From an uncultured virus (IMG/VR IMGVR_UViG_3300044724_004089) (taxonomy: Duplodnaviria; Heunggongvirae; Uroviricota; Caudoviricetes): a DNA stretch of 64,000 nucleotides. Of the stretch, positions 1-64,000 are shown piece after piece. A program made the translations under genes and the position numbers. The notes under the pieces were generated by a model. It was not told the DNA's origin and searched no databases. It saw nothing but the letters and a program-made list of their open reading frames with translations. The stretch lies in IMG/VR virus record IMGVR_UViG_3300044724_004089, one strand, 5' to 3'. Numbering within the stretch: position 1 is the first letter of the stretch; each line of letters starts with the position of its first letter.

Positions 1-16
1 ACGGGTAACATACCCT

Positions 17-44
17 AGTATACCAAGGTTTTTGACCTTGTCAA
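17..44 (-). promoter_or_regulatory. sigma70-type promoter firing leftwards out of the window
   Basis: Minus strand reads TTGACA (44-39), 16-nt spacer, TATACT (22-17); a minus-strand ATG at 11-9 follows directly. Confidence 0.6.
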
Positions 45-59
45 GTCTAATTTTTACAC

Positions 60-87
60 TTGACTTTTTTTAGAAATGAGATATATT
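60..87 (+). promoter_or_regulatory. sigma70-type promoter of gp55
   Basis: TTGACT (60-65), 16 nt, TATATT (82-87); ATG at 95 with no SD. Confidence 0.55.
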
Positions 88-94
88 AATTACT

Positions 95-634
95 ATGAAA
101 AAAAATAAGAAAAAAAATGAGCATTATGTAGACAATGCAAAGTTTTTAGAGGCGATGAAAGAATACAAAGCATTGTGTGAGGACGCCGAAAAAAACGACA
201 AAGAGAAACCACTTGTAACTAATTATATTGGTGGTTGTTTTTTAAAAATTGCGAATCACTTATCGTATAGACCTAACTTTATTAACTATACGTTTAAAGA
301 TGATATGATATCTGATGGTATAGAAAACTGTTTACAGTATCTTGATAATTTTAATCCAGAAAAATCTAAAAATCCTTTTGCATATTTTACACAGATTATA
401 TACTATGCCTTTATAAGAAGAATACAAAAAGAAAAGAAACAAGTAATAATAAAACAAAAGTTATTAAGAGATTCTAATTTTGATGATTTAACATTGCAAC
501 CATCAGATGATGCTCAATATACAAATCAGTTTACAGAATTCTTGAGAGCAAATGCTACAGAGGAAGAACCAGAAAAGAAAAAGAAAGAACCAAAAAGAAG
601 AAATTTAAAAGGCAAATTAGACGAGTTTATTTAA
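95..634 (+). CDS. gp55: T4-like late transcription sigma factor gp55
   Basis: HYVDN..F, LSYRPNFINYT, MISDGIENCL, NPFAYFTQI motifs; sits upstream of gp47/gp46. Confidence 0.95.
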   Translation: MKKNKKKNEHYVDNAKFLEAMKEYKALCEDAEKNDKEKPLVTNYIGGCFLKIANHLSYRPNFINYTFKDDMISDGIENCLQYLDNFNPEKSKNPFAYFTQIIYYAFIRRIQKEKKQVIIKQKLLRDSNFDDLTLQPSDDAQYTNQFTEFLRANATEEEPEKKKKEPKRRNLKGKLDEFI

Positions 635-1680
635 TGAAAATTGCATTGTTGAATGACACACACTTTGGGTGTCGAAATGATTCACCTGCTTTTATGGAAT
701 ATCAAAACAAGTTTTATGATGATATTTTCTTTCCATATTTAAAAGAAAATAATATAAAATATTTGATACATTTAGGTGATGTTGTTGATAGAAGAAAATT
801 TATTAATCACAATATAGCACACAACTTTAGACAAAAGTTTTGGAAGAAGTTGTATAGAAATAATATTGAAACACATATTATATTAGGCAATCACGACACC
901 TATTATAAAAATACAAATGACGTAAATGCTATCACAAATTTAAGAATTAATGGTAATTCAAAAATCTATAAGAGTGCAGAGATTGTATCTTTTGATGGAT
1001 TAGATATATTGTTTGTACCTTGGATTTGTGATGATAACTATGATGAAACAGTAAAACTTGTTCAAAATTCTAGATGTGAAATACTAATGGGTCATTTAGA
1101 GATTAAAGGTTTTGAAATGCACAAAGGTCATTTCTCTGAACAAGGTTTAGATAAAACTATGTTTCAAGGTTATGATAAAGTTATATCAGGTCATTTTCAT
1201 AAAAAGTCAGATGATGGTCAAATATATTATCTTGGTACTCAATATGAAATAACTTGGTCAGATTATAAATGCCCGAAAGGTTTTCACATATTCGATACTG
1301 ATACCAGAGAGTTGACAAGAGTAGAAAATCCATATAGAATGTATAAAAAGATTATATACAACGATAAAGAAAAAAGTTATTCTAACTATGATATTCAGCA
1401 GTTTAATAAGTGTTTTGTTAAATTATACATTTCAAATAAAACTGATGAGGAAATGTATAACAAGTTTGTAGAAAGATTATATAATGAAATAGATGTACAC
1501 CAGTTACAAATAATAGATGACCCTATCGATATCAATTTAACTGTGAGTGATAACATTATAGATAAGGGTGAAGATACATTGACATTTTTAGATAATTATA
1601 TTGAACAGATAGATACCAAGTTAGATAAAAAGAAATTAAAAGACTATGCTAAAAATTTATATTATGAGGTAAGTGAATGA
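634..1680 (+). CDS. gp47: recombination endonuclease subunit gp47 (Mre11/SbcD-like)
   Basis: Metallophosphoesterase motifs DTHFG, LGDVVD, GNHD, SGHFH. Confidence 0.95.
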   Translation: MKIALLNDTHFGCRNDSPAFMEYQNKFYDDIFFPYLKENNIKYLIHLGDVVDRRKFINHNIAHNFRQKFWKKLYRNNIETHIILGNHDTYYKNTNDVNAITNLRINGNSKIYKSAEIVSFDGLDILFVPWICDDNYDETVKLVQNSRCEILMGHLEIKGFEMHKGHFSEQGLDKTMFQGYDKVISGHFHKKSDDGQIYYLGTQYEITWSDYKCPKGFHIFDTDTRELTRVENPYRMYKKIIYNDKEKSYSNYDIQQFNKCFVKLYISNKTDEEMYNKFVERLYNEIDVHQLQIIDDPIDINLTVSDNIIDKGEDTLTFLDNYIEQIDTKLDKKKLKDYAKNLYYEVSE

Positions 1681-2342
1681 ATATACACAAAGAATTTACT
1701 ATGGGTCAAACTGCTTTCTTATTTAAGTTACCAGAAAGTTTAATTAATGACATTAATAAAAAGATGGATGAAGAAATAAAAAATAATGAAATTAGAGATG
1801 CATCAGAACAATTATCCGCTAAAATAAAAAAAGAATATCAAATAATGCATTGGTTACCTGAAGTAGATAAAGATAAAATTTTCTTTAAATGTGTAAAAGA
1901 AGTAATGAGCAAAGCACAAATGTATACATCATTTAAAGCAAAGTCTGTTGTTATTGATAATGCTTGGATAAATGATCAAGTAGAACACGAGTATCAAGTT
2001 ATACACAGACACAGTGGACAATCTATTATAGGTTTTGCATCTATTTTATTTTTAAAAGTACCTGACTTTGGTCCTGAAGTAAATAGAAAAGATTTACCAC
2101 ATAACGGAAGAACAATGTTGATAGGTAATTGTCAAGGGCAATTCTGTAAGAAAAATATTATGATACAACCTGAAGTTGGTGATTTTTATATTTTTCCTTA
2201 TGACTTAGAACATATGGTTTATCCTTTTGTAGGTGATGGATTAAGAAGAAGTTTAAGTATAAATTATGATGTATTCCATCAAGCAGATGGTAAACAATAT
2301 AGGGCAATAAATAATGATAACTTTCGTCAAGTTAAAGTATAA
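1677..2342 (+). CDS. putative 2OG-Fe(II) oxygenase-like protein
   Basis: WIN..HRH, FP..LEHMVYP, RRSLSIN pattern typical of phage 2OG oxygenase-like proteins. Confidence 0.65.
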   Translation: MNIHKEFTMGQTAFLFKLPESLINDINKKMDEEIKNNEIRDASEQLSAKIKKEYQIMHWLPEVDKDKIFFKCVKEVMSKAQMYTSFKAKSVVIDNAWINDQVEHEYQVIHRHSGQSIIGFASILFLKVPDFGPEVNRKDLPHNGRTMLIGNCQGQFCKKNIMIQPEVGDFYIFPYDLEHMVYPFVGDGLRRSLSINYDVFHQADGKQYRAINNDNFRQVKV

Positions 2343-4026
2343 AAACTTTCTATCTACGGGAAACACACCTATTGAAGTTGACTTTGTAAAATCAAAAACA
2401 ACTTTAATTGTAGGATCAAATGGTTCTGGTAAATCTACTTTACTAGATGCATTGTGTTTTGTTTTATTTAACAAACCATTTAGATTAATAAAAAAAGATC
2501 AGATGATAAACACTATCAATGCATCAGAGTGTGTTGTTGAAGTTGAGTTTCGTGTTGGTACCATACCATATAAAGTTGTTAGATGTATTAAACCAAATAA
2601 GTTTCAAATATACAAAAACAATAAATTAATAAATCAAGATGCTAATAATGTTGATTATCAAAAGTATCTTGAAAAAACTATAATGAAATTAAACTATCGT
2701 TCTTTTATACAAGTTGTAATGTTGGGGTCATCATCATACGAACCCTTTATGAAAATGAGACCAAGATATAGAAGAGAAGTTGTAGAGGAAATATTAGATA
2801 TAAGAGTGTTTGGTTTGATGGATATAAATTTAAGATCACAACAAAGTGATTTACAAAAAAGACTTACAGATGCCAGACATAAAACAGATATATTAAAAAC
2901 AAAGTATGAAACAGAATCAAAATATTTACAATCATTAAAATCAAAAGGTGATTCTTTTAAAGAAGTAAAAGAAAAATCATTACAACAAAATGAAACAAAC
3001 AAAAGAGTATACGAAAAAAAGATAGAACAGTTAAATACAGATTTAGCAGTACATAATGAAAAGGTAAAAGATAAGTCACTGTTTGATAGAAAGTTATTAC
3101 AATTAAATAAATTAGAAACAAAGATAACACAGAACCTAGAAACACATAAAAAGACTTTAAACTTTTTTGAAAAGAATGATACTTGTCCTACTTGCACACA
3201 ACCTATAGATGAAAATTTTAAACACGATAAATGTGGCACAACAAAAACTAAAATTGATAAACTGTCAACAGGTCTAAAAGAATTACTACAAGAGATAACA
3301 CAAACAGAAGAAAAGGTAAAAGGATTTACAGGTATTACAAATAAGATTAGTGATATAAGAGTTGATATTGCCAAGATAAATAACTCTTTAGAAAACATAG
3401 AACATAATAGTCAAAGTATAAATGAAGAGTTAAGAAACTTTAGCAGTGAAAATGATATACAATCTTTAGAAACCAACCTAAACAAAATGAAAGAAGATAT
3501 TGAAGTAGCAGTTGTTGAGTTAGATAAGATTGTAGAAGAAAAAGGTTACGTTGATATACTAAGAGAAATACTAAACGATACAGGTGCAAAAGCAAAGATT
3601 ATAAAAAAGTATGTACCCATAATGAATAATCTTATCAATCAGTATTTACAATCTATGGATTTCTTTGTATCATTTAATTTAGACGAAGAGTTTAATGAAA
3701 CAGTAAAAAGTAGATTTAGAGATAACTTTAACTACAATAGTTTTAGTGAAGGTGAAAAGATGAGAATAGACTTGGCATTGTTGTTTACCTGGAGAGCAAT
3801 TGCTAAAATGAAAAACTCTACTAATACTAATCTGTTAATATTAGATGAAATATTTGATAGCAGTTTAGACGGACAAGGTACAGATGATTTCTTTAAGATA
3901 ATAGGAACATTAAAGAACGAAAACATATTTGTAATATCGCATAAGGGTGATATATTATTTGATAAGTTTACAAATATAATTAAGTATGAAAAATATAAAA
4001 ACTTTACAAGACTGGAGGCAGTATGA
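2314..4026 (+). CDS. gp46: recombination endonuclease ATPase subunit gp46 (Rad50/SbcC-like)
   Basis: Walker A GSNGSGKST, zinc hook CPTC, FSEGEK signature, LILDE, ISH. Confidence 0.96.
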   Translation: MITFVKLKYKNFLSTGNTPIEVDFVKSKTTLIVGSNGSGKSTLLDALCFVLFNKPFRLIKKDQMINTINASECVVEVEFRVGTIPYKVVRCIKPNKFQIYKNNKLINQDANNVDYQKYLEKTIMKLNYRSFIQVVMLGSSSYEPFMKMRPRYRREVVEEILDIRVFGLMDINLRSQQSDLQKRLTDARHKTDILKTKYETESKYLQSLKSKGDSFKEVKEKSLQQNETNKRVYEKKIEQLNTDLAVHNEKVKDKSLFDRKLLQLNKLETKITQNLETHKKTLNFFEKNDTCPTCTQPIDENFKHDKCGTTKTKIDKLSTGLKELLQEITQTEEKVKGFTGITNKISDIRVDIAKINNSLENIEHNSQSINEELRNFSSENDIQSLETNLNKMKEDIEVAVVELDKIVEEKGYVDILREILNDTGAKAKIIKKYVPIMNNLINQYLQSMDFFVSFNLDEEFNETVKSRFRDNFNYNSFSEGEKMRIDLALLFTWRAIAKMKNSTNTNLLILDEIFDSSLDGQGTDDFFKIIGTLKNENIFVISHKGDILFDKFTNIIKYEKYKNFTRLEAV

Positions 4027-4574
4027 AATTAGTATCACCAGACGATCCAATATTAAAACAACCATTACCAACTTTTGATGATTCGCAACTAGAAGACTAT
4101 GGTTATAAAGACAGACAAAAACTATCTGACGATATGTTTGAATTTATATCAAAGAATGGTGGTATAGGTCTTACTGCTAATCAAATAGGTATGAGATTAA
4201 ATATGATGGTGATAGGTGGACACCCTAGTATAGAAAATGGTATGAAACTAACGTGTTTTAATCCTGTTATAATAAGCACAAGTGCTGAACAAGTAACTAT
4301 GAAAGAGGGTTGTTTATCATATCCATTCTTATTTTTTAATATAAAAAGACCTAGAAAAGTGGTGGTTAAATACAGAGATGTAGATGATAAACTACAAGAA
4401 GGTCACCTTGACGGATATATGAGTAGAATATTTCAACACGAGTATGATCACACAGAGGGTAGAACTATGCTTGACAATGTTTCAAAATTCAGATATAATC
4501 TAGCAATGAAAAAAGCAGAAAAATTAATGAAGAAACATATGAGAGAAATGAAAAATGCCGAGAAAGACAACTAA
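4023..4574 (+). CDS. def: peptide deformylase
   Basis: GIGLTANQIG, EGCLS, QHEYDH motifs. Confidence 0.95.
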   Translation: MKLVSPDDPILKQPLPTFDDSQLEDYGYKDRQKLSDDMFEFISKNGGIGLTANQIGMRLNMMVIGGHPSIENGMKLTCFNPVIISTSAEQVTMKEGCLSYPFLFFNIKRPRKVVVKYRDVDDKLQEGHLDGYMSRIFQHEYDHTEGRTMLDNVSKFRYNLAMKKAEKLMKKHMREMKNAEKDN

Positions 4575-4797
4575 AACTTATGTTCACGTCAATCAACACG
4601 TTATACGAAGTAATAAAAAACATAACAAAAACGAACCAGTTATCACAGTTAAGAAAGGTTCTAAAAACACTTACTGTCACGAAGTCAAAATACTCGGTCC
4701 TAGTACCGTGGTTTATGGCGGTAATGATAAACCTCTTCTTTCTTGTGGTGCTAGAGTTGTCATTTCGACTGAATCAGATGTAGAGATTGTCAAATGA
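4555..4797 (+). CDS. hypothetical phage protein
   Basis: Overlapping, coupled ORF with coding-like composition; LLSCGARV C-terminal motif. Confidence 0.6.
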   Translation: MPRKTTKTYVHVNQHVIRSNKKHNKNEPVITVKKGSKNTYCHEVKILGPSTVVYGGNDKPLLSCGARVVISTESDVEIVK

Positions 4798-5933
4798 CAT
4801 ACAAACCATATAAACTACAAGATGTAATAGATGCATCTAATAAAGAACTATTTACAGTCATATCTACATTTGCAGGTGGTGGTGGTTCATCAACAGGTTA
4901 TAGATTAGCAGGTGCTAAAATACTTGCAATCAATGAGTTTGTTGATTCAGCAGTAGACACATATAAAGCAAACTATCCACAGACACCTGTATTACCTGGC
5001 GACATAAAAGAATTGACAGGTGAAGATTTATTAAAAACTGCAGGTGTTCAAAAAGGTGAACTAGATATTTTAGATGGTAGTCCACCTTGTTCTGCATTTA
5101 GTATATCAGGTAAAAGAGAAAAGGGTTGGAACTCAACAAAGAAATATTCTGATGACAAACAAGTAGAAAATATAGAAGATTTATTTTTTGAGTACATTAG
5201 AATAGCAAATGATATACAAGCAAAGGTTGTTATAGGTGAAAACGTAGCAGGTATTATGGTTGGTGATGCTAAAAAATATTTCAATAGAATCATAAATGCT
5301 TTTGATAAAATAGGTTATGAGGCGGTTGGTAAAGTGATGAACGCCGCTGACTTTGGAACACCACAAGCAAGACAAAGATGTTTTTTTGTAGCAGTAAGAA
5401 AAGATGTGATGGATACATTAGGGTTAAACTTTATGACAATGGAGGGTGAATTATATCCTAAACCAAATAGCACTCAACCTACGTTAAAAGATGCTATTGA
5501 TGATTTAGAGAATGATAAAGAAGAAGAACAGATGTTACTTGATTTTGTTCAAGGTTCTTTTCAAAAGAAGTGGATTGAATTGTTACCATTTAATCCAGAT
5601 AAACATAGAAAACCAAGTGATCCAGAATTTATAGACATAAATCCTAAAAGATCAATGTTTAATATGATTAGACCAGCACCAAACTTACCTTGTCCGACAG
5701 TTACACAAGCAGGTCAAAAGAAAGGTTTGTCTGGTGTGTTTCACTATAATAGTAATCGTAAATTAACGATAAAAGAATTAAAAAGAGTTATGGGTTTACC
5801 AGATGATTTTAAACTTGAAGGTGACTTTGATCAACAAGCAGAAAGAGTTGGTAGAATGGTAGCACCTCTAATGATGAAAGAGTTATCTGGTACCATATAT
5901 AAAAATATAATTAAACCATTTAATGATAGATAA
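4794..5933 (+). CDS. C5-cytosine DNA methyltransferase homolog, probable DNA cytosine carboxymethyltransferase (CmoX-like)
   Basis: Motif I FAGGGG, IV GSPPC, VI ENV, VIII QARQR; motif X reads VGRMV instead of GNxV; adjacent to a CmoA homolog. Confidence 0.85.
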   Translation: MTYKPYKLQDVIDASNKELFTVISTFAGGGGSSTGYRLAGAKILAINEFVDSAVDTYKANYPQTPVLPGDIKELTGEDLLKTAGVQKGELDILDGSPPCSAFSISGKREKGWNSTKKYSDDKQVENIEDLFFEYIRIANDIQAKVVIGENVAGIMVGDAKKYFNRIINAFDKIGYEAVGKVMNAADFGTPQARQRCFFVAVRKDVMDTLGLNFMTMEGELYPKPNSTQPTLKDAIDDLENDKEEEQMLLDFVQGSFQKKWIELLPFNPDKHRKPSDPEFIDINPKRSMFNMIRPAPNLPCPTVTQAGQKKGLSGVFHYNSNRKLTIKELKRVMGLPDDFKLEGDFDQQAERVGRMVAPLMMKELSGTIYKNIIKPFNDR

Positions 5934-6753
5934 ATTACTTCAAGATATAGTTGAAAAAGAATGCAAAGATAATGATGTAGCAGTTTTATTATCTGGTGGT
6001 GTCGATAGTAATAGTGTTTTATTTACTGCTAATCGTCTAGGTAAAATAGTGCATTGTTATTCTTTTCATTTAGACACAGGTTCATCATATGATTCTATAA
6101 AAGCACAAGAAGTATGTAATAAGTTTAATTTTGATTTAACACTAATAGAAGTGCCAACAAATAATTTAGAAAATGATTTTATAACACTTGCTGAAAAGTA
6201 TAAGTGTCAAAAGAAAACACATTTTGAATGCACGTTTCCATTTATGTATGTGTTTCCAAAAATAAAAGAAAAGTATGTGCTATCTGGTTGGGCGGCAGAT
6301 GGTCATTTTGGTTTAAGTAAAAAAGCAAGTTTGCATTACAAACACCCCAAAGAAAAGTTTGATAAGTTTAGAAGAGATTATTTTTCTGTAGAAAATCCAG
6401 TAGGGGTTAGACAAATAGAAATGTTATGCAAAGAACACAATAAAGTATTATCAGTTCCATATCTAGATAAAAAAGTTTTTGATTATTTCATACAGTTTGA
6501 CTGGGACACACTCAATAAACCCAAAGAAAAATACGAAGTTAGAAAATGCTTTCCAGAGTTTAATGAGATAAATCTTAAAAATCATTTAAATTTACAATTA
6601 ATTTCTAGGGTTGACAAAATATTTGAAACCTTGTTAACTAGTGAAAAGATTAATATTGGAAAGAGAAAAAGAGTTATGGATATTTGTAAAGACTGGTATA
6701 ATGTAAATAAAAACTTAAATAATCCAACTATACTTGAGGACAAGTTATTATGA
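5923..6753 (+). CDS. asparagine synthase-like ATP-dependent amide ligase (CmoY-like)
   Basis: PP-loop LLSGGVDS, LSGWAADGHFG, VPYLD..V, KPKEK; no glutaminase domain at 276 aa. Confidence 0.75.
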   Translation: MIDKLLQDIVEKECKDNDVAVLLSGGVDSNSVLFTANRLGKIVHCYSFHLDTGSSYDSIKAQEVCNKFNFDLTLIEVPTNNLENDFITLAEKYKCQKKTHFECTFPFMYVFPKIKEKYVLSGWAADGHFGLSKKASLHYKHPKEKFDKFRRDYFSVENPVGVRQIEMLCKEHNKVLSVPYLDKKVFDYFIQFDWDTLNKPKEKYEVRKCFPEFNEINLKNHLNLQLISRVDKIFETLLTSEKINIGKRKRVMDICKDWYNVNKNLNNPTILEDKLL

Positions 6754-7421
6754 AATTTACATTTGCACAATCAGAAGAAGGATTTGATAATCACATAGAT
6801 AAGTCTATTAGAGGTTATGCTGACTTATGGGGTGATGTTGTCAACATTGGTAAATACTTTATAGAAGATGATACTAACGTTGTAGATATAGGTTGTTCTA
6901 CAGGTAAACTTCAAAAGTCTATGATAAAATTGTATGAAGAACATATACCCAATGCTAAATACGTTGGTGTAGAAATAGAAGAAGACTTTTATAAAGATTA
7001 TCCTGTTGATGAATTGAAATACTCTAATCTAAAGTATTTTAGAGATGATGTAAGAAACTTTAAATTTACAAACTGTAGTTATGTAACATCTTTATTTACA
7101 TTACAATTTATGTCACCAAAGTCTAGAAAAGAAGTAATACAAAGTATATACAATGGTTTAAATACAGGTGGTGCATTTGTATTTTCTGAAAAAGTATTTG
7201 CACAAAACCCTAGAGTACAAGATATGATGACATTTATGTATTATGATCATAAAAGAAAAAACTTTACAGAAAAAGAAATATTAGATAAAGAAGTCCAGTT
7301 AAGACATATGATGAAACCAAACACAAAAAATGAATTGATAAAAATGTGTACTGATGCTGGATTTGAAACACAAACATTTTGGCAAAATTATAACTTTATA
7401 GGAGTGATAGCACTTAAATGA
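6750..7421 (+). CDS. cmoA: CmoA-like carboxy-SAM synthase
   Basis: FDNHIDKSIRGY, DIGCSTG, FTLQF, FSEK, QNYNF match the CmoA family. Confidence 0.8.
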   Translation: MKFTFAQSEEGFDNHIDKSIRGYADLWGDVVNIGKYFIEDDTNVVDIGCSTGKLQKSMIKLYEEHIPNAKYVGVEIEEDFYKDYPVDELKYSNLKYFRDDVRNFKFTNCSYVTSLFTLQFMSPKSRKEVIQSIYNGLNTGGAFVFSEKVFAQNPRVQDMMTFMYYDHKRKNFTEKEILDKEVQLRHMMKPNTKNELIKMCTDAGFETQTFWQNYNFIGVIALK

Positions 7422-8245
7422 AACAATTCTTTATACCAAATACTGTTACAGAATTTAGCAATGAAAATCCATTTGTATTGATAGCAGGTCCTTGTCAAGT
7501 TGAAAGTAAAGAACACGCAATACAAATATGTGGTTCATTATTAGAAATATCAATGTTATACAATATACCTTTAGTATATAAATCATCTTTTGATAAAGCA
7601 AATAGAACAAGTATCAATTCACAAAGAGGATTAGGTTTAGAAAAGTCTTTACAAGTATTTGAAGAAATACAAAAACAATTTAATGTACCTGTTGTTACAG
7701 ACGTTCACGAACCAGGTCAATGTAAAGAAGTAGCATCAGTGGTTAATATGTTACAGATACCAGCATTTTTATGTAGACAAACTGATTTACTTGTAGCATC
7801 AGCAGAAACACAAAAAACTGTAATGATTAAAAAAGGTCAGTTTATGGCACCTTGGGATATGAAAAATGTCATAGAAAAAATAAGTCATATAAATGATAAG
7901 ATAGTGTTATGTGAAAGAGGTACAAGTTTTGGTTATAATAGATTAGTTGCTGATATGACTTCTCTACCGATAATGAAAGAAACAGGTTATCCTGTTGTGT
8001 TTGATGCAACACATTCAGTACAACAACCAGGTGGTATGGGTGCAACATCTGGAGGTAATCGTGAGTTTGTACCTGTGTTGGCGAGATGTGCTATGACAAT
8101 AGGTATAGCAGGTATATTTATGGAAGTGCATCAAGATCCAGACAATGCACCAAGTGATGGACCTAATATGTTAAAGTTAGAAGATTTACAAGATTTACTA
8201 AAACAGTTATACGACATAGACGAAAGCACGAAAGGTGGGTTTTAA
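7418..8245 (+). CDS. kdsA: 3-deoxy-D-manno-octulosonate 8-phosphate (KDO8P) synthase
   Basis: AGPC, KSSFDKANRTS, QIPAFLCRQTDL, KKGQF, FDATHSVQ, SDGPN. Confidence 0.95.
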   Translation: MKQFFIPNTVTEFSNENPFVLIAGPCQVESKEHAIQICGSLLEISMLYNIPLVYKSSFDKANRTSINSQRGLGLEKSLQVFEEIQKQFNVPVVTDVHEPGQCKEVASVVNMLQIPAFLCRQTDLLVASAETQKTVMIKKGQFMAPWDMKNVIEKISHINDKIVLCERGTSFGYNRLVADMTSLPIMKETGYPVVFDATHSVQQPGGMGATSGGNREFVPVLARCAMTIGIAGIFMEVHQDPDNAPSDGPNMLKLEDLQDLLKQLYDIDESTKGGF

Positions 8246-9387
8246 TGGATAAAGAGGTCAAAAGAATATATGATGCAGAAATAAATAGACAATCACAAAC
8301 CATAGAGTTAATAGCATCTGAAAACTTTGCAAGTCAGGCAGTAAAGAAATTATGTGGTTCAGAGTTTACAAATAAGTATGCTGAAGGTTATCCAGGTAAG
8401 AGATACTACAATGGTTGTGAGTATATGGATCAAATAGAACAACTTGCAATAGATGAATTAAAAAAGTTATATAACTGTGAATATGCTAACGTGCAACCTC
8501 ATTGTGGTGCAAATGCAAATACTGCCGTCTATCAAGCATTTTTGAAACCAGGTGATACAATACTTGGTATGGATTTAGCATCAGGTGGTCATTTAAGTCA
8601 CGGTTCTAAACCTAATATATCAGGTAAAATATATGATGCACATTATTATGGTGTCGATAAAGATGGTTGGTTAGATTACAATGCAATTAAAGAACAAGCA
8701 AAGAAACTAAAACCAAAGATGATAGTTGCAGGTGCTAGTGCATACTCTAGACAAATACATTGGTATATCTTCAGAGAGATAGCAGATGAGGTAGGTGCAT
8801 ATCTATTATGTGATATGGCACATTACTCTGGACTAATAGCAGGTGGTAGTTATGATAATCCAGTTCCTCACGCAGACGCAGTTACATCAACTACACATAA
8901 AACATTGAGAGGTCCAAGAGGTGGTATAATCTTATGGGATAATGATGAACATACTAAAAAGATAAATTCTGCTATCTTTCCTGGTACACAAGGTGGTCCT
9001 TTGATGAATATGATCGCCTCAAAAGCACAAGCATTTAAAGAGGCGAATACAACAGAATTTAGACAATACATTCAAAATGTAATCAATAATGCAAAAGCAA
9101 TGGCAGAAGTATTCATAGAGAATGATTTTAATGTATTGACAGGTGGTACTGATAGTCATATGATGCTGATAGATTTAAGTGATAAAAAGTATTCTGGTAG
9201 AGAATCAGCAGATAAACTAGAAGAAATGGGTATTACAGTCAATAAGAATGGTATACCTAATGATCCTAGAAGTTTTGTAGAAACATCAGGTATTCGTATA
9301 GGAACTGCCGCCGAAACAACAAGAGGTAGACCAGCAAGTTGGTTTCGTGATGTTGCTAAAAGAATAATAAACATCATTACACTGTGA
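8245..9387 (+). CDS. glyA: serine hydroxymethyltransferase
   Basis: LIASEN, NKYAEGYPGKRYY, GGHLSHG, STTHKTLRGPRGG (PLP lysine), FPGTQGGP. Confidence 0.97.
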   Translation: MDKEVKRIYDAEINRQSQTIELIASENFASQAVKKLCGSEFTNKYAEGYPGKRYYNGCEYMDQIEQLAIDELKKLYNCEYANVQPHCGANANTAVYQAFLKPGDTILGMDLASGGHLSHGSKPNISGKIYDAHYYGVDKDGWLDYNAIKEQAKKLKPKMIVAGASAYSRQIHWYIFREIADEVGAYLLCDMAHYSGLIAGGSYDNPVPHADAVTSTTHKTLRGPRGGIILWDNDEHTKKINSAIFPGTQGGPLMNMIASKAQAFKEANTTEFRQYIQNVINNAKAMAEVFIENDFNVLTGGTDSHMMLIDLSDKKYSGRESADKLEEMGITVNKNGIPNDPRSFVETSGIRIGTAAETTRGRPASWFRDVAKRIINIITL

Positions 9388-9504
9388 CATAATTACAACA
9401 CTTTCAAATAAAATTGGTAAGGGGGTTGAAATATCGCCTTTGAATCACCATATTAATAGTATGACTTGATAAAATTAAATTAATAAAAAAACAAAACTTT
9501 TTTG

Positions 9505-9579
9505 TTGACTTTTCGATAAAACCTTGCTATTATACTAGTATAAGTGATTCGTTAACAAAAAAAGAAAGGACAATACACT
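9505..9579 (+). promoter_or_regulatory. early promoter with conserved TGATTCG leader and GAAAGGA RBS
   Basis: TTGACT-17-TATTAT with TG extension and AT-rich UP region; TGATTCG at 9545-9551; near-identical copy at 60431-60482. Confidence 0.75.
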
Positions 9580-9942
9580 ATGTTAAATTATGAAATGAAC
9601 TACTTTTCAAATGTGAAGTTTTACTATGATACGAATAGCATCAGTTCAAAGTATCTCGAAAATCTTTATAAGATTTCTTATAACTTCGTTGATTATAAGA
9701 TTCGTACCTCGAGTATGCGTGTTTTTGAAAAGAATTTTAAGATGCAAATGCAAAAGTTAATCAATACTTATTTTGATAAGTCTATTCAATCTCAAAACTA
9801 CATTGTTAAGATTAAGCAAGTAAAGATTGAAAATAATGATGAACAGACGATTTACATTGATAAGACTGTAGATTCTGATGAACTTCTTGTAAATTTACTA
9901 AAGAATTCTAGTAACATTGTAAGCATTTTACCAAAGTTTTAG
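9580..9942 (+). CDS. hypothetical early protein
   Basis: ORF with strong RBS (GAAAGGA) behind an early promoter. Confidence 0.7.
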   Translation: MLNYEMNYFSNVKFYYDTNSISSKYLENLYKISYNFVDYKIRTSSMRVFEKNFKMQMQKLINTYFDKSIQSQNYIVKIKQVKIENNDEQTIYIDKTVDSDELLVNLLKNSSNIVSILPKF

Positions 9943-9950
9943 ATACTATT

Positions 9951-9985
9951 GTTAGTGTCTTGACAAAAAAAGTCTTGACACTAAC
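9951..9985 (+). terminator. hairpin (terminator/operator-like) overlapping the next -35 box
   Basis: GTTAGTGTC...GACACTAAC inverted repeat containing two TTGACA copies, followed by ACATTTTT. Confidence 0.45.
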
Positions 9986-10033
9986 ACATTTTTCTGATAA
10001 CATTACATTTTAACTAATTTGAAAGGGACAATT

Positions 10034-11164
10034 ATGTCAAAACTATATGATGAAAACGTATTCTCCTACTACCAAGAGAGTAATAGCAAAAATCTGATAA
10101 CAGTAGACAAAGAAACATTATTGAATTTATTAATGATTAAAGATGCTTATATTAATCTAGAGAAAAACTATAATGTAAAAGTAACTAAAGATTTACTTGA
10201 TGTTAATGATATTGCAATAGTAGAAAGCAATAATATTGCTCAAGCATACGGAAATGACCAATCTATTATAAATGAGTATATGAATTTGTTTGCTACACGA
10301 ACTTATAATCCTTTTTATGCATTTCCTCCTGTTGTAGTTTCAACAAAACATATGAAAAATATATTAGTGTTGTATGCTACTTTAGGTGGATTTAAGAGAA
10401 TTAAAGCACTAAAAAGAGCAGTTGAAAAAGGATTGTGTGAAAATAAAATGATACCTGTAATTAAAGTTGATATCGAAGAAACAGATGAAAGAGTGATAAG
10501 AGAAATAGAACTAAAAATTAACAGTGTTGAAAATGCTGAAGATTCAGTTAAGAAGATTGAAAAAACAACTAGAGATATAGATTCTATTGCTAACTCTGTA
10601 AATGCATATATAAGAGAAGTAAAACTTTTAAATCCTAAAGATGATAATATTCCAGAGAGTGTTTATAGAGATTGTTTGTCTATCTTTGAGTATGATCTAC
10701 AAAAAAGTAAATATAGTTTACCAGACATAATAACTAGATGTAGAAGAAATGTTGGGTGTAAAGTTCCAGTTTTAAAAAGCACTTCAGAGATGACTGATTT
10801 GGCAAGAAATTCATCAAATGTTGAAGATTATTGTAGAGAAAATGGTTTTAAAAAACCTCTTATAGTTGCTTACAATAAGAAAAATGGTGCAATTTCCAAT
10901 AAAGATTTACCATTGAAGTATTTGAACTCAAAACTAAAAGCAGAAAAAGAAAACTATGATGCAATTTTTTGTATCGTTCAACATACAGGTGTGACATCAA
11001 AAGTTGCAAATGAACACAAGAAAAAGTATCTTAATTATGAAAATAGTCAAGAAAGCACTAGTAACAACTTTAAACAAGTTGCTAACAGTAATGTGCCTGT
11101 AATTATGGGTGTTTGTTTAGATGATGAAATTACTTTGCAAAGTGAGAATTACAATGCAGAATAG
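10034..11164 (+). CDS. hypothetical protein with ParB/Srx-like domain
   Basis: PPVVV...YATLGGFKRIKAL...IPVIKV...VEN resembles the ParB N-terminal fold; RBS GAAAGGGA favours the ATG at 10034. Confidence 0.45.
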   Translation: MSKLYDENVFSYYQESNSKNLITVDKETLLNLLMIKDAYINLEKNYNVKVTKDLLDVNDIAIVESNNIAQAYGNDQSIINEYMNLFATRTYNPFYAFPPVVVSTKHMKNILVLYATLGGFKRIKALKRAVEKGLCENKMIPVIKVDIEETDERVIREIELKINSVENAEDSVKKIEKTTRDIDSIANSVNAYIREVKLLNPKDDNIPESVYRDCLSIFEYDLQKSKYSLPDIITRCRRNVGCKVPVLKSTSEMTDLARNSSNVEDYCRENGFKKPLIVAYNKKNGAISNKDLPLKYLNSKLKAEKENYDAIFCIVQHTGVTSKVANEHKKKYLNYENSQESTSNNFKQVANSNVPVIMGVCLDDEITLQSENYNAE

Positions 11165-11750
11165 TTTAAATTATTTCAATGCAACAAACCCCAAAGTTAT
11201 AGGATTGTTAATAGATCAAGATAAATCAATAAGAAATAATGTTTTAAAACTTAAATCGGTAAGAAAGACAATGATCTGGAATAAACCATATCGTGATAAG
11301 TGTGTGCAGACAGATGATGTACACGGATTAAGAACAATTTATCACGATATATTCTTTGGTAAAATTAGTGAATGTAAAATATATACAGGTGTTCAAAGTG
11401 TTGCAGATTTAGAAAGTAATAATACAAAATCTACTGGAGAACATATTTTTCCTTCGTTTGGGATGGCACCATATTTTTATGATAATGTAAATAATTGGTC
11501 TGAAGAGAAGTTTTTAAAAAATGCATTACCATTATGTCTTGTTAGTAAAACAACAAGTCAACAAAACACAGATTTATCAAATCAAAAAAATGTTTTGATA
11601 CTAGATAAGTATGAAGTCGCAAATATAGAATGTTATTTTTGTGATGAATACTCTTCTCAAATTGGTTTACCTAAATGTATAAAGGATTTATTACCAATAG
11701 AGTTAATTGAATATGATAGAAAAAATATCAAAAAAGGGGTTGACATTTGA
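11154..11750 (+). CDS. hypothetical protein, possible HNH-like nuclease
   Basis: GEHIFP...LCLV...QN..LSN resembles a His-Me finger (DUF1524-like); overlaps the upstream ORF. Confidence 0.4.
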   Translation: MQNSLNYFNATNPKVIGLLIDQDKSIRNNVLKLKSVRKTMIWNKPYRDKCVQTDDVHGLRTIYHDIFFGKISECKIYTGVQSVADLESNNTKSTGEHIFPSFGMAPYFYDNVNNWSEEKFLKNALPLCLVSKTTSQQNTDLSNQKNVLILDKYEVANIECYFCDEYSSQIGLPKCIKDLLPIELIEYDRKNIKKGVDI

Positions 11751-11773
11751 TAAATAATGTATTATATTATATA

Positions 11774-11833
11774 TGTACGCCTTTTAAGGGTACACTTAAT
11801 AACTTTGCTTAAATTAACAAGGAGGTTTATATG
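11774..11833 (+). promoter_or_regulatory. ROSE-like RNA thermometer in the sHSP 5' UTR
   Basis: 5' hairpin 11774-11794, then CUUUGCUU (11803-11810) pairing with SD AAGGAGG (11819-11825) with a bulged G; promoter TTGACA-17-TATATT at 11740-11768. Confidence 0.6.
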
Positions 11834-12268
11834 ACAAACGCATTAAGTATATTCAATCAATTAAGACCCGTAACAGTAGGATTTGACGATATCTTTGAAG
11901 ACTTTGGAAAGATGTTTGACGAGAATATATTACGAGGTTCTTATAAACAATCTTACCCACCTTATGATATTGTAAAGGTTACCGATAACAAATACAATAT
12001 CCAGATTGCTCTAGCAGGATATTCAAAGAAAGATATTGAGGTAAAGGTAGAAGAAAACACTTTATCTGTTAAATCCATCAGAGAATCATCTGCTGAAAAG
12101 CAAGAAATAATACATCAAGGCATTTCAAAGAGATACTTTGAAAGACATTTCACCATTGCTGATGATGTAGAAGTGTTAGGTGCAGAACTAAAAGATGGTC
12201 TATTGACTGTTTCTTTAGAGAGAATAATACCTGAACACAAAAAAGCAAAGACTATTTTAATTAAATAA
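11831..12268 (+). CDS. hsp20: small heat shock protein (Hsp20/IbpA family)
   Basis: YPPYDI, IALAGY, HQGISKRYFERHF, LKDGLLTVSL alpha-crystallin motifs. Confidence 0.95.
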   Translation: MTNALSIFNQLRPVTVGFDDIFEDFGKMFDENILRGSYKQSYPPYDIVKVTDNKYNIQIALAGYSKKDIEVKVEENTLSVKSIRESSAEKQEIIHQGISKRYFERHFTIADDVEVLGAELKDGLLTVSLERIIPEHKKAKTILIK

Positions 12269-12289
12269 ATAGTCATAAAGGGGTAGTGT

Positions 12290-12979
12290 TTGAGAAATAC
12301 GTTTTACAGATATGTTGACAGAAAAACACTACCCTCATTTTCAAAACCTGATTTTGAAAAGATAGATTTTCGTGTTTGCAAAAGTAATGTTCTTGAAGAC
12401 GGTAAGTCTTTAGGTAATAGTGATGGTAGAATCTACGTCATTGAAAAGAAAAATGGTTTGTATCGTAAACTGTTTGGACCTCTTATAGATTATATAGAAT
12501 CTTTAGGTGATATGACAGTATTGTATATACAATATTTAATCACAGAACCTAATAGTAAAATGATCATACATAATGATAGAGATATGATTTATCAGAATAA
12601 CTCTTGGATAGATGCTGATGCTTGTTCTTTAAATTATTCATACGGAACATTAGACTCGTATTTAGAATTTTTTAAATTAAAATCTGCTCATTATGAAAAA
12701 ATAGAAAGATTTAGATATATACACAACCAAGAGGATTTTGATAAACCTTATTTGTTTGAAGGTATCAGAGAAAAAGATACCAGTTTAGTTGCAGAGGCAA
12801 AATACGATACAAAATATGCAACATTAGTTAATTGTGCAGTTTATCATAGAGCAGTTAACCATTCAAATGTACCAAGATATGTTATACATTTTAGATTAGT
12901 TAGAAAAAGTGATCCCAATATTGACATTAAATTTCGTGAGGCAAAAAAGATATTTAAAAGTCATATAGTTGATATTTAG
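12290..12979 (+). CDS. hypothetical protein, probable 2OG-Fe(II)/cupin oxygenase
   Basis: HxD (IIHND), distal His (YHRAVN) and Arg (PRYVIHFR). Confidence 0.5.
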   Translation: MRNTFYRYVDRKTLPSFSKPDFEKIDFRVCKSNVLEDGKSLGNSDGRIYVIEKKNGLYRKLFGPLIDYIESLGDMTVLYIQYLITEPNSKMIIHNDRDMIYQNNSWIDADACSLNYSYGTLDSYLEFFKLKSAHYEKIERFRYIHNQEDFDKPYLFEGIREKDTSLVAEAKYDTKYATLVNCAVYHRAVNHSNVPRYVIHFRLVRKSDPNIDIKFREAKKIFKSHIVDI

Positions 12980-13019
12980 ACTTGACAAGATACAAATTTT
13001 ATTATATAGTGAGTGAATT

Positions 13020-13292
13020 ATGAAATACAATGAAGATAAAATATTATATGAAGTGATAAGTTACATTAAGTCAACTTATAACCAACACTACTCTGATAGT
13101 GGTAGTGGTTTTCAAATTCAAGACATATTCAAAGAATTAAATATAGGTCGTGAATTTGCTCAAGCAAATGCTATCAAATATGTGTGTCGTTATGGAAAAA
13201 AACACGGTAAGAATAAAATGGATTTATTCAAGGCGATACACTACATTACATTATTATTAAACTATGATAGGAGTGAAGATGAAAGTAAGTAG
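13020..13292 (+). CDS. DUF3310-like conserved phage protein
   Basis: TYNQHY, NAIKY..RYGKK.G...DL.KA.HY motif. Confidence 0.75.
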   Translation: MKYNEDKILYEVISYIKSTYNQHYSDSGSGFQIQDIFKELNIGREFAQANAIKYVCRYGKKHGKNKMDLFKAIHYITLLLNYDRSEDESK

Positions 13293-13947
13293 TCAAACAT
13301 TATCTGTTCTCAAAAACTTTTCTGAAATTAATGAGAACATTTTAGTAAAACCAGGCAGTACAATTAGAACCATATCTACTTTGAAAAATGTGTTAGCACA
13401 AGCAAAAGTAGAAGAGAACTTTGATAAAGAGTTTGGTATATACAAATTACCAGAGTTTCTACGTTCAGTAGAACTGTTTGAAAAACCAGAACTAAACTTT
13501 AATGGTGGTCAGTATGTAACTATTAAAGATGAAAAGTATAAGCAACATATTAAATATTTCTTTGCTGATGAGTCTGTATTAGTGACACCATCAAAGTCAA
13601 TAGAACTACCAGATAGATATGTGACTTTTACATTTACAAAAGAAAAGTTTGAAAGACTAATGAAAGGTGCTAACTCTTTAGCATTACCAGACATAGCATT
13701 AAAAGGTGCTGAAGGTAAAATGACTATTACTGCATCTGACAAAAAGAATACTTCTTCAAATGAATATTCTGTTGAGTTAGGTGAAACTGATAAAAACTTT
13801 GTAGCATATTTTAGAATGGAAAACTTCAAACAAATTGAAGATGACTATGATGTAGCAATCTCACAAAAAGGTATATCACACTTTATAGGTAAAACTAGAC
13901 AAGTGCAGTATTGGATTGCTCTTGAAAATGATAGTGTTTTTAATTAA
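13279..13947 (+). CDS. gp45: sliding clamp gp45
   Basis: TLSVLKNFSEIN, FGIYKLPEFL, YWIALE; precedes gp44 and gp62. Confidence 0.93.
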   Translation: MKVSSQTLSVLKNFSEINENILVKPGSTIRTISTLKNVLAQAKVEENFDKEFGIYKLPEFLRSVELFEKPELNFNGGQYVTIKDEKYKQHIKYFFADESVLVTPSKSIELPDRYVTFTFTKEKFERLMKGANSLALPDIALKGAEGKMTITASDKKNTSSNEYSVELGETDKNFVAYFRMENFKQIEDDYDVAISQKGISHFIGKTRQVQYWIALENDSVFN

Positions 13948-13962
13948 TTTGAGGTTTATATT

Positions 13963-14907
13963 ATGGAAGAATTTTTATGGGTCGAGAAGTATCGACCTAA
14001 AACAATACAGGATTGTATACTAACAAAAGATTTATCAGATACATTCAAAAAGTTTTCTAACAAAGGTGAGATACCAAATCTACTACTATCTGGCACTGCT
14101 GGTACAGGTAAGACCACTGTTGCAAAAGCATTATGTGAAGAAATAAAAGCAGACTACATTGTCATAAATGGTTCTGATGAAGGTAGACAGATTGATACCT
14201 TACGAAACAAGATAAAAGATTTTGCATCTACTGTTTCACTAAATGAAACTGCTAAACACAAAGTCGTTATTATTGATGAGGCAGATTATATGAATCCTGA
14301 ATCTGTTCAACCAGCATTAAGAAACTTTATAGAAACATTTCATAAGAACTGTAGATTTATATTTACTTGTAATTACAAAAACAAAATACTACCTGCTCTG
14401 CATAGTCGTTGCACTGTGGTAGATTTTAGAATTGTAAATGGTCAAAAGAAAATACTTGCAGTAAAACTTATGAACAGATTATTCTTTATCTTGAAGAATG
14501 AAAAGATAGAGTATGATAAGAAAGTATTATCAGAACTTATAATGAAATACTTTCCTGACTTTAGAAGAACTATAAATGAATTGCAAAGATATTCAGTTAG
14601 AGGTAAGATTGATAGTGGCATATTATATAATATGTCAGAAGTTGATATCAAAAATCTAATGGCATCTATCAAAGAAAAAAGATTTAATGATATGCGAAAG
14701 TGGGTGGTTACAAATATTGATAAAGAACCAACTCAACTGTTTAGAACCATATATGATAATCTTGAAAAAAGTTTAGATGCTAAATCTGTTCCTCAAGCAA
14801 TATTAACACTTGCTGGTTATCAATATAAGTCCGCCTTTGTTGCTGATCAAGAAATCAATATGGTTGCTTGTTTAACTGAACTTATGGCAAATTGTAAATT
14901 CAAATGA
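13963..14907 (+). CDS. gp44: clamp loader AAA+ subunit gp44
   Basis: LWVEKYRP, GTAGTGKTT, IIDEAD, SRC, FPDFRR. Confidence 0.96.
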   Translation: MEEFLWVEKYRPKTIQDCILTKDLSDTFKKFSNKGEIPNLLLSGTAGTGKTTVAKALCEEIKADYIVINGSDEGRQIDTLRNKIKDFASTVSLNETAKHKVVIIDEADYMNPESVQPALRNFIETFHKNCRFIFTCNYKNKILPALHSRCTVVDFRIVNGQKKILAVKLMNRLFFILKNEKIEYDKKVLSELIMKYFPDFRRTINELQRYSVRGKIDSGILYNMSEVDIKNLMASIKEKRFNDMRKWVVTNIDKEPTQLFRTIYDNLEKSLDAKSVPQAILTLAGYQYKSAFVADQEINMVACLTELMANCKFK

Positions 14908-15296
14908 GTTATGAATTAAAAGATTATCTCAATGCTATTAATTTTTCAAAGAAGAACTTACTAGACACAGACGATACAGAATGGGAAAAGAAGTATCCAC
15001 CTTTTATAATTAATAAGTGTTTATCTATGCATTATGATACCCTAATGCAGGCAAATGAGATGAATGGGTTTCATTTTCTTCCAAAGAAACTACAATTTAA
15101 TTTTTTCATAAATAGTATCAGAAAGAAAAAAAGATTTGGTGGTAAGTGGTTCAAACCAAGTCAATTGAAAGACTTAGATTATATTAAAGAGTATTATGGT
15201 TATAGTAATGAGAAGGCAAAGACCGCTCTGAGTATATTATCTAAAGAACAAATTGAAACTATTAAGAAAAGATTATATAAAGGTGGGAAAAAATGA
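14904..15296 (+). CDS. gp62: clamp loader small subunit gp62
   Basis: YPPFIINKCLS, ANEMN, YYGYSNEKA; synteny with gp44. Confidence 0.92.
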   Translation: MSYELKDYLNAINFSKKNLLDTDDTEWEKKYPPFIINKCLSMHYDTLMQANEMNGFHFLPKKLQFNFFINSIRKKKRFGGKWFKPSQLKDLDYIKEYYGYSNEKAKTALSILSKEQIETIKKRLYKGGKK

Positions 15297-15724
15297 GTGA
15301 ATTAAGAAGTGAACAGGTGAACTGGACACCTGGCGATATGTTAGAGGTAACAATCAAACAACCAGATGACTTCCTAAAAATAAGAGAAACATTAACAAGA
15401 ATAGGTGTTGCTAGTCGTAAAGATAGAACATTATATCAGTCGTGTCATATTTTACATAAACAAGGTAAATATTTCATAACACATTTTAAAGAACTATTTG
15501 CACTTGATGGTAAACCAGCAAGTCTAGTGAAGAATGATATAGAAAGAAGAAATACGATTGCAACATTACTATCTGATTGGGAACTTATTGAAATAGTAGA
15601 TAACAATAAAATTTCAGAGAAAGCACCATTAAGTCAAATTAAGATATTGCATTTCAAAGAAAAAAACGATTGGAACCTATCTGCTAAATATAACATAGGT
15701 AAAAGTCAAAGTAATGAGGAATAA
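15293..15724 (+). CDS. regA: translational repressor RegA
   Basis: DDFLKIRETLTRIG, LYQSCHILHKQGKY, HFKELF. Confidence 0.96.
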   Translation: MSELRSEQVNWTPGDMLEVTIKQPDDFLKIRETLTRIGVASRKDRTLYQSCHILHKQGKYFITHFKELFALDGKPASLVKNDIERRNTIATLLSDWELIEIVDNNKISEKAPLSQIKILHFKEKNDWNLSAKYNIGKSQSNEE

Positions 15725-17112
15725 TGCACATACCCAAATTCAAAGAGTTTATAGGTGAGGCAAAAGATGAAAGATTATTTTGCAAGATATTAATTATTAC
15801 TGACGAACCTGAAGAGGCAAAAACATTTCATACTGCTGATAGACTAAAACAAGAGGCAGAAAAACTAAAGTTACCATACTATCTGTATAAGTTGTCTGGT
15901 GGTTATATGACCTTTGAAGATGGTATTAGAAGATTACATAATAAAAATGATCCAAAAGGTTTTGAAATAACTTCTGATACTGTCGCAGTTATTCGTGGTT
16001 CTATTACACGAAAAGATAGTTGGATGGATATTGTATCAACTTTAGAAAAAGATGGTATATGTGTTGTTAATTCAAGACAGTGTATTAGTATCTGTGCTGA
16101 TAAGTATAGAACATATTTAAAACTTGCTGACTACAGTATTAATCAACCTAATACTGCATTGATAACAGATGCAGAAAAGTCAAAAGAGGCATTTGAGAAG
16201 TTAGACACAAAATATCCTATCATATTAAAAACATTAAGAGGCAGTAAAGGTGTTGGTGTTTTATTTGTAGAATCAGAAAGAGGTCTTGATAGTTTATGTC
16301 AAGTGCTATACAAACAAGATGAAGATGCTGACCTACTTTTACAAGAGTATATACCTAATGATTATGATGTCAGAGTATTGATATTAGGTGGTAAAGTATT
16401 AGCAAATATGAAACGACCAGTTATCGAAGGAGACTTTAGAAGTAATGTATCACAAGGTTCCGAACCAACAAAGATAGATTTAACTGAAGTTGAAATTACA
16501 GAGTGTTTAAAGGCGGCAAAAGCAGTTGGTGGATTATGGACTGCCGTTGATTTTATACCTAGCAAAAATAGAGAAAAAGAACCACCTTACATATTAGAAG
16601 TAAACTCATCACCTGGTACAGAAGGTATTGAAAAAGCGAGTGGTCAAAATATATCAAAAGAAGTTATTCAGTTTTTTATGAAAGACACTAATAGAATTAA
16701 AGTGCCTGATGCTTGTGGTTTCAAAGAGATTGTAACAATAAAACCATTTGGTGAAATAGTTGCAAAGTTTGATACAGGTAATTCAGGTATGTCTGTGATA
16801 CACGCAGACAAAACAAAAGTCAAGGGTAAAACAATTGCTTGGACTTTAATGGGTAAAACAGTTGTATCACAAATTATAAGAAAAGAAGAAATAAAAGTTG
16901 GTGGTTTAAGAGATTATGAAGAAGATAGATATGTGATAAAGTTAGATATGGAATTTGCTGGTACAGTTTACAAAGACATTTTATTTACAATAGATAATAG
17001 AGAAGACAGAACTCCTATATTATTAGACCGTGAAACAATGAACAAACTAAACGTTATAGTATCACCTAGAAGAAAATATGTAATGACAACTCATTACGAA
17101 CTTGACAAATAA
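15724..17112 (+). CDS. RimK-family ATP-grasp ligase fused to a retropepsin-like (RimK-associated) protease domain
   Basis: GSKGVGV, LLQEYI, DVRV, FRSNVSQG, LEVNSSPG; C-terminal AKFDTG...ILLDR. Confidence 0.85.
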   Translation: MHIPKFKEFIGEAKDERLFCKILIITDEPEEAKTFHTADRLKQEAEKLKLPYYLYKLSGGYMTFEDGIRRLHNKNDPKGFEITSDTVAVIRGSITRKDSWMDIVSTLEKDGICVVNSRQCISICADKYRTYLKLADYSINQPNTALITDAEKSKEAFEKLDTKYPIILKTLRGSKGVGVLFVESERGLDSLCQVLYKQDEDADLLLQEYIPNDYDVRVLILGGKVLANMKRPVIEGDFRSNVSQGSEPTKIDLTEVEITECLKAAKAVGGLWTAVDFIPSKNREKEPPYILEVNSSPGTEGIEKASGQNISKEVIQFFMKDTNRIKVPDACGFKEIVTIKPFGEIVAKFDTGNSGMSVIHADKTKVKGKTIAWTLMGKTVVSQIIRKEEIKVGGLRDYEEDRYVIKLDMEFAGTVYKDILFTIDNREDRTPILLDRETMNKLNVIVSPRRKYVMTTHYELDK

Positions 17113-17130
17113 ATTAAAATAAGATATATT
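17102..17130 (+). promoter_or_regulatory. sigma70-type promoter of gp43 (leaderless-type)
   Basis: TTGACA-17-TATATT; ATG 5 nt downstream. Confidence 0.7.
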
Positions 17131-17135
17131 ACAGT

Positions 17136-19622
17136 ATGAATTTTTACAAGAATGTGATTGTACACAGAGGCAAACTTCTGATTAGAGGTGTGTTGAATGG
17201 TAAAGAGTATCAAGAAAAACTTGACTTCAGTCCCACACTTTATGTATTGTCTAATGAACAAACAGAATACAAAACACTTCAAGGTCAAAACTTAAAACCT
17301 ATACGACTTAATTCTATTGCTGATGCTAAAAGATTTAAGAAAGAAGTAGAAACACAGAACTCACCAATCTTTGGTTTAGATAGATTTCACTATCAGTATA
17401 TTGGTCAAGAATATCCTGGTAGAATAGAATGGTCTAGAGAATACATTAAAATATTTACATTAGATATCGAAACAACTTGTGAGGCAGGTTTTCCTGATGT
17501 TGAAAACCCAACAGAAGAATTAATTTGTATTACAATTAAAAATCAATCTAACAAACAAATAATTACTTGGGGTGTTGGTGACTTCTATCACGATAGAGAT
17601 GATGTGACTTATGTAAAATGTAAAAGTGAAAATGAATTGTTAATGCAGTTTATGATGTTCTGGACCAAAAATTATCCTGACGTAATTTCCGGGTGGAATA
17701 CTAAATTTTTCGATTTACCATATCTAATGAATAGAATAAGACATTTACACGGTGATAAAGTAATCAATAAATTATCGCCTTGGAAACTAATTCAAAGAGA
17801 TGAAATAGAAGTTAGAGGTAAAGTACAAACTGTTTATAACTTGTATGGTATTGTTATGTTAGATTATCTTGATCTATATAGACAATACATACCACAGAAA
17901 CCTGAAAGTTATAAACTAGATCACATTGGTGAAATTGAACTAGGTCAAAATAAAAATGAAAACCCTTACGATACATTTAAAGAGTTTTATGAAAAAGATT
18001 TTCAAAAGTTTGTAGACTACAATATACAAGATGTTGAACTTGTTGATGCTCTTGAAGATAAGTTACGTCTTATAGATTTAGCATTAACTATTGCGTATGA
18101 AAGTAAAGTAAACTATGGTGATATATTTTCACAAGTTAGATTATGGGATACGTTGATTGCAAATCACTTAATGACAAAAAAGATATGTGTTCCACCACGA
18201 GAAGATCAAGTAAAAGAAACAAAGTATGTTGGTGCATATGTAAAAGAACCCAAACCTGGTTTATTTAAATGGGTCGTATCATTCGATATTAATTCTCTAT
18301 ACCCACATATTATTATTCAGTATAATATATCACCAGAAAAAATCATAGGTGCAGAGAAAGGATTGTCTGTAGAAAAAATGTTAGAAGGTAAATCTATGTT
18401 ATCTTATCTAGAAACAGAGGGTGCTTGTATCACCCCAAACGGTGCAAAGTTTAAAACAGATAGTCAAGGTTTCTTACCAGAGATGATGGAAACAATGTAT
18501 CAAGAACGTGTCATATACAAAAATAAAATGCTTGATGCTAAAAAACAAAAAGAAAAAACAAAAGATGTTAAATTAGATAATGAAATATCACGATATCACA
18601 ATATTCAATGGGCGAGAAAGATTGCATTAAATAGTGCTTATGGTGCCATTGGTAATCAATACTTTAGATATTATGATGTAAAACAAGCAAGTGGTATTAC
18701 AACTGCTGGTCAGTTTATTATTCGTTTTATAGAAAATAAAATGAATGAGTATTTAAACAACGTGTTACAAACACAAGGTAAAACTGATTATGTTGTTGCG
18801 TCAGATACCGATAGTATATATGTTGTTTTAGATAAACTTGTAGAGAAAACTTGTCAAGGTAAAACCAATGACCAAATATTAAATTTTTTAAATAAAGTAT
18901 GCGATAGTAAATTAGAACCATACATAGAAAAGTGTTTTGATGAACTAGCAAGATACACTAATGCATACAAAAATGCTATGGTTATGAAACGTGAAGTTAT
19001 ATCCAATAAAGCAATATGGGTTGCAAAGAAAAGATATATGATGAATGTTTTAGATGAAGAGGGTGTTCGTCTTTCTAAACCTAAATTAAAAATTATGGGT
19101 ATTGAGGCAGTAAAATCTTCAACACCTCAAGTGTGTCGTGGTAAAATTAAAGAGGCGATAAACATTATTATGAATAAAGATGAGAGTGCTTTGCAAAACT
19201 TTATTCAAGATTTTAAGCAAGAGTATTTTAAATTATCTGCTGAACAAGTTTCTTTCCCTAGGTCTTGTAATAATCTTAAAAAGTATAGGTCATCTAAAGA
19301 TATTTTTATCAAAGGGTCACCTATTCACGTTAAGGGTGCTTTGATATATAATTATCAAATACAAAAAATGAAATTGCAAAACAAGTATCCTTACATACAA
19401 GAGGGTGATAAGATTAAGTTTGTTAAGTTACTAGAGCAAAATCCATTTAGATTTGATGTTATAAGTTATGTAACTAAATTACCTACAGAATTCAAACTAC
19501 AGAAATGCATTGATTATGAAGTACAATTTCAAAAGACATTTCTTGATCCTATGCGTTTCATACTTGAGGCAATTGGTTGGTCAGCAGAAAAACAAGCAAC
19601 ACTGGAGGATTTTTTTCAATGA
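17136..19622 (+). CDS. gp43: family B DNA polymerase gp43
   Basis: Exonuclease DIET, GWN..FD, YNIQD; polymerase SFDINSLYP, KIALNSAYG, SDTDS. Confidence 0.97.
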   Translation: MNFYKNVIVHRGKLLIRGVLNGKEYQEKLDFSPTLYVLSNEQTEYKTLQGQNLKPIRLNSIADAKRFKKEVETQNSPIFGLDRFHYQYIGQEYPGRIEWSREYIKIFTLDIETTCEAGFPDVENPTEELICITIKNQSNKQIITWGVGDFYHDRDDVTYVKCKSENELLMQFMMFWTKNYPDVISGWNTKFFDLPYLMNRIRHLHGDKVINKLSPWKLIQRDEIEVRGKVQTVYNLYGIVMLDYLDLYRQYIPQKPESYKLDHIGEIELGQNKNENPYDTFKEFYEKDFQKFVDYNIQDVELVDALEDKLRLIDLALTIAYESKVNYGDIFSQVRLWDTLIANHLMTKKICVPPREDQVKETKYVGAYVKEPKPGLFKWVVSFDINSLYPHIIIQYNISPEKIIGAEKGLSVEKMLEGKSMLSYLETEGACITPNGAKFKTDSQGFLPEMMETMYQERVIYKNKMLDAKKQKEKTKDVKLDNEISRYHNIQWARKIALNSAYGAIGNQYFRYYDVKQASGITTAGQFIIRFIENKMNEYLNNVLQTQGKTDYVVASDTDSIYVVLDKLVEKTCQGKTNDQILNFLNKVCDSKLEPYIEKCFDELARYTNAYKNAMVMKREVISNKAIWVAKKRYMMNVLDEEGVRLSKPKLKIMGIEAVKSSTPQVCRGKIKEAINIIMNKDESALQNFIQDFKQEYFKLSAEQVSFPRSCNNLKKYRSSKDIFIKGSPIHVKGALIYNYQIQKMKLQNKYPYIQEGDKIKFVKLLEQNPFRFDVISYVTKLPTEFKLQKCIDYEVQFQKTFLDPMRFILEAIGWSAEKQATLEDFFQ

Positions 19623-20773
19623 TAAAATTATATAATGACGATTGTTTAAAGATAGTAGAAAAATTAGTAGATGAAGGTATACAAGTTGATTCGATTGTAA
19701 CTGACCCACCATATCATCTGACATCTATTGTAGAAAGATATGGTAAAGAAGGTTCTGCACCAGCAAAAGACAAAGATGGTTTATTTCAAAGACAGTCAAA
19801 AGGTTTTATGGGTAAAGAATGGGATGGTGGTGATATTGCGTTTAGAGAAGAAACTTGGGAACTTTTTATGAAAGTATTGAAACCAGGTGGTCATCTACTT
19901 GCGTTCTCTAGTAGTCGAACATATCATAGAATGGCAGTTGCGATAGAAGATGCTGGTTTCAGTATTCGTGATCAGATTATGTGGTTATATGGTAGTGGGT
20001 TTCCGAAGAGTTTAAATATAGGAAAAGCAGTAGATAAGAAATTAGGTAATAAAAGAGAAGTAATTGGAACTAAAGAATGTGGTTATCAAGTTAGTATTTC
20101 TAAAACTAGAAAAGAACAAGGTAATAGACCAAATTTAACTAATGCAACTAAAGAAGTGATTGTCGACAAGGGAGATACAGAATATGAGGGTTGGGGAACT
20201 GCATTGAAACCAGCACACGAACCTATCGTTCTTGCAAGAAAACCACTATCCGAAAAATCTATCGTTGCAAATGTACTAAAACATAAAACTGGTGGAATAC
20301 ATATAGATGCGAGTAGAATTGAATACGCAGATGAAAATGATAGAAGTGGGTGGCATAAAACTGGTGGTGGTGGAAAAGGTTATATGGACACAAGTACATT
20401 TAAAATAAGAAAGATAACACCAGAGGAAATACAAGAGAGAACAAAGAATGGTAGGTTTCCAGCAAATGTAATGCATAATGGATTAGAAGAAGATTGGGCG
20501 AGATACTTCTATTGTGCTAAAGCATCAAAGTCTGAAAAGGGTGATAATCCACACCCAACAGTAAAACCATTAAAGTTAATGAAATACTTATGTAAATTAA
20601 TTACACCAAAGGGTGGGACAGTATTAGACCCATTTATGGGAAGTGGTTCTACTGGTATAGCATCAAAAGACGAAGGGTTTGAGTTTATAGGTATTGAAAG
20701 AGAAAAAGAGTATTTTGAGATTGCAGAAAAAAGAATAAATATAACATCACCTTTAGAGAGTTTTATGAAATGA
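19619..20773 (+). CDS. N6-adenine/N4-cytosine DNA methyltransferase (beta class)
   Basis: DPPY near N-terminus; HPTVKP and DPFMGSGSTG near C-terminus. Confidence 0.92.
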   Translation: MIKLYNDDCLKIVEKLVDEGIQVDSIVTDPPYHLTSIVERYGKEGSAPAKDKDGLFQRQSKGFMGKEWDGGDIAFREETWELFMKVLKPGGHLLAFSSSRTYHRMAVAIEDAGFSIRDQIMWLYGSGFPKSLNIGKAVDKKLGNKREVIGTKECGYQVSISKTRKEQGNRPNLTNATKEVIVDKGDTEYEGWGTALKPAHEPIVLARKPLSEKSIVANVLKHKTGGIHIDASRIEYADENDRSGWHKTGGGGKGYMDTSTFKIRKITPEEIQERTKNGRFPANVMHNGLEEDWARYFYCAKASKSEKGDNPHPTVKPLKLMKYLCKLITPKGGTVLDPFMGSGSTGIASKDEGFEFIGIEREKEYFEIAEKRINITSPLESFMK

Positions 20774-20859
20774 AATTTAAAAAATTAAAAATGAGAATAA
20801 GATTATTTTTATCTATCTTTAAGAAGAGAAGAGAAAAAGGTAATCCTTGGATATATTAG
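20770..20859 (+). CDS. small basic peptide MKFKKLKMRIRLFLSIFKKRREKGNPWIY (not in ORF track)
   Basis: ATGA overlap with the MTase stop; 29 aa; P-aromatic-I-Y tail like peptides that accompany carbamoyltransferases. Confidence 0.55.
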   Translation: MKFKKLKMRIRLFLSIFKKRREKGNPWIY

Positions 20860-20860
20860 T

Positions 20861-21010
20861 ATGTGGAAATATTGGTGTAAAGCAATCGGTACAAAGGCAT
20901 TTGACGAGGATAATAAAGCAGATAAAGTAGCAATTATTAGAACTTGCTGGATTATACTGCATATTGTTACTTGCATTGCAATTATATCTAACACATTGAG
21001 GCAGTGGTAA
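20861..21010 (+). CDS. small membrane protein MWKYWCKAIGTKAFDEDNKADKVAIIRTCWIILHIVTCIAIISNTLRQW (not in ORF track)
   Basis: 49-aa ORF exactly filling the gap; one hydrophobic segment. Confidence 0.65.
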   Translation: MWKYWCKAIGTKAFDEDNKADKVAIIRTCWIILHIVTCIAIISNTLRQW

Positions 21011-22318
21011 TTGATAACATTAGGAATCTCAGAGGGGTTTCATAATTCGTCTGTCTGCTATGTAGAGGACGGTGAAATATTGTTTGCTTCAGAATCAGAA
21101 AGATATACTGGTAATAAAAATGATAGGTGGGTACCAGGTGACATATTAGATATGTATGAATGTGACAATATGGTTTATTATGAAAAACCATTTAAAAAAA
21201 ATATTAGAAGACTTTTAGCAGGTCAGTCGTGGGAAAAAACTAGATTTAAATATGATAACTACTACTCACATCATTTATCTCACGCCGGCGCAGGTTATTA
21301 CACTGCACCATTCGAAGATTGTAATATATTAGTTATAGATGCTATTGGTGAATGGGAAACAATAACAATATGGGACAATCTAAAAAAGATTAGGTCGTGG
21401 TCGTATCCATATTCTCTAGGATTATTATATTCAGCAGTAACACAATATTTAGGATTTAAACCAAACGAAGAAGAATATATTGTTATGGGTATGTCAGCAT
21501 TTGGTGAACCCATTTATAATTATGAATATTTGTTATATGAAAATAATCATAGAGGTATAAAATTTTTAAAAGGTAAACCAGAAGATATCGCCGCCTCAAT
21601 ACAAAAATTATATGAAGATGAGTTGTTAAAATTGGTAAAGATGTGTCCGAAGAAAAACTTAATACTTATGGGTGGTTGTGCTTTAAATTGTGTTGCTAAT
21701 AGTAAAATCAAAGGTAAGAACATTTGGATTATGCCATCACCCGGTGATGCAGGTAGTTCTTTAGGTGCATCAGCATTGAAACAAGGTAAGATTAATTGGA
21801 AACACCCATATTTAGGTTATGATATTAGCAGACATATAAACCCTAAAGAAGTTGTAGATGATTTATTAGAAAATAAAATAGTAGGTGTAGCAAATGGTAG
21901 AGCAGAATTTGGACCTAGAGCATTAGGTAATCGTTCTTTATTAGGTGACCCTAGATATGATATCAAAGATACTGTTAACACAATTAAAAGAAGACAAAAG
22001 TTTAGACCTTTTGCACCTGCAATATTAGAAGAGTTTGCAGATGAATATTTTGAAGGTCCTATGAATCGTTATATGCAGTTTGTATCAAAAGCAAAACACG
22101 ACTACAAATCAGTAACTCACGTTGACAATACTGCAAGAGTTCAAATAGTAGAAAAAGATTGTAAATCTGTAATAAGACCTATACTTGAAGAGTTTTATGA
22201 AAGAACTAAAGTTCCTATGTTGTTAAATACATCTTTAAATATAAAAGGTAAACCTATGGTAAATACAGAGAAAGATGCTAATAAGTTTACAGAAAGATAT
22301 AATGTAAATGTCTGGTAA
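21011..22318 (+). CDS. carbamoyltransferase (NodU/CmcH family)
   Basis: HNSS, HHLSHA, DAIGE, GGCALNC, EFGPRALGNRS, FRPFAP, HVDNTARVQ, LNTSLN. Confidence 0.93.
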   Translation: MITLGISEGFHNSSVCYVEDGEILFASESERYTGNKNDRWVPGDILDMYECDNMVYYEKPFKKNIRRLLAGQSWEKTRFKYDNYYSHHLSHAGAGYYTAPFEDCNILVIDAIGEWETITIWDNLKKIRSWSYPYSLGLLYSAVTQYLGFKPNEEEYIVMGMSAFGEPIYNYEYLLYENNHRGIKFLKGKPEDIAASIQKLYEDELLKLVKMCPKKNLILMGGCALNCVANSKIKGKNIWIMPSPGDAGSSLGASALKQGKINWKHPYLGYDISRHINPKEVVDDLLENKIVGVANGRAEFGPRALGNRSLLGDPRYDIKDTVNTIKRRQKFRPFAPAILEEFADEYFEGPMNRYMQFVSKAKHDYKSVTHVDNTARVQIVEKDCKSVIRPILEEFYERTKVPMLLNTSLNIKGKPMVNTEKDANKFTERYNVNVW

Positions 22319-23147
22319 ATTATTAATTGTTGGTGATAGTTTTTGTTCTAGATATGTCGAGGATACTAAAAAGTACCACTCAGTAAAGAAAAAACCTTAT
22401 ATATGGAAAGTACCAAAATTCAAATACTGGTTTGATTATTTAGGTGATAAGTTAAATTTAGAACTTCTCAATTTATCTTTTCGTGGTGCTGGTAATCAAC
22501 AAATATTTGACAATACATTATATGCATTAAATACAAATGACGACATAGAGTTCGCAGTAATTTGTTGGTCAGAGTTTGATAGAATCGATTTACTAAATGG
22601 TAGTTCTGAAAATAGAAATTCGGTTCATATCAACTTGTCAAGCACATACACTGATATAAACTCATCTAACACCTATAGAAATCTCTCTAAAAAATATAAC
22701 TATTTCTTTACAGAAGATAAATTATTTGATGCAATGTGTATGATGGATAAATTTATAAACTATTCCATAACAGTAGATAACTTACTGAAACATAGAAAAA
22801 TAAAAAATATACAAGCATTTTCAGTTACACCATTTTTATCTATAAAAAAACAAAATAGAATGTCACAGATTAGTTTATTTAACGAGTATTTAAATCACGA
22901 GTTATTTGATAAGTTGAATGATGAAAATTTCTTTATGTATCCTGGTGTAAAAGAGTTAGGTGGTGGCAATTTTAATGACCTGACAATAGACAATGAAAAT
23001 TATGTGTTAAACTCTGAAAAAAATACTAACAAAGAGTTAGCAGATCAAGGGTGGATAATCGACAATCACCCTAACGGAGAGGGTAATAAAGTAATTTTTG
23101 ATAAATTATTTCGTTTCATACTTGACAAATATAAAAAAATAGTATAG
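22308..23147 (+). CDS. SGNH/GDSL hydrolase-like protein
   Basis: GDSF near N-terminus, GAGN, C-terminal DNHPN. Confidence 0.65.
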   Translation: MSGKLLIVGDSFCSRYVEDTKKYHSVKKKPYIWKVPKFKYWFDYLGDKLNLELLNLSFRGAGNQQIFDNTLYALNTNDDIEFAVICWSEFDRIDLLNGSSENRNSVHINLSSTYTDINSSNTYRNLSKKYNYFFTEDKLFDAMCMMDKFINYSITVDNLLKHRKIKNIQAFSVTPFLSIKKQNRMSQISLFNEYLNHELFDKLNDENFFMYPGVKELGGGNFNDLTIDNENYVLNSEKNTNKELADQGWIIDNHPNGEGNKVIFDKLFRFILDKYKKIV

Positions 23148-23170
23148 TATGTATATATTGATTCGTTAAT
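23122..23170 (+). promoter_or_regulatory. early promoter with TGATTCG leader
   Basis: TTGACA-17-TAGTAT; TGATTCGTTAA starting at 23159. Confidence 0.7.
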
Positions 23171-23188
23171 TAACAATATGGAGATATT

Positions 23189-23509
23189 ATGTATAGAAAA
23201 CTAAGCAAAAAAGCAAAGATTATGAACATCTTAAACCGTGGTAGCAGTGTTACTTGGAAACAACTAAAGACAACTTATGGTCTAAAGTCACCAAGAGCAA
23301 TGATAGATACTATCAGAAGAGATGGTGTTTGTGTTTATGCTAACAAGGACAAGAGAGGTAACACTTTCTATAGAATAGGTAAACCAACAGGTGCTATGTT
23401 AAAAGCAGGTGTTGCCAAGATTGGTTCAATGAAGAACGTAACATTTGATAGCATTGTAGCAGAAGGTGTTAGAGAAGTTCTAGGTACCGAGTTTGCTTAC
23501 AGTAACTAG
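23189..23509 (+). CDS. putative winged-helix DNA-binding protein
   Basis: Basic protein; helix-turn-helix followed by a beta hairpin (IDTIRRDG...YRIG). Confidence 0.5.
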   Translation: MYRKLSKKAKIMNILNRGSSVTWKQLKTTYGLKSPRAMIDTIRRDGVCVYANKDKRGNTFYRIGKPTGAMLKAGVAKIGSMKNVTFDSIVAEGVREVLGTEFAYSN

Positions 23510-23541
23510 TTGACATATAATTAATTATATGTTACTATAAA

Positions 23542-23605
23542 ATATGGTTGATTCACTATTTCCTTTCAAGTTTTATCATTACAGTGAGTCAACCATATAT
23601 TTTTT
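23542..23605 (+). ncRNA. candidate small RNA or leader hairpin with its own promoter
   Basis: TTGACA-17-TACTAT (23510-23538); 16-bp stem 23542-23557/23583-23598, 25-nt loop, U-tract after. Confidence 0.4.
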
Positions 23606-23608
23606 ATT

Positions 23609-24085
23609 ATGAAAGAATTTAATTACAAATTACCATATAAAGAACTAGATTTTACTAATAAATCAATACGACAATTATATAGAATTGGAAGAGGTGAACA
23701 AGGTGTTTTATTAGTAAGACCTTACACAGATGATATTTGTAAGTATTGGAAATTTAAAATACCTCCTATAGCAAAAAAATCTGCTCAAAAGATTTACGAA
23801 ATGTATGCTGACTACAAAGTAAAGAATGATTTTGTAGGTATGGATATGTGTCGTAAGTTTTTAGAAATGGGATTTACAAGAGCAAGAAGATATGCTAATC
23901 ATAAAGATGGTAAAAAATATAATACAGATGGTACAATCAAACCACAAGAAAAAGATTGGGCGACAAGTAACAAAGCAATATCGGCAACTATATTTAAAGA
24001 GTACAGAGATAGGGTTGCAAAAGATTCTAAATATAAAGCAATGAGAAAACATTGGCGTGATTTTGAAAATACTATAGGAGTTTAA
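23609..24085 (+). CDS. DUF4385-family protein
   Basis: YRIGRGEQGVL, DFVGMDMCRKFLEMGFTRARRYANH. Confidence 0.8.
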   Translation: MKEFNYKLPYKELDFTNKSIRQLYRIGRGEQGVLLVRPYTDDICKYWKFKIPPIAKKSAQKIYEMYADYKVKNDFVGMDMCRKFLEMGFTRARRYANHKDGKKYNTDGTIKPQEKDWATSNKAISATIFKEYRDRVAKDSKYKAMRKHWRDFENTIGV

Positions 24086-25105
24086 ATGAATGATTTTTTA
24101 AAAGAGATTGTAAAAGATGTGAATAATGATTATGCTAGTTTGGCGAGTGATGGTATTGCAGGTGGTGATGTAACGTCATTTATAGATACAGGTTCATATT
24201 CTTTTAATGCTTTATTATCTGGTTCAATATATGGTGGATTACCTGCTAATCGCATTACTGCAATTGCTGGTGAGGCGGCGACAGGTAAAACTTTCTTTGC
24301 ATTAGGTATCTGTAAAAACTTTTTAGATGCATCACCTGATGCAGGTATAATTTATTTTGAGTCAGAAAATGCTATATCAAAAACTTTGATCGAGAGTAGA
24401 GGTGTAGATAGTAAAAGAGTTGTTGTCTATCCTGTTGCAACAGTGCAAGAATTTAGAACACAAGCAGTGCAAATTATAGACAAGTATCTTGCACAACCCG
24501 AAGAGAAAAGACAACCAATTATGTTTGTGTTAGATAGTTTAGGTATGTTATCAACCACAAAAGAAATGGAAGATACTGCCGCCGGTAAAGAAACAAGAGA
24601 TATGACTAGAAGTCAAATTGTTAAATCGGCATTTAGAGTTTTAACATTGAAATTAGGTAAAGCAAATATACCTATGATAATGACTAATCATACTTATGAT
24701 GTTATTGGTTCAATGTACCCACAAAAAGAAATGGGTGGTGGTTCAGGTCTGAAATATGCCGCCTCATCTATCGTATATCTAGGTAAGAAAAAAGAAAAAG
24801 AAGGAACTGAAGTTGTAGGTAATATTATTCATTGTAAAAATTACAAGTCAAGAATTACAAAAGAAAATGCAATGATTGATGTTAGATTAACTTACACTAA
24901 AGGTCTTGATAAACATTATGGTTTATTAGAACTTGCTGAAGAGGCAGGTATATTTAAAAAAGTATCAACAAGATATGAATTGCCAAGTGGTGCAAAACTA
25001 TATGGTAAACAAATATTAAATGAACCAGAAAAACATTTTACAGAAGAGGTATTAGATAAGATAGATGAGTATGCAAAACACAAGTTCTCTTACGGGACTG
25101 AATAA
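24086..25105 (+). CDS. uvsX: UvsX RecA-like recombinase
   Basis: [27 protein letters not shown]. Confidence 0.95.
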
Positions 25106-25382
25106 AACTTATAAGTTTGTACAAAAACCGGGTGAAGACTTTGCTTGTATTCAACTACTTGGTGGTGAATATGATGGTGTTGTGTATAAACATAACAATA
25201 TAAAGTTTGCACCTAAACCAAATGAAAATGATGAGATACCTTTGAAGTTTGATTATGATGTATTAGTCAATCCAAATAAAGCAAAGGTAGACACTCAAGA
25301 ATTTATGCACTATATTGGTGACATACTGTTAGAGGTAGTGCAATATCAACTAGACAATAACACTTTAAAATTTAATGAATAA
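25065..25382 (+). CDS. hypothetical protein (position of T4 gp40 head-vertex chaperone)
   Basis: Between uvsX and gp41; true start uncertain. Confidence 0.5.
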
Positions 25383-25920
25383 TTATATTACCTTTTACAA
25401 TGATGTTTTACCTAAAGAATTTTGTGATAGCATCATTCAAAAATATGAAGATGATAATGGTAAAGAACTCATAGAAAATAGTAATATGAGGTTTACTCAA
25501 TTAAATATTAATACATCTAGTCAATGGCAAAACATAGTAAAAAATTTAATGAGAAATTGTTTTTTACCATTAATAGAAAGGTATAAAAAGGAGTTTAATA
25601 TAGATCAGTTTCCAAAAGATTATGCCTATGAGCAGTTAAGAATTAAAAAATATATGCCTAATGATTTAGATGAATTTAAATTACACGTTGATGTTGAAGA
25701 TCACCAAACTGCTAAAAGATTTTTAGTGTTCTTTATTTATTTGAATGATAATGAAAAAGGGTTGACTTGTTTTCCTGATTATGATATAAAAGTACAACCA
25801 AAAGCAGGTAGAGTGTTAATGTTTCCACCTTTGTGGACACACAGACATTATGCTGAAAAACCAATAAAAGAACCAAAGTATATTTTAGGTTCTTATTTAC
25901 ATTATGTAGGTGCGTTATGA
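25375..25920 (+). CDS. 2OG-Fe(II) oxygenase (prolyl 4-hydroxylase-like)
   Basis: HVD, YLND, FPPLWTHRH, KYI motifs. Confidence 0.85.
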   Translation: MNNYITFYNDVLPKEFCDSIIQKYEDDNGKELIENSNMRFTQLNINTSSQWQNIVKNLMRNCFLPLIERYKKEFNIDQFPKDYAYEQLRIKKYMPNDLDEFKLHVDVEDHQTAKRFLVFFIYLNDNEKGLTCFPDYDIKVQPKAGRVLMFPPLWTHRHYAEKPIKEPKYILGSYLHYVGAL

Positions 25921-27275
25921 GTGAAAGAGTAGAACTAACAATATTAAGAAACTTGTTTTTCAATGAAGACTTTACAAGAAAGGTAACACCTTTTATTAAA
26001 CCAGATTACTTTACAAGTAGAGATGAGAGAATACTATTTGAAGAAGTAGAAAAGTTTATTGTAAAATATAAGAACAGTCCTACTAAAGAGGCGATACTAA
26101 TTGAACTTGGTAAACGTAAAGATATAAATGATGATGAATGTAAGTCTGTAGAAAATCTTGTCAATGGTTTTAGAAATGAAGAAGTAGATTTACAATGGTT
26201 GTTAGATACTACAGAACAATTTTGTAAAGATAGAGCAGTGCATAATGCAGTATTAGATGGTATTAAAATACTTGATAACAAAGATAAGAAAAGAACACCA
26301 GAGGCGATACCGTCTATATTATCAGAGGCACTTGCAGTTTCTTTTGATAGTCATATTGGTCACGATTATATTGATGATGCTGAAAGAAGATTTGAGTGGT
26401 ATCGCACTAAAGAAAAGAAGTATCAGTTTGATTTAAATTATTTCAACAAGATTACTAAAGGTGGTGTTCCTGCTAAAACTTTAAATGTTGCACTTGCTGG
26501 TACTGGTGTTGGTAAAAGTTTGTTTATGTGTCACGTTGCGTCATCATATTTAACACAAGGTTATAGTGTTTTATATGTTACATTAGAAATGGCAGAAGAA
26601 AAGATTGCTGAAAGAATAGATGCTAACTTATTAGATTTAACTGTTGATGATTTACATACTGTACCAAAACAATTGTATGAAGACAAAGTAAAAAAGATAA
26701 ACAACAAGACTGCTGGTAAATTAATCATTAAAGAATATCCTACTGCATCAGCACACGCAGGTCATTTTAGAGCATTGATAAATGAATTGTCTTTAAAGAA
26801 AGACTTCAAACCTGATGTGGTGTTTATTGATTATCTAAATATTTGTTCAAGTAGTAGATTTAAAGGTGGTAATATATCATCTTATTTTTATATCAAAGCA
26901 ATTGCTGAAGAGTTAAGAGGTTTAGCAGTTGAGTTTAATGTGCCAATCTTTAGTGCTACACAAACTACAAGAAGTGGTTTTGTGTCTACAGATATTGGTT
27001 TAGAAGATACATCTGAAAGTTTTGGTTTACCAGCAACTGCCGATTTTATGTTTGCGTTGATGAGTAATGATGAGTTAGAGTCATTGGGTCAAATGAAAGT
27101 TAAACAATTAAAGAACAGATACAATGATCCCAGTCAAAACAAAACATTTGTTATTGGTGTTGACAGAGCAAAGATGAGATTGTATGATGTAGAAAATTCT
27201 GCACAGACATTGGTAGATAGTAATATTAATAAAACAGAGGACGCATATGATAAATTTAGTGACTTTAAGTTATGA
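25917..27275 (+). CDS. gp41: replicative helicase gp41
   Basis: AGTGVGKS, TLEMAEE, IDYL, ATQTTR, SESFGLPATAD, LKNRY. Confidence 0.96.
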   Translation: MSERVELTILRNLFFNEDFTRKVTPFIKPDYFTSRDERILFEEVEKFIVKYKNSPTKEAILIELGKRKDINDDECKSVENLVNGFRNEEVDLQWLLDTTEQFCKDRAVHNAVLDGIKILDNKDKKRTPEAIPSILSEALAVSFDSHIGHDYIDDAERRFEWYRTKEKKYQFDLNYFNKITKGGVPAKTLNVALAGTGVGKSLFMCHVASSYLTQGYSVLYVTLEMAEEKIAERIDANLLDLTVDDLHTVPKQLYEDKVKKINNKTAGKLIIKEYPTASAHAGHFRALINELSLKKDFKPDVVFIDYLNICSSSRFKGGNISSYFYIKAIAEELRGLAVEFNVPIFSATQTTRSGFVSTDIGLEDTSESFGLPATADFMFALMSNDELESLGQMKVKQLKNRYNDPSQNKTFVIGVDRAKMRLYDVENSAQTLVDSNINKTEDAYDKFSDFKL

Positions 27276-27472
27276 TTAAGTTAAGATATAAAAAAAGAAT
27301 GAAAAAGAAGGGTAATAAAATAGTATGGCAAATACTTGAAAGACCCACAAATTCTTTAGTAGGCGAGTATTTCTTTGAAGAAGATGCTAAACAAATAGTT
27401 GATTTTCAAAATAAAAATCAAGTATGGGCAGTAAATGGTGGTGTTCCAAGTTTTATGGTGATTAAGACGTAA
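27272..27472 (+). CDS. hypothetical protein
   Basis: Coupled ORF overlapping the gp41 stop. Confidence 0.6.
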   Translation: MIKLRYKKRMKKKGNKIVWQILERPTNSLVGEYFFEEDAKQIVDFQNKNQVWAVNGGVPSFMVIKT

Positions 27473-27477
27473 ACTTA

Positions 27478-27485
27478 TATAAATA
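27478..27485 (+). promoter_or_regulatory. T4-type late promoter
   Basis: Intergenic TATAAATA heading the virion-protein block. Confidence 0.75.
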
Positions 27486-27545
27486 ATAGAAACTGAATAT
27501 ATTGTATGGGAAGGTGATTATATTTATGGGACAAATGAGGAATAT

Positions 27546-28772
27546 ATGCTTAGTTTCAAAACATTTGCTACGGCAGGTAAGAATTTACATTTAGAACACC
27601 TAGAAGATCAGATCATAGATAAAGGTGCTGAAGGTGGTAAACAAGCAGTAGCATTTTTAAAATCCATTAGACAAATGTTACAAGGTGACTCTAGAAGTAG
27701 TGTCAATGTAACTGTTAAATGGGACGGAGCACCAGCAGTTTTTGTCGGCACTAATCCAGAAAATGGTAAATTCTTTGTTGGAACTAAATCAGTATTTAAT
27801 AAAAATCCTAAAATAAACTATTCAATATCAGATATACAAAAAAATCATTCAGGTGGTGTTGTTGATAAGTTGATTGCATCATTTAATGAATTAAAAAGAG
27901 TTTTCAAACCAGGTATCATATTACAAGGCGATTTATTATTTACAAAGTCTGATTTAAAGTCAGCAGTAATAGATGGTCAAAAAATGATATCATTTACACC
28001 TAATACTATCACTTATGCAGTACCAGAAGATTCTAAATTAGGTAAACAAATTTCTAGGTCAAGTTTAGGTATTGTATTTCATACTAGTTACACAGGTAAA
28101 AAAATGTCAGAGTTATCTGCTAACTTTGGTTATTCGCAATCAGGTAGCACAGGTAGAGTTTTTATGGCAAGTGCAAAGTTTACTGATACATCAGGTTCAT
28201 CAAACTTTAGCAATAGTCAATTAGTTACATTTGATAACATCATTAGAATGGCAGAGGGTTCATTATCAAAAGGTAGTTCTGTTTTAAATATGTTACAACA
28301 AAGAGCATCAGACCCATTGTCTGTTGCATATAGATTAAAAGTATTTTTTAATTACTACATTAGAAATCACAAAGGTGATAGTTACGACAAAGTTAAAACA
28401 TTAGTATCAATGTTTAAAGAATACTTTGAAAATTCATTACAAGGTGAAGTTGATAAAAGAAAAACTCCAGCAGGTCAAGAAAAATTTAAACAAGCATTAG
28501 TAGGTGGTAGAGATTTTATAAAGAAAAACGAACAAGCAATTTATTTTGCAATAGCAAGTCATATAAGTTTACAAAGAGCAAAAATATTTTTATTACAAAA
28601 GATGAATCAAATACAAAGCATTGGTTCTTTTATTAGAACACCAAATGGTTTTAAAGTCACTGCACCAGAAGGTTTTGTAGCACTGTCTAGTAAAGGTGCA
28701 GTTAAGTTAGTAGACAGATTAGAATTTAGTAAAGCAAACTTCACAATAGCAAAAGATTGGGTAAGGGGGTAA
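27546..28772 (+). CDS. conserved T4-like protein (DUF6267-like) with ATP-dependent ligase-like motifs
   Basis: HLEHLED, KWDG, QGDLLF, EGFV, VKLV. Confidence 0.6.
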   Translation: MLSFKTFATAGKNLHLEHLEDQIIDKGAEGGKQAVAFLKSIRQMLQGDSRSSVNVTVKWDGAPAVFVGTNPENGKFFVGTKSVFNKNPKINYSISDIQKNHSGGVVDKLIASFNELKRVFKPGIILQGDLLFTKSDLKSAVIDGQKMISFTPNTITYAVPEDSKLGKQISRSSLGIVFHTSYTGKKMSELSANFGYSQSGSTGRVFMASAKFTDTSGSSNFSNSQLVTFDNIIRMAEGSLSKGSSVLNMLQQRASDPLSVAYRLKVFFNYYIRNHKGDSYDKVKTLVSMFKEYFENSLQGEVDKRKTPAGQEKFKQALVGGRDFIKKNEQAIYFAIASHISLQRAKIFLLQKMNQIQSIGSFIRTPNGFKVTAPEGFVALSSKGAVKLVDRLEFSKANFTIAKDWVRG

Positions 28773-28775
28773 AAT

Positions 28776-29051
28776 ATGGCGGCAGGAGGATATCAAGGTA
28801 GTCTTATTATTAAAGGCACTTCAACAAGTAATGGTACAATTAGTGCAACTAATTTTAATAGGGCACATTTTGTAAGAATTCAAACAACGGCGGCAAACAA
28901 TACTATAACATTAAAAGAATCTGATGGTTCGACAGTGGGAAGTTTAATTCTCCACGATGCCGGAGATAGTGTTGTTATTGAGAAGAAACCAACACAAACA
29001 TTAGAAACTACTGGTAATGCCGTTGGTTCAGCGGTAGGGAGTCCACGCTAA
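28776..29051 (+). CDS. small putative virion protein
   Basis: G/T/S-rich beta-type protein in the late block. Confidence 0.5.
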   Translation: MAAGGYQGSLIIKGTSTSNGTISATNFNRAHFVRIQTTAANNTITLKESDGSTVGSLILHDAGDSVVIEKKPTQTLETTGNAVGSAVGSPR

Positions 29052-29746
29052 TGAAATTTAAAGAGTTAATAAAAGAAATTAATTTACACGAAGGTGTTTA
29101 TGATAATGGCATTTTTAAATGTTTCTTTTTAGCGGGTGGTCCGGGTTCAGGTAAAACATTTGTTACTTCACAAGCATTTGCTGGTACAGGACTTAGAGTA
29201 ATAAATTCTGATAAAGCATTTGAAAGACAATTAGAAAAATTTAATCTATCTAAAAAAATGCCAGAAAGTGAGGCAGATACAAGAGATATGGTAAGAGCAA
29301 GAGCAAAAGCAACCACACAAAAAATGTTGCATTTGTCCTTGACTGGTAGATTAGGTATTATTATAGATGGTACAGGTGATGACTACAAAAAGATTTCAAA
29401 AATGAAAAATCTATTTTCTGTTCTTGGTTATGATTGTTATATGGTGTTTGTAAATACAAGTTTAGATGTAGCACTTGAAAGAAATGCTAAAAGAGAGAGA
29501 ACTGTACCTGAATATATTACAACAAATTCTTGGAACGATTGTCAAAGAAATATAGGAGCATTTCAAAATCTATTTGGTGCTAGTAATTTTATCATAGTTG
29601 ATAATAGTGTATCAGCAAAAGAATTAGTAACTGTAACTATGAATAAAGTTTCTAGATTTGTAAGTCAACTTATGAGGGCACCTATAAAAAACTATGTTGC
29701 GAAAAAATGGATTGCTAGAGAGTTACAATTAAAGAGAAGAAAATGA
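29051..29746 (+). CDS. P-loop kinase (zeta toxin/PNK-like)
   Basis: GGPGSGKT, NSD, IIDGTG, ALERNAKR lid. Confidence 0.8.
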   Translation: MKFKELIKEINLHEGVYDNGIFKCFFLAGGPGSGKTFVTSQAFAGTGLRVINSDKAFERQLEKFNLSKKMPESEADTRDMVRARAKATTQKMLHLSLTGRLGIIIDGTGDDYKKISKMKNLFSVLGYDCYMVFVNTSLDVALERNAKRERTVPEYITTNSWNDCQRNIGAFQNLFGASNFIIVDNSVSAKELVTVTMNKVSRFVSQLMRAPIKNYVAKKWIARELQLKRRK

Positions 29747-32076
29747 GTATAATAGATATACCTAGAAAAACATATGCTAAAGGTGTCTTTAATGATGCTG
29801 ACACAGACAACCCTAAATTAAAACCCGGTGTTGTTGCTATGATTAAATCTCAAATTAAAAAGTTTGAGAGTAAAGCACCTGTATCAAAGTATAGTTTAAT
29901 AGGTTCTATACTTACAAAAAGATATAGAGAAGATGCAGACTTAGATATAAATGTGTTATTTGATGTAGAACCTAGTTACAGAGAAACAATGCGTCAACAA
30001 TTAGCATCACAATTAAGAAGTATCAATGGCAAATTAATACCAGGTACAAAGCACCCAATAAACTATTATGTGATCACTGACCCAAAAGTAAAAGAAAAGG
30101 CAGATAAAGAGGCAGATGGAGTGTTTGATGTAGAAAACAATAAATTTTTAAGAAAACCTGATGCAATTACATTCGATCCTAAACAATATGAATCTGACTT
30201 TAGAAAAAAAGTAGAAGAAATAGATGTCATTAAAGGTGAACTTGTTAGAGATATTATTGACTATAAAGAATTAAAACAGTTGACAAAAGATGATGTTGAT
30301 GGTATACAGAAGTTGGTGAGTGATAAAATAAAAGAAATAGAAGAAAGTATTAAAGTGTTAATAGACATTGGTGATGAACTTTTAAAACAAAGACAAAGTG
30401 CCTTTGCTAATCCTATGACACCAGAAGAGATAAGAAAATTTGGTATTAAAAACAAATTGCCTAAAAATGTCATATACAAAATGTTAGAAAAATATCATTA
30501 CAGTAAACTCTATAAAAAATGTAAAGAAGTATTAGAAGATGGTAAAGTAACTGATGATGAAATTAAAAGTATGACAGAGGCAAAAAAAGGTTCTGTTGTA
30601 TTTACATTTGGTAGATTTAATCCACCTACCATAGGTCACGAAAAATTAATTGATAGATTAGCAAGAGTTCGTGCTAATGAGATGAGAGTTTACATTAGCA
30701 AAAGTAATGACCCTAAAAAGAACCCATTAAATCCTAGACAAAAATTAGATTATATGAAAAAGATATTTCCTAGATATGCAAGAAATATTTTTATACCAAG
30801 AACAAATATTGTCATAGACATTATCACTGATTTATATAAAGAAGGTTTTACAGATTTAAAAATGGTTGTTGGTAGTGATAGAGTAAATGAATTTAAAACA
30901 TTAATAACAAAATACAATGACGTTAAAAGTAGACACGGATATTATAACTTTGATAATATAGAAGTTATTTCAGCAGGTGAAAGAGATCCAGATGCAGAAG
31001 GTGCCACTGGTATGTCAGCAAGTAAAATGAGGGCGGCGGCACAAGCAAACGATCTTAAAACATTTGAAAAGGGATTACCCAATTTTAGAGGTGTAGATAA
31101 ACTATTTAAAGATGTAAGAAAAGGTATGAACCTCGCCGCATCTTACACAACAGGTATGGGTCATATGAATTATAGACCAATAGCAAGTTTAGAACAGTTT
31201 GAGCAAAATCAAATAAGAGATATGTATATTAGAGAAATGCTATTTAACGTTGGTGATATTGTAGAAAATGTACACTTAAATGTTAAAGGAACTGTTACAA
31301 GAAGAGGAACAAATTACGTTGTATTAGAAGATGATAATAACAACTTACATAAATCGTGGATATGGGATTGTATACCAGTGCCACCAGATAGAGAAATAGA
31401 AGTAAGAGAACATAACTTAAATGTAGACTACGGTTTCAAAACTGTGAGAGAGGAAGATATGAAAGAAGATTTAGATGCACAACCACAAGACAAAGATGTA
31501 AAGAAGAAAAAAGGAACGCAACCTAAAAAGTATTATAAAAGTTTATCAAAAGATGTAAAAAGCAAAAGAGCAGATCACTTTGCTAAACAAGATACTACAA
31601 AAGGTCCTTATAAACCTGCTCCAGGTGATAAGGATGCAAAGACAAAACCTAGTATTCATACAAAAAAATACAAACAAATGTATGGTGAAATGACACAAAA
31701 AGAGGCGTGTTGGGATGGATATAAAGCAGTAGGTATGAAAAAGAAGAATGGAAAGATGGTGCCTAATTGTGTACCAGAGAGTATGTCAATTGAAGATGCA
31801 AAAAAAGTAGAGGGTTATGTACCAGAATCTTATGAAGTCGGTCAAGACTATGCTAATCATACAAAAGACATAACACCAGGCGAAAATGCAAGTGAAAAAC
31901 CAGTGGATTCAAAGAAAAGAACACCAGAAAACAGAATTACTGCTGATGATGTCAAAGAATGGGCAGTTCAAGATGAAACAATAGATAAATATAAGGGTAG
32001 ATACGGAGATAAGTGGAAATCTAAACTTGTTGAAGTAACCAAAAAAATGATGGATAAAGTAGATGAAAAGTTTTAA
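29743..32076 (+). CDS. multidomain protein: Pol-beta-type nucleotidyltransferase + HxGH cytidyltransferase-like domain + accessory domains
   Basis: GS..TKRY...ADLDINV; FGRFNPPTIGH...VVGSDR...MSASKMR; SH3-like FNVGDIV segment; CWDGY...VPNC module. Confidence 0.75.
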   Translation: MSIIDIPRKTYAKGVFNDADTDNPKLKPGVVAMIKSQIKKFESKAPVSKYSLIGSILTKRYREDADLDINVLFDVEPSYRETMRQQLASQLRSINGKLIPGTKHPINYYVITDPKVKEKADKEADGVFDVENNKFLRKPDAITFDPKQYESDFRKKVEEIDVIKGELVRDIIDYKELKQLTKDDVDGIQKLVSDKIKEIEESIKVLIDIGDELLKQRQSAFANPMTPEEIRKFGIKNKLPKNVIYKMLEKYHYSKLYKKCKEVLEDGKVTDDEIKSMTEAKKGSVVFTFGRFNPPTIGHEKLIDRLARVRANEMRVYISKSNDPKKNPLNPRQKLDYMKKIFPRYARNIFIPRTNIVIDIITDLYKEGFTDLKMVVGSDRVNEFKTLITKYNDVKSRHGYYNFDNIEVISAGERDPDAEGATGMSASKMRAAAQANDLKTFEKGLPNFRGVDKLFKDVRKGMNLAASYTTGMGHMNYRPIASLEQFEQNQIRDMYIREMLFNVGDIVENVHLNVKGTVTRRGTNYVVLEDDNNNLHKSWIWDCIPVPPDREIEVREHNLNVDYGFKTVREEDMKEDLDAQPQDKDVKKKKGTQPKKYYKSLSKDVKSKRADHFAKQDTTKGPYKPAPGDKDAKTKPSIHTKKYKQMYGEMTQKEACWDGYKAVGMKKKNGKMVPNCVPESMSIEDAKKVEGYVPESYEVGQDYANHTKDITPGENASEKPVDSKKRTPENRITADDVKEWAVQDETIDKYKGRYGDKWKSKLVEVTKKMMDKVDEKF

Positions 32077-32413
32077 AGAATATGATAACATAGATGAGAG
32101 ATGTGAAGAGTGTATTTTTGAACACGAAGAAGAGGGTTTACAAGAGGCAGAATATCAAGGCAAAAAAGTAACTCTAAATAACCCTATGAGAACACCAGGT
32201 GGACCTAAAAAGTTCGCAGTCTATGTTACAAATGAAAAAGGTAATGTTGTCAAGGTAACTTTTGGTGATCCTAATATGGAAATCAAAAGAGATGACCCGG
32301 CAAGAAGAAAGAGTTTTAGAGCAAGACATAATTGTGACAATCCAGGTCCAAAAACAAAAGCAAGATATTGGTCTTGTTATCAATGGAGAAAGGGAGCAAA
32401 GGTAGATAACTGA
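32063..32413 (+). CDS. conserved putative virion protein
   Basis: KKFAVYV, FGDPNM, RRKSFRARHNC, RYWSC; MKSFKEY start. Confidence 0.65.
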   Translation: MKSFKEYDNIDERCEECIFEHEEEGLQEAEYQGKKVTLNNPMRTPGGPKKFAVYVTNEKGNVVKVTFGDPNMEIKRDDPARRKSFRARHNCDNPGPKTKARYWSCYQWRKGAKVDN

Positions 32414-33921
32414 TGAGTAGATATAGAAAATCAATGAAAGATGCATTAAGAGAGGTTAGAGGTATCATTAAAGAAGATACAACGTCATCATATCCTCCTA
32501 AAGAAATCAATAAAAAGAAACACGCCGCCTATAAAGATCCAAAGAGAGGTGAACACGAAATAATTAAAAAAGAATCAGATGATCCTACTGTTGATGATAT
32601 TGCAAAAGGTCTAAAGTTAGATAAGAAACTTGTTAAGAAGATAATGGGTGAAGTGTTTGACTATGATGAAAAAGTATTAGATGAGAATGTTAGTCAGCAG
32701 ATAAAAACTCTAAAAACAATTATGGCACCAATGAGAGGTGCTAAAATATCCATTGACGGTGCTAATAAGTTAATGAAAATAATGGACAAGTTTGATAAGA
32801 AAGAAGATTTGATTGCTTTATTTAAAGCAGACATACCTTTCGTGTCACAGTCTGCCGCCGCAAGATTAATCTCAAAGTTTAGAATGAGTGGTGCTGAAAT
32901 TAATAAACTAAGAGAAGAAGTTGACCTTAATGAATTTACAAAAAAAGATTTTGATAAGAACGAAGATGAAAACAAACACACAGAAAATGGTGTTGCAATT
33001 GTAAATAAGTTTGGTACATCTTCTGAAAAGAAGAAAATGAAAGATATTCAAACTAGACATAATAAAGCAGGTTCAATTACTGCTCAAGACCAAAAAGATA
33101 GAGATGCAATGGTCAACAAGTATTACAATAAATTAGAGGGTGTAAATGAAGGTAAAATGTCACAAATAGCATCTTATATAGATGACATTGCTCACGCAAT
33201 GAAGAAAAATATGAATATGAAACCTTTCATAGACAAGTTTAAAAAAGACGCACAGAAAACTTTAGATCCTAGAAAGTCATTAGAGAAAGTGCTACCTGAT
33301 TATATACCAGGGCAAGACATTGCAAAGATATTAAATATGAGTCAAGAAGAAGTTGAATTAGCAAACGCAGTTGACTCACTTTTTATAAATGAAGATAAAG
33401 CAAGAACAGAAAAAGCATTTAACGATATGATCAAAGATGGTGGTATCGACAGAAAAGACTATGAAAAATCTAAACAAATGTATAAGAGTGGAGATTTAAA
33501 AGGTTTAAGAAAACATATTTACAAATTAGATACTGCACCTTTAGAGGCAATTATGATGACCATAAGACAGAATGATCCTAAAGCATTTAAAACAATGTAT
33601 CCAAAAGCAAAGGGTGGGGATTACTTCTCAAGTATTGCATACGATCATAGAAATGAAGACTTTGAACATCAAGGTGCAAAAGATTTATTTGAAAAGATAG
33701 AAGGTTTAAAAAACAAAGCAGAAAAATCAGGTATGCCCTATGGTATACTTAAAAAAGTTTATGACAGAGGAATGGCGGCGTGGAAAGGTGGACACAGACC
33801 AGGTGCATCTCAACAACAATGGGCATTTGCTAGAGTAAATTCTTTTATTACAAAATCATCAGGTACTTGGGGTGGTGCTGATAAGGACCTCGCCGCAAAA
33901 GTAAGGAGTTCAAAAAAATGA
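32413..33921 (+). CDS. modular putative internal virion protein (DUF5824-like C-terminus)
   Basis: C-terminal VYDRGMAAW..GHRPG..QQQWAFARVNSF; repeated xxE/ junctions. Confidence 0.6.
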   Translation: MSRYRKSMKDALREVRGIIKEDTTSSYPPKEINKKKHAAYKDPKRGEHEIIKKESDDPTVDDIAKGLKLDKKLVKKIMGEVFDYDEKVLDENVSQQIKTLKTIMAPMRGAKISIDGANKLMKIMDKFDKKEDLIALFKADIPFVSQSAAARLISKFRMSGAEINKLREEVDLNEFTKKDFDKNEDENKHTENGVAIVNKFGTSSEKKKMKDIQTRHNKAGSITAQDQKDRDAMVNKYYNKLEGVNEGKMSQIASYIDDIAHAMKKNMNMKPFIDKFKKDAQKTLDPRKSLEKVLPDYIPGQDIAKILNMSQEEVELANAVDSLFINEDKARTEKAFNDMIKDGGIDRKDYEKSKQMYKSGDLKGLRKHIYKLDTAPLEAIMMTIRQNDPKAFKTMYPKAKGGDYFSSIAYDHRNEDFEHQGAKDLFEKIEGLKNKAEKSGMPYGILKKVYDRGMAAWKGGHRPGASQQQWAFARVNSFITKSSGTWGGADKDLAAKVRSSKK

Positions 33922-34742
33922 GTTATTTAGAAACAAGAAAAGGTAGTCTTGAAGAGGCAATTAGAAAACACGAAGAAGACTATCAAGCATTATTTAAAAA
34001 AGAATTAAAGAAAACAGGTAAATCAATACCTCAAATGACACCTGACGAAAAGAAAAAGTTCTTTAATAAGATAGATAAAATGCATACTGCAAAGAATGAG
34101 GCGAAGGTAGATGAGTTAACTAAAGCACAAAAGAAGTTACCACCTGCACTACAAAAAGCAATTAAGAAAAAAGAAATGAAAGAAGAACAAATTTCAGAAA
34201 TGAAAAAAGTAGAGATTAAACTTCACCCACAAAATATAGATAAAACAGTACAAAAAATTCAAAAGCACATAGACATTGAAAACAGAGGTAGAGGAACAAA
34301 AATAGATGTTATACAGAATATGAGTGATGACTCTGTAACACTTGATGGTAGAGGTGTTGATGTTAGTAGACAAGTTAAAGATATTAGAAACTTTATAGGT
34401 TTCAAAAGTGCAAGGGTAATAGAAAGTGTTAGTGAGTCAAAAGATAAGATAGCACAGTTAAAAACAAAACTTGGTAAAGAAAAAGACACTGATAAGTTAG
34501 AGGCACAAATTATAGACTTAAAAGGACAACTTGCTTTAGCAAAACAACAATTAGAAAACGAAAAGAATAAAGCAATCAAACCAGAACCTAATCCTGAAAC
34601 AGGTGAAGTTCCTTTGACAGTTGGTGTAGCATATAAACATTTGAGAGATAAGATGAAAAAAGAAAGTGAGAAGAAAAAGACTATGGTAGGAACAAAACCA
34701 AATAAAGTAGATACAAAACCTGAGGTAGAGTTCAATAAGTAA
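33918..34742 (+). CDS. Lys/Glu-rich putative internal virion protein
   Basis: Coupled ORF; LTKAQKKLPPALQKAI module. Confidence 0.55.
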   Translation: MSYLETRKGSLEEAIRKHEEDYQALFKKELKKTGKSIPQMTPDEKKKFFNKIDKMHTAKNEAKVDELTKAQKKLPPALQKAIKKKEMKEEQISEMKKVEIKLHPQNIDKTVQKIQKHIDIENRGRGTKIDVIQNMSDDSVTLDGRGVDVSRQVKDIRNFIGFKSARVIESVSESKDKIAQLKTKLGKEKDTDKLEAQIIDLKGQLALAKQQLENEKNKAIKPEPNPETGEVPLTVGVAYKHLRDKMKKESEKKKTMVGTKPNKVDTKPEVEFNK

Positions 34743-35236
34743 TGAATAACACCACGAGGATCTATTGCGATATGGATGGTGTTCTCTGCGACTTTGCGAG
34801 AAACATCAAGAACACAACAGGAATGACTGTCGATCAGTGGATGAAAATCAATCCTAAACAAGAGAGATGGGCAAAGGTAATTGAAAACAAAAATTTTTGG
34901 TCAAATATGCCTTGGTTAAATGACGGTAAAAATTTATGGAGATTTATAGATAAACATAATCCATTTATTCTATCTGCCGCCTCTCAAGAAGATCCCAATT
35001 GTAAATCAGGAAAAATGCAATGGATACAAAGAAACATAGGTGTCCCTAGAAATAGAGTGCATTTAGTTCAAAGACACGAAAAACAAATGTTTGCAAAGAC
35101 AGGTGGACAACCTTGTATCTTGATTGATGATTATTCAAGAAATACAAAAGAGTTTTCAATGAAAGGTGGTGTTGGTATCACATTTCAAAATGCAGGACAA
35201 GTTATCAGAGAACTCAAGAAACTAGGGTTCAATTGA
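34742..35236 (+). CDS. HAD-family 5'(3')-nucleotidase-like phosphatase
   Basis: DMDGVLCD, LS, K, LIDD motifs. Confidence 0.85.
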   Translation: MNNTTRIYCDMDGVLCDFARNIKNTTGMTVDQWMKINPKQERWAKVIENKNFWSNMPWLNDGKNLWRFIDKHNPFILSAASQEDPNCKSGKMQWIQRNIGVPRNRVHLVQRHEKQMFAKTGGQPCILIDDYSRNTKEFSMKGGVGITFQNAGQVIRELKKLGFN

Positions 35237-35243
35237 TATTAGT

Positions 35244-35251
35244 TATAAATA
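35244..35251 (+). promoter_or_regulatory. T4-type late promoter
   Basis: Intergenic TATAAATA upstream of the pqqA-like ORF. Confidence 0.7.
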
Positions 35252-35311
35252 CTATAGAATAAATTAATGAATTGAAACAACTAAATAATTTTTTAATAAA
35301 AGGAGAAAAAT

Positions 35312-35386
35312 ATGTGGAAAAAACCAGAAGTAAAAGAAATAAGTGTAGGATTAGAAATTAATTGCTATGCTTGTGCAGAAATATAA
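35312..35386 (+). CDS. pqqA: PQQ precursor peptide PqqA (24 aa, not in ORF track)
   Basis: MWKKPEVKEISVGLEINCYACAEI: W-x-x-P start and G-x-E-x-x-x-Y core; strong SD AAAGGAG. Confidence 0.85.
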   Translation: MWKKPEVKEISVGLEINCYACAEI

Positions 35387-35430
35387 ACAATTAGATTAAA
35401 CAAGTGAGTACCTAAAAGGGAGAGAATGTT

Positions 35431-35748
35431 ATGTCAAGTTGGTCAAATACAGATACAGGAACGAGTGCCCCACTTTGGGCAATTGCTCGTGTACAAAAAG
35501 CACCTACCGCCGCAAATATGCACGATGGTGGTGCAGGAGCATCAGGTAGATTATTTCAAAACGCAACAGAAGATAATCTTATAGACGGAGTGACTATCGG
35601 TCTTTTTAATTTTAAAGACAATGAAACACAAAGTGGTAAGGTTGCACACGTTGGTTGGAACTTAAAGACAACTGGTACAGGAGGTCGTGCTAGTAGAATA
35701 CAGTTCGAAACTTTAGTGTCATTGGCAAATAGTCAAGATGCATCATAA
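35431..35748 (+). CDS. putative virion structural protein
   Basis: SD AAGGGAG; HVGW..K..GTGGR..R...ETLV motif of T4-like structural proteins. Confidence 0.6.
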   Translation: MSSWSNTDTGTSAPLWAIARVQKAPTAANMHDGGAGASGRLFQNATEDNLIDGVTIGLFNFKDNETQSGKVAHVGWNLKTTGTGGRASRIQFETLVSLANSQDAS

Positions 35749-35759
35749 TTAACTTAACC

Positions 35760-35843
35760 AGGGACACCTTACGGTGTGGGGTGTCCCTACTAATTGATGT
35801 AAGCAAATACTTACAGTAGCATTCCCGAAAGGGTTTAAAGGAG
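35760..35843 (+). promoter_or_regulatory. structured intergenic RNA (three hairpins)
   Basis: 13-bp GC-rich stem 35760-35788; TGTAAG/CTTACA stem 35798-35815; CCC-GAAA-GGG 35824-35833 just before the SD. Confidence 0.5.
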
Positions 35844-35848
35844 ATAAA

Positions 35849-36310
35849 ATGGCAGATAAAAAAATTACAGCACTTACCGATTTGGGTGATGGTTTAGCAA
35901 CAGCAGACTTATTTCACGTTGTAGATGATCCAAGTGGTACACCAATTAATAAAAAGATTTCAGCAGAAGATGTGTTTAACAATATACCTTCGTGGTTAGG
36001 TTTAAACTCAACTTCACAATCAATAACTGGTGATGGTTCAACATCATCAGCAATTAACGTAACAACACCAGTTACAGAAGTAGATGCAACTTCCGCCGCC
36101 GCACCTTGTACGTTGGCAGATGGTGCAAACGGGCAGATAAAAACTATTATAAATGTTTCTACTAGTGGAACAAATGCAGTTACAATAACACCCACAAATT
36201 TAAGAGGTTATACAAACATAATCTTAAATGCACAAGGTGAAACAGTAACTTGTATGTTTAAAAATAGTAACTGGAATATTATAGCAGGAAATGGTTATAC
36301 AACTTCATAA
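35849..36310 (+). CDS. putative virion structural protein
   Basis: [10 protein letters not shown] start; [13 protein letters not shown]...W beta-rich domain. Confidence 0.65.
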
Positions 36311-36323
36311 TGAAAGGTAAATA

Positions 36324-36539
36324 ATGATTGATAAAGATACACTTGAAAGTGAAAGAATGAAATTACAATCTGATTTTGAGGCAGTTCAAGAACAGATAAG
36401 AAACACCGAAGTAACTTTAAATTCATTGAGAAATAATTTAAATGCACTTCACGGAGCAATTCAACAAACTGATAAATTATTAAAGTTGGTTGATGAAAAG
36501 AAAGAGAGTAAAAGTGGTAAAGTCGTTCAAAAATCATAG
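36324..36539 (+). CDS. small coiled-coil protein
   Basis: SD GAAAGG; heptad pattern. Confidence 0.6.
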   Translation: MIDKDTLESERMKLQSDFEAVQEQIRNTEVTLNSLRNNLNALHGAIQQTDKLLKLVDEKKESKSGKVVQKS

Positions 36540-36738
36540 TAAAGATAGAGAACTAGATGAGTTTGAAGAAGATTTAACACAAGGTAAATCTTTACAAGAA
36601 AAAGCACCTGATACTTCAGATGCTATGAAAAGATATAAATCCGGTAAAGCAGGTTTCACCGACATTGCTCATTTAAAGGCGAAAGGTCTGATACCTAGAG
36701 CAGATGGTGAAAAGAAAAAATCAGACAAATATAAGTAG
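36514..36738 (+). CDS. small putative internal virion protein
   Basis: Likely GTG start giving (M)VKSFKNH; basic C-terminus. Confidence 0.5.
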   Translation: MVKSFKNHSKDRELDEFEEDLTQGKSLQEKAPDTSDAMKRYKSGKAGFTDIAHLKAKGLIPRADGEKKKSDKYK

Positions 36739-36746
36739 AGGAGAAA

Positions 36747-37166
36747 ATGAAAACATTTAAACAACATATAAAAGAAGAAGGTGAAGGTGTAGGAACACAC
36801 GATCAGAATTCAGTTGAAGATGGTTCTATTGGTGTTCATAACGTACACGATCCAGATGTCTTGAAAAGAGTAAATGCATTTGTTGGTTCTATTGCTATGA
36901 AAGAATATTTAAACCCACAACAAGCAGTTGACGAATTAAAAAATAAACTGATGAGAATAGGTTTAAATTTTGAGGCAATAATAGAAGGTGAAAAAGGAAC
37001 TATGACTGTTCCAGTATCACGTTTTAAAACATTTGGTAAAGCAGATGATGGACAAGATATCGATAATGATGGCATAAGTGATGTGAAAGAGGGTGGTTTG
37101 AAATTAGAAATCAAACACGAATTATTACAAAACGGAACATCAAAGGTATATGCAAAACTGATATAG
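36747..37166 (+). CDS. putative internal virion protein
   Basis: MKTFKQHIKEE start; strong SD GAGGAG. Confidence 0.6.
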   Translation: MKTFKQHIKEEGEGVGTHDQNSVEDGSIGVHNVHDPDVLKRVNAFVGSIAMKEYLNPQQAVDELKNKLMRIGLNFEAIIEGEKGTMTVPVSRFKTFGKADDGQDIDNDGISDVKEGGLKLEIKHELLQNGTSKVYAKLI

Positions 37167-37169
37167 TAG

Positions 37170-37532
37170 ATGTTTCAGACGATAACGAAAGACAATTGGT
37201 TATTATTTGCACAAAAGCATTATGATAACCCTACTCTTGAAAAAGAAGTAGAATTTTATGATGATTTAAAAAGATTTAAATATCTTAAAAGACTCTTTCG
37301 TAAGTATGATACAAGTGGTAGATTAAAGGTTCGTTTAGCACTTAATCATATAATTATTTTACAAAATGTATTTGGAGTAGAACCTTGTGTAACTTTACTA
37401 CTATATAAAATAGATAGTAAACACTATGGAGTTTTAAAGGCGATACTAAATTACTTAAAGTATTTGTATCCAGATGAGTTAAACTTTATAGAAGAAGATA
37501 GTAAAGTTAGAGAACAGTTAGAGAGGTTATAG
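37170..37532 (+). CDS. conserved T4-like hypothetical protein
   Basis: FAQKHYDNP, EFYDDLKRFKYLKRL, LNHIIIL.NVFG. Confidence 0.75.
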   Translation: MFQTITKDNWLLFAQKHYDNPTLEKEVEFYDDLKRFKYLKRLFRKYDTSGRLKVRLALNHIIILQNVFGVEPCVTLLLYKIDSKHYGVLKAILNYLKYLYPDELNFIEEDSKVREQLERL

Positions 37533-38164
37533 TGTCGACAAGTGGTAATAGAGCAGTAGATATGTTAATCACATATAGATTGTTAAAATTATTAGTAGTG
37601 CCTTTTGAAAAACAAGATGCTTTTAAGTATGGTATTATTGATAAAAATGGAAGAGTATTAAAAAAATACTCAACAATTTCAAAAACAGAAGAAAAAAAGT
37701 CTTACACCTGGTTACACAGATTTGTTTTTAATGTAAAAAGAATTTTAGGTAGAGTTGGTCTGGGTGGTAGATTAGGAACTCTAGCGGCGGCGTTAGGTAT
37801 ATTATTAAAAGAAGGTGATGATGTTTCGTTAAGATTTGATGATAAATACGGAGACAGATTATCACCACTTTACAGTAAATTAAGACCCCATAAAAAAATC
37901 ATAGAATCTGCTATAATATCTTATTGTAAACACGAAAAAATATGGGAAGAAATATTAGAGCAAGACAGAAATTTACCACTTCTAGTTGAAAAAATAGAAG
38001 AGCAATTTATAGAGTGTCCTGAAGAAAAACTTGCAGGAAATTATTTTGGGTGTGATGTATATTACAATCACACATTAAATAGCACAAAATGTCCAAGAGA
38101 TGATGGACTAGTTAAAACAACTATGACGACAGGTGAAAAGAGAAGGGATATTACTTACAGATGA
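37532..38164 (+). CDS. conserved T4-like hypothetical protein
   Basis: YRLLKLLV.PF...DAFKYGIID..G, HRFVFNVKR. Confidence 0.7.
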   Translation: MSTSGNRAVDMLITYRLLKLLVVPFEKQDAFKYGIIDKNGRVLKKYSTISKTEEKKSYTWLHRFVFNVKRILGRVGLGGRLGTLAAALGILLKEGDDVSLRFDDKYGDRLSPLYSKLRPHKKIIESAIISYCKHEKIWEEILEQDRNLPLLVEKIEEQFIECPEEKLAGNYFGCDVYYNHTLNSTKCPRDDGLVKTTMTTGEKRRDITYR

Positions 38165-39576
38165 AATCATTTAAAGAATTAGCACACGAGATTGTAACAA
38201 AAGTAGATGAAGATGCTCCTGCAAATGCAGTAGGGACTGGTGCCAATGTTGCATTACCACCTACTCACGAACCAGGTGTTAAGAAAAAAAAGAAAAAGAA
38301 ACACGATCCTATCTTAATCAATAATCTCAAAAGAAAAGTACAAGAGAACAACGATAATAATAGTATGATGCTCAAGGGTGTGTTAGACAAACTTGAAGAG
38401 TTAGATAACATAGTTGATGATACATCAGGTGTAAAAAAAAACTTTATAAATGATGAAGTTAAAACTAAAAAAGAATATGTATCATTTAAAGACAAGTATA
38501 TGAATGTTAGTGAGGCATATTCATTTTTTCCTACCACTGAAGAAGAAATATCAGCAAGATTAAAAGGTTTTACACATCAAGTTGTGGTTGATATTACAAA
38601 TTTATTTAAATTATTAAAAGGTAGAGATGCAACACCTATTAATATTGATATGAAAAAACCTAATTTTATAAATGTATCTAGAATTTTTCAAGGTGTTATG
38701 GACATAGCAGACATTAAAAAGAGGGCAGGTTTAAAAGCAATTAGAATAAAATTTGGTAATGGTTCTAAAGGTAATAGAGGTGCTAATAATAGAGGAAATT
38801 TATTTGAAAAACAATTTGCTGATGCCATAGAATTATGGTATGCAGAAGGTGATGTTGCAGTTGCAGACAAAGATTTATTAAGAGCAATAAAAGATTTAGA
38901 CAAAACTTATAACCTTGGTAAGTCAAAAACATTTGATGCTAAAGTTGTTGGTGGTGAAAATACAAAAAGACCATTAGATTTTTCAGGCAAGATAAGCATT
39001 ACAAACCCTAAAGGTGTTGGTTTTAATATTGGACAAAGTGTAACAGATATAACTTTAATGACGGATAATAATCCACCAATTTATTTAAGTTTAAAATTAG
39101 GTGGCACAACAACATTCTTTAATGTTGGTATAAAAACAAAGTTAACAAAAAAAGAAATTGACGAAGGTGAAATTCTAAATGTAGATGGTAGAAAGTTACT
39201 AGATTTATTTGGTATTGATAATAAAAGATTTTGTACTATATTTAATCCTGATGTAAAAACAGAAAGTGGTGTTGTCAATGGCAGACCTGATGCATCTGCA
39301 CTATCACATTTATTACAATCAGGTATAGGTTTTGGTTATCACGTTATTCATAAAACTGCAAGAGGTATTATATCTAAAAAAATGGACGAAAGTAAGATGA
39401 GAGAATCTGCTAGAGTTGGTGCTGTTAAAATATTTTATGGTGGTAAAGGTGGTAAAGGAAAGAGAATAGATATAGAAATGGAATCTAAATTTTATATGTT
39501 TAAAATAAATATTAGGGACACACAAGGCACTGATGGTTACCCAACCAGAATGATGTGTGATTTTAAACCAAAATGA
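38161..39576 (+). CDS. putative virion protein with PD-(D/E)XK nuclease-like C-terminal domain
   Basis: MKSFKEL start; GNLFEKQ...VTDITL...YLSLK. Confidence 0.55.
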   Translation: MKSFKELAHEIVTKVDEDAPANAVGTGANVALPPTHEPGVKKKKKKKHDPILINNLKRKVQENNDNNSMMLKGVLDKLEELDNIVDDTSGVKKNFINDEVKTKKEYVSFKDKYMNVSEAYSFFPTTEEEISARLKGFTHQVVVDITNLFKLLKGRDATPINIDMKKPNFINVSRIFQGVMDIADIKKRAGLKAIRIKFGNGSKGNRGANNRGNLFEKQFADAIELWYAEGDVAVADKDLLRAIKDLDKTYNLGKSKTFDAKVVGGENTKRPLDFSGKISITNPKGVGFNIGQSVTDITLMTDNNPPIYLSLKLGGTTTFFNVGIKTKLTKKEIDEGEILNVDGRKLLDLFGIDNKRFCTIFNPDVKTESGVVNGRPDASALSHLLQSGIGFGYHVIHKTARGIISKKMDESKMRESARVGAVKIFYGGKGGKGKRIDIEMESKFYMFKINIRDTQGTDGYPTRMMCDFKPK

Positions 39577-41312
39577 AAACATTTAAAGAATACACAGGTG
39601 CAAGTATCAGAATAGGTGGTGCAGACAGTGTAGTGCCTATGGCAGACCTTGGAGATAATCCACCAAAAGGTCAAGGTGGTAGAGATATGAGAGGTGTTGG
39701 ACTTCACGCATCAGCAGGTATAAAGTATCTTATATATCAGACAGGAAACGTAGGTAAGACTGCAAGAATTGTAATGAAGAACCTTAAAGACATTCAGACT
39801 GCAAGGGATTGGATTAAAGATAACGGACATAGTTTTGACCATAAAGGTAAGAACTTTAGAATATATCAATACAAAGGTAACCCTAATAATATTAGACCAG
39901 ATGATTTAATTGAAGACTTCAGACCTGTTGGTCAACAAAAAGTAAGTGATTTAATTTTTACAGGTAGTGCGAGTGGTAGGGATAATCAATTATTAAATTT
40001 ATGGATACCAATATCTAGTGCAATGTTTCAACGTGTATTTCCAAAAATGGTAAGAGCAAGAATATTTCACGTTACAGAGGCAAGTAAATTTGACCAACTT
40101 TATAGAATACAAAACAGCAAATCATCTATAGCAGGATTTCAACAGATGCATAGAAAAGTTATACAATCAGGTATTGCAAGTGGGGCAGGTGTCTGTGTTG
40201 AATTAGAAGGTAACGCACTTCTCAGTTCAGCAAACGATTTAGGTTCTATACCTGTAGTAGATGGTAGAAGATTTGTAAGTTACGATTTCTTTTATGATGA
40301 TAGACGTAAACCTAAAATACCTAGTATGGATGGTGATTTAAAAAGACTTATCAAAACATTAATCGATAAATATGCAGACCCAGAAATTAATAGAAAGAGA
40401 ACTTCTCCTTACTTTTCAGATTATGAAGTTTTTAAAAGTATAAAAGCAACACACACTTTTTATAAAGGTGAAGGTGGTCAACAAGCAAAAGATTCTGGTA
40501 AAAAAATGCAAATGTGTATAAAAGATTACTTTGATGGTATAGAGAAAATAATATCAAGTCGTCAAAAAGAAGTTCAAGAAGTATTGACAGGTTATTTAAG
40601 AAGAAGAAACTCCGAGAGAAATTGGGATGAAATCATAGTAGATGATTTTAATATCTTAAAAGTTTTCATAATAAAAGACCACGAAGAAACTTATCTATTT
40701 AAAAAAGATCAGTTAGACCACGAGGCGTTCAAAAAAGAATTACAATTTACAAGACTACCTGTTCAAATTAAAACATCAGACGAAGTACAAAGATATGTTG
40801 CACAAGTATCTAAACAAGAAATGGCAAAAGCATTAAGAGAGTCAACTGACTTAACAAAAGCACAAATTAAAAAAGTTCATAAGGTAGCAGATGAGTTGCC
40901 AAAGAAAGATTTTAGAGATAGATATGGTAAGAAAAAAGGTGATGCAGTAAGATATGGTACTGCAACAAATATGGTAAAGAAGAAATTAGGTCTAGAAGAT
41001 ACTAAAAGAATACCTAGAAAACCTGGACAAAAAGCAGGTTCAGATAAACATTCAGACTTGTATACAGACGAGAACCCTAGAGGTACGATACACGGTTTAG
41101 GTTTTACAGATGAAAAGAAAGCAAGAGAATCAATTAATAAAATTAAGAATTCTGGCAAGACACACGCACATAAGATGCAGGCGGCGATAGCAATGAGTCA
41201 AAGAGCAAAAGTTGCCAGTCAAAGAGCAAAAGATCCAGAAAAGAAAAAGAATTTAGGACAAGCACATAAGGTGTATCAAAGTTATATAGATACTAATAAG
41301 AAAAGTAAATAA
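39573..41312 (+). CDS. modular putative internal virion protein
   Basis: MKTFKEY start; central FHVT...WDEIIV domain; C-terminal HSDLYTDENP.GTIHGLGF module. Confidence 0.55.
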   Translation: MKTFKEYTGASIRIGGADSVVPMADLGDNPPKGQGGRDMRGVGLHASAGIKYLIYQTGNVGKTARIVMKNLKDIQTARDWIKDNGHSFDHKGKNFRIYQYKGNPNNIRPDDLIEDFRPVGQQKVSDLIFTGSASGRDNQLLNLWIPISSAMFQRVFPKMVRARIFHVTEASKFDQLYRIQNSKSSIAGFQQMHRKVIQSGIASGAGVCVELEGNALLSSANDLGSIPVVDGRRFVSYDFFYDDRRKPKIPSMDGDLKRLIKTLIDKYADPEINRKRTSPYFSDYEVFKSIKATHTFYKGEGGQQAKDSGKKMQMCIKDYFDGIEKIISSRQKEVQEVLTGYLRRRNSERNWDEIIVDDFNILKVFIIKDHEETYLFKKDQLDHEAFKKELQFTRLPVQIKTSDEVQRYVAQVSKQEMAKALRESTDLTKAQIKKVHKVADELPKKDFRDRYGKKKGDAVRYGTATNMVKKKLGLEDTKRIPRKPGQKAGSDKHSDLYTDENPRGTIHGLGFTDEKKARESINKIKNSGKTHAHKMQAAIAMSQRAKVASQRAKDPEKKKNLGQAHKVYQSYIDTNKKSK

Positions 41313-41329
41313 TGATAAGGAGAAATTGA

Positions 41330-42094
41330 ATGATTAAAGATGATAGTGCTTTGAGTTTGAAAACTGTGGGACATATGCCTCTTATAGAAACTTTAGATGA
41401 ATTAAATCTTAACATTGTAGATAAAAGATTATGCAGAATAAATGTTTACGAGTGTTTATCTCAATTAGTAGATTTAGATGATAAACACATATTAGATTGG
41501 GGTTGTAGAAATGGGTTTTTTATATTCGATAGTTTCGATTCTAAAAAAATCAACATATCAAAATATACGGGTGTGGATGTTAGCACAGAAAAATTAAATG
41601 AATTGAAATCAATGTTTCCCGATGCAAATACAATTCATTATGATAAATTTAATCAACAATATAATTCAAAGGGTTTAAAAGAACCCGAATGGTGTCTAAA
41701 CGAAGATGATAAATTTGACGTGATTTTTTCACACTCAGTTTTTAATCATATTTCATTTGAAGAATTTGAATATGTATTCAATAGACAAAAAAATCATTTA
41801 AGAAAAAACGGTGTAATAATTCATCATTTTTGTGATTTGTATAATGTAGCAGATGCACAGTTTATGCTACCGAAAAATAAGTTAAAAAAATATTTAAGAG
41901 GTGAATATTTTCCTACTGAAGAATTATACAGATTTGATGATGAAGTTGTTACAATATATAATGATGATAAATTTCATAATTGTTATCGATTTGATTCTAT
42001 GTTTAGTAGACATTACGTCAAAGAAAAATTGAATTGTGAAATAAACGAATATGATATGTTATTATGTTCAGCAATTTATAAAAGGGAGGATTAA
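41330..42094 (+). CDS. class I SAM-dependent methyltransferase
   Basis: ILDWGCRNG, YTGVDVS, FDVIFSHSVFNH. Confidence 0.85.
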   Translation: MIKDDSALSLKTVGHMPLIETLDELNLNIVDKRLCRINVYECLSQLVDLDDKHILDWGCRNGFFIFDSFDSKKINISKYTGVDVSTEKLNELKSMFPDANTIHYDKFNQQYNSKGLKEPEWCLNEDDKFDVIFSHSVFNHISFEEFEYVFNRQKNHLRKNGVIIHHFCDLYNVADAQFMLPKNKLKKYLRGEYFPTEELYRFDDEVVTIYNDDKFHNCYRFDSMFSRHYVKEKLNCEINEYDMLLCSAIYKRED

Positions 42095-42490
42095 ATGGCA
42101 TTACCATTTTTAGGTTCAGCACTTGGTCTCGTAGGAGATTTAGCAGGTAATTGGATGAAAGGTAAAGTCGAAAAATCAAAAGCAGAAGGTGAAGTTAAAG
42201 TCGCCGAGGCAAAAGCAAAAGCAAAAATACTAGAGAAACAAGCAACTGGTGAAATAGATTGGGATTTAGAGGCAATAAAAGGTTCTCAAAATTCCTGGAA
42301 GGATGAGTGGTTGACAATTATCTTTTCTATACCACTAGTAATGTGTTTCATACCTGGTATGGAAGAAATTGTGTCGAATGGTTTTGCAAGACTTAACGAA
42401 CTACCAGAATGGTATCAATACACATTAGGTGTCATTGTCGCCGCAAGTTTTGGTGTGCGATCTGCCTCGAAGTTTTTCGGTAAGAAGTAG
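42095..42490 (+). CDS. holin-like membrane protein
   Basis: Amphipathic N-terminus, SWKDE, two TM segments, P.WYQ, ASFGVR, basic tail. Confidence 0.55.
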   Translation: MALPFLGSALGLVGDLAGNWMKGKVEKSKAEGEVKVAEAKAKAKILEKQATGEIDWDLEAIKGSQNSWKDEWLTIIFSIPLVMCFIPGMEEIVSNGFARLNELPEWYQYTLGVIVAASFGVRSASKFFGKK

Positions 42491-42507
42491 TCAAAACTAT
42501 GACTTTG

Positions 42508-42548
42508 TTGACAGTCATTTTATTGTGACTGTCAATACTTTGTTTTTT
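42508..42548 (+). terminator. intrinsic terminator-like hairpin
   Basis: TTGACAGTCA / TGACTGTCAA perfect 10-bp inverted repeat followed by a T-rich tract. Confidence 0.55.
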
Positions 42549-42563
42549 AACTAAATACTATAG

Positions 42564-42770
42564 GTGTCTATGAAAAGATTAAGACAACCAATGCTCTATA
42601 GAGTATTGAAGAGAAGAAAACGACCTGACAGTAGAACATTACTTTATATTTTAAATAATAAATTTTTAACCATTAGAAAACAGAAAGACAGAAGACGCAG
42701 AAGAACATTAAAAAAGTTAGGTGTAGAGAGAAAGACAATAAGATATGGAAGATTCCAATGTAGATATTAA
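42564..42770 (+). CDS. small highly basic hypothetical protein
   Basis: Arg/Lys-rich ORF behind a CTAAATA late-promoter variant; start uncertain. Confidence 0.4.
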   Translation: MSMKRLRQPMLYRVLKRRKRPDSRTLLYILNNKFLTIRKQKDRRRRRTLKKLGVERKTIRYGRFQCRY

Positions 42771-43173
42771 AGTTCAGATTGAGGGTCTAAAAAAAGATAT
42801 AGAGAATGTTACAAACATTCAATCTAGAATAGACACTGCAATAGAAAAAATGACTGATGTGTCCACCAGCATCAAATCAATGTTGGCAGTACACGAAGAG
42901 AAATTAGCAAAGCAAGAGCAAATAGATGAAGTCATATTTGACAAGTTGAAAGAAAGACAGTCAAGTATAAATCAAGTTTATGATGATCTTCATAAAAATA
43001 TTAATCAAGTAGAACGCAGATTACTATTAGAAATCAAAACACTGAAACACGATATGAACAGTAGAGTTGGTATGTTAGAAAAGTGGAAATGGTTGATAAT
43101 TGGTGGTTCTATTGTTATTGGTTTTATACTATCAAAAAACTTAATGCCACTCATAGATATGATGTCAAAATAG
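42745..43173 (+). CDS. coiled-coil protein with C-terminal TM helix
   Basis: MLAVHEEKL, LEKWKW followed by a hydrophobic segment; precedes the primase. Confidence 0.65.
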   Translation: MEDSNVDIKVQIEGLKKDIENVTNIQSRIDTAIEKMTDVSTSIKSMLAVHEEKLAKQEQIDEVIFDKLKERQSSINQVYDDLHKNINQVERRLLLEIKTLKHDMNSRVGMLEKWKWLIIGGSIVIGFILSKNLMPLIDMMSK

Positions 43174-43175
43174 AC

Positions 43176-43204
43176 TTGACAATATAGTTTGTTTCAAGTA
43201 TAGT
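43176..43204 (+). promoter_or_regulatory. sigma70-type promoter of gp61 (leaderless-type)
   Basis: TTGACA-17-TATAGT; ATG 6 nt downstream. Confidence 0.7.
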
Positions 43205-43210
43205 CATTCA

Positions 43211-44206
43211 ATGACTTCATATACAGATTTAAAATATATATCTAAAATATCATCTAGATTAGAACAGTTTAAGCAGAAAAACAACCTGTTCAACTTCAGA
43301 TGCCCACACTGTGGTGATTCGAAGAAATCAAAGACTAAAGCAAGAGCATATCTCTATATGAAAAAGAACGATATGTTTTTCAAGTGTCACAACTGTGGTA
43401 TGGGTCAAAATCTTTTAAACTTCCTCAAGTTTGTTGACCCCAAAGTATATGAAGAATACTTGCTTGACAGGTATAAAGGCAGTAGACCTGCGACACCAAA
43501 ACCAGAGTTCAACTTTAAACCTGTCAAGTTTTTAAATACTACAATACTAGATGACATATCAAAAGTGTGTGACTTAAATGACACACACCCTGTCAAACAA
43601 TACTGTTTAGATAGAAAGATACCAGAAAAACATCTTGACAAATTATATTTTTGTGATAAGTTTACAGAGTTTGTTAATAAAGTAAAGAAAGATACATTTA
43701 CTACCGCTAGAGAGCATTCTAGACTGATTATACCGTTCTTTAATGCATCTAAGAAACTTATAGCATTTCAAGGTAGAGCATTAGGAAATGAAAACCCAAA
43801 GTATCTTACAATTAAAGTTGACCCAGATGCTAAAAAAATATATGGTTTAGACAGAATTAACTTACAAGACCACATATATATTACAGAAGGTCCGATAGAC
43901 TCTCTATTCATAGACAATTGTATCGCCGCCGGTGGTGCTGACTTACTATTTGAAGAAGTCCCTTCTAAACAAGTAACATATATATTTGACAACGAACCTA
44001 GAAACCTTGAAATTATAAATAGAATGTCAAAGGTAATAGAACAAGGGTTCAATATTGTTATCTGGTCTGATGAAGTGAAAGAAAAAGACGTAAACGAAAT
44101 GATTATGAATGGATTATCAAAAGACGAACTAATTAAAATTATTAAAGAAAATACATATTCAAAGTTATCTGCTTTGACTAAATTAACATATTGGAGGAAA
44201 CGATAA
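43211..44206 (+). CDS. gp61: DNA primase gp61
   Basis: Zinc finger RCPHCGDS...KCHNCG; TOPRIM EGPIDS, FDNE, KDVN. Confidence 0.95.
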   Translation: MTSYTDLKYISKISSRLEQFKQKNNLFNFRCPHCGDSKKSKTKARAYLYMKKNDMFFKCHNCGMGQNLLNFLKFVDPKVYEEYLLDRYKGSRPATPKPEFNFKPVKFLNTTILDDISKVCDLNDTHPVKQYCLDRKIPEKHLDKLYFCDKFTEFVNKVKKDTFTTAREHSRLIIPFFNASKKLIAFQGRALGNENPKYLTIKVDPDAKKIYGLDRINLQDHIYITEGPIDSLFIDNCIAAGGADLLFEEVPSKQVTYIFDNEPRNLEIINRMSKVIEQGFNIVIWSDEVKEKDVNEMIMNGLSKDELIKIIKENTYSKLSALTKLTYWRKR

Positions 44207-46503
44207 TGGAAAAAGAAATATCAGTTGTTAAACGAAGAGAAAGAGGCAGAGAAACTTTAAATATAGAAAAGATACACGAGATGGTAGAGTATGCTGTTGA
44301 GGGTATCAATGGTGTTTCTACATCTCAAGTTGAAATGAATAGTGGTTTACAATTCTATGATGGTATAACGACTGATGAAATACAACAGATACTTGTTAAA
44401 TCTGCCGCCGATTTAATATCATTAGAAAAACCAAACTATCAATATGTTGCCGCCAGATTATTACTTTACAGTTTAAGAAAACAAATTTTCAATAGACTTT
44501 GGGATCACCCACATTTCTATGCTCACGTTCAAAAGTGTGTAGACAAAGGTTTATATGATAAAGAAATATTAGATAATTATAGTGAAGATGAATTTAATCA
44601 AATGGAATCTTGGTTAGATCATAAAAGAGATTACAACTTTACTTATGCTGGATTAAGACAAGTTATTGATAAATATTTAGTACAAGACAGAAGTACAGGT
44701 GAGGTTTTTGAATCACCACAGTTTATGTATATGATGATTTCTGCAACAGTGTTTGCAAAGTATCCTGATACTTCTAGAATGGGTTATGTAAAAAGATATT
44801 ATGATGCTATTAGCAATTTTAAAATCAATATTCCTACTCCCGTTATGGCGGGTGTTCGAACTCCTTTGCGTCAGTATGCTAGTTGTGTTTTGGTTGACGT
44901 TGATGATACTCTCGATAGTATTTTTTCTAGTGATATGGGTATTGGTAGGTATGTTGCTCAAAGGGCAGGAATTGGTATCAACGCAGGCAGAATAAGAGGC
45001 ATCAATTCTAGAATTAGAGGTGGTGAAGTTCAACACACAGGTGTTATACCATTTCTTAAAAAGTTTGAATCAACAGTTAAGTGTTGCACACAAAATGGTG
45101 TAAGAGGTGGTAGTGCAACTGTTCACTTCCCAATATGGCACGCCGAGATAGAAGATATTATTGTATTGAAAAACAATAAAGGTTCAGATGACAACAGAGT
45201 TAGAAAGTTAGATTACTCAATTCAATTATCTAAACTATTCTATGAGAGATTTATTAATGATCAAGAGATAACTTTATTTTCACCACACGAAGTTCCTGAA
45301 TTATATGATGCGTGGGGAACTGATGAGTTTGATTCACTATATGAAAAAGCAGAAAGAAAACACGTTAAGAAAAAGAAAATTAGTTGTCAACAATTATTTT
45401 TTGATATATTAAAAGAAAGAGCAGAAACAGGTCGTATTTACATTATGAATATCGACCATTGTAATACTCATTCTAGTTTTAAAGATAGAGTTTATATGTC
45501 AAACTTGTGTCAAGAGATTACTTTACCTACAGACCCAATACAACACATAGACGGTGAGGGTGAAATAGCATTATGTATTTTAAGTGCTATAAATGTAGGT
45601 GCTATGAAATCACTTGATGAATTAGAAGATTTATGTGATTTAGCAGTGAGAGGTTTAGATGAAATAATAGACCATCAGAAATATCCAGTAAAGGCGGCAG
45701 AGATATCGACTAAAGCAAGAAGAAGTTTAGGTATAGGTTATATTGGTCTTGCTCACTATCTTGCAAAACACAAAGTTACTTATGATAATCCAGATGCTTG
45801 GAAGTTAGTTGATGAACTTACAGAGGCATTTCAATTTCATTTACTATGGGCAAGTTGTAACCTTGCTAAAGAAAAAGGTAAGTGTGAATATTTTGATAGA
45901 ACAAAATATGCAGATGGTATTTTACCTATTGATACATATAAAAAAGATGTTGATGAATTAGTTGACAGAGAATTATCTTTACCTTGGAACAAATTAAGAG
46001 AAGATATAAAAGCAAATGGTTTAAGACATAGCACATTGTCAGCACAGATGCCATCTGAATCATCTAGTGTTGTAAGTAATGCAACAAATGGTATTGAACC
46101 ACCTAGAGATTATTTAAGTGTAAAGAAGTCAAAGAAAGGACCACTAAAACAAGTTGTACCTGATTATCATAAACTTAAAAATTATTATACATTATTATGG
46201 GATATGAAAGATATGTCAGGTTACATAAATATAGTTTCTGTTATGCAAAAATACTTTGATCAAGCAATTAGTGGTAACTGGTCTTATAATCCAGAACACT
46301 TTGAAGATGGTCAAGTTCCTGTTTCAGTTATGGCACAAGACTTGTTAACAACATACAAGTTAGGTTGGAAGACTTCTTATTATCAGAATACATATGATAG
46401 TAAGAAAGATGAAGATGAACCAGCACACCCGATAGGGTTCAAAGACGAAGTGCCTGAAACAAAAGTAGAAGATGAAGAAGAATGTGAAAGTTGTGCAATA
46501 TAG
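44206..46503 (+). CDS. nrdA: class Ia ribonucleotide reductase alpha subunit
   Basis: ATP cone, PTPVM, SCVL, SNLCQEI, QMPSESSS, KTSYY, C-terminal CESC. Confidence 0.97.
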   Translation: MEKEISVVKRRERGRETLNIEKIHEMVEYAVEGINGVSTSQVEMNSGLQFYDGITTDEIQQILVKSAADLISLEKPNYQYVAARLLLYSLRKQIFNRLWDHPHFYAHVQKCVDKGLYDKEILDNYSEDEFNQMESWLDHKRDYNFTYAGLRQVIDKYLVQDRSTGEVFESPQFMYMMISATVFAKYPDTSRMGYVKRYYDAISNFKINIPTPVMAGVRTPLRQYASCVLVDVDDTLDSIFSSDMGIGRYVAQRAGIGINAGRIRGINSRIRGGEVQHTGVIPFLKKFESTVKCCTQNGVRGGSATVHFPIWHAEIEDIIVLKNNKGSDDNRVRKLDYSIQLSKLFYERFINDQEITLFSPHEVPELYDAWGTDEFDSLYEKAERKHVKKKKISCQQLFFDILKERAETGRIYIMNIDHCNTHSSFKDRVYMSNLCQEITLPTDPIQHIDGEGEIALCILSAINVGAMKSLDELEDLCDLAVRGLDEIIDHQKYPVKAAEISTKARRSLGIGYIGLAHYLAKHKVTYDNPDAWKLVDELTEAFQFHLLWASCNLAKEKGKCEYFDRTKYADGILPIDTYKKDVDELVDRELSLPWNKLREDIKANGLRHSTLSAQMPSESSSVVSNATNGIEPPRDYLSVKKSKKGPLKQVVPDYHKLKNYYTLLWDMKDMSGYINIVSVMQKYFDQAISGNWSYNPEHFEDGQVPVSVMAQDLLTTYKLGWKTSYYQNTYDSKKDEDEPAHPIGFKDEVPETKVEDEEECESCAI

Positions 46504-46512
46504 GGAGGTAAT

Positions 46513-47160
46513 ATGGCGTATTTAGCATTAAACACACCACACGAAGAAGTTTGGGTCAAGAAAGAATATCTATATGATTTAGAAAAAGGTCACGGTGAAT
46601 TAACACCTGGCGTTTGGGTTACTGCAAAATCAATTATGGGTAGAGCATTGTACTTTGAAACTTTTTTACCAGAGTATGGTGCGTTGTTTGATAAACTACC
46701 TATATCAGCATTTGTATGGAAAAAAGATTACGAAGGTAATTTACCTTTGACAGAATTACAATTATGGGATTGTTTTAGTTACGATATAACAATTGTGCAA
46801 AAACAATTATTAGCAGGTAGTATGTGTAAGTATATGTCACCAGAAAAGAAATGGTACAAAGGTCATTATTGGTGGACAATTGATAGTGCTTGGTCAACAG
46901 ATATGGAGAGAGATGTTTCATTTGCAGAAGTACCAAGTCAGCATAAATCATTTAATATTATAGCATTAGAAAATGGACATATTGCCGCCCAACCAAATAA
47001 CAGAGTTATTTTTTATGATAAATCTTTATCACCAAGTAAGTTAAAGTTTCCTGATTTTAAAGTTTCTACTGTAGAATATGAAGTAGAAGGTACACATAAA
47101 TGGACTGCTGGTGATAGTGAAGAGTGGCACTATGAACTAAAGGATATGAAAGATGAGTAA
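46513..47160 (+). CDS. hypothetical protein between nrdA and nrdB
   Basis: Strong SD GGGAGG; LQLWDCFSY, HKSFN, AAQPNNR. Confidence 0.7.
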   Translation: MAYLALNTPHEEVWVKKEYLYDLEKGHGELTPGVWVTAKSIMGRALYFETFLPEYGALFDKLPISAFVWKKDYEGNLPLTELQLWDCFSYDITIVQKQLLAGSMCKYMSPEKKWYKGHYWWTIDSAWSTDMERDVSFAEVPSQHKSFNIIALENGHIAAQPNNRVIFYDKSLSPSKLKFPDFKVSTVEYEVEGTHKWTAGDSEEWHYELKDMKDE

Positions 47161-48256
47161 AAGTGTGTTTAATAAAAATAAAGGATTAGATGCTACTAAA
47201 CAACCAATGTTTTTTGGTGAAGATTTAGCAGTACAAAGATATGATACTTTTAAGTATCCAGTGTTTGATAAATTAAATCAAACACAATTAGGATATTTTT
47301 GGAGACCAGAAGAAGTATCTTTACAAAAAGATAGAAATGATTTTCTTGAGTTAAGAGATGAGCAGAAGTTTATCTTTACATCTAATTTAAAATATCAAAC
47401 TATGTTAGATAGTGTGCAAGGTAGAGGTCCTTGTTTAGCATTTCTACCATTTGTATCTCTACCTGAAATAGAGGGTTGTATTGTAACTTGGGATTTTATG
47501 GAAACTATACATTCTAGAAGTTATACATACATTATAAAGAACTTGTATCCAAACCCTAGTGATGTGTTTGATACCATCATAGAAGATGAGAAGATAGAAC
47601 GTAGAGCAAAGTCTGTTACTCAAACTTATGATGATCTGATACAAATGGGTTATCAATGGTCAGTAGCACCTGATAAAGTTGATATGTATGAGTTAAAGAA
47701 GAAATTATGGTTAGCATTAGTAACTGTTAACATACTTGAAGGTTTAAGATTTTATGTATCTTTTGCTTGTTCATTTGCATTTGGTGAACTTAAAAAGTTA
47801 GAAGGTTCAGCAAAGATAATATCATTTATAGCAAGAGATGAAAGTCAACACTTTGCAATGTCACAGAATATAATTAATAATTATAGAGAAAGAGAAAATG
47901 ACAAAGTGATGAACCAAGTAATAAAAGATACAGAAGATTTAGTTTATAAAATGTTTGATGAGGCAGTACAGGAGGAGAAGAGATGGGCAACATATCTATT
48001 TTCGCAAGGAAGTATGATAGGATTATCAGAAAAACTGTTACACCAGTTTGTAGAACATATGGCAAACCGAAGAATGAAGGCGATACGTCTAACTCCGAAG
48101 TACGATCAAAAGTCAAACCCTTTACCTTGGATAACACATTGGTTAAGTAGTAGAGGTTTACAAAATGCACCACAAGAAACAGAAATTGAATCATACGTCA
48201 TAGGTGGTATAAAACAAGACGTAAAGAAAGATCAATTTAAACAATTTAAACTATGA
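47153..48256 (+). CDS. nrdB: class Ia ribonucleotide reductase beta subunit
   Basis: FWRPEE, LDSVQGR, ETIHSRSY, LEGLRFY, RDESQH. Confidence 0.97.
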   Translation: MSKSVFNKNKGLDATKQPMFFGEDLAVQRYDTFKYPVFDKLNQTQLGYFWRPEEVSLQKDRNDFLELRDEQKFIFTSNLKYQTMLDSVQGRGPCLAFLPFVSLPEIEGCIVTWDFMETIHSRSYTYIIKNLYPNPSDVFDTIIEDEKIERRAKSVTQTYDDLIQMGYQWSVAPDKVDMYELKKKLWLALVTVNILEGLRFYVSFACSFAFGELKKLEGSAKIISFIARDESQHFAMSQNIINNYRERENDKVMNQVIKDTEDLVYKMFDEAVQEEKRWATYLFSQGSMIGLSEKLLHQFVEHMANRRMKAIRLTPKYDQKSNPLPWITHWLSSRGLQNAPQETEIESYVIGGIKQDVKKDQFKQFKL

Positions 48257-48414
48257 TAAAAAAACATAAATGTCACAGTTGCAATATGGAAATGAAAATC
48301 GTATTTGATGAAACTAAAGAAATATACCCTATTATATGTCCATTTTGTGGACACGAATTTGATGATGAGGAGATGAATAATTATGATGTTGAAGACGAGG
48401 ACGATTGGGATTGA
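48253..48414 (+). CDS. small zinc-ribbon protein with acidic tail (not in ORF track)
   Basis: 53 aa: CHSC...CPFCG then DDEEMNNYDVEDEDDWD; ATGA overlap with the nrdB stop. Confidence 0.7.
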   Translation: MIKKHKCHSCNMEMKIVFDETKEIYPIICPFCGHEFDDEEMNNYDVEDEDDWD

Positions 48415-48955
48415 TTACAGTTTAAATAGTCCAGCAGTTTGTATAAATGAAGATAAATTAGAAGATGTTGATATTTCAAAAGTTACTTTTCATTTCTTAA
48501 CTAAAAAGAAAAAGTATCTTGGCAATATTGCTAAAGGTGTAACAGGTTATGAATATCCATTGTATAAAACACCTGAAGAAAGATTTGATGCTATATCTAA
48601 TTGGGTATTCGACCTAATAAGTGATATACATAGTAATGTATATATTGAAGGATATTCCTATGGTTCAAAAGGTCAAGGTTTATTTCAGATAGCAGAAAAT
48701 GGTGGTTTACTTAAACATAAATTGTGGAAATCATCAAAAGTAGAATTTAATATATTAGTACCAAGTGTAATCAAAAAGAGAGCAACTGGTAAAGGTAACG
48801 CAGACAAACAAAAAATGTATGAGCAATTTATGAAAGATGGTGGACAAGATTTAGTATCTGTTTTGGGTATGAATAAATTAGATAATCCTGTTACTGACAT
48901 TGTTGATTCATACTATATTATGAGGACAGGATATGAAGATAGGTATAGTTACTAG
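48383..48955 (+). CDS. RuvC-like Holliday junction resolvase
   Basis: GIDYS, IEGYS, KKRATGKGNADK, DIVDS. Confidence 0.8.
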   Translation: MMLKTRTIGIDYSLNSPAVCINEDKLEDVDISKVTFHFLTKKKKYLGNIAKGVTGYEYPLYKTPEERFDAISNWVFDLISDIHSNVYIEGYSYGSKGQGLFQIAENGGLLKHKLWKSSKVEFNILVPSVIKKRATGKGNADKQKMYEQFMKDGGQDLVSVLGMNKLDNPVTDIVDSYYIMRTGYEDRYSY

Positions 48956-49706
48956 TTTTAATGAAAAGTTATATCATTATTATGCACATAGATTTTTAGA
49001 ATCATACAATCTACCATTTAATCTACACATTTATCACGAAGGTTGGACACCTGAAGATTTTCCATTAAGAGATAATATACATTACATTGATATCAATTCA
49101 GGTAAAAATGGAAATGAGTTAAGAAAATTTAAAGCAAGGATGAGTGGTTACAATGTAGATAGTGTTGTACCCGGCGAACCACAAAAGATAATTCACGGAA
49201 CAAATTATAAAAAAGACGGCATTAGATTTGCTTACAAAGTTTTTGCTAAAACAGATTTGATGACAAATGGTAAAACAAATTATGATTATGTATTTTGGAT
49301 TGATGCTGATATGATATTTAAAAAATCATTCAATGCAAAAGATGTTGTAGAAAAGTTTTTACCAGGAGATTATCAAATCTCTCATATACACAGACCAACA
49401 TATTATAGTGAATGTGGTTTTGTAGGATATAATTTAAGACACTGGCAAACAAGAGTATTTGTTCAAAGATTTAGAGAGATGTATACTCATTTAAATCTAT
49501 TAACAGAAAAAGAGTGGCACGATAGTTATTTGTTTGATGTAGTTAGAAAAAAATTAACAAAAGAATTAAACGGTGATATAAAGTTTTATAATTTATCACC
49601 AACTATAAGAAAAGTTGGCAATCCTTGGCCAGATACACCAATGGCAGAATATATGGACCATCTAAAAGGTAAAGCAAGAAAAGATGCAGGAGAAATGTTA
49701 AAATGA
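48933..49706 (+). CDS. GT-A glycosyltransferase-like protein
   Basis: RFAYKV, WIDAD, ECGF, WHDS, DHLKG. Confidence 0.65.
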   Translation: MKIGIVTSFNEKLYHYYAHRFLESYNLPFNLHIYHEGWTPEDFPLRDNIHYIDINSGKNGNELRKFKARMSGYNVDSVVPGEPQKIIHGTNYKKDGIRFAYKVFAKTDLMTNGKTNYDYVFWIDADMIFKKSFNAKDVVEKFLPGDYQISHIHRPTYYSECGFVGYNLRHWQTRVFVQRFREMYTHLNLLTEKEWHDSYLFDVVRKKLTKELNGDIKFYNLSPTIRKVGNPWPDTPMAEYMDHLKGKARKDAGEMLK

Positions 49707-50047
49707 AAGCAGGTAAAATTTGGGGACAAACAGAACTCATACACGCAAACGGTGTTTTAGAGTTTCATAGAATAGAATATAAAAAAGGTATATCGTGTTC
49801 TAAACACAGACACAAATTTAAATGGAATGGTTTCTTTGTTGAGTCTGGTAAAATGATAGTAAAAGTTTGGAAGAACGATTATGATTTAGTTGATGAAACA
49901 ATATTAGGACCTGGTGACTTTACACAAGTAAAACCAAATGAGTTTCACCAGTTTATAGGTTTAGAAGATGGTGTAGCATTTGAATTATATTGGGCAGAGT
50001 TTGATCACGGTGACATAGAAAGAGAAACAGTTGGTAGTAAAGTATGA
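49703..50047 (+). CDS. cupin protein (sugar isomerase-like)
   Basis: KIWG, CSKHRH, FHQF cupin motifs. Confidence 0.75.
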   Translation: MKAGKIWGQTELIHANGVLEFHRIEYKKGISCSKHRHKFKWNGFFVESGKMIVKVWKNDYDLVDETILGPGDFTQVKPNEFHQFIGLEDGVAFELYWAEFDHGDIERETVGSKV

Positions 50048-50718
50048 TCAATGTTTTTATAGGTTATGATACAAAAGAAAAAGTATCATTTAGTGTATTA
50101 TCATATAGCATATTAAAGAATAGTACACAACCTGTATCAATCACACCTATCTATCTTGACAATATAAAAGATGATTTTGTCAGAGAAAGAAATAATTTAT
50201 CATCTACAGAATTTTCATTTAGTAGATTTATCACACCACACCTAATGAACTATCAAGGTTGGGCATTGTTTATGGATTGCGATATGTTAATGAAAGCAGA
50301 TATCAATGAACTTTGGAGATTAAGAGATGATAGATATGCAGTGCAAGTTTGTAAACACGACTACACACCAAAGAGTACAGTAAAGTTTTTAAATCAAAAA
50401 CAAACTGTTTATCCTAAAAAGAACTGGTCTAGTTTTATGTTAATGAATTGTAAAAAGTGTACTGCTTTAACACCTAACTATGTTAATAGGGCAAGTGGTT
50501 TAGAGTTGCATCAGTTTAAATGGTTGGAAAGTGAAAAACTAATTGGTGATATTCCATTAGAATGGAATTGGTTAGCAGGTGAATATGAAAAGAAAGATGA
50601 TGTAAAGAACGTACATTTTACAGAGGGTGGTCCTTGGTTTAGTGAATATGAAGATGGTGATTATTCAGAGGACTGGTTTAGATATTTTAGTGAAACAACA
50701 CAAACGGATATGGAATGA
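50044..50718 (+). CDS. GT-A glycosyltransferase (GT8-like)
   Basis: STEFSFSRF, FMDCDML, KNWSS, WNWL, HFTEGGPW. Confidence 0.8.
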   Translation: MINVFIGYDTKEKVSFSVLSYSILKNSTQPVSITPIYLDNIKDDFVRERNNLSSTEFSFSRFITPHLMNYQGWALFMDCDMLMKADINELWRLRDDRYAVQVCKHDYTPKSTVKFLNQKQTVYPKKNWSSFMLMNCKKCTALTPNYVNRASGLELHQFKWLESEKLIGDIPLEWNWLAGEYEKKDDVKNVHFTEGGPWFSEYEDGDYSEDWFRYFSETTQTDME

Positions 50719-51701
50719 AATCTTTAGCAGTATATTATAATACAACAGTCAAGTATGGTTTTAAAATGGAGTTGATGCAGGCATTTGCTAAACCGATTGA
50801 AGATAGTGGTATTCGTGTCAGACATTTTAAAGGTCCTGAAGGGTTTGAAGTTTCTGATGAATTTTCACACGCATTAATTTTTAATTATCAAAGATGGGTA
50901 CCAGGTCAACAACCATTAAAAGAAAGATTACAGTTGAGATTTAACGTATGGGAAAAATACAAAGAGAGTGGTAGAATATGGATGTTTGATAATGATGTAT
51001 TAAATGGTATTGATGCACATTTAAATCATAACTATCATTATGATATCAAAAATTCTTATGTCAGAGTAGCATACGGTGACATTTATCCTGGTAAAGCAAA
51101 GTATTTTAATGACAACTGTCCTCAAGACAGATGGAATAGAATGGTAAAGATAAAAAGAATGGATGTAAAAGACTATAATTTAAATAACGGTGATTTTATA
51201 TACATTTGTTGTAACAGAGGTTCTAGTGGTTACTCTGGTCTTGGTGTCAACGCCGCACAATGGGCAATTGATACTGTAGAAGAGTTAAGAAAACACACAG
51301 ATAGACCCATAAAAATCAGACAACATTCATCAATATCTTATGCTGAACACAAACCAGATTTCAATAGACTAAAAGAGTTTTGTGAAAGACAAAAAAATGT
51401 ATCACTACATTCTCCTTTAGGGGAGTATCCTGGTTTAGTAAATGAAATTAAAAAATCATATGCAGTTGTGATATTTACTTCAACTGCTGGAGGTCCTGCT
51501 ATCATTGAGGGTAAACCATTATTCATTTGCAATAAACATTGTTATTATCTACCTATGAATGCAGGTGAATTATCTGACATAGAAAAACCAAATATAAGTA
51601 TTGATAGACAACAATTTCTAAACAATTTAGGATATTCACACTGGAGATTACCAGAGTTAAAAGACGGAGAATATTGGGAAAGGATAAAAGATGTCATATA
51701 G
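50715..51701 (+). CDS. capsule biosynthesis (KpsC/KpsS-like) glycosyltransferase
   Basis: TDRPIKIRQH...TSTAG..AIIEGKP...YSHW. Confidence 0.55.
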   Translation: MKSLAVYYNTTVKYGFKMELMQAFAKPIEDSGIRVRHFKGPEGFEVSDEFSHALIFNYQRWVPGQQPLKERLQLRFNVWEKYKESGRIWMFDNDVLNGIDAHLNHNYHYDIKNSYVRVAYGDIYPGKAKYFNDNCPQDRWNRMVKIKRMDVKDYNLNNGDFIYICCNRGSSGYSGLGVNAAQWAIDTVEELRKHTDRPIKIRQHSSISYAEHKPDFNRLKEFCERQKNVSLHSPLGEYPGLVNEIKKSYAVVIFTSTAGGPAIIEGKPLFICNKHCYYLPMNAGELSDIEKPNISIDRQQFLNNLGYSHWRLPELKDGEYWERIKDVI

Positions 51702-52617
51702 ATGTGTTGATTGGTCAAAAGAGAAAGCAGTTGAAAGAGAAAAGAAAGGTAAGAATGCAAAAGACCCTTACATAGTAAGTTTATCAGAGGGTTGTGGTGG
51801 TGAATATATAAATGAAGATGATTTTGATATAGAAGATAAAACACCTTGTGTCTTTAGAGGTCTTGGTAAATCTCCTATGATATGGGAATGTATCAACAAT
51901 AATGTTGATTACTTATACATTGATACTGGTTATATGGGTAATGCTATTACAAAAATATATCACAGAATAGCATACAATAATTTACAAACTTTAAATCATT
52001 TAAAACCACACGAAGTTAAAGAAAGAATATATGCTAAATATGACGGTCAATCAAGAGTTGCTGATAAAGTTTGGGTAACGAAAAGACCGTTAGTTAGATG
52101 GAATTTAAAAGTAAGAGAACCACACGAAAAGAAAAAGATATTAGTTGTGCCACCAAGTCAAAAAGTTTTCAATCATTTTGGTGGAAATGCTCCTATCTAT
52201 ACTAAAAAATTAGTTAAAAAAATTAAAGAAATATCTAATAGAACTGTAGAAATTAGAAAGAAGTTATCAAGATCAGAAAGAGTTGACTTTTCTTTACAAG
52301 ATCAACTACGAAAAGGTAAGTATCATTGTATTGTTACTTTTAATAGTATAGCATCTATAGAGGCAATTAGTATGGGTGTACCAGCAGTTGTGTTAGGTCC
52401 TAATGCAGGTTCTTATTTAAGTGAACAAGACCTAAAGAACATTGACAATCCCTACTATCCTGATATAGTAGATGTATTTGATCATTTAGAATATTTAAAA
52501 TGGTGTCAATTTACAGGTGAAGAAATGAGAGCAGAACACACACACAAAGTTATAGAGGCATTACAAGGTGATGTAAAACCTGTAAAATTTAAAATATCAG
52601 AGGATTTTAATGTTTAG
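51691..52617 (+). CDS. capsule biosynthesis (KpsC/KpsS-like) glycosyltransferase
   Basis: YIDTGY, EIRKK, TFNSIASIEAISMGVP, CQFT. Confidence 0.55.
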   Translation: MSYRCVDWSKEKAVEREKKGKNAKDPYIVSLSEGCGGEYINEDDFDIEDKTPCVFRGLGKSPMIWECINNNVDYLYIDTGYMGNAITKIYHRIAYNNLQTLNHLKPHEVKERIYAKYDGQSRVADKVWVTKRPLVRWNLKVREPHEKKKILVVPPSQKVFNHFGGNAPIYTKKLVKKIKEISNRTVEIRKKLSRSERVDFSLQDQLRKGKYHCIVTFNSIASIEAISMGVPAVVLGPNAGSYLSEQDLKNIDNPYYPDIVDVFDHLEYLKWCQFTGEEMRAEHTHKVIEALQGDVKPVKFKISEDFNV

Positions 52618-53833
52618 ATTTTTAAATCACGCAAGTTTTTTAGTTGATGATATATTAGTTGATCCGTGGTTTGATGGTAGTATATTTTTAAATGGTTGGA
52701 ATTTATTAAAGAATTTTGATTATGATATCAACAGATTATCATATCAATATATTTTTATATCACACGAACACCCAGATCATTTTCACATACCTACATTAAA
52801 GAAGATTGCAAATCCAGAAAGTAAGACAATTATTTTTCATAAAACACTTGATAGTAAAGTAATTGATTTTGTGAAAAAAATGGGGTTCAATGTATTAGAA
52901 TGTGAGAATGATAGATTTTACAAATTAAATTTTGGTAAAATAAAAGTGCAGTCAAATGGGTTTGATAGTTTCTTTATATACAAAACATCAGATAAAACAA
53001 TTGTTAATATGAATGATTATCAAGTTAACAATATTGATGAACTTACAAAATTAAATGAAACAAATGTTGACTTATTGTTTTCACAATTTACTTATGCAAA
53101 TTGGGCAGGTAATAAAGATGATGTTACGTTGCCAAAAAAAGCACAAAGAATTATAAACGACAGATTAAGTATGCAGTTTAAAGTTTTCAAACCTAAAATG
53201 TGGGTGCCATTTGCATCTTACATATATTTTTCACACGAAGAAAACTTTTATATGAATAAACACGTTCCTAGTTTAAGTGATATAAAAAGGTTTGCTGAAA
53301 CAAAAAATATTAAATGTTGTTTTCCAACACCAGATTGTATCTTTAATGAGAGAATGGGTGATAATGCAATACAATATTGGACAACAATGAGAGGGTTAAT
53401 AAATCCTATACATAAAAATAATGTGCAACCATTAGAAGAAGTAAAAGCATCTTTCTTAACAATGTGTGAAGAGATACACAATAATAATGATATGTCTTTA
53501 TTTAATGAAAAAGAAACATATATTAATGTACCTGACTGGAGCAATGTAATTAAATATGATATAAAAAATATCGAGTTTGAAATAGTAACTCAATTAGAAA
53601 ATGATATAATTATGTCTAGTGAGTGTCTACATTTTTTAATTAAAAATAAATGGGGCAGAGGTACTGTATTGATAAGTGGTAGATGCCAGATTAATTATGA
53701 AAAAGTAAATAACTTTTTTAATCAAACAAATTTATGGTACTATAATAACATAGGTAAATATCTAGGTAAAAACTTAATTCTGAATGAAATTGTTAATCAA
53801 GATAATTTTTATGAGAGATTAATTTGTCAATAG
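52610..53833 (+). CDS. metallo-beta-lactamase fold protein (CMP-Neu5Ac hydroxylase-like)
   Basis: NHAS, VDPW, SHEHPDH, VPFAS...F..EEN..MN. Confidence 0.7.
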   Translation: MFRFLNHASFLVDDILVDPWFDGSIFLNGWNLLKNFDYDINRLSYQYIFISHEHPDHFHIPTLKKIANPESKTIIFHKTLDSKVIDFVKKMGFNVLECENDRFYKLNFGKIKVQSNGFDSFFIYKTSDKTIVNMNDYQVNNIDELTKLNETNVDLLFSQFTYANWAGNKDDVTLPKKAQRIINDRLSMQFKVFKPKMWVPFASYIYFSHEENFYMNKHVPSLSDIKRFAETKNIKCCFPTPDCIFNERMGDNAIQYWTTMRGLINPIHKNNVQPLEEVKASFLTMCEEIHNNNDMSLFNEKETYINVPDWSNVIKYDIKNIEFEIVTQLENDIIMSSECLHFLIKNKWGRGTVLISGRCQINYEKVNNFFNQTNLWYYNNIGKYLGKNLILNEIVNQDNFYERLICQ

Positions 53834-54690
53834 ATAGATATTTTTTTAGAACAGTTTGTAGAACTTTGAGAGAATTGCAAAGTGATAAAAGACTAACTGT
53901 TGCAACTCTTGGTTATCCTGATTTACTTGTAACAGAAACAATGTTTAAAAATCAAGATATAGACACCAGTAAACTAGAAGTACGAGAAAAGTTTGCAGAC
54001 ACAAGTATGCATAAAAAGTTACGAGCAAAACTTGAGGCAGACGGTACAAAACAATTATATACGGCAGAAAGTTTTTTCAATTACTTTAATATGAATATTG
54101 AAGTGTTTGATGTGTACTCTCATTTAGGTATAGAGAGCATATTAGATTTAAATGAACCTTTACCTTATGCATATGAAGATAAGTATGATTTAATTTTAGA
54201 CGTAGGTACATTAGAGCATTGTTTTAATGTAGGTCAAGCATTTAAAAATATTATGCAGATGACAAAATTAAATGGGTCAATATTTATGGCGGCGCCTGCA
54301 TCAAAAATTAATCACGGATTTTGGAACTTCAACCCAACTGCTTATACAGATATTTTCCATCAGAATGGTTGGGTTATAAAAGACTTGATAGGTGTCAAGG
54401 GAACAACAAGAGATGTGGGTGAACTTGTAGAACATAACTTAGACTACTTTATACCTGACCCAGAAAATAGAAAAATGTATCCTAACAAACCTGAAGAAGT
54501 TATTATAATGTGTATTGCTACTAAAATAAAACAACAACAGTTTAATTATCCCTTACAAATGAAGTATGCAGGTGATAGAGAGGACAAAACTTTATACAAA
54601 GACTTGCAAAAAATGTATCAGAGAACAAAAAAGACAACAATATTAGATGGAAATGAAACGAATGAATTCAAAGATAAGCAAGGTAGTTAA
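53824..54690 (+). CDS. SAM-dependent methyltransferase-like protein
   Basis: DLNEP, YDLILDVGTLEHCFN, NHGFWNF. Confidence 0.7.
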   Translation: MSIDRYFFRTVCRTLRELQSDKRLTVATLGYPDLLVTETMFKNQDIDTSKLEVREKFADTSMHKKLRAKLEADGTKQLYTAESFFNYFNMNIEVFDVYSHLGIESILDLNEPLPYAYEDKYDLILDVGTLEHCFNVGQAFKNIMQMTKLNGSIFMAAPASKINHGFWNFNPTAYTDIFHQNGWVIKDLIGVKGTTRDVGELVEHNLDYFIPDPENRKMYPNKPEEVIIMCIATKIKQQQFNYPLQMKYAGDREDKTLYKDLQKMYQRTKKTTILDGNETNEFKDKQGS

Positions 54691-55099
54691 TAATAAAATA
54701 GGAGATAATTTTACTTATGTGGCACCTGTAAATATGTACGGTGCTAGATTAGGTGATGATGTCTTTGTAGGTCCTTTTTGCGAGATACAAAAAGATGTAT
54801 ACATAGGTGATAGAGTTAGAATACAATCACATAGTTTTATATGTGAAAATGTTACTATATATGATGACACCTTTATCGCACACGGTGTTATGTTTACAAA
54901 TGATAAGTTTGCAGATGGTCAATTAAGTAAAGATTATCTACCAACTCATATTGGTCATAGATGCAGAATTGGTTCTAATGTTACAATCTTACCTGTTTTT
55001 ATAGGTGATGATGTTACAATAGGTGCTGGTTCTGTTGTTACAAAAGATTTGAGAGAACCTGGTATATATGCAGGTAATCCAGCAAGGAGAATCAAATGA
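54647..55099 (+). CDS. hexapeptide-repeat N-acetyltransferase (WbpD-like)
   Basis: FVGPFCEIQ, IQSHSFIC, VMFTND, IGAGSVVTKD, GNPAR. Confidence 0.88.
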   Translation: MEMKRMNSKISKVVNNKIGDNFTYVAPVNMYGARLGDDVFVGPFCEIQKDVYIGDRVRIQSHSFICENVTIYDDTFIAHGVMFTNDKFADGQLSKDYLPTHIGHRCRIGSNVTILPVFIGDDVTIGAGSVVTKDLREPGIYAGNPARRIK

Positions 55100-56046
55100 T
55101 AGCATTGGTGGGGTATGGATATTGGGGTAAAAATTTAGCAAGAGTATTTAAAAAAGAATTAACTTGCATAATTGATAAATACGATAAAAATTTAGACAAA
55201 GCAAAAAATGATTATGATGATTCTGTTTGTTATGATAGAAGTTTAACAAATTGTTTAAAAACTAATAAAAAAATAAAAGCAGTATTAATAGCAACAAAAC
55301 CAGAATCACATTTAGATATTGCAAAATTGTGTTTAAAATATAATAAACATATATGGATAGAGAAACCTGTCTGTGCTACTTACAAAGAGGCACTTGCATT
55401 ACAAGAATACCATAATAAGATAAACAGTAGATTAAGAGTGATGGTAGATCACACCTTTTTATTTCACCCTGCCATACATAAATTATCATCAATAGACATA
55501 GGCGAACCACTATATTATGATAGTCATAGAATCAGTTTAGGTCTATTTCAAAAAGATGTAGATGTTGTGAAAGATTTAGCAATTCACGATCTAGCAATTA
55601 TTAAGTATCTGTATCCTATGATGAAATTAAAGAAGAAGACAATAGTAAAGCATAATCATATAAATGATATGAAAAATCAAGCAATATTGTGTTTAGAGTT
55701 CGAGCAGAGTGGTATCGTAAAGAAAAAGTTTACTGCAACCATTAATTGCAATTGGGTCAGTCCTGTAAAGAAGAGAGAAATAATCTTGACAGGTACTAAA
55801 AAATCTGTTATATATGATGACATTGACGTAAACAAAATAAAAGTTTATGACACTGGAGATATAGGTGAAGACTATAATATCAATCAATTGGGTGATATGA
55901 TTAGTCCTAAAATAGATACAACAGAGGCACTTGCAAATGGTAGAGAAAACTTTTTAAGTGCTATTGATAACGAATGTAGACCTATGATGTCAGACTTAAA
56001 CTTTTCAGTTGACTTGATGAGATGGATAGATGATACCATATTATGA
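55096..56046 (+). CDS. Gfo/Idh/MocA oxidoreductase (WbpB-like)
   Basis: GYGYWG, IEKP, DLAIHD. Confidence 0.88.
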   Translation: MIALVGYGYWGKNLARVFKKELTCIIDKYDKNLDKAKNDYDDSVCYDRSLTNCLKTNKKIKAVLIATKPESHLDIAKLCLKYNKHIWIEKPVCATYKEALALQEYHNKINSRLRVMVDHTFLFHPAIHKLSSIDIGEPLYYDSHRISLGLFQKDVDVVKDLAIHDLAIIKYLYPMMKLKKKTIVKHNHINDMKNQAILCLEFEQSGIVKKKFTATINCNWVSPVKKREIILTGTKKSVIYDDIDVNKIKVYDTGDIGEDYNINQLGDMISPKIDTTEALANGRENFLSAIDNECRPMMSDLNFSVDLMRWIDDTIL

Positions 56047-57124
56047 TATGAATGAAATTCATAAACCTCTAAAAGAAGAGTTTATGAGAGAAGTTGAAGA
56101 GTTACTTCGCAGAGGTGATTTTGTTTTTGGAACAGACAAATTTGAAGAAGATTTTGCAGAGTTTACAGGTGCAAAGTATTGTGTTGGTGTTAACAGTGGT
56201 ACATCAGCATTAATACTTGCTCAATTTGCCTGTGGTGTTCGACCAGGTGATAAAGTTACTACAGTTTCACATACATTTACTGCTACAGTTACAAGCATAA
56301 AACATTTAGGTGCTACACACGAATTTGTAGACATAGATGAAAAGACATATTGTATGAATCCTGATTTATTAAATGTTGACTATAACACAAAAGTAATATT
56401 ACCTGTTCATATGTATGGTAATGCTTGTGATATGCCAAGTATATTAAATAAAAAATCTGCTAATACAACTGTCATAGAAGACTGCTCACAAGCACACGGT
56501 ACAAGAATAAATGGTCAGCACGTTGGTACTTTTGGTAAAGCAGGTACATTTAGTTTTTACCCGGGAAAGGGTATTGGTGCTTTTGGTGATGCTGGTTGTA
56601 TTATAACTGATGATGAGGGGTTAGCAAAAGAACTAAAGGAACAAAGAAGTTGGAAAGAAAATGATGTTGGTTTTAATTTTAGAATGGCAAATATAAATGC
56701 TAAATTTTTAAGTTTAAAATTAAAATATTATCCAGAGGTGTTAAGAGCAAAAAGAGAAATTGCAGAATACTATAACAAACATTTAGATTATTGTTATGTA
56801 AACCCAGGTGTAGAACATAGTTATCATATTTATCCAATATTACATAGAGATAGAAACAACTTAATTAGAAGATGTGGTGATGAATTACAACTTAAAAAAC
56901 ATTATGATAAACCTGTACATCATAATCCAGCATTTCACTTCACATCTAAAACTTGCACATACTGTAGTGCTGAAGAATTTACAGATTTTAATTTACCAAT
57001 TACAGATCAGATATCTAACTCACAAGTAAGTGTGCCTATATATCCAGGTCTAAATAAAGAAGAAGTTGTTGATATTTTACAAAAACATTGGAGTGGTAAT
57101 GGTTTATCTAGTTCCGTTTTATAA
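56030..57124 (+). CDS. DegT/DnrJ/EryC1/StrS sugar aminotransferase (WbpE-like)
   Basis: NSGTSAL, PVHMYG, IEDCSQAHG, SFYPGK.IGAFGDAG, GFNFR. Confidence 0.92.
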   Translation: MIPYYDMNEIHKPLKEEFMREVEELLRRGDFVFGTDKFEEDFAEFTGAKYCVGVNSGTSALILAQFACGVRPGDKVTTVSHTFTATVTSIKHLGATHEFVDIDEKTYCMNPDLLNVDYNTKVILPVHMYGNACDMPSILNKKSANTTVIEDCSQAHGTRINGQHVGTFGKAGTFSFYPGKGIGAFGDAGCIITDDEGLAKELKEQRSWKENDVGFNFRMANINAKFLSLKLKYYPEVLRAKREIAEYYNKHLDYCYVNPGVEHSYHIYPILHRDRNNLIRRCGDELQLKKHYDKPVHHNPAFHFTSKTCTYCSAEEFTDFNLPITDQISNSQVSVPIYPGLNKEEVVDILQKHWSGNGLSSSVL

Positions 57125-57914
57125 GAACGCATCATTTAAAATAAAAGAGGCACCAGAGGTAATTGATTTTGTCAAAAAGAAGAGATACGATTATCATAGA
57201 TTTTTAAATTGTTTAAGTGAATCATTTTACAGATACAATCCAGATGGTAAATTAATATTGTCCACAGATAATCACACAAATCCATCAGGTTATGAGGGTC
57301 ATTATTATAGACAAGACACTGATGAAAAAACTATCATACAATCTAAAGTTTACAATGAAACGAAATTTATATGTGATGACAATGGGTATGATGAGAATAT
57401 AATTATGTGTGGAACAGACCATCTTATCAATAGAAACTTAGATAAGTTGTTTTTAAATCAAGACTTTGATATTAAGATACCTATAAGAAAAGGTACACGA
57501 GTTAACAATGCTATGATAGTTGTAAAGAAAGTTACAGATAATGTTAAGAGATTTTTTGATTATCGTTATGAAAGATTTATACAGAAGAACAAAGACCCAC
57601 ATTGGGACTGGTATGGTGACCAAAGAACATATGATAATATTTTAAGAGAAGAATTACATCTATTACCTGTTCGTGACCCACCTCAAAAATTTGATTACAA
57701 ATTAGGTTCATACATTGTTAGAGGTTGTAAAATAAAATTAATCGAATATGGTGGTAACGAATGCGGTAGTTTTGATATATGGCCACACCATAGAAGAGGG
57801 TTTGAAGATAATACTTACTTCTACGATTTTAAAGGTAAAAGAAAAGCATATTTTTTCACATCATACGAAAAGGAAAGGAGAAACTATGAACGAAAAAAAG
57901 AAAAAAATTTATGA
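57099..57914 (+). CDS. nucleotide-sugar transferase-like protein
   Basis: GTDHL, VNNAM, WYGDQ, FKGKRK; located in the glycan island. Confidence 0.55.
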   Translation: MVYLVPFYKNASFKIKEAPEVIDFVKKKRYDYHRFLNCLSESFYRYNPDGKLILSTDNHTNPSGYEGHYYRQDTDEKTIIQSKVYNETKFICDDNGYDENIIMCGTDHLINRNLDKLFLNQDFDIKIPIRKGTRVNNAMIVVKKVTDNVKRFFDYRYERFIQKNKDPHWDWYGDQRTYDNILREELHLLPVRDPPQKFDYKLGSYIVRGCKIKLIEYGGNECGSFDIWPHHRRGFEDNTYFYDFKGKRKAYFFTSYEKERRNYERKKEKNL

Positions 57915-58155
57915 AAGAAATCCTGATACAGGTGAAGTAAGAGAAAGAGAATTCAATGATTTTACTGGTGAAACAATAAGAATTATACACGATAAAAAAC
58001 CAGAAGATTATGGCACTGCTAAAATGATACCTGCATATAATCCAGATGCACCTTGGATTGATGAGAGAGTAAATGAAAATCTTGATGGTGAACTATTGAA
58101 TGAGGATAAAAATGATGAACAAGAAGATAGGCAATTATCTATTCCCTTCGAGTGA
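57886..58155 (+). CDS. hypothetical acidic protein
   Basis: SD AAGGAG before ATG 57886; IYERNPDTGEV. Confidence 0.55.
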   Translation: MNEKKKKIYERNPDTGEVREREFNDFTGETIRIIHDKKPEDYGTAKMIPAYNPDAPWIDERVNENLDGELLNEDKNDEQEDRQLSIPFE

Positions 58156-58753
58156 TACACATTTCGAAAGATGGATATTAGACGGAGAGTATCAGAAGAA
58201 ACAAAGAGATGCTCTCTTTGAATATATGGAAGAACGTAGACCTATAGAATATATTTTAGATGTAGGTGCCCACGTTGGTTTGTGGTCAAGACCTATGATG
58301 CATAGAGCAAATACAAAATATATTTGGGCATTTGAACCTAATCAATTAGTCAGAGAATGCTATGTTTTAAATATGGGTGGTTTTGATAACTATTCAATAT
58401 ATCCATTTGCATTAGGTGATAAAAATAGAAAAGGTCATTTAAATGTAGAAACTGATAACTCTGGTAATACAAACATACACCCTACAAAAAATGGTGATAC
58501 TGAGATAAGAACATTAGATAGTTTTAACTTTGAGCATATTGATTATATTAAAGTTGATGTAGAGGGTTTCGAATATAACTTTCTAAAAGGTGCAGTTGAT
58601 ACTTTAAATAGATGCAGACCATTTGTTCATCTAGAAATGAAATCAAAGAATATGAGAAACAGTAAAGAAGAATTTACCAGATTTATGAAAAATATAGGAT
58701 ACAGTCAAGTGTTGAAAGTAGGAGCAGAGGTATTATATGATTATAACACATAA
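58112..58753 (+). CDS. FkbM-family methyltransferase
   Basis: LDVGAHVG, AFEP, IKVDVEGFE. Confidence 0.9.
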   Translation: MMNKKIGNYLFPSSDTHFERWILDGEYQKKQRDALFEYMEERRPIEYILDVGAHVGLWSRPMMHRANTKYIWAFEPNQLVRECYVLNMGGFDNYSIYPFALGDKNRKGHLNVETDNSGNTNIHPTKNGDTEIRTLDSFNFEHIDYIKVDVEGFEYNFLKGAVDTLNRCRPFVHLEMKSKNMRNSKEEFTRFMKNIGYSQVLKVGAEVLYDYNT

Positions 58754-59558
58754 ACTTGCTTGGGATAAATGTTTATCACATAAGTTATTTCCACTTATAG
58801 AAAAAGGTTGGAAAGATACAGATAGACCTGTGCATTTCTTTTGGGGATTAGCAGGTAAAAATATTAAAGAAATTGCAGAATGTGAAGAGAAAAAAGAAGA
58901 ATGGTATTATATTGATATTGGTTATATTACAGATGATATAACTAGATACCCTACACCAGAGATCACAAAACCAGATACAACTTACTTTAGAATTGTTAAG
59001 GGTGGATTACATACAATAAGAGGTAAAGTTGGTGATGGTGCCAGACTAAAAAGATTACAAAGAGAGGGTTTAGATGCTGAATTTAAAGGTTGGTATACAG
59101 GTGATACTAAACACGTTTTAATATGTCCATCATCACCCACTGTAACAAGACAATTAAATAATATGACACAAGAAGATTGGGTATTTGAAGTGAAACTAGA
59201 ATTAGAAAAACATACAGATAGAGAGTTGATAGTTCGTAATAAACCAAGACCTGGTAATGAATGGTGGGGAACAAACATTAGAGATCAACTAAAAGATTGT
59301 CATTGTTTAGTTACTAATATGAGCATTGCATCAGTAGATGCTATATTAAATAGAGTTCCTGTGATTACAGATGGTAGAAATGTTGCGTGGGCAGTTGCAT
59401 CAAGAGATCCAAAGTATGTAGAGAAACCATTTAAACCTGGTAAGAAAACGGTTTTAGAGTGGTTAAAATTTATTACCGAGCAACAATTTACTATGGATGA
59501 GATAGAAAATGGTACCGCATACAAAATATTAAAAGAACAAGGTGTTGTAAATGAGTAA
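58737..59558 (+). CDS. capsule biosynthesis (KpsC/KpsS-like) glycosyltransferase
   Basis: YIDIGY, IVRNKP, TNMSIASVDAILNRVP, QQFT; paralog of 51691-52617. Confidence 0.55.
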   Translation: MIITHKLAWDKCLSHKLFPLIEKGWKDTDRPVHFFWGLAGKNIKEIAECEEKKEEWYYIDIGYITDDITRYPTPEITKPDTTYFRIVKGGLHTIRGKVGDGARLKRLQREGLDAEFKGWYTGDTKHVLICPSSPTVTRQLNNMTQEDWVFEVKLELEKHTDRELIVRNKPRPGNEWWGTNIRDQLKDCHCLVTNMSIASVDAILNRVPVITDGRNVAWAVASRDPKYVEKPFKPGKKTVLEWLKFITEQQFTMDEIENGTAYKILKEQGVVNE

Positions 59559-59721
59559 TTATGATAAAACTGAATATCAAATAACAGTTGCTAAAAATAT
59601 GACAAGTGAGTTGCTAAACTTCTATGAAAAATACAAGAAAGATGAAAAAGAAAATATTATCTTAAAAGCAAATTTAATAATAGATCAATTAGAAAGAGTG
59701 AAAAAAGATTTAAATGATTAA
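59551..59721 (+). CDS. small hypothetical protein (not in ORF track)
   Basis: 56-aa ORF (MSNYDKTEYQ...) overlapping both neighbours. Confidence 0.55.
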   Translation: MSNYDKTEYQITVAKNMTSELLNFYEKYKKDEKENIILKANLIIDQLERVKKDLND

Positions 59722-60406
59722 TTTTTGTTGTGTGTTATATGGTACAAAATATAGCACAGATTATGTACAAAACTTATACAATATGGTCAAAAGACACCTG
59801 ACTATAGAACATAAGTTTTATGTCTTTACTGATAATGTAAGAATGCAGAACATCATACAAGGTGATGTAATTGTGCAACAGTTTCCTCTACACGATATGC
59901 AAGGGTGGTGGAACAAAATGCAGTTATTTCACCCAGATAACGGTTTATCAGGTGTCAATCTTTATATGGATTTAGATGTCGTTATTCTTAAAAATATAGA
60001 CTGTTTTGCTACTTTCTCATCAGATACAACATTTAGCATTACATCAGATTTCAATGGTAGAATGATATGGTACAATTCGAGTATTATGAAGTGGCATAGT
60101 GAAACTATGAAACCAATACTTTGGGATGAATTTATCAAGCAAAGACAACACTGGTATCGTCTACAAGGTGATCAAAATGCTATTACAGAGTTATTAAGAC
60201 AGAACAAAGACTTTCATAAGAACAATGTTAGAACATTTCCAGATGATTGGTCTAACTCTTATAAGTGGTTTGATAGAGAAAACCCTAGATTTGGTAAAAA
60301 TTTATGGACATTTGAGCAAAAATCAGACAGTAAAGTAGCAGTATTTCACGGTTTTCCTAAACCACATCAATCAGAAGAACAGTGGGTTATAGATAATTGG
60401 AAATAA
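59714..60406 (+). CDS. GT-A glycosyltransferase
   Basis: GTKY, GWWNK, YMDLDV, NSS, GDQ, FHG.PKP. Confidence 0.75.
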   Translation: MINFCCVLYGTKYSTDYVQNLYNMVKRHLTIEHKFYVFTDNVRMQNIIQGDVIVQQFPLHDMQGWWNKMQLFHPDNGLSGVNLYMDLDVVILKNIDCFATFSSDTTFSITSDFNGRMIWYNSSIMKWHSETMKPILWDEFIKQRQHWYRLQGDQNAITELLRQNKDFHKNNVRTFPDDWSNSYKWFDRENPRFGKNLWTFEQKSDSKVAVFHGFPKPHQSEEQWVIDNWK

Positions 60407-60411
60407 AGTTC

Positions 60412-60482
60412 TTGACTTTTTTGACGGTCCTGCTATTATAATAGTATGAGTGATTCGTTAATAATAAAAGAAAGGACAAACT
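60412..60482 (+). promoter_or_regulatory. early promoter with conserved TGATTCG leader
   Basis: TTGACT...TGCTATTATAAT; TGATTCG at 60451-60457; GAAAGGA RBS. Confidence 0.75.
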
Positions 60483-60761
60483 ATGACAACGTATAATAAT
60501 GATGATATTTACCAAATCCTAAATGAAGAAATTGGGGTCGATCAAGATAAAATCAAGGTCAACGTTGATAAAATTGACACACAAATGTCAATTCTAGTTG
60601 AAACACTGAAGAAAATGCAAGTTCAACTAAACATTCTTCAGAATGATAATAAGACACTAAAAGCAGAAAATACTGCGATTATATCGAAGATAGATTCAGA
60701 AAATACTGCGATTATGTCGAAGTTAGATTCAATTGAGCAAGATATTCTATTAACCGGATAA
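60483..60761 (+). CDS. early coiled-coil hypothetical protein
   Basis: Strong RBS; contains an 11-aa tandem duplication. Confidence 0.7.
   Translation: MTTYNNDDIYQILNEEIGVDQDKIKVNVDKIDTQMSILVETLKKMQVQLNILQNDNKTLKAENTAIISKIDSENTAIMSKLDSIEQDILLTG
60664..60729 (+). repeat. 33-bp tandem duplication (2 copies)
   Basis: CAGAAAATACTGCGATTATRTCGAAGWTAGATT twice, 2 mismatches. Confidence 0.9.
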
Positions 60762-60777
60762 TAAAAGGAGATACACT

Positions 60778-61050
60778 ATGGATTATTCTAAACAATTTAA
60801 TAAAAGAAAGATTGAGTTCTTTGCCTCACTAATAAAAAGCATTGACTATAAGTCTTTTAAAAGTCAAGAAGACTATGAAAAGACTATAGAAGGAACGTAT
60901 ATGACTATGTTTAGACACAATACAAAGGGTCAATACGTTTATGAAAACCCTAACCCTAACGCACCTGAAGATGAGGTTTGGTTAGTAGGTGAAACCTATG
61001 ATGATGACGATAGAAAAAAAGTTCTTGACATTATTCACAAAAGGGTGTAA
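60778..61050 (+). CDS. early hypothetical protein
   Basis: SD AAAGGAG. Confidence 0.65.
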   Translation: MDYSKQFNKRKIEFFASLIKSIDYKSFKSQEDYEKTIEGTYMTMFRHNTKGQYVYENPNPNAPEDEVWLVGETYDDDDRKKVLDIIHKRV

Positions 61051-61090
61051 TATAATAATATAAACAATAAATGATTCGAAAGGACTAAAT
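61025..61090 (+). promoter_or_regulatory. early promoter with TGATTCG
   Basis: TTGACA-17-TAATAT; TGATTCG at 61072-61078 fused to the GAAAGGA RBS. Confidence 0.65.
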
Positions 61091-61300
61091 ATGACACTAA
61101 CAAATGAACAAATAATCGATTTAGAAAATAAAGCATTCTCTGTATATCAAGATTTACAGGCAACTCTAGCAGGACAATCAATGTCTGATGTTGATACTCT
61201 AGAAGATAACTTCAACACTATTGCAGACGAACTTAATACTAGTTCAGAAGACCTGTGGGAAAAGATGGAATGCTTTTATGATCAATATATAAATAGATAG
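61091..61300 (+). CDS. small acidic early protein
   Basis: Strong RBS; Asp/Glu-rich. Confidence 0.65.
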   Translation: MTLTNEQIIDLENKAFSVYQDLQATLAGQSMSDVDTLEDNFNTIADELNTSSEDLWEKMECFYDQYINR

Positions 61301-61307
61301 GAATAAA

Positions 61308-61496
61308 ATGACATACAATGAATTAGTAACTATTTTTGACGAGAGTTTCAACTATGCTCTAAATTTTAAAAGTTGGAAACAAAAAGATTTTATAAAGTTT
61401 GTAAAAGACTTTATGAACAACAAGACAGAGTATTATAAAGATGAATTCTTTATGAATAATTATAATGACAAAGTGAAAAAATATTTAGGAGTATAA
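61308..61496 (+). CDS. hypothetical protein
   Basis: SD AGGA; tandem ORF. Confidence 0.55.
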   Translation: MTYNELVTIFDESFNYALNFKSWKQKDFIKFVKDFMNNKTEYYKDEFFMNNYNDKVKKYLGV

Positions 61497-61715
61497 ATGG
61501 GTATGATGGATGATGCCTGGCGTGAGAGTGTGAGGAGCAAGAAAGTGGATAAAGACGAAAAAATATTTGATGATATATACCTAGCAGAAGTAAAAGGTAG
61601 AACAAGAACTTCTGATGGTGATTTTACTACAGTAGGTAATAAAGATATTGATGAGATAAAAGAAATTCTAAAACATCTCATAGAAAAACTTGACAAGATT
61701 TCAGGAATGAGATAG
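61497..61715 (+). CDS. hypothetical protein
   Basis: SD AGGAG; abuts the previous ORF. Confidence 0.6.
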   Translation: MGMMDDAWRESVRSKKVDKDEKIFDDIYLAEVKGRTRTSDGDFTTVGNKDIDEIKEILKHLIEKLDKISGMR

Positions 61716-61729
61716 ACTATAATTATATT

Positions 61730-62044
61730 ATGAAAAAATTGACCAAAAAACAAAAATTACAAAAAGCACAGAATGAACATAGAAAGTTTTTATTATCTAT
61801 GGGTTTGACTATTAACACTAGAAATAGAGTTATTATCAAACAAAGATTAGGCACACCGTTTCCTGACTTGTCTACAAAAGAAGAGTACAAAACAAGCAAC
61901 AATATATCAGGTATAGGTAGAAAAAAATGGTCACCTAGTAAACCTTATATTCCTGCAGGGAAAACAGTGGGTATTGGTTATAACAAAGGTACATATCAAT
62001 TAGTTGATGGTTCTGATATTAAAACAATGGGGAGGAAAGTATGA
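61730..62044 (+). CDS. basic hypothetical protein
   Basis: GIGYNKGTYQ motif; TTGACA-17-TAGACT promoter upstream. Confidence 0.65.
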   Translation: MKKLTKKQKLQKAQNEHRKFLLSMGLTINTRNRVIIKQRLGTPFPDLSTKEEYKTSNNISGIGRKKWSPSKPYIPAGKTVGIGYNKGTYQLVDGSDIKTMGRKV

Positions 62045-62253
62045 GTGATTTTAAGTTAACTGTATCTGATTTTGATGATTGCTCAACAATAATATGTTTG
62101 AGTGAAAGAGCAAAAGAATTTTGGAATAAACGAGAGTATTCTAAATATGTGATCGTAGGTAATTCTCAGAATAACCTATATGTTATTAACAACTTTGATA
62201 AAAGGAAAATTTGTAATGAAATTCGTGAATCTAATATGGATTTTACTGATTAG
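62041..62253 (+). CDS. hypothetical protein
   Basis: SD GGGAGG; coupled ORF. Confidence 0.55.
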   Translation: MSDFKLTVSDFDDCSTIICLSERAKEFWNKREYSKYVIVGNSQNNLYVINNFDKRKICNEIRESNMDFTD

Positions 62254-62695
62254 TGTATTGCTAGTAAATTGTGCTAGTCGTTCACAGAAAGGTGCTATTA
62301 TAGGTGGAGCATCAGGTACAGGTACTTGTGTATCTTTAGGTGTGCAGAACCCCTATCTAGCATCTGTATGTGGTTTGATAGGTGCATTTGCTGGTGCTGA
62401 ACTAATGTATAATGATGATTATGATGTACACAATGCTACATTTGTAGATCATTTAAATAATGGTCCTCAAGGGGCATCATACACAAATTGGTATAATCCA
62501 AATACAAAAAACAGTGGTATTATTCATACTACTAGGTCTTATATGAAAGGACCAATTAAGTGTAAAGATTACAGTGCAACAGTTGATGTAACTAATCAAT
62601 GGCCTGTATTAGGTTATGGTACTGCACCTACAAGAGAAGTAGTACACGGAATTGCGTGTCAATTACCAGATGGGAGGTGGTTTGAATATGAATAG
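62216..62695 (+). CDS. lipoprotein with glycine zipper (17-kDa surface antigen-like)
   Basis: Lipobox LVNC, GAIIGG/GLIGAFAG zipper, W.NP...SG, C.DY...V, G.ACQ.PDG.W. Confidence 0.75.
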   Translation: MKFVNLIWILLISVLLVNCASRSQKGAIIGGASGTGTCVSLGVQNPYLASVCGLIGAFAGAELMYNDDYDVHNATFVDHLNNGPQGASYTNWYNPNTKNSGIIHTTRSYMKGPIKCKDYSATVDVTNQWPVLGYGTAPTREVVHGIACQLPDGRWFEYE

Positions 62696-63068
62696 TTTAT
62701 TAAAAATAATGCTGATAGCATTTTTTATATTGTTATGTGTTATAGCAATAGTGAGAGATAGTGATGCTGGAGATGATGTATTGTATAGTGAAATTGTGCC
62801 TTCACCAAGAAACGTTGATGGTCAACACTGTTTAATAAAACAAATTATTAAAAAGAGTGGTGACACCATAATCAAAGAAGAAATTATGGAATGTAGTGAT
62901 GGTAGAAAAAGAATGGACGGTCCTAGTTATTGGGGATTGTTTGCTGAATTTTACTATAGAGATGTATCTGCACCTGAATATTGTAGATATTATAGTAGAG
63001 ATCGTCACGCATTTAAGTCGCACGGCAAAACTTGTTTAAAAACTAACGGAAGGTGGGAAATCAAATGA
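62688..63068 (+). CDS. exported Cys-containing hypothetical protein
   Basis: N-terminal signal/TM; C-terminal CRYY...CLKTNGRW similar to the upstream lipoprotein tail. Confidence 0.6.
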   Translation: MNSLLKIMLIAFFILLCVIAIVRDSDAGDDVLYSEIVPSPRNVDGQHCLIKQIIKKSGDTIIKEEIMECSDGRKRMDGPSYWGLFAEFYYRDVSAPEYCRYYSRDRHAFKSHGKTCLKTNGRWEIK

Positions 63069-63232
63069 TAAAGAACTTGATTATAATAGGTCTTATAACT
63101 TGGTTGATTTATGTTATAGGATACAAACAATTTTTCAATGGTATACGAACTACGGTTGACAAAGTTGAAGAATTGGTAGATAATAAAGACAAATTAATTG
63201 ATAATTTAGATATTGAAAGTGAGGAAGAATAA
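63065..63232 (+). CDS. small membrane protein (not in ORF track)
   Basis: 55 aa, MIKNLIIIGLITWLIYVIG..., coupled on both sides. Confidence 0.6.
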   Translation: MIKNLIIIGLITWLIYVIGYKQFFNGIRTTVDKVEELVDNKDKLIDNLDIESEEE

Positions 63233-63852
63233 TGAAATATATTATGTTAATAGTGATAGTTAGTTTACTTGGTGCTTGTTCTAGTATGGGTAACTACAAA
63301 ATAAAAAGTGAGAGTGGTGATGTTGTCAATACAGTACCAAAGTGGTATATGGCAGACATTAAAGAGTCAAGGGCGTGTGATACTTCTATGTTCACAAAGA
63401 AAGACGATAATAAAGTATGTATCTATGGTATGGGTACTGCCGTTTCACCTAGTTTAGATTTAGCAGTAGAAAAAGCAAAACTAAAAGCAAAAGCAGAACT
63501 TGCCGATTTAGTTAAAGGTGAAATGAATAAGCAGTCAAAAGCATATGCGAAAGAAGTTGGTCAGAGTGCTAATAATAAACAAGTAGCAAATGATTTTGAA
63601 ACAGTAACAGTCAATGAAATCAAAGCAACTGTTGTAAAAGGTTATGAAGTCTTTGAGCAAGATGTTACATTGACACAAAACGGAAACTATAGGGCGTGGG
63701 TTGGTTTGAGATTACCTCTTGGTGAGTTTAATAAATTGCATAATTATAATGCAGATGAGATTTTAAATTCATACAAAATAGAAGATAAGTCACAAGAGGC
63801 ATACTCGAACCTTATGAAAGAAGGTTCAAATGAAAATAGAAATATTCAGTAA
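63232..63852 (+). CDS. LPP20-like lipoprotein
   Basis: Lipobox LGAC, VPKWY, G.GTAVS, A.EKA...AKAELA. Confidence 0.75.
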   Translation: MKYIMLIVIVSLLGACSSMGNYKIKSESGDVVNTVPKWYMADIKESRACDTSMFTKKDDNKVCIYGMGTAVSPSLDLAVEKAKLKAKAELADLVKGEMNKQSKAYAKEVGQSANNKQVANDFETVTVNEIKATVVKGYEVFEQDVTLTQNGNYRAWVGLRLPLGEFNKLHNYNADEILNSYKIEDKSQEAYSNLMKEGSNENRNIQ

Positions 63853-64000
63853 ACCTAACTGCATCTATTGTGATAAATCCAAGACTCTGTTAAAGGGTCT
63901 TGGATTGTCGTATGTTGAGAACAGTATCAATGATTACAACACTAAACAAGAGTTTTTAGAGGCGATTGGTAAACGTGTCAAAACTGTACCTCAAATTAAA
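63830..64000 (+). CDS. nrdC: glutaredoxin (NrdC-like), truncated by window end
   Basis: MKIEIFSKPNCIYC...KTVPQI. Confidence 0.88.
   Translation, partial: MKIEIFSKPNCIYCDKSKTLLKGLGLSYVENSINDYNTKQEFLEAIGKRVKTVPQIK

Follow-up and report, generated by a model that had tools for sequence, protein, structure and literature searches.

A marine T4-like phage, kin of the Pelagibacter phages Mosig and HTVC008M, is missing or nearly missing about 15 short words from its DNA; these comprise at least five fully purged words of four or five bases and about ten that are strongly depleted. The window, i.e., the whole stretch of 64,000 nucleotides that was analysed, shows in extreme form a known means of countering defence, restriction-site avoidance. 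We believe that the phage has probably been selected to shed the words cut by many restriction endonucleases with short targets (4-6 bp), enzymes that are most likely spread across its host population. The host group would be SAR11, an assignment made solely through the similarity of the window to Mosig and HTVC008M; a scan of bacterial genomes with the serine hydroxymethyltransferase gene gave one MAG at 54% identity and is uninformative on the host.

Missing words and codon choice

The two sets of words extend over the whole window:

1..64000, no strand assigned: purge of CATG, RGCY, GCWGC and GAAGC/GCTTC (CGCG is counted as purged or depleted)
1..64000, no strand assigned: strong depletion of AGCG, ACAGC, CTNAG, GAGAC, CGATG, GGATG, GCGC and several 6-bp palindromes

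The original prediction claimed avoidance of GCWGC, RGCY, CATG and, mostly, GAAGC. All of its counts hold, and the effect is stronger than was noted. In the main null model, synonymous codons were shuffled 200 times across 20,000 slots, with the proteins and the overall codon usage kept; a first-order Markov model was also used. The counts in 64 kb were as follows:

CATG: 0 seen; 129.7 expected in the shuffles (lowest 112), 242 under the Markov model
AGCT: 0 seen; 115.8 expected in the shuffles (lowest 95), 148 under the Markov model
AGCC/GGCT: 0 seen; 100.4 expected in the shuffles (lowest 83), 131 under the Markov model
GCWGC: 0 seen; 30.8 expected in the shuffles (lowest 25)
GAAGC/GCTTC: 1 seen; 55.8 expected in the shuffles (lowest 43), 53 under the Markov model
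GGCC: 3 seen; 17.2 expected in the shuffles (lowest 8), 29 under the Markov model

The core words thus occur 0-3 times each against about 17-130 expected in the shuffles, and since the shuffle counts lie far above those observed, the ratios stay well away from 1 after control for protein and codon bias. CATG, RGCY, GCWGC and GAAGC sites together number 4 against approximately 450 expected by synonymous shuffling. AGCT, GGCC and AGCC/GGCT vanish jointly, which is exactly RGCY; its total in the window is three, every one of them GGCC (49627, 57781 and 62601). GAAGC itself has a count of 0 and GCTTC of 1, at 21086, as had been claimed.

The purge depends on neither the phase nor the strand. CATG is found 0 times at each of codon positions 1, 2 and 3 (expected 49.7, 39.1 and 41.1) and 0 times in 3.8 kb of non-coding or overlapping DNA (expected 12.1). 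The last 40 bases of the window led to an identical public contig reaching 4.8 kb beyond the window end, where CATG (0 vs 16 expected) and RGCY (0 vs 26.6 expected) are again missing; an exact-match search with the first 40 bases gave no result. The words are lacking on both strands. That they are lacking whichever codon phase is taken, and outside coding sequence as well, excludes codon-pair or translational causes.

Within genes the avoidance is synonymous. The first codon of Ala-Ala is GCC (20) or GCG (13) in 33 of 33 cases, while 843 of all 969 Ala codons are GCA or GCT; His before a codon starting with G is CAC in 89/89 cases (elsewhere CAT 233, CAC 96); and Glu-Ala is GAG-GCN in 44/44 cases, GAA accounting for 1046 of the 1361 Glu codons. 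These three regularities, together with the restriction of GGCC to Trp-Pro, had been predicted and are borne out by the counts. None of the 488 codons preceding Met ends in C, and the Ser codon AGC is followed by A in all 44 cases. The sites that survive are:

49626..49631, + strand: GGCC in TGG-CCA (Trp-Pro), synonymous removal impossible
57780..57785, + strand: GGCC in TGG-CCA (Trp-Pro)
62600..62605, + strand: GGCC in TGG-CCT (Trp-Pro)
21086..21090, + strand: the sole GCTTC, in GCT-TCA (Ala-Ser) of a carbamoyltransferase gene, an unforced exception

The window holds just three Trp-Pro dipeptides, and they are the three GGCC sites, which are kept because Trp-Pro offers no synonymous escape.

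Depletion extends to further words. AGCG, CTNAG, GAGAC, CGATG, ACAGC, GGATG, GCGC, AGATCT, AGTACT, CTTAAG and TACGTA together occur 63 times against approximately 460 expected in a model in which the core purged words were forbidden; GTGCAC and CTGCAG are also among the depleted 6-bp palindromes. GANTC is mildly low (84 seen vs 153 expected). Most of the depleted words are either short palindromes or resemble type IIS sites, and the excess of palindromes is significant both among 4-mers (5 of 16 palindromic vs 2 of 120 non-palindromic classes purged; Fisher P 2e-4) and among 6-mers devoid of core words (6/31 vs 39/1533; P 2e-4). Words of this list would match the sites of named restriction enzymes; we know of no matching enzyme for GAAGC, ACAGC, AGCG and CGATG, which we count against selection by restriction. 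A general avoidance of AGC/GCT was ruled out, since AGCA/TGCT occurs 610 times and only particular contexts are absent.

It seems to us extremely improbable that no selection on sites took place and that the pattern was produced by mutation bias (of which deamination of methylated cytosine is one example), by a preference for certain codon pairs, or by an artefact of sequencing or assembly. CpG is generally low in the window (observed/expected 0.46), and AGTT/AACT, which AGCT might yield on deamination, is enriched, as mutation bias would have it. Such causes are opposed by exact zeros against 100-130 expected, by the absence from every codon phase and from non-coding DNA, and by the survival of GGCC at protein-forced sites only; moreover, we know of no cytosine methylation target in CTTAAG or AGTACT. 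An artefact is difficult to reconcile with the intact reading frames of the window and with 100%-identical copies on contigs from two metagenomes, and synonymous changes are not expected from basecalling errors.

Modification genes and candidate nucleases

The following genes bear on the cause of the purge:

4794..5933, + strand: CmoX homologue, predicted DNA cytosine-C5 carboxymethyltransferase acting at GpC (PDB 8yf3_A, E 7.5e-115, residues 5-374)
5923..6753, + strand: CmoY-like ATP-dependent amide ligase of asparagine-synthase fold (52% to S-B43 CmoY over 267 aa; Pfam Asn_synthase)
6750..7421, + strand: CmoA-like carboxy-SAM synthase (52% identity to S-B43 CmoA)
8245..9387, + strand: serine hydroxymethyltransferase
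10019..11164, + strand: ParB_N-like protein (weak structural leads)
11151..11750, + strand: rare ORF, formerly the "nuclease at 11154"; nuclease fold not detected
19577..20773, + strand: beta-class N6/N4 DNA methyltransferase, adjoining the DNA polymerase gene
38161..39576, + strand: orphan protein, candidate nuclease; putative HinP1I/MspI-type fold in its C-terminal ~300 residues

Two methyltransferases had been predicted. The beta-class enzyme at 19577 stands; the supposed C5 methyltransferase is rather a cytosine carboxymethyltransferase of the CmoX type, predicted to act at GpC. The alignment with 8yf3_A (GSPPCSAFS and ERVGRMV) shows SPPC to be kept, as is the Arg that binds the carboxymethyl group and takes the place of the motif-X Asn; identity to the S-B43 gene is 51.6%. 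The CmoA-like product scores 107.6 bits with NCBIfam TIGR00740, under the cut-off of 193. Judged from the genes, CmoX, the AMP-forming ligase CmoY and CmoA would form a set that hypermodifies cytosine at GpC, and the serine hydroxymethyltransferase might be the source of the glycine that CmoY uses. The set resembles the 5-glycylcarboxymethylcytosine system of Synechococcus phage S-B43 (PMC12783734): the three genes are adjacent and about 52% identical, although their order is X-Y-A in the window and A-Y-X in S-B43, and the module of the window stands in DNA from which many GC-containing words are entirely gone. That source states that the ParB_N-like class accompanies CmoX in phage contigs, that 5cxmC blocked HhaI, and that only ~75% of the GC sites of S-B43 are modified.

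It could be supposed that the purge of GC-containing words (RGCY, AGCG, GCGC, CGCG and GCWGC) is a by-product of CmoX, only well-modified GpC contexts being tolerated; we consider this very unlikely. The incomplete modification in S-B43 would agree with it, RGCY is low in the S-B43 piece too, and GCA/TGC contexts hold 1194 of the window's 1290 GpC. However, a rule that would confine GpC to GCA/TGC is ruled out by GGCG/CGCC, which contains neither TGC nor GCA and is enriched (84 seen vs 36 expected), and GCAGCA, GAAGCA and ACAGCA are purged despite their "allowed" tetranucleotide contexts. RGCY is kept in 53/53 other CmoX loci of at least 10 kb (median observed/expected 0.73, lowest 0.17), and the purged sets differ, which speaks against an association of the CmoX gene with the purge; the names of the CmoX homologues give no specificity, and the CmoX protein is also found on a contig of 137,173 bases. 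CATG, CTNAG, GAGAC and other GC-free words would be left unexplained.

Of the two nucleases suggested originally, that at 11154 found no support, family and fold searches with ORF 11151-11750 giving neither a family match nor a nuclease fold. The one at 38161 fared better and is a candidate for a restriction-endonuclease fold of the HinP1I/MspI kind: the best two Foldseek matches are HinP1I, the language-model neighbours include the RE_HaeIII, MspI and HinP1I clusters (0.82-0.84), and 32 homologues show no variation at E216, D296 and S310-x-K312, which would be compatible with a putative PD-(D/E)XK site. Pfam, PHROGs function, NCBIfam, PADLOC and a PDB profile search assigned the protein to no nuclease family. 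It differs from the type IIP monomers of the HinP1I/MspI family in lacking sequence similarity to them, in an additional N-terminal region of ~150 residues, and in having no neighbouring methylase; a Pfam scan of ~54 flanking ORFs at 29 related loci and in the window found no DNA methyltransferase beside the gene.

It is tempting to propose that this protein is a short-site nuclease of the phage itself, which degrades host DNA and spares the phage DNA for want of the words. The phrase "restriction without a cognate methylase" would describe such an arrangement, aided by GpC hypermodification. The candidate fold, the invariant residues and the lack of a flanking methyltransferase point in this direction, and GC occurs in most fully purged words just as it does in what HinP1I, HhaI and HaeIII recognise. 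The chlorovirus enzymes CviJI (RGCY) and CviAII (CATG) are frequent cutters that degrade host DNA, and both of their sites are fully purged in the window; chloroviruses, however, protect themselves by cognate methylases, whereas no cognate pair was found in the window and protection would consist in the absence of sites. Were the proposal true, host DNA would be degraded for nucleotides with phage DNA untouched, a cytosine-DNA counterpart of the arrangement of hydroxymethylcytosine and endonucleases II/IV in T4. Nevertheless, fifteen or more unrelated words exceed the reach of one nuclease. The presence of a 38161 homologue fails to predict a purge, because RGCY has an observed/expected ratio of 0.22-1.13 (median 0.89) at 41 such loci and any purged 4-mer is found in only 10 of the 41 contigs; no association of the family with any one purged word was found. 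We hold such self-avoidance to be unlikely, and it is equally doubtful that a phage equipped with an orphan HinP1I/MspI-fold nuclease and the GpC module tells self from host through the erasure of the nuclease's GC-containing targets (RGCY and others).

Purges in related phages and known systems

The relatives have shed words of their own. Mosig has ACGT 0 times (249 expected) and GATC 19 times (307 expected), and the HTVC008M piece has TCGA 0 times (53 expected). Among 57 related contigs anchored on the capsid gene, 45 are without at least one of TCGA (missing in 21), CATG (20), ACGT (15) and GATC (12), and none shows the RGCY purge; AGCT, GGCC and AGCC/GGCT are jointly low in the HTVC008M and S-B43 pieces. 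Recoding between the window and Mosig is reciprocal and synonymous: in 12 orthologous gene pairs Mosig carries a word purged from the window at 127 places, 60 of them with identical amino acids, and the window carries ACGT/GATC at 37 places, where the amino acids of Mosig are identical at 22.

In classic site avoidance, Staphylococcus phage K is without GATC, Bacillus phages are without GGCC, and T7 has its EcoP15I sites oriented one way. As in those cases, short palindromes are lost synonymously, genome-wide and on both strands, and the set of words is lineage-specific. The window differs in purging far more words, in a host group that is reportedly poor in R-M, and in carrying a DNA hypermodification module. 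A marine parallel is GANTC, the depletion of which in some pelagiphage clades partitions the pelagiphage phylogeny according to Seong et al. 2022 (PMC9516812). There, too, a motif is depleted in SAR11 phages although the host MAGs showed no R-M, but the case described concerns one motif and mainly podoviruses, and the window purges entirely different words. Our literature search, which covered main texts outside subscription journals, found no multi-motif site avoidance in pelagimyophages.

Source of the selective pressure

The interpretation given in the original prediction is supported in part, in that selection against cleavage by sequence-specific nucleases fits all tests; its "fingerprint" of host R-M systems is a reading that we share with due caution. 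We infer that cleavage drove the selection and that the host encodes the nucleases. The enzymes would be spread over the strains of the natural host population as a "pan-immune" R-M set. Every site would expose DNA that enters the cell or is being replicated to a possible double-strand break, and therefore variants with the same protein and without the word would win; with time codon choice would come to depend on the adjoining codon, and the sole survivors would be sites whose removal would alter the protein, such as GGCC at Trp-Pro. GpC hypermodification by CmoX/CmoY/CmoA may add a second, chemical layer of protection. This reading is also favoured by marine viral MAGs, in which RGCY is the motif most often methylated (9 V-MAGs; PMC8919816), so that other marine phages shield that word by chemical means.

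Several considerations weigh against this preferred reading. At least 15 separate specificities are a large number for one phage, and most fully purged words hold GpC, a dinucleotide for which the CmoX of the phage ought to provide a shield already. The literature on the hosts is divided. R-M was found in one SAR11 genome among more than 100 (PMC7029224), is called "rare in SAR11" (bioRxiv 10.1101/2022.09.19.508504) and was found in none of eight SAR11 MAGs (PMC9516812). According to a 2026 survey (PMC13712998), defence systems including R-M are scattered in 46 of 321 SAR11 genomes, occur in 8 of 24 cultured strains and are under-represented in MAGs.

The poverty of SAR11 chromosomes in R-M would suit another source, namely nucleases of other mobile elements in the same cell (prophages, satellites or further infecting phages); the purge would then reflect conflict between elements and not defence by the host chromosome. 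According to PMC8919816, the number of methyltransferase genes in a marine myovirus-like V-MAG ranges from 0 to 6, and these V-MAGs methylate RGCY, CCWGG and GGWCC, motifs rarely common to prokaryotic MAGs of the same sample. Genes with a candidate restriction-endonuclease fold also occur in the phages studied here. On the other hand, a complete phage-borne R-M pair was not found in the examined loci. We consider this source quite unlikely, noting that the present data do not separate it from host R-M.

SAR11 bacteria are among the most abundant in the sea and have been described as nearly R-M-free; the phage genomes suggest otherwise. Roughly 900 potential sites have been given up in 64 kb, about one per 70 bases, and 45 of the 57 capsid contigs have lost a 4-bp word, which is indirect but quantitative evidence of a strong and diverse pressure of short-site nucleases on natural pelagimyophages. 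The presence of GpC hypermodification beside a full purge of GC-containing sites raises the question of the real protective value of the modification. The word lists name concrete specificities to be sought in the islands, methylomes and single-cell genomes of SAR11 and in elements that infect the same cells, and they provide a marker by which uncultured phages may be sorted according to common hosts.

Missing words and codon choice in the window

The window has a G+C content of 30.7%, and 80 of its 82 selected ORFs lie on the + strand. The DNA polymerase and ribonucleotide reductase regions share 74-76% nucleotide identity with the Pelagibacter phages Mosig and HTVC008M, both T4-like Kyanoviridae; core proteins are 56-82% identical to those of Mosig, and IMG/VR contigs from two metagenomes carry 100% identical copies over the matched genes. 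Kinship to Mosig and HTVC008M points to SAR11 as the probable host.

The original prediction, namely avoidance of GCWGC, RGCY, CATG and mostly GAAGC, holds by counts, under a Markov model and under codon shuffles. CATG, AGCT, AGCC/GGCT, GCWGC, GAAGC and CGCG have zero copies; GCTTC occurs once (at 21086), GCGC twice and GGCC three times. The first-order Markov expectation is 242 for CATG, 148 for AGCT, 131 for AGCC/GGCT, 53 for GAAGC/GCTTC and 29 for GGCC. The stricter null, in which synonymous codons were permuted 200 times over 20,000 codon slots with the proteins and overall codon usage fixed, gives 130, 116, 100, 56 and 17, respectively, and 31 for GCWGC; none of the 200 shuffles approached the observed counts. 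CATG has no copy in any codon phase (50, 39 and 41 expected) or in the 3.8 kb that is covered by no gene or by more than one (12 expected), and the purge persists for another 4.8 kb beyond the window edge.

The choice of codon depends on its neighbour. The first codon of Ala-Ala is the rare GCC or GCG in 33 of 33 pairs, His preceding G is CAC in 89 of 89 cases, Glu-Ala takes GAG in all 44, Ser AGC is followed by A (44/44), and none of the 488 codons preceding Met ends in C. GGCC survives at just three places, each a Trp-Pro dipeptide; the genome has no other Trp-Pro, the sole case without a synonymous escape from this word. A visible cost of avoiding GCWGC is the excess of GCCGCC/GGCGGC rare-codon runs (24 vs 0.6 expected from synonymous shuffles). 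Genes also hold fewer Shine-Dalgarno-like AGGA/GGAG/AAGGA and A5-A6 runs than codon shuffles do, a commonplace feature with no bearing on the restriction-like words.

The predicted list was correct and incomplete. Further words were assessed by resampling synonymous codons with CATG, RGCY, GCWGC and CGCG forbidden (60 samples).

Further depleted words: copies seen, copies expected (constrained resampling for the first nine lines; the last six are six-base palindromes)
AGCG/CGCT: 9, 104
GAAGC/GCTTC: 1, 52
CTWAG: 11, 67
CTSAG: 8, 36
GAGAC/GTCTC: 5, 45
CGATG/CATCG: 4, 42
ACAGC/GCTGT: 5, 40
GGATG/CATCC: 19, 62
GCGC: 2, 15
AGATCT: 0, 19
AGTACT: 0, 12.6
CTTAAG: 0, 8.7
TACGTA: 0, 7.4
GTGCAC: 0, 4.4
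CTGCAG: 2, 7.6

Palindromes are over-represented among the purged words, both for 4-mers (5 of 16 palindromes vs 2 of 120 other classes; P about 2e-4) and for 6-mers without core words (6/31 vs 39/1533; P about 2e-4). Many purged words match the sites of NlaIII, AluI, HaeIII, CviJI, TseI/BbvI, DdeI, BsmAI, FokI, HhaI, BglII, ScaI, AflII, SnaBI, ApaLI and PstI; we know of no enzyme matching GAAGC, ACAGC, AGCG or CGATG. All 19 GGATG (e.g., at 1766, 11461 and 16022) and all four CGATG are on the + strand, which has no CATCC (14 expected) or CATCG (10.4 expected); such one-way orientation is the outcome expected from evading a type III-like enzyme. ACAGGG, ACCCTG, CCCTGA, CCTAAG, CCTTAG, CCTCAG and CCTGAG are near zero in the window, and CAGGG is purged in Mosig too (3 vs 94 expected); CAGGG/CCCTG and CCTNAGG-like words may be further specificities.

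Modification genes and a candidate nuclease

Of two phage methyltransferases noted originally, one stands as a methylase of the beta class; the other is instead a homologue of CmoX, the GpC cytosine hypermodification enzyme.

Modification and nuclease candidates in the window
4794-5933: full-length CmoX homologue (SpCmoX match, PDB 8yf3, E 7.5e-115)
10019-11164: ParB_N-like protein downstream of the CmoX cluster
38161-39576: orphan protein, candidate nuclease with a predicted HinP1I/MspI restriction-endonuclease fold
41330-42094: SAM-methyltransferase-fold protein, faint CmoB similarity (E 4e-5)
adjoining the polymerase gene: beta-class N6/N4 methylase

The CmoX homologue has an intact SPPC motif, and an Arg takes the place of the Asn of ordinary C5-methylases. 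The gene is followed by CmoY and CmoA homologues (each 52% identical to the protein of Synechococcus phage S-B43), KDO-8-P synthase and serine hydroxymethyltransferase, which might supply glycine for CmoY; the cluster spans 4794-9387. For S-B43, PMC12783734 describes C5 carboxymethylation of cytosine in GpC and then glycine ligation, with about 75% of GC sites modified and HhaI blocked; it also mentions ParBc proteins on many CmoX contigs and lists 5,615 candidate phage CmoX genes. The gene set is therefore already known, and the window copy is an additional member with a predicted modification. CmoB is a carboxy-SAM-using enzyme, and the 41330-42094 protein could be a second consumer of the CmoA product.

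A CmoX context rule for the GC words is contradicted: GGCG/CGCC are enriched, words within the "allowed" contexts are purged too, and RGCY is retained in 53 of 53 other CmoX loci of at least 10 kb. It is plausible that the GC words are purged despite GpC modification because modification of replicating DNA is incomplete or delayed.

It is attractive to propose that the phage spares its own DNA from its own nuclease by lacking the target words, which would explain those containing GC. ORF 11151, the nuclease supposed at 11154, shows no nuclease fold; the orphan gene at 38161, with its predicted restriction fold, would fit the proposal. Members of this gene's family occur widely on contigs of marine myoviruses; the usual place of the gene in related loci is between the gp41 helicase and a DUF6267/AAA_33 kinase/cytidylyltransferase module, with no methylase nearby. 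However, the whole word list is beyond one enzyme, and the presence of a gene of this family does not predict a purge.

Words purged in relatives

Expected counts for relatives come from a first-order Markov model only, and the contig sets are gene-anchored, their loci not being phylogenetically independent. Mosig (141 kb) retains 374 CATG, 790 RGCY and 126 GCWGC, and is depleted of ACGT (0 vs 249 expected), CGCG (0 vs 28) and GATC (19 vs 307). All 19 GATC lie within GGATCC (MT647606.1), which suggests that the word is kept only at sites that a GGATCC-specific modification could shield. This record starts within its own methyltransferase gene. No UvsX or gp41 helicase homologue was found in it by tblastn; therefore, the deposited genome may miss a segment. 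The 50 kb piece of HTVC008M has no TCGA (53 expected) and about a fifth of the expected RGCY; in pieces of cyanophages S-B43 and S-RSM4, CCGG is near zero and RGCY is low.

Across 12 gene pairs of the window and Mosig (4779 aligned codons, 72.5% amino-acid identity), the Mosig orthologs contain 127 window-purged words, at 60 of which the window has identical amino acids; the window orthologs contain 37 ACGT/GATC, with identical amino acids in Mosig at 22. The recoding is thus synonymous and reciprocal.

Of 57 contigs of at least 5.5 kb with a Mosig-like capsid gene as anchor, 45 have purged one or more 4-bp palindromes (to at most 10% of expectation): TCGA in 21, CATG in 20, ACGT in 15 and GATC in 12. 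RGCY is purged in none of the 57, and its lowest ratio among 124 other loci of at least 10 kb (three gene-anchored sets) is 0.17. Hence, many phages of this group have lost CATG, and full loss of RGCY and GCWGC is seen, among the loci compared, in the window phage only. ACGT recurs with GATC (the Mosig type) and CATG with TCGA; such pairs may mark phage groups with common hosts.

Origin of the selection

The purge very probably reflects selection against site-specific cleavage in general, since counts are zero in all phases and in non-coding DNA, palindromes are in excess, only protein-forced sites survive, and the word sets are lineage-specific. In the open-access literature searched, multi-motif site avoidance in pelagimyophages is nowhere described; two reports mention GANTC depletion in some pelagiphages (PMC9516812) and methylated RGCY, CCWGG and GGWCC in marine myovirus-like genomes (PMC8919816).

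As to the source of the nucleases, the near-absence of restriction-modification in SAR11, as stated in PMC7029224, PMC9516812 and bioRxiv 10.1101/2022.09.19.508504, counts against the host; a 2026 report, where defence systems including restriction-modification turn up sporadically across SAR11 and are found too seldom in MAGs (PMC13712998), fits it. We consider host restriction-modification spread over a diverse SAR11 population the most economical reading and a rather probable one: it would account both for many unrelated specificities and for differing word sets in phages from one laboratory strain.

Follow-up and report, generated by a model that had tools for sequence, protein, structure and literature searches.

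A probable CmoX-CmoY-CmoA cytosine hypermodification cassette in an uncultured pelagimyophage-like ocean phage

Introduction

Which modified base would be made by three overlapping genes that lie at 4794-7421 on the + strand of a 64-kb stretch of uncultured phage DNA (the window)? An earlier note on this DNA had proposed a route from carboxy-SAM through 5-carboxymethylcytosine to an amide, and had pointed to a natural cyanophage CmoX/CmoY system. The pointer was correct: the enzymes of Synechococcus phage S-B43 were shown by experiment to make carboxy-SAM, then 5-carboxymethylcytosine at GC, and then its glycine amide (Yang et al., Nat Commun 2025, PMC12783734). The proposed route matches the S-B43 pathway, with about 52% identity for each enzyme (SpCmoX, SpCmoY and SpCmoA in S-B43), and is thus supported. 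By homology to the S-B43 enzymes, we consider it likely that CmoX, CmoY and CmoA here form a cytosine hypermodification cassette with the same mechanism.

Since the cyanophage system had already been described, the architecture is not new. Viral metagenomes had yielded CmoX genes by the thousand in the published survey, with a set of 5,615 (PMC12783734), so that the core finding adds an example and not a discovery: the cassette is a further example of the known system. The IMG/VR sample number of the source does not occur in supplement 4 of that paper.

Results

Source phage and cassette layout

The source is an uncultured T4-like, pelagimyophage-like ocean phage and a relative of SAR11 viruses, with a DNA polymerase 74% identical to that of Pelagibacter phage Mosig and about 50% to those of cyanophages. 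The three overlapping reading frames that had been reported on the + strand are exact to the base (Table 1). Overlaps of 11 nt between cmoX and cmoY and of 4 nt (ATGA) between cmoY and cmoA continue into a run of start/stop contacts (5923/5933, 6750/6753, 7418/7421 and 8245), and the three genes are translationally coupled with one another and with the downstream kdsA and glyA. IMG/VR contig L003 has the same region, with 100% identity for all genes, and the cassette region is absent from the nearest virus record (G001). Both cassette junctions are bridged, with 0-2 differences, by contigs from other public runs (X3 records 9 and 14, X5 records 17 and 20).

Table 1. Positions of the features discussed, numbered from the first letter of the window
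Feature	Position	Strand	Basis or remark
Promoter-like TTGACA-17-TATAAT	4471..4499	+	Within the 3' end of the peptide deformylase (PDF) gene, 56 nt before orf80
cmoX, DNA cytosine C5-carboxymethyltransferase homologue, 379 aa	4794..5933	+	Pfam, PDB match, SpCmoX identity
AGA codon, Arg354, equivalent of SpCmoX Arg350	5853..5855	+	Alignment to SpCmoX
cmoY, ATP-dependent amide ligase homologue, 276 aa	5923..6753	+	Pfam, SpCmoY identity, AF2 model
cmoA, carboxy-SAM synthase homologue, 223 aa	6750..7421	+	TIGR00740, E. coli CmoA structures, SpCmoA identity
kdsA, KDO-8-phosphate synthase	7418..8245	+	NF003543 417 bits; start overlaps cmoA stop
glyA, serine hydroxymethyltransferase, 380 aa	8245..9387	+	NF000586 568.7 bits
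orf381, divergent ParB/sulfiredoxin-like	10019..11164	+	AF2 model, Foldseek, Atlas neighbours
orf209, 198 aa from ATG at 11154, no known family	11154..11750	+	Synteny with orf381 homologues

CmoX keeps the carboxy-SAM contact residues

CmoX matches the Pfam profile DNA_methylase (PF00145, E 2.2e-53) over profile positions 1-323 of 324, and its best solved structure is SpCmoX itself (PDB 8YF3, E 7.5e-115), to which it is 52% identical (E 2e-134). The catalytic PC, ENV and QxRxR elements noticed earlier are found as SPPCSAFS at residue 96 (SPPC, 96-99), GENV at 148 and QARQR at 191, together with FAGGGG at residue 26. The arginine claimed at the position of the motif X Asn is also in place: the codons caa gca gaa aga gtt ggt AGA atg gta gca cct give ERVGRMVAP, in which AGA encodes Arg354.

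In SpCmoX, Arg350 binds the carboxylate of carboxy-SAM; the wild-type enzyme takes only this cofactor, and the R350N variant is dead (PMC12783734). All nine SpCmoX residues named in that paper (F25, E47, F48, D69, S95, P96, P97, C98 and R350) are kept. The carboxy-SAM contacts F25, E47, F48 and D69 appear as F26, E48, F49 and D70, and S95-C98 and R350 align with S96-P97-P98-C99 and R354. CmoX thus has both of the features by which PMC12783734 searched for CmoX genes, the SPPC motif and Arg at the R350 position. Among 80 viral loci with a related CmoX, a pattern match finds this Arg in 75, and a contig end cuts four of the five loci that do not match.

CmoY is a probable ligase of the SpCmoY type

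The Pfam profile Asn_synthase (PF00733, E 9.1e-18) is matched by CmoY only at positions 2-135 of 354. The PP-loop SGGVDS occupies residues 24-29, and the protein begins about 20 residues before it. CmoY is the synthetase domain of an asparagine synthetase alone, without a glutaminase domain, as the first reading of the DNA had it. Its AF2 model is of low confidence (pLDDT 61) and most resembles asparagine synthetases, beta-lactam synthetase and carbapenam synthetase (Foldseek matches 8SUE, 1CT9, 1MC1 and 1Q15, E 5e-8 to 1e-6).

By BLASTP, CmoY is 52% identical to SpCmoY over 267 residues. The E-value of 1e-95, which is pairwise and computed otherwise than the network E-values of the paper, passes the SpCmoY-cluster threshold of E 1e-56 (about 30% identity; PMC12783734). 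Members of that cluster are reported there to keep the residues that bind the glycine carboxylate. Since the match far exceeds the threshold, we suggest that the amine joined by CmoY is most likely glycine.

CmoA is a divergent carboxy-SAM synthase homologue

The third gene, directly after cmoY, had been named a CmoA homologue, which agrees with its match to NCBIfam TIGR00740 (E 7.9e-31) and its 52% identity to the assayed, active SpCmoA (E 3e-83). Pfam gives only generic methyltransferase domains. The scores against TIGR00740 (107.6 bits, cut-off 193.3) and NF011995 (93.5 bits, cut-off 285) are both under the family cut-offs, and NCBIfam's rule thus makes CmoA a divergent homologue rather than an equivalog. 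The E. coli CmoA structures 4IWN (E 3e-26) and 4GEK (E 1e-25) match as well.

When we read the alignment with the residue list of PMC3663124, the E. coli SAM contacts Tyr39, Asp62, Gly64, Ser66, Asp117 and Phe137 correspond to Y23, D46, G48, S50, D100 and F120. Asn90 and Asn132 differ, being Ile76 and Leu115 in the window protein. E. coli Arg199 salt-bridges the cofactor carboxylate (PMC3663124), and the earlier note had cautioned that this Arg does not align cleanly. In DKEVQLRHMM (residues 179-188) the Arg199 column indeed holds Glu181, and an Arg, Arg185, stands four residues further on. However, the same displacement is found in active SpCmoA and in eight of eight phage CmoAs aligned, which resolves the caution, and an Arg in the Arg199 column does not therefore define the phage clade. 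Arg185 may reach the carboxylate.

The cassette occupies a fixed slot beside resident genes

The cassette fills exactly the interval from the orf80 stop to the kdsA start, where sister contigs have other genes. DNA homology with the contigs L014 and L048 ends at the ATGA at 4794-4797 and restarts at the kdsA ATG at 7418. Contigs that connect 4785 with 7417 occur in two runs, a weak observation with flanking sides of only 27-30 nt. The cassette is a swappable module in a fixed slot.

A perfect TTGACA-17-TATAAT occurs once in the window (0.05 expected; at least one in 4 of 100 shuffles), and L014 and L048, neither of which has cmo genes, have the site at the corresponding position. A general promoter scan of the window gave no excess of sites over shuffles. 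From its consensus match we take this site as a candidate early promoter for orf80-cmoX-cmoY-cmoA-kdsA-glyA.

The neighbours kdsA (NF003543 cut-off 242 bits) and glyA are co-transcribed residents and not cassette-specific. They were considered as parts of the cassette and rejected: L014, L048 and L029 have kdsA-glyA without cmoXYA, glyA or kdsA is present in only one of the 80 CmoX loci, the window's own, and among 38 glyA-bearing viral contigs cmoXYA adjoins glyA in the window's own phage only. Neither S-B43 nor S-CRM01 nor Mosig has glyA. KdsA was also considered as a DAHP synthase feeding prephenate, and this too is rejected, with KDO8P synthase models at 417 and 397 bits, above their cut-offs, and DAHP synthase models at 134 bits or less, under theirs. 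The glyA product could add to the glycine pool, and the co-transcribed serine hydroxymethyltransferase may in this way feed glycine to the ligase. SAR11, the presumed host, depends on outside glycine or serine. No bacterial relative of glyA exceeds 60% identity, and these relatives, which belong to mixed taxa, give no host signal.

Two further genes may belong to the cmo subtype

Homologues of orf381 stand between cmoA and cmoY in contigs L132 and L134. A relative of orf209 directly follows the orf381 homologue in four of four loci (window/L131, L132, L133 and L134) and directly precedes cmoY in L132 and L134. Both genes are present in the source phage and absent from L014, the one cmo-less sister contig that shows this interval. 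We suggest that they may be accessory parts of the cmo subtype.

Neither protein has a sequence match in Pfam, PHROGs, PADLOC or PDB, and a word-based search for homologues brought up nothing beyond the two query proteins. For orf381 there is no Pfam match up to E 5, ParB_N (PF02195) included; five members of its family likewise have none, and a profile against PDB gave no ParB. The AF2 model of orf381 (pLDDT 69, pTM 0.42) has pNOB8 ParB-N as its top Foldseek match (E 1e-4), and matches 1-10 and 12 among those listed are ParB-N, ParB (including Caulobacter), PadC or Noc, with E 1e-4 to 4e-2 but a TM by query of only 0.15-0.23. Its structural neighbours in the Atlas are mostly ParB_N clusters (TM 0.37-0.50). 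The motifs GG[FY]KR and [IL]EN are invariant in the family, and we take them to resemble ParB boxes. The orf209 protein has 180-200 residues, and its family is small, with 10 clusters and a Pfam domain in none. No support was found for the two genes as a split GmrS/GmrD-like pair (ParB-like plus His-Me nuclease).

A phage thymine dioxygenase is reported to need a ParB-like activator on double-stranded DNA (PMC13229309). By analogy, we put forward as a tentative possibility a Cmo subtype with two extra dedicated genes, in which orf381 would load or activate CmoX or CmoY on DNA and orf209 would add an extra step. Such a step, not described so far, could therefore make the final base or its placement differ from that of S-B43.

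Proposed mechanism

Step 1: The cassette genes would probably be transcribed from the candidate early sigma-70-type promoter upstream of orf80. CmoA would then convert SAM and prephenate to carboxy-SAM.

Step 2: CmoX is expected to flip the target cytosine of the phage DNA, probably the C of GpC, out of the helix. Cys99 would attack C6, and C5 would receive the carboxymethyl group from carboxy-SAM, the carboxylate of which Arg354 is predicted to hold. The product of this step would be 5-carboxymethylcytosine.

Step 3: CmoY would adenylate the carboxylate of 5-carboxymethylcytosine with ATP and then join the amine to it. With glycine, most likely the amine, the final base would be 5-glycylcarboxymethylcytosine.

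Discussion

Target site, final base and alternative explanations

The target of CmoX is probably the C of GpC. This specificity is extrapolated from SpCmoX, since only 41 of 125 residues (33%) are identical in the variable, target-recognition part; in the catalytic N-terminal part 120 of 190 are. The low identity also speaks for a site longer than, or different from, plain GpC, at which far fewer cytosines would be modified. In the same direction point the lack in CmoX of an 8-residue insertion after motif IV, present in SpCmoX and in CmoX of the Y-X-A type, and the variation among related phage C5-MTases, for which GpC, GpC[C/T] and other sites are reported (PMC8256090). Nevertheless, the sole characterised member, SpCmoX, recognises GC (PMC12783734), a preference for GpC is reported as prevalent in the related TET-associated clade (PMC8256090), and the site statistics of the window point to no other target, so we regard a different site as rather improbable. 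The C5-MTases of contigs L026 and L023 are 42% identical to CmoX; that of L026 adjoins a Tet/JBP-like oxygenase, and enzymes of its type look like those of the phage clade for which a preference for GpC is reported (PMC8256090).

The steps after 5-carboxymethylcytosine allow another outcome, in which the chemistry is the same up to this base but CmoY joins another amino acid, ammonia or a polyamine, or orf381 and orf209 tailor the adduct further, and the final base is not the glycine amide. CmoY is only 52% identical to SpCmoY, L132 and L134 have two extra genes between cmoA and cmoY, both of which the window has too, and PMC12783734 reports ligase clusters with other pocket residues and with amines not identified there. 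We nevertheless judge this outcome unlikely, as the match of CmoY lies far inside the cluster whose members keep the glycine-binding residues. Ammonia derived from glutamine is improbable because CmoY is without a glutaminase domain, and orf381 looks from its model like a DNA-binding ParB-type protein and not like a small-molecule enzyme. Far less probable still, and in our view close to negligible, is that cmoX encodes a normal methyltransferase for 5-methylcytosine and that the CmoA-like protein acts on RNA or a small molecule, with no carboxymethyl-DNA made. The generic Pfam and NCBIfam names (C5 DNA methylase, methyltransferase domains) and the score of CmoA under its family cut-off would suit this explanation. 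Against it, the motif X Arg is exactly that of SpCmoX, which refuses SAM (PMC12783734), and the window has no CmoB. Moreover, 43 of 80 related loci have cmoX, cmoY and cmoA as a group, as do 16 of the 27 loci that extend for 3 kb or more on each side, and close C5-MTase relatives without CmoA, beside a Tet/JBP-like oxygenase, have Leu in place of the Arg.

With GpC as the preferred target, the window offers 1,290 sites, or 13% of all its cytosines. If every GpC were modified, the adduct would protect the DNA against restriction enzymes whose recognition sites contain GC.

AGCT, GGCC and GCGC are nearly absent from the window (0, 3 and 2 sites). A phage that modifies every GC would not need to avoid these sites, and the same avoidance is seen in the cmo-less sister L014. 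An attempt to read the CmoX target from site avoidance thus gave no signal.

Comparison with known systems

The S-B43 system is built from the same three families, and the two share the motif X Arg, SPPC, the carboxy-SAM contacts, a glutaminase-less ligase and the displaced CmoA Arg. Both phages are T4-like aquatic myophages. However, the gene order is X-Y-A in the window and A-Y-X in S-B43, and the cassette lies in the replication module between PDF/orf80 and kdsA in the former and after the primase-helicase gene in the latter. The window phage has 31% G+C against 40% in S-B43, and by its polymerase it belongs near Mosig and not with the cyanophages. Unlike in S-B43, the ParB-like orf381 and orf209 genes are linked to the cmo subtype of the window.

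The engineered M.MpeI N374K likewise uses carboxy-SAM through a basic residue that replaces the motif X Asn, and the conversion of a C5-MTase to a carboxymethyltransferase by such a residue, on which the earlier note had relied, is as described in PMC12783734. By description, this enzyme is engineered, has a CG target and Lys instead of Arg, and has no partner CmoA or ligase. In the E. coli tRNA cmo5U pathway of CmoA and CmoB the first enzyme is homologous, with six SAM-contact residues matched; the window lacks CmoB, and the acceptor is predicted to be DNA cytosine and not tRNA. The system of C5-MTase, TET/JBP dioxygenase and glycosyltransferase of Burke et al. (PNAS 2021, PMC8256090) also modifies cytosine C5 after replication, with MTases of a related, mostly GpC-directed clade, and there too the modified base is a handle for tailoring. 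Those MTases transfer methyl, however, and the handle is a hydroxymethyl made by the oxygenase and not a carboxylate; in the homologues from L026 and L023, Leu stands where CmoX has its motif X Arg.

Set beside these systems, the cassette puts the carboxymethylcytosine pathway into pelagimyophage-like phages, which presumably infect the most abundant bacteria of the sea. The replication module has a fixed slot for several interchangeable cargoes, of which the cassette behaves as one. The cassette also points to two candidate accessory genes, one ParB-like and one of an unknown family, that the published description of the S-B43 system does not characterise.

Match to the characterised Cmo pathway

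From SAM and prephenate, CmoA of Synechococcus phage S-B43 produces carboxy-SAM. CmoX, a homologue of C5-MTases, places 5-carboxymethylcytosine at GC sites, and CmoY, a homologue of asparagine synthetase, attaches glycine to this base using ATP; the glycine amide is found in native S-B43 phage DNA (Yang et al., Nat Commun 2025, PMC12783734). The window, a replication module of a T4-like phage (31% G+C, all genes on the + strand), encodes homologues of CmoX, CmoY and CmoA, each 52% identical to its S-B43 counterpart (E 2e-134, 1e-95 and 3e-83, respectively). This match supports the reading in an earlier note of a carboxymethylcytosine cassette composed of a C5-MTase, an amide ligase and CmoA. 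The sequence bears out its coordinates, the overlaps between the genes (first 11 nt, then ATGA) and the Arg codon of ERVGRMVAP (AGA, 5853-5855).

Features of the window
Feature	Position	Strand	Remarks
Late sigma factor	95-634	+	upstream of cassette
gp47 and gp46 nuclease subunits; 2OG-Fe(II) oxygenase		+	upstream of cassette
Peptide deformylase (PDF)	4023-4574	+	upstream of cassette
orf80, small conserved ORF	4555-4797	+	phrog_8676, function not assigned
Cassette ORFs cmoX, cmoY, cmoA	4794-5933, 5923-6753, 6750-7421	+	
kdsA	7418-8245	+	downstream of cassette
glyA	8245-9387	+	downstream of cassette
Three family-less ORFs	9580-9942, 10019-11164, 11121-11750	+	downstream of glyA
orf381	10019-11164	+	second of these three ORFs; putative ParB/sulfiredoxin-type N-terminal domain by predicted structure
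orf209	11154 (best start)-11750	+	third of these three ORFs; no annotated domain
Small heat-shock protein, sliding clamp, clamp loader, RegA, RimK-like ATP-grasp protein		+	further downstream
DNA polymerase	17136-19622	+	
N6/N4 DNA methylase	within 19577-22318	+	directly after DNA polymerase; PF01555, E 9e-34

The best solved structure for the window CmoX is that of the S-B43 enzyme, SpCmoX (8YF3, E 7.5e-115), with M.HaeIII as the runner-up (2e-24). The residues of SpCmoX named in PMC12783734 are F25, E47, F48 and D69 for the cofactor, the stretch S95-P96-P97-C98, and R350 for the carboxylate, and all nine are kept in the alignment of the two proteins. Among ten aligned homologues, G-R-M-V is present in all eight with a CmoA neighbour, and G-L-M-V in the two without one (L026 and L023), each adjoining a Tet/JBP-like oxygenase.

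CmoA and CmoY

Arg199 of E. coli CmoA forms a salt bridge with the cofactor carboxylate (PMC3663124). The concern that this Arg does not align cleanly in the window CmoA is justified as to the alignment: by numbering derived from the alignment the Arg199 column holds Glu181, and an Arg comes four residues on. It does not hold as a sign of a defect, since the active, assayed SpCmoA and all eight aligned phage CmoAs share the same Lys-Glu...Leu-Arg arrangement, which is thus a trait of the phage clade. SpCmoA is reported to work at roughly tenfold the rate of E. coli CmoA (PMC12783734). We suggest that Arg185, one helical turn away, would take over the carboxylate role. The window CmoA scores below the NCBIfam CmoA-equivalog threshold (107.6 vs 193.3 bits).

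The N-terminus of CmoY lies about 20 residues ahead of the PP-loop (SGGVDS), and the protein is therefore without a glutaminase domain. No solved relative was found by phmmer. The folds nearest its low-confidence AF2 model (7 sequences, pLDDT 61) are human and E. coli asparagine synthetases, beta-lactam synthetase and carbapenam synthetase (E 5e-8 to 1e-6). Glycine is most likely the amine joined by this enzyme, judging from its sequence, because it matches SpCmoY at 1e-95, and the SpCmoY ligase cluster, defined at E 1e-56, keeps the glycine-carboxylate-binding residues (PMC12783734).

The cassette as a swappable module

Two sister contigs, L014 and L048, have no cmoXYA and share with the window orf80 (94-95% protein identity), kdsA (91-93%) and glyA (96-98%), as well as gp46 and PDF. 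DNA homology of the three ends at the ATGA at 4794-4797 and restarts where kdsA begins (start codon at 7418). The slot of L014 (5929-8177) holds an Asp/Asn beta-hydroxylase-like gene and a 362-aa gene that carries an SPPY motif and resembles an N6/N4 methylase, with no Pfam match; that of L048 (6855-8174) holds a DruA/DUF4338 gene, as in the Pelagibacter phage Mosig. Contigs in two public runs join 4785 to 7417, precisely omitting the cassette; this is weak evidence, as the shorter side spans only 27-30 nt. Both junctions of the cassette are also crossed by contigs from other runs, which differ at 0-2 positions. The cassette is a swappable module. Of the 80 viral loci that carry a CmoX relative (49-100% identity), 48 have gp46 upstream and 40 PDF, so cmoX often resides in this slot. 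orf80 lies between a promoter-like site and cmoX; the deformylase adjoining it is 70-92% identical between the window and the sister contigs.

kdsA and glyA are translationally coupled to cmoA, and the sole perfect sigma-70 consensus of the window (4471-4499), present in the sister contigs too, lies upstream of both. As general parts of the system, with glyA supplying glycine from serine, they were rejected: the kdsA-glyA pair is retained in the cmo-less sisters, is combined with cmo genes only in the window's own phage, and S-B43 has no glyA. A DAHP synthase was likewise rejected for kdsA, which NCBIfam identifies as KDO-8-phosphate synthase and which hence adds nothing to the shikimate pathway. 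kdsA may belong functionally to a sugar-modification island at 48900-60400, which comprises glycosyltransferases, a hexapeptide acyltransferase, a GFO/IDH oxidoreductase, a DegT aminotransferase and an FkbM methyltransferase. A carbamoyltransferase (PF16861/PF02543) stands next after the N6/N4 DNA methylase.

Candidate accessory genes

orf381 and orf209 are missing from L014, where the heat-shock gene directly follows glyA. An exhaustive HMMER search gave only four orf381 relatives, and a viral-contig scan with their alignment added three loci. The gene order is cmoX-cmoA-orf381-orf209-cmoY in L132 and L134; the L133 contig begins at the heat-shock gene, with the upstream side outside it. By sequence orf381 has no match in Pfam, PADLOC or PDB. 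Structural neighbours of its Atlas model are mostly ParB_N clusters (TM 0.37-0.50), and the top Foldseek hits of its AF2 model (pLDDT 69) are pNOB8 ParB-N, Caulobacter ParB, PadC and Noc (E 1e-4 to 4e-2, TM by query ~0.2). On this basis the N-terminal domain of orf381 may be of the ParB/sulfiredoxin type. ParBc-domain proteins occur on 1,660 CmoX contigs, with no role assigned (PMC12783734), and a 2026 study shows that a phage thymine dioxygenase is activated on double-stranded DNA by a protein of ParB-like type (PMC13229309). The orf209 family is small (10 clusters, none with an annotated domain). A joint action of orf381 and orf209 with the Cmo enzymes is possible, but less likely than not.

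Phage lineage and distribution

The DNA polymerase shares 73.8% identity with its counterpart in Pelagibacter phage Mosig EXVC030M, and the next records, from cyanophages and Methylophilales phages, are at ~50%. The gene order from sigma factor to polymerase is that of Mosig, where other genes fill the cassette interval, and a PDF gene placed within the operon for DNA metabolism is listed among the core traits of pelagimyophages (PMC7029224). Because polymerase, gene order and PDF position point to pelagimyophages, the host is probably SAR11. Phage records with relatives of CmoA (70) and of CmoY (58) include no Pelagibacter phage. Among the runs listed, the stretch is present, whole or in part, in 20 runs of 16 studies, most of them labelled as estuary, marine or seawater metagenomes.

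CATG and AGCT are absent from the 64-kb window (181-223 and 74-181 expected), CGCG (0), GGCC (3) and GCGC (2) fall short of the expected 6-36, and GATC is rarer than expected yet present (83 vs 181-223). L014 has AGCT 0, CATG 5 and GATC 1, and the Mosig segment is instead without ACGT and GATC. These absences look like lineage-specific avoidance of restriction sites.

Comparison with known systems

CmoA and CmoY are both found in 43 of the 80 CmoX loci, CmoA only in 2, CmoY only in 3 and neither in 32; the 27 loci flanked by 3 kb or more on either side have both genes (16) or neither (11). L143, L155, L172 and L183 are among the loci in which an Arg-type CmoX stands without CmoA/CmoY. Six loci, L136-L141, share the X-Y-A order of the window (CmoX 79-83% identical), and one of them, L140, has an extra 297-aa ORF (8135-9028) between cmoX and cmoY with no match to the profiles used. 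A second group, situated between the genes for the polymerase and UvsX, has the order Y-X-A.

The L026 locus (280-3684; similarly L023 and L028) carries a C5-MTase 42% identical to the window CmoX, in which Leu takes the place of the motif X Asn/Arg (ARIGLMVAP). Next come a Tet/JBP-like 2OG oxygenase and a 419-aa ORF, and a glyA relative lies ~5 kb downstream. Such a locus probably represents the known methylation-oxidation-tailoring pathway (PMC8256090). The window cassette, with the order X-Y-A in contrast to A-Y-X in S-B43, is a further example of an already known Cmo system.
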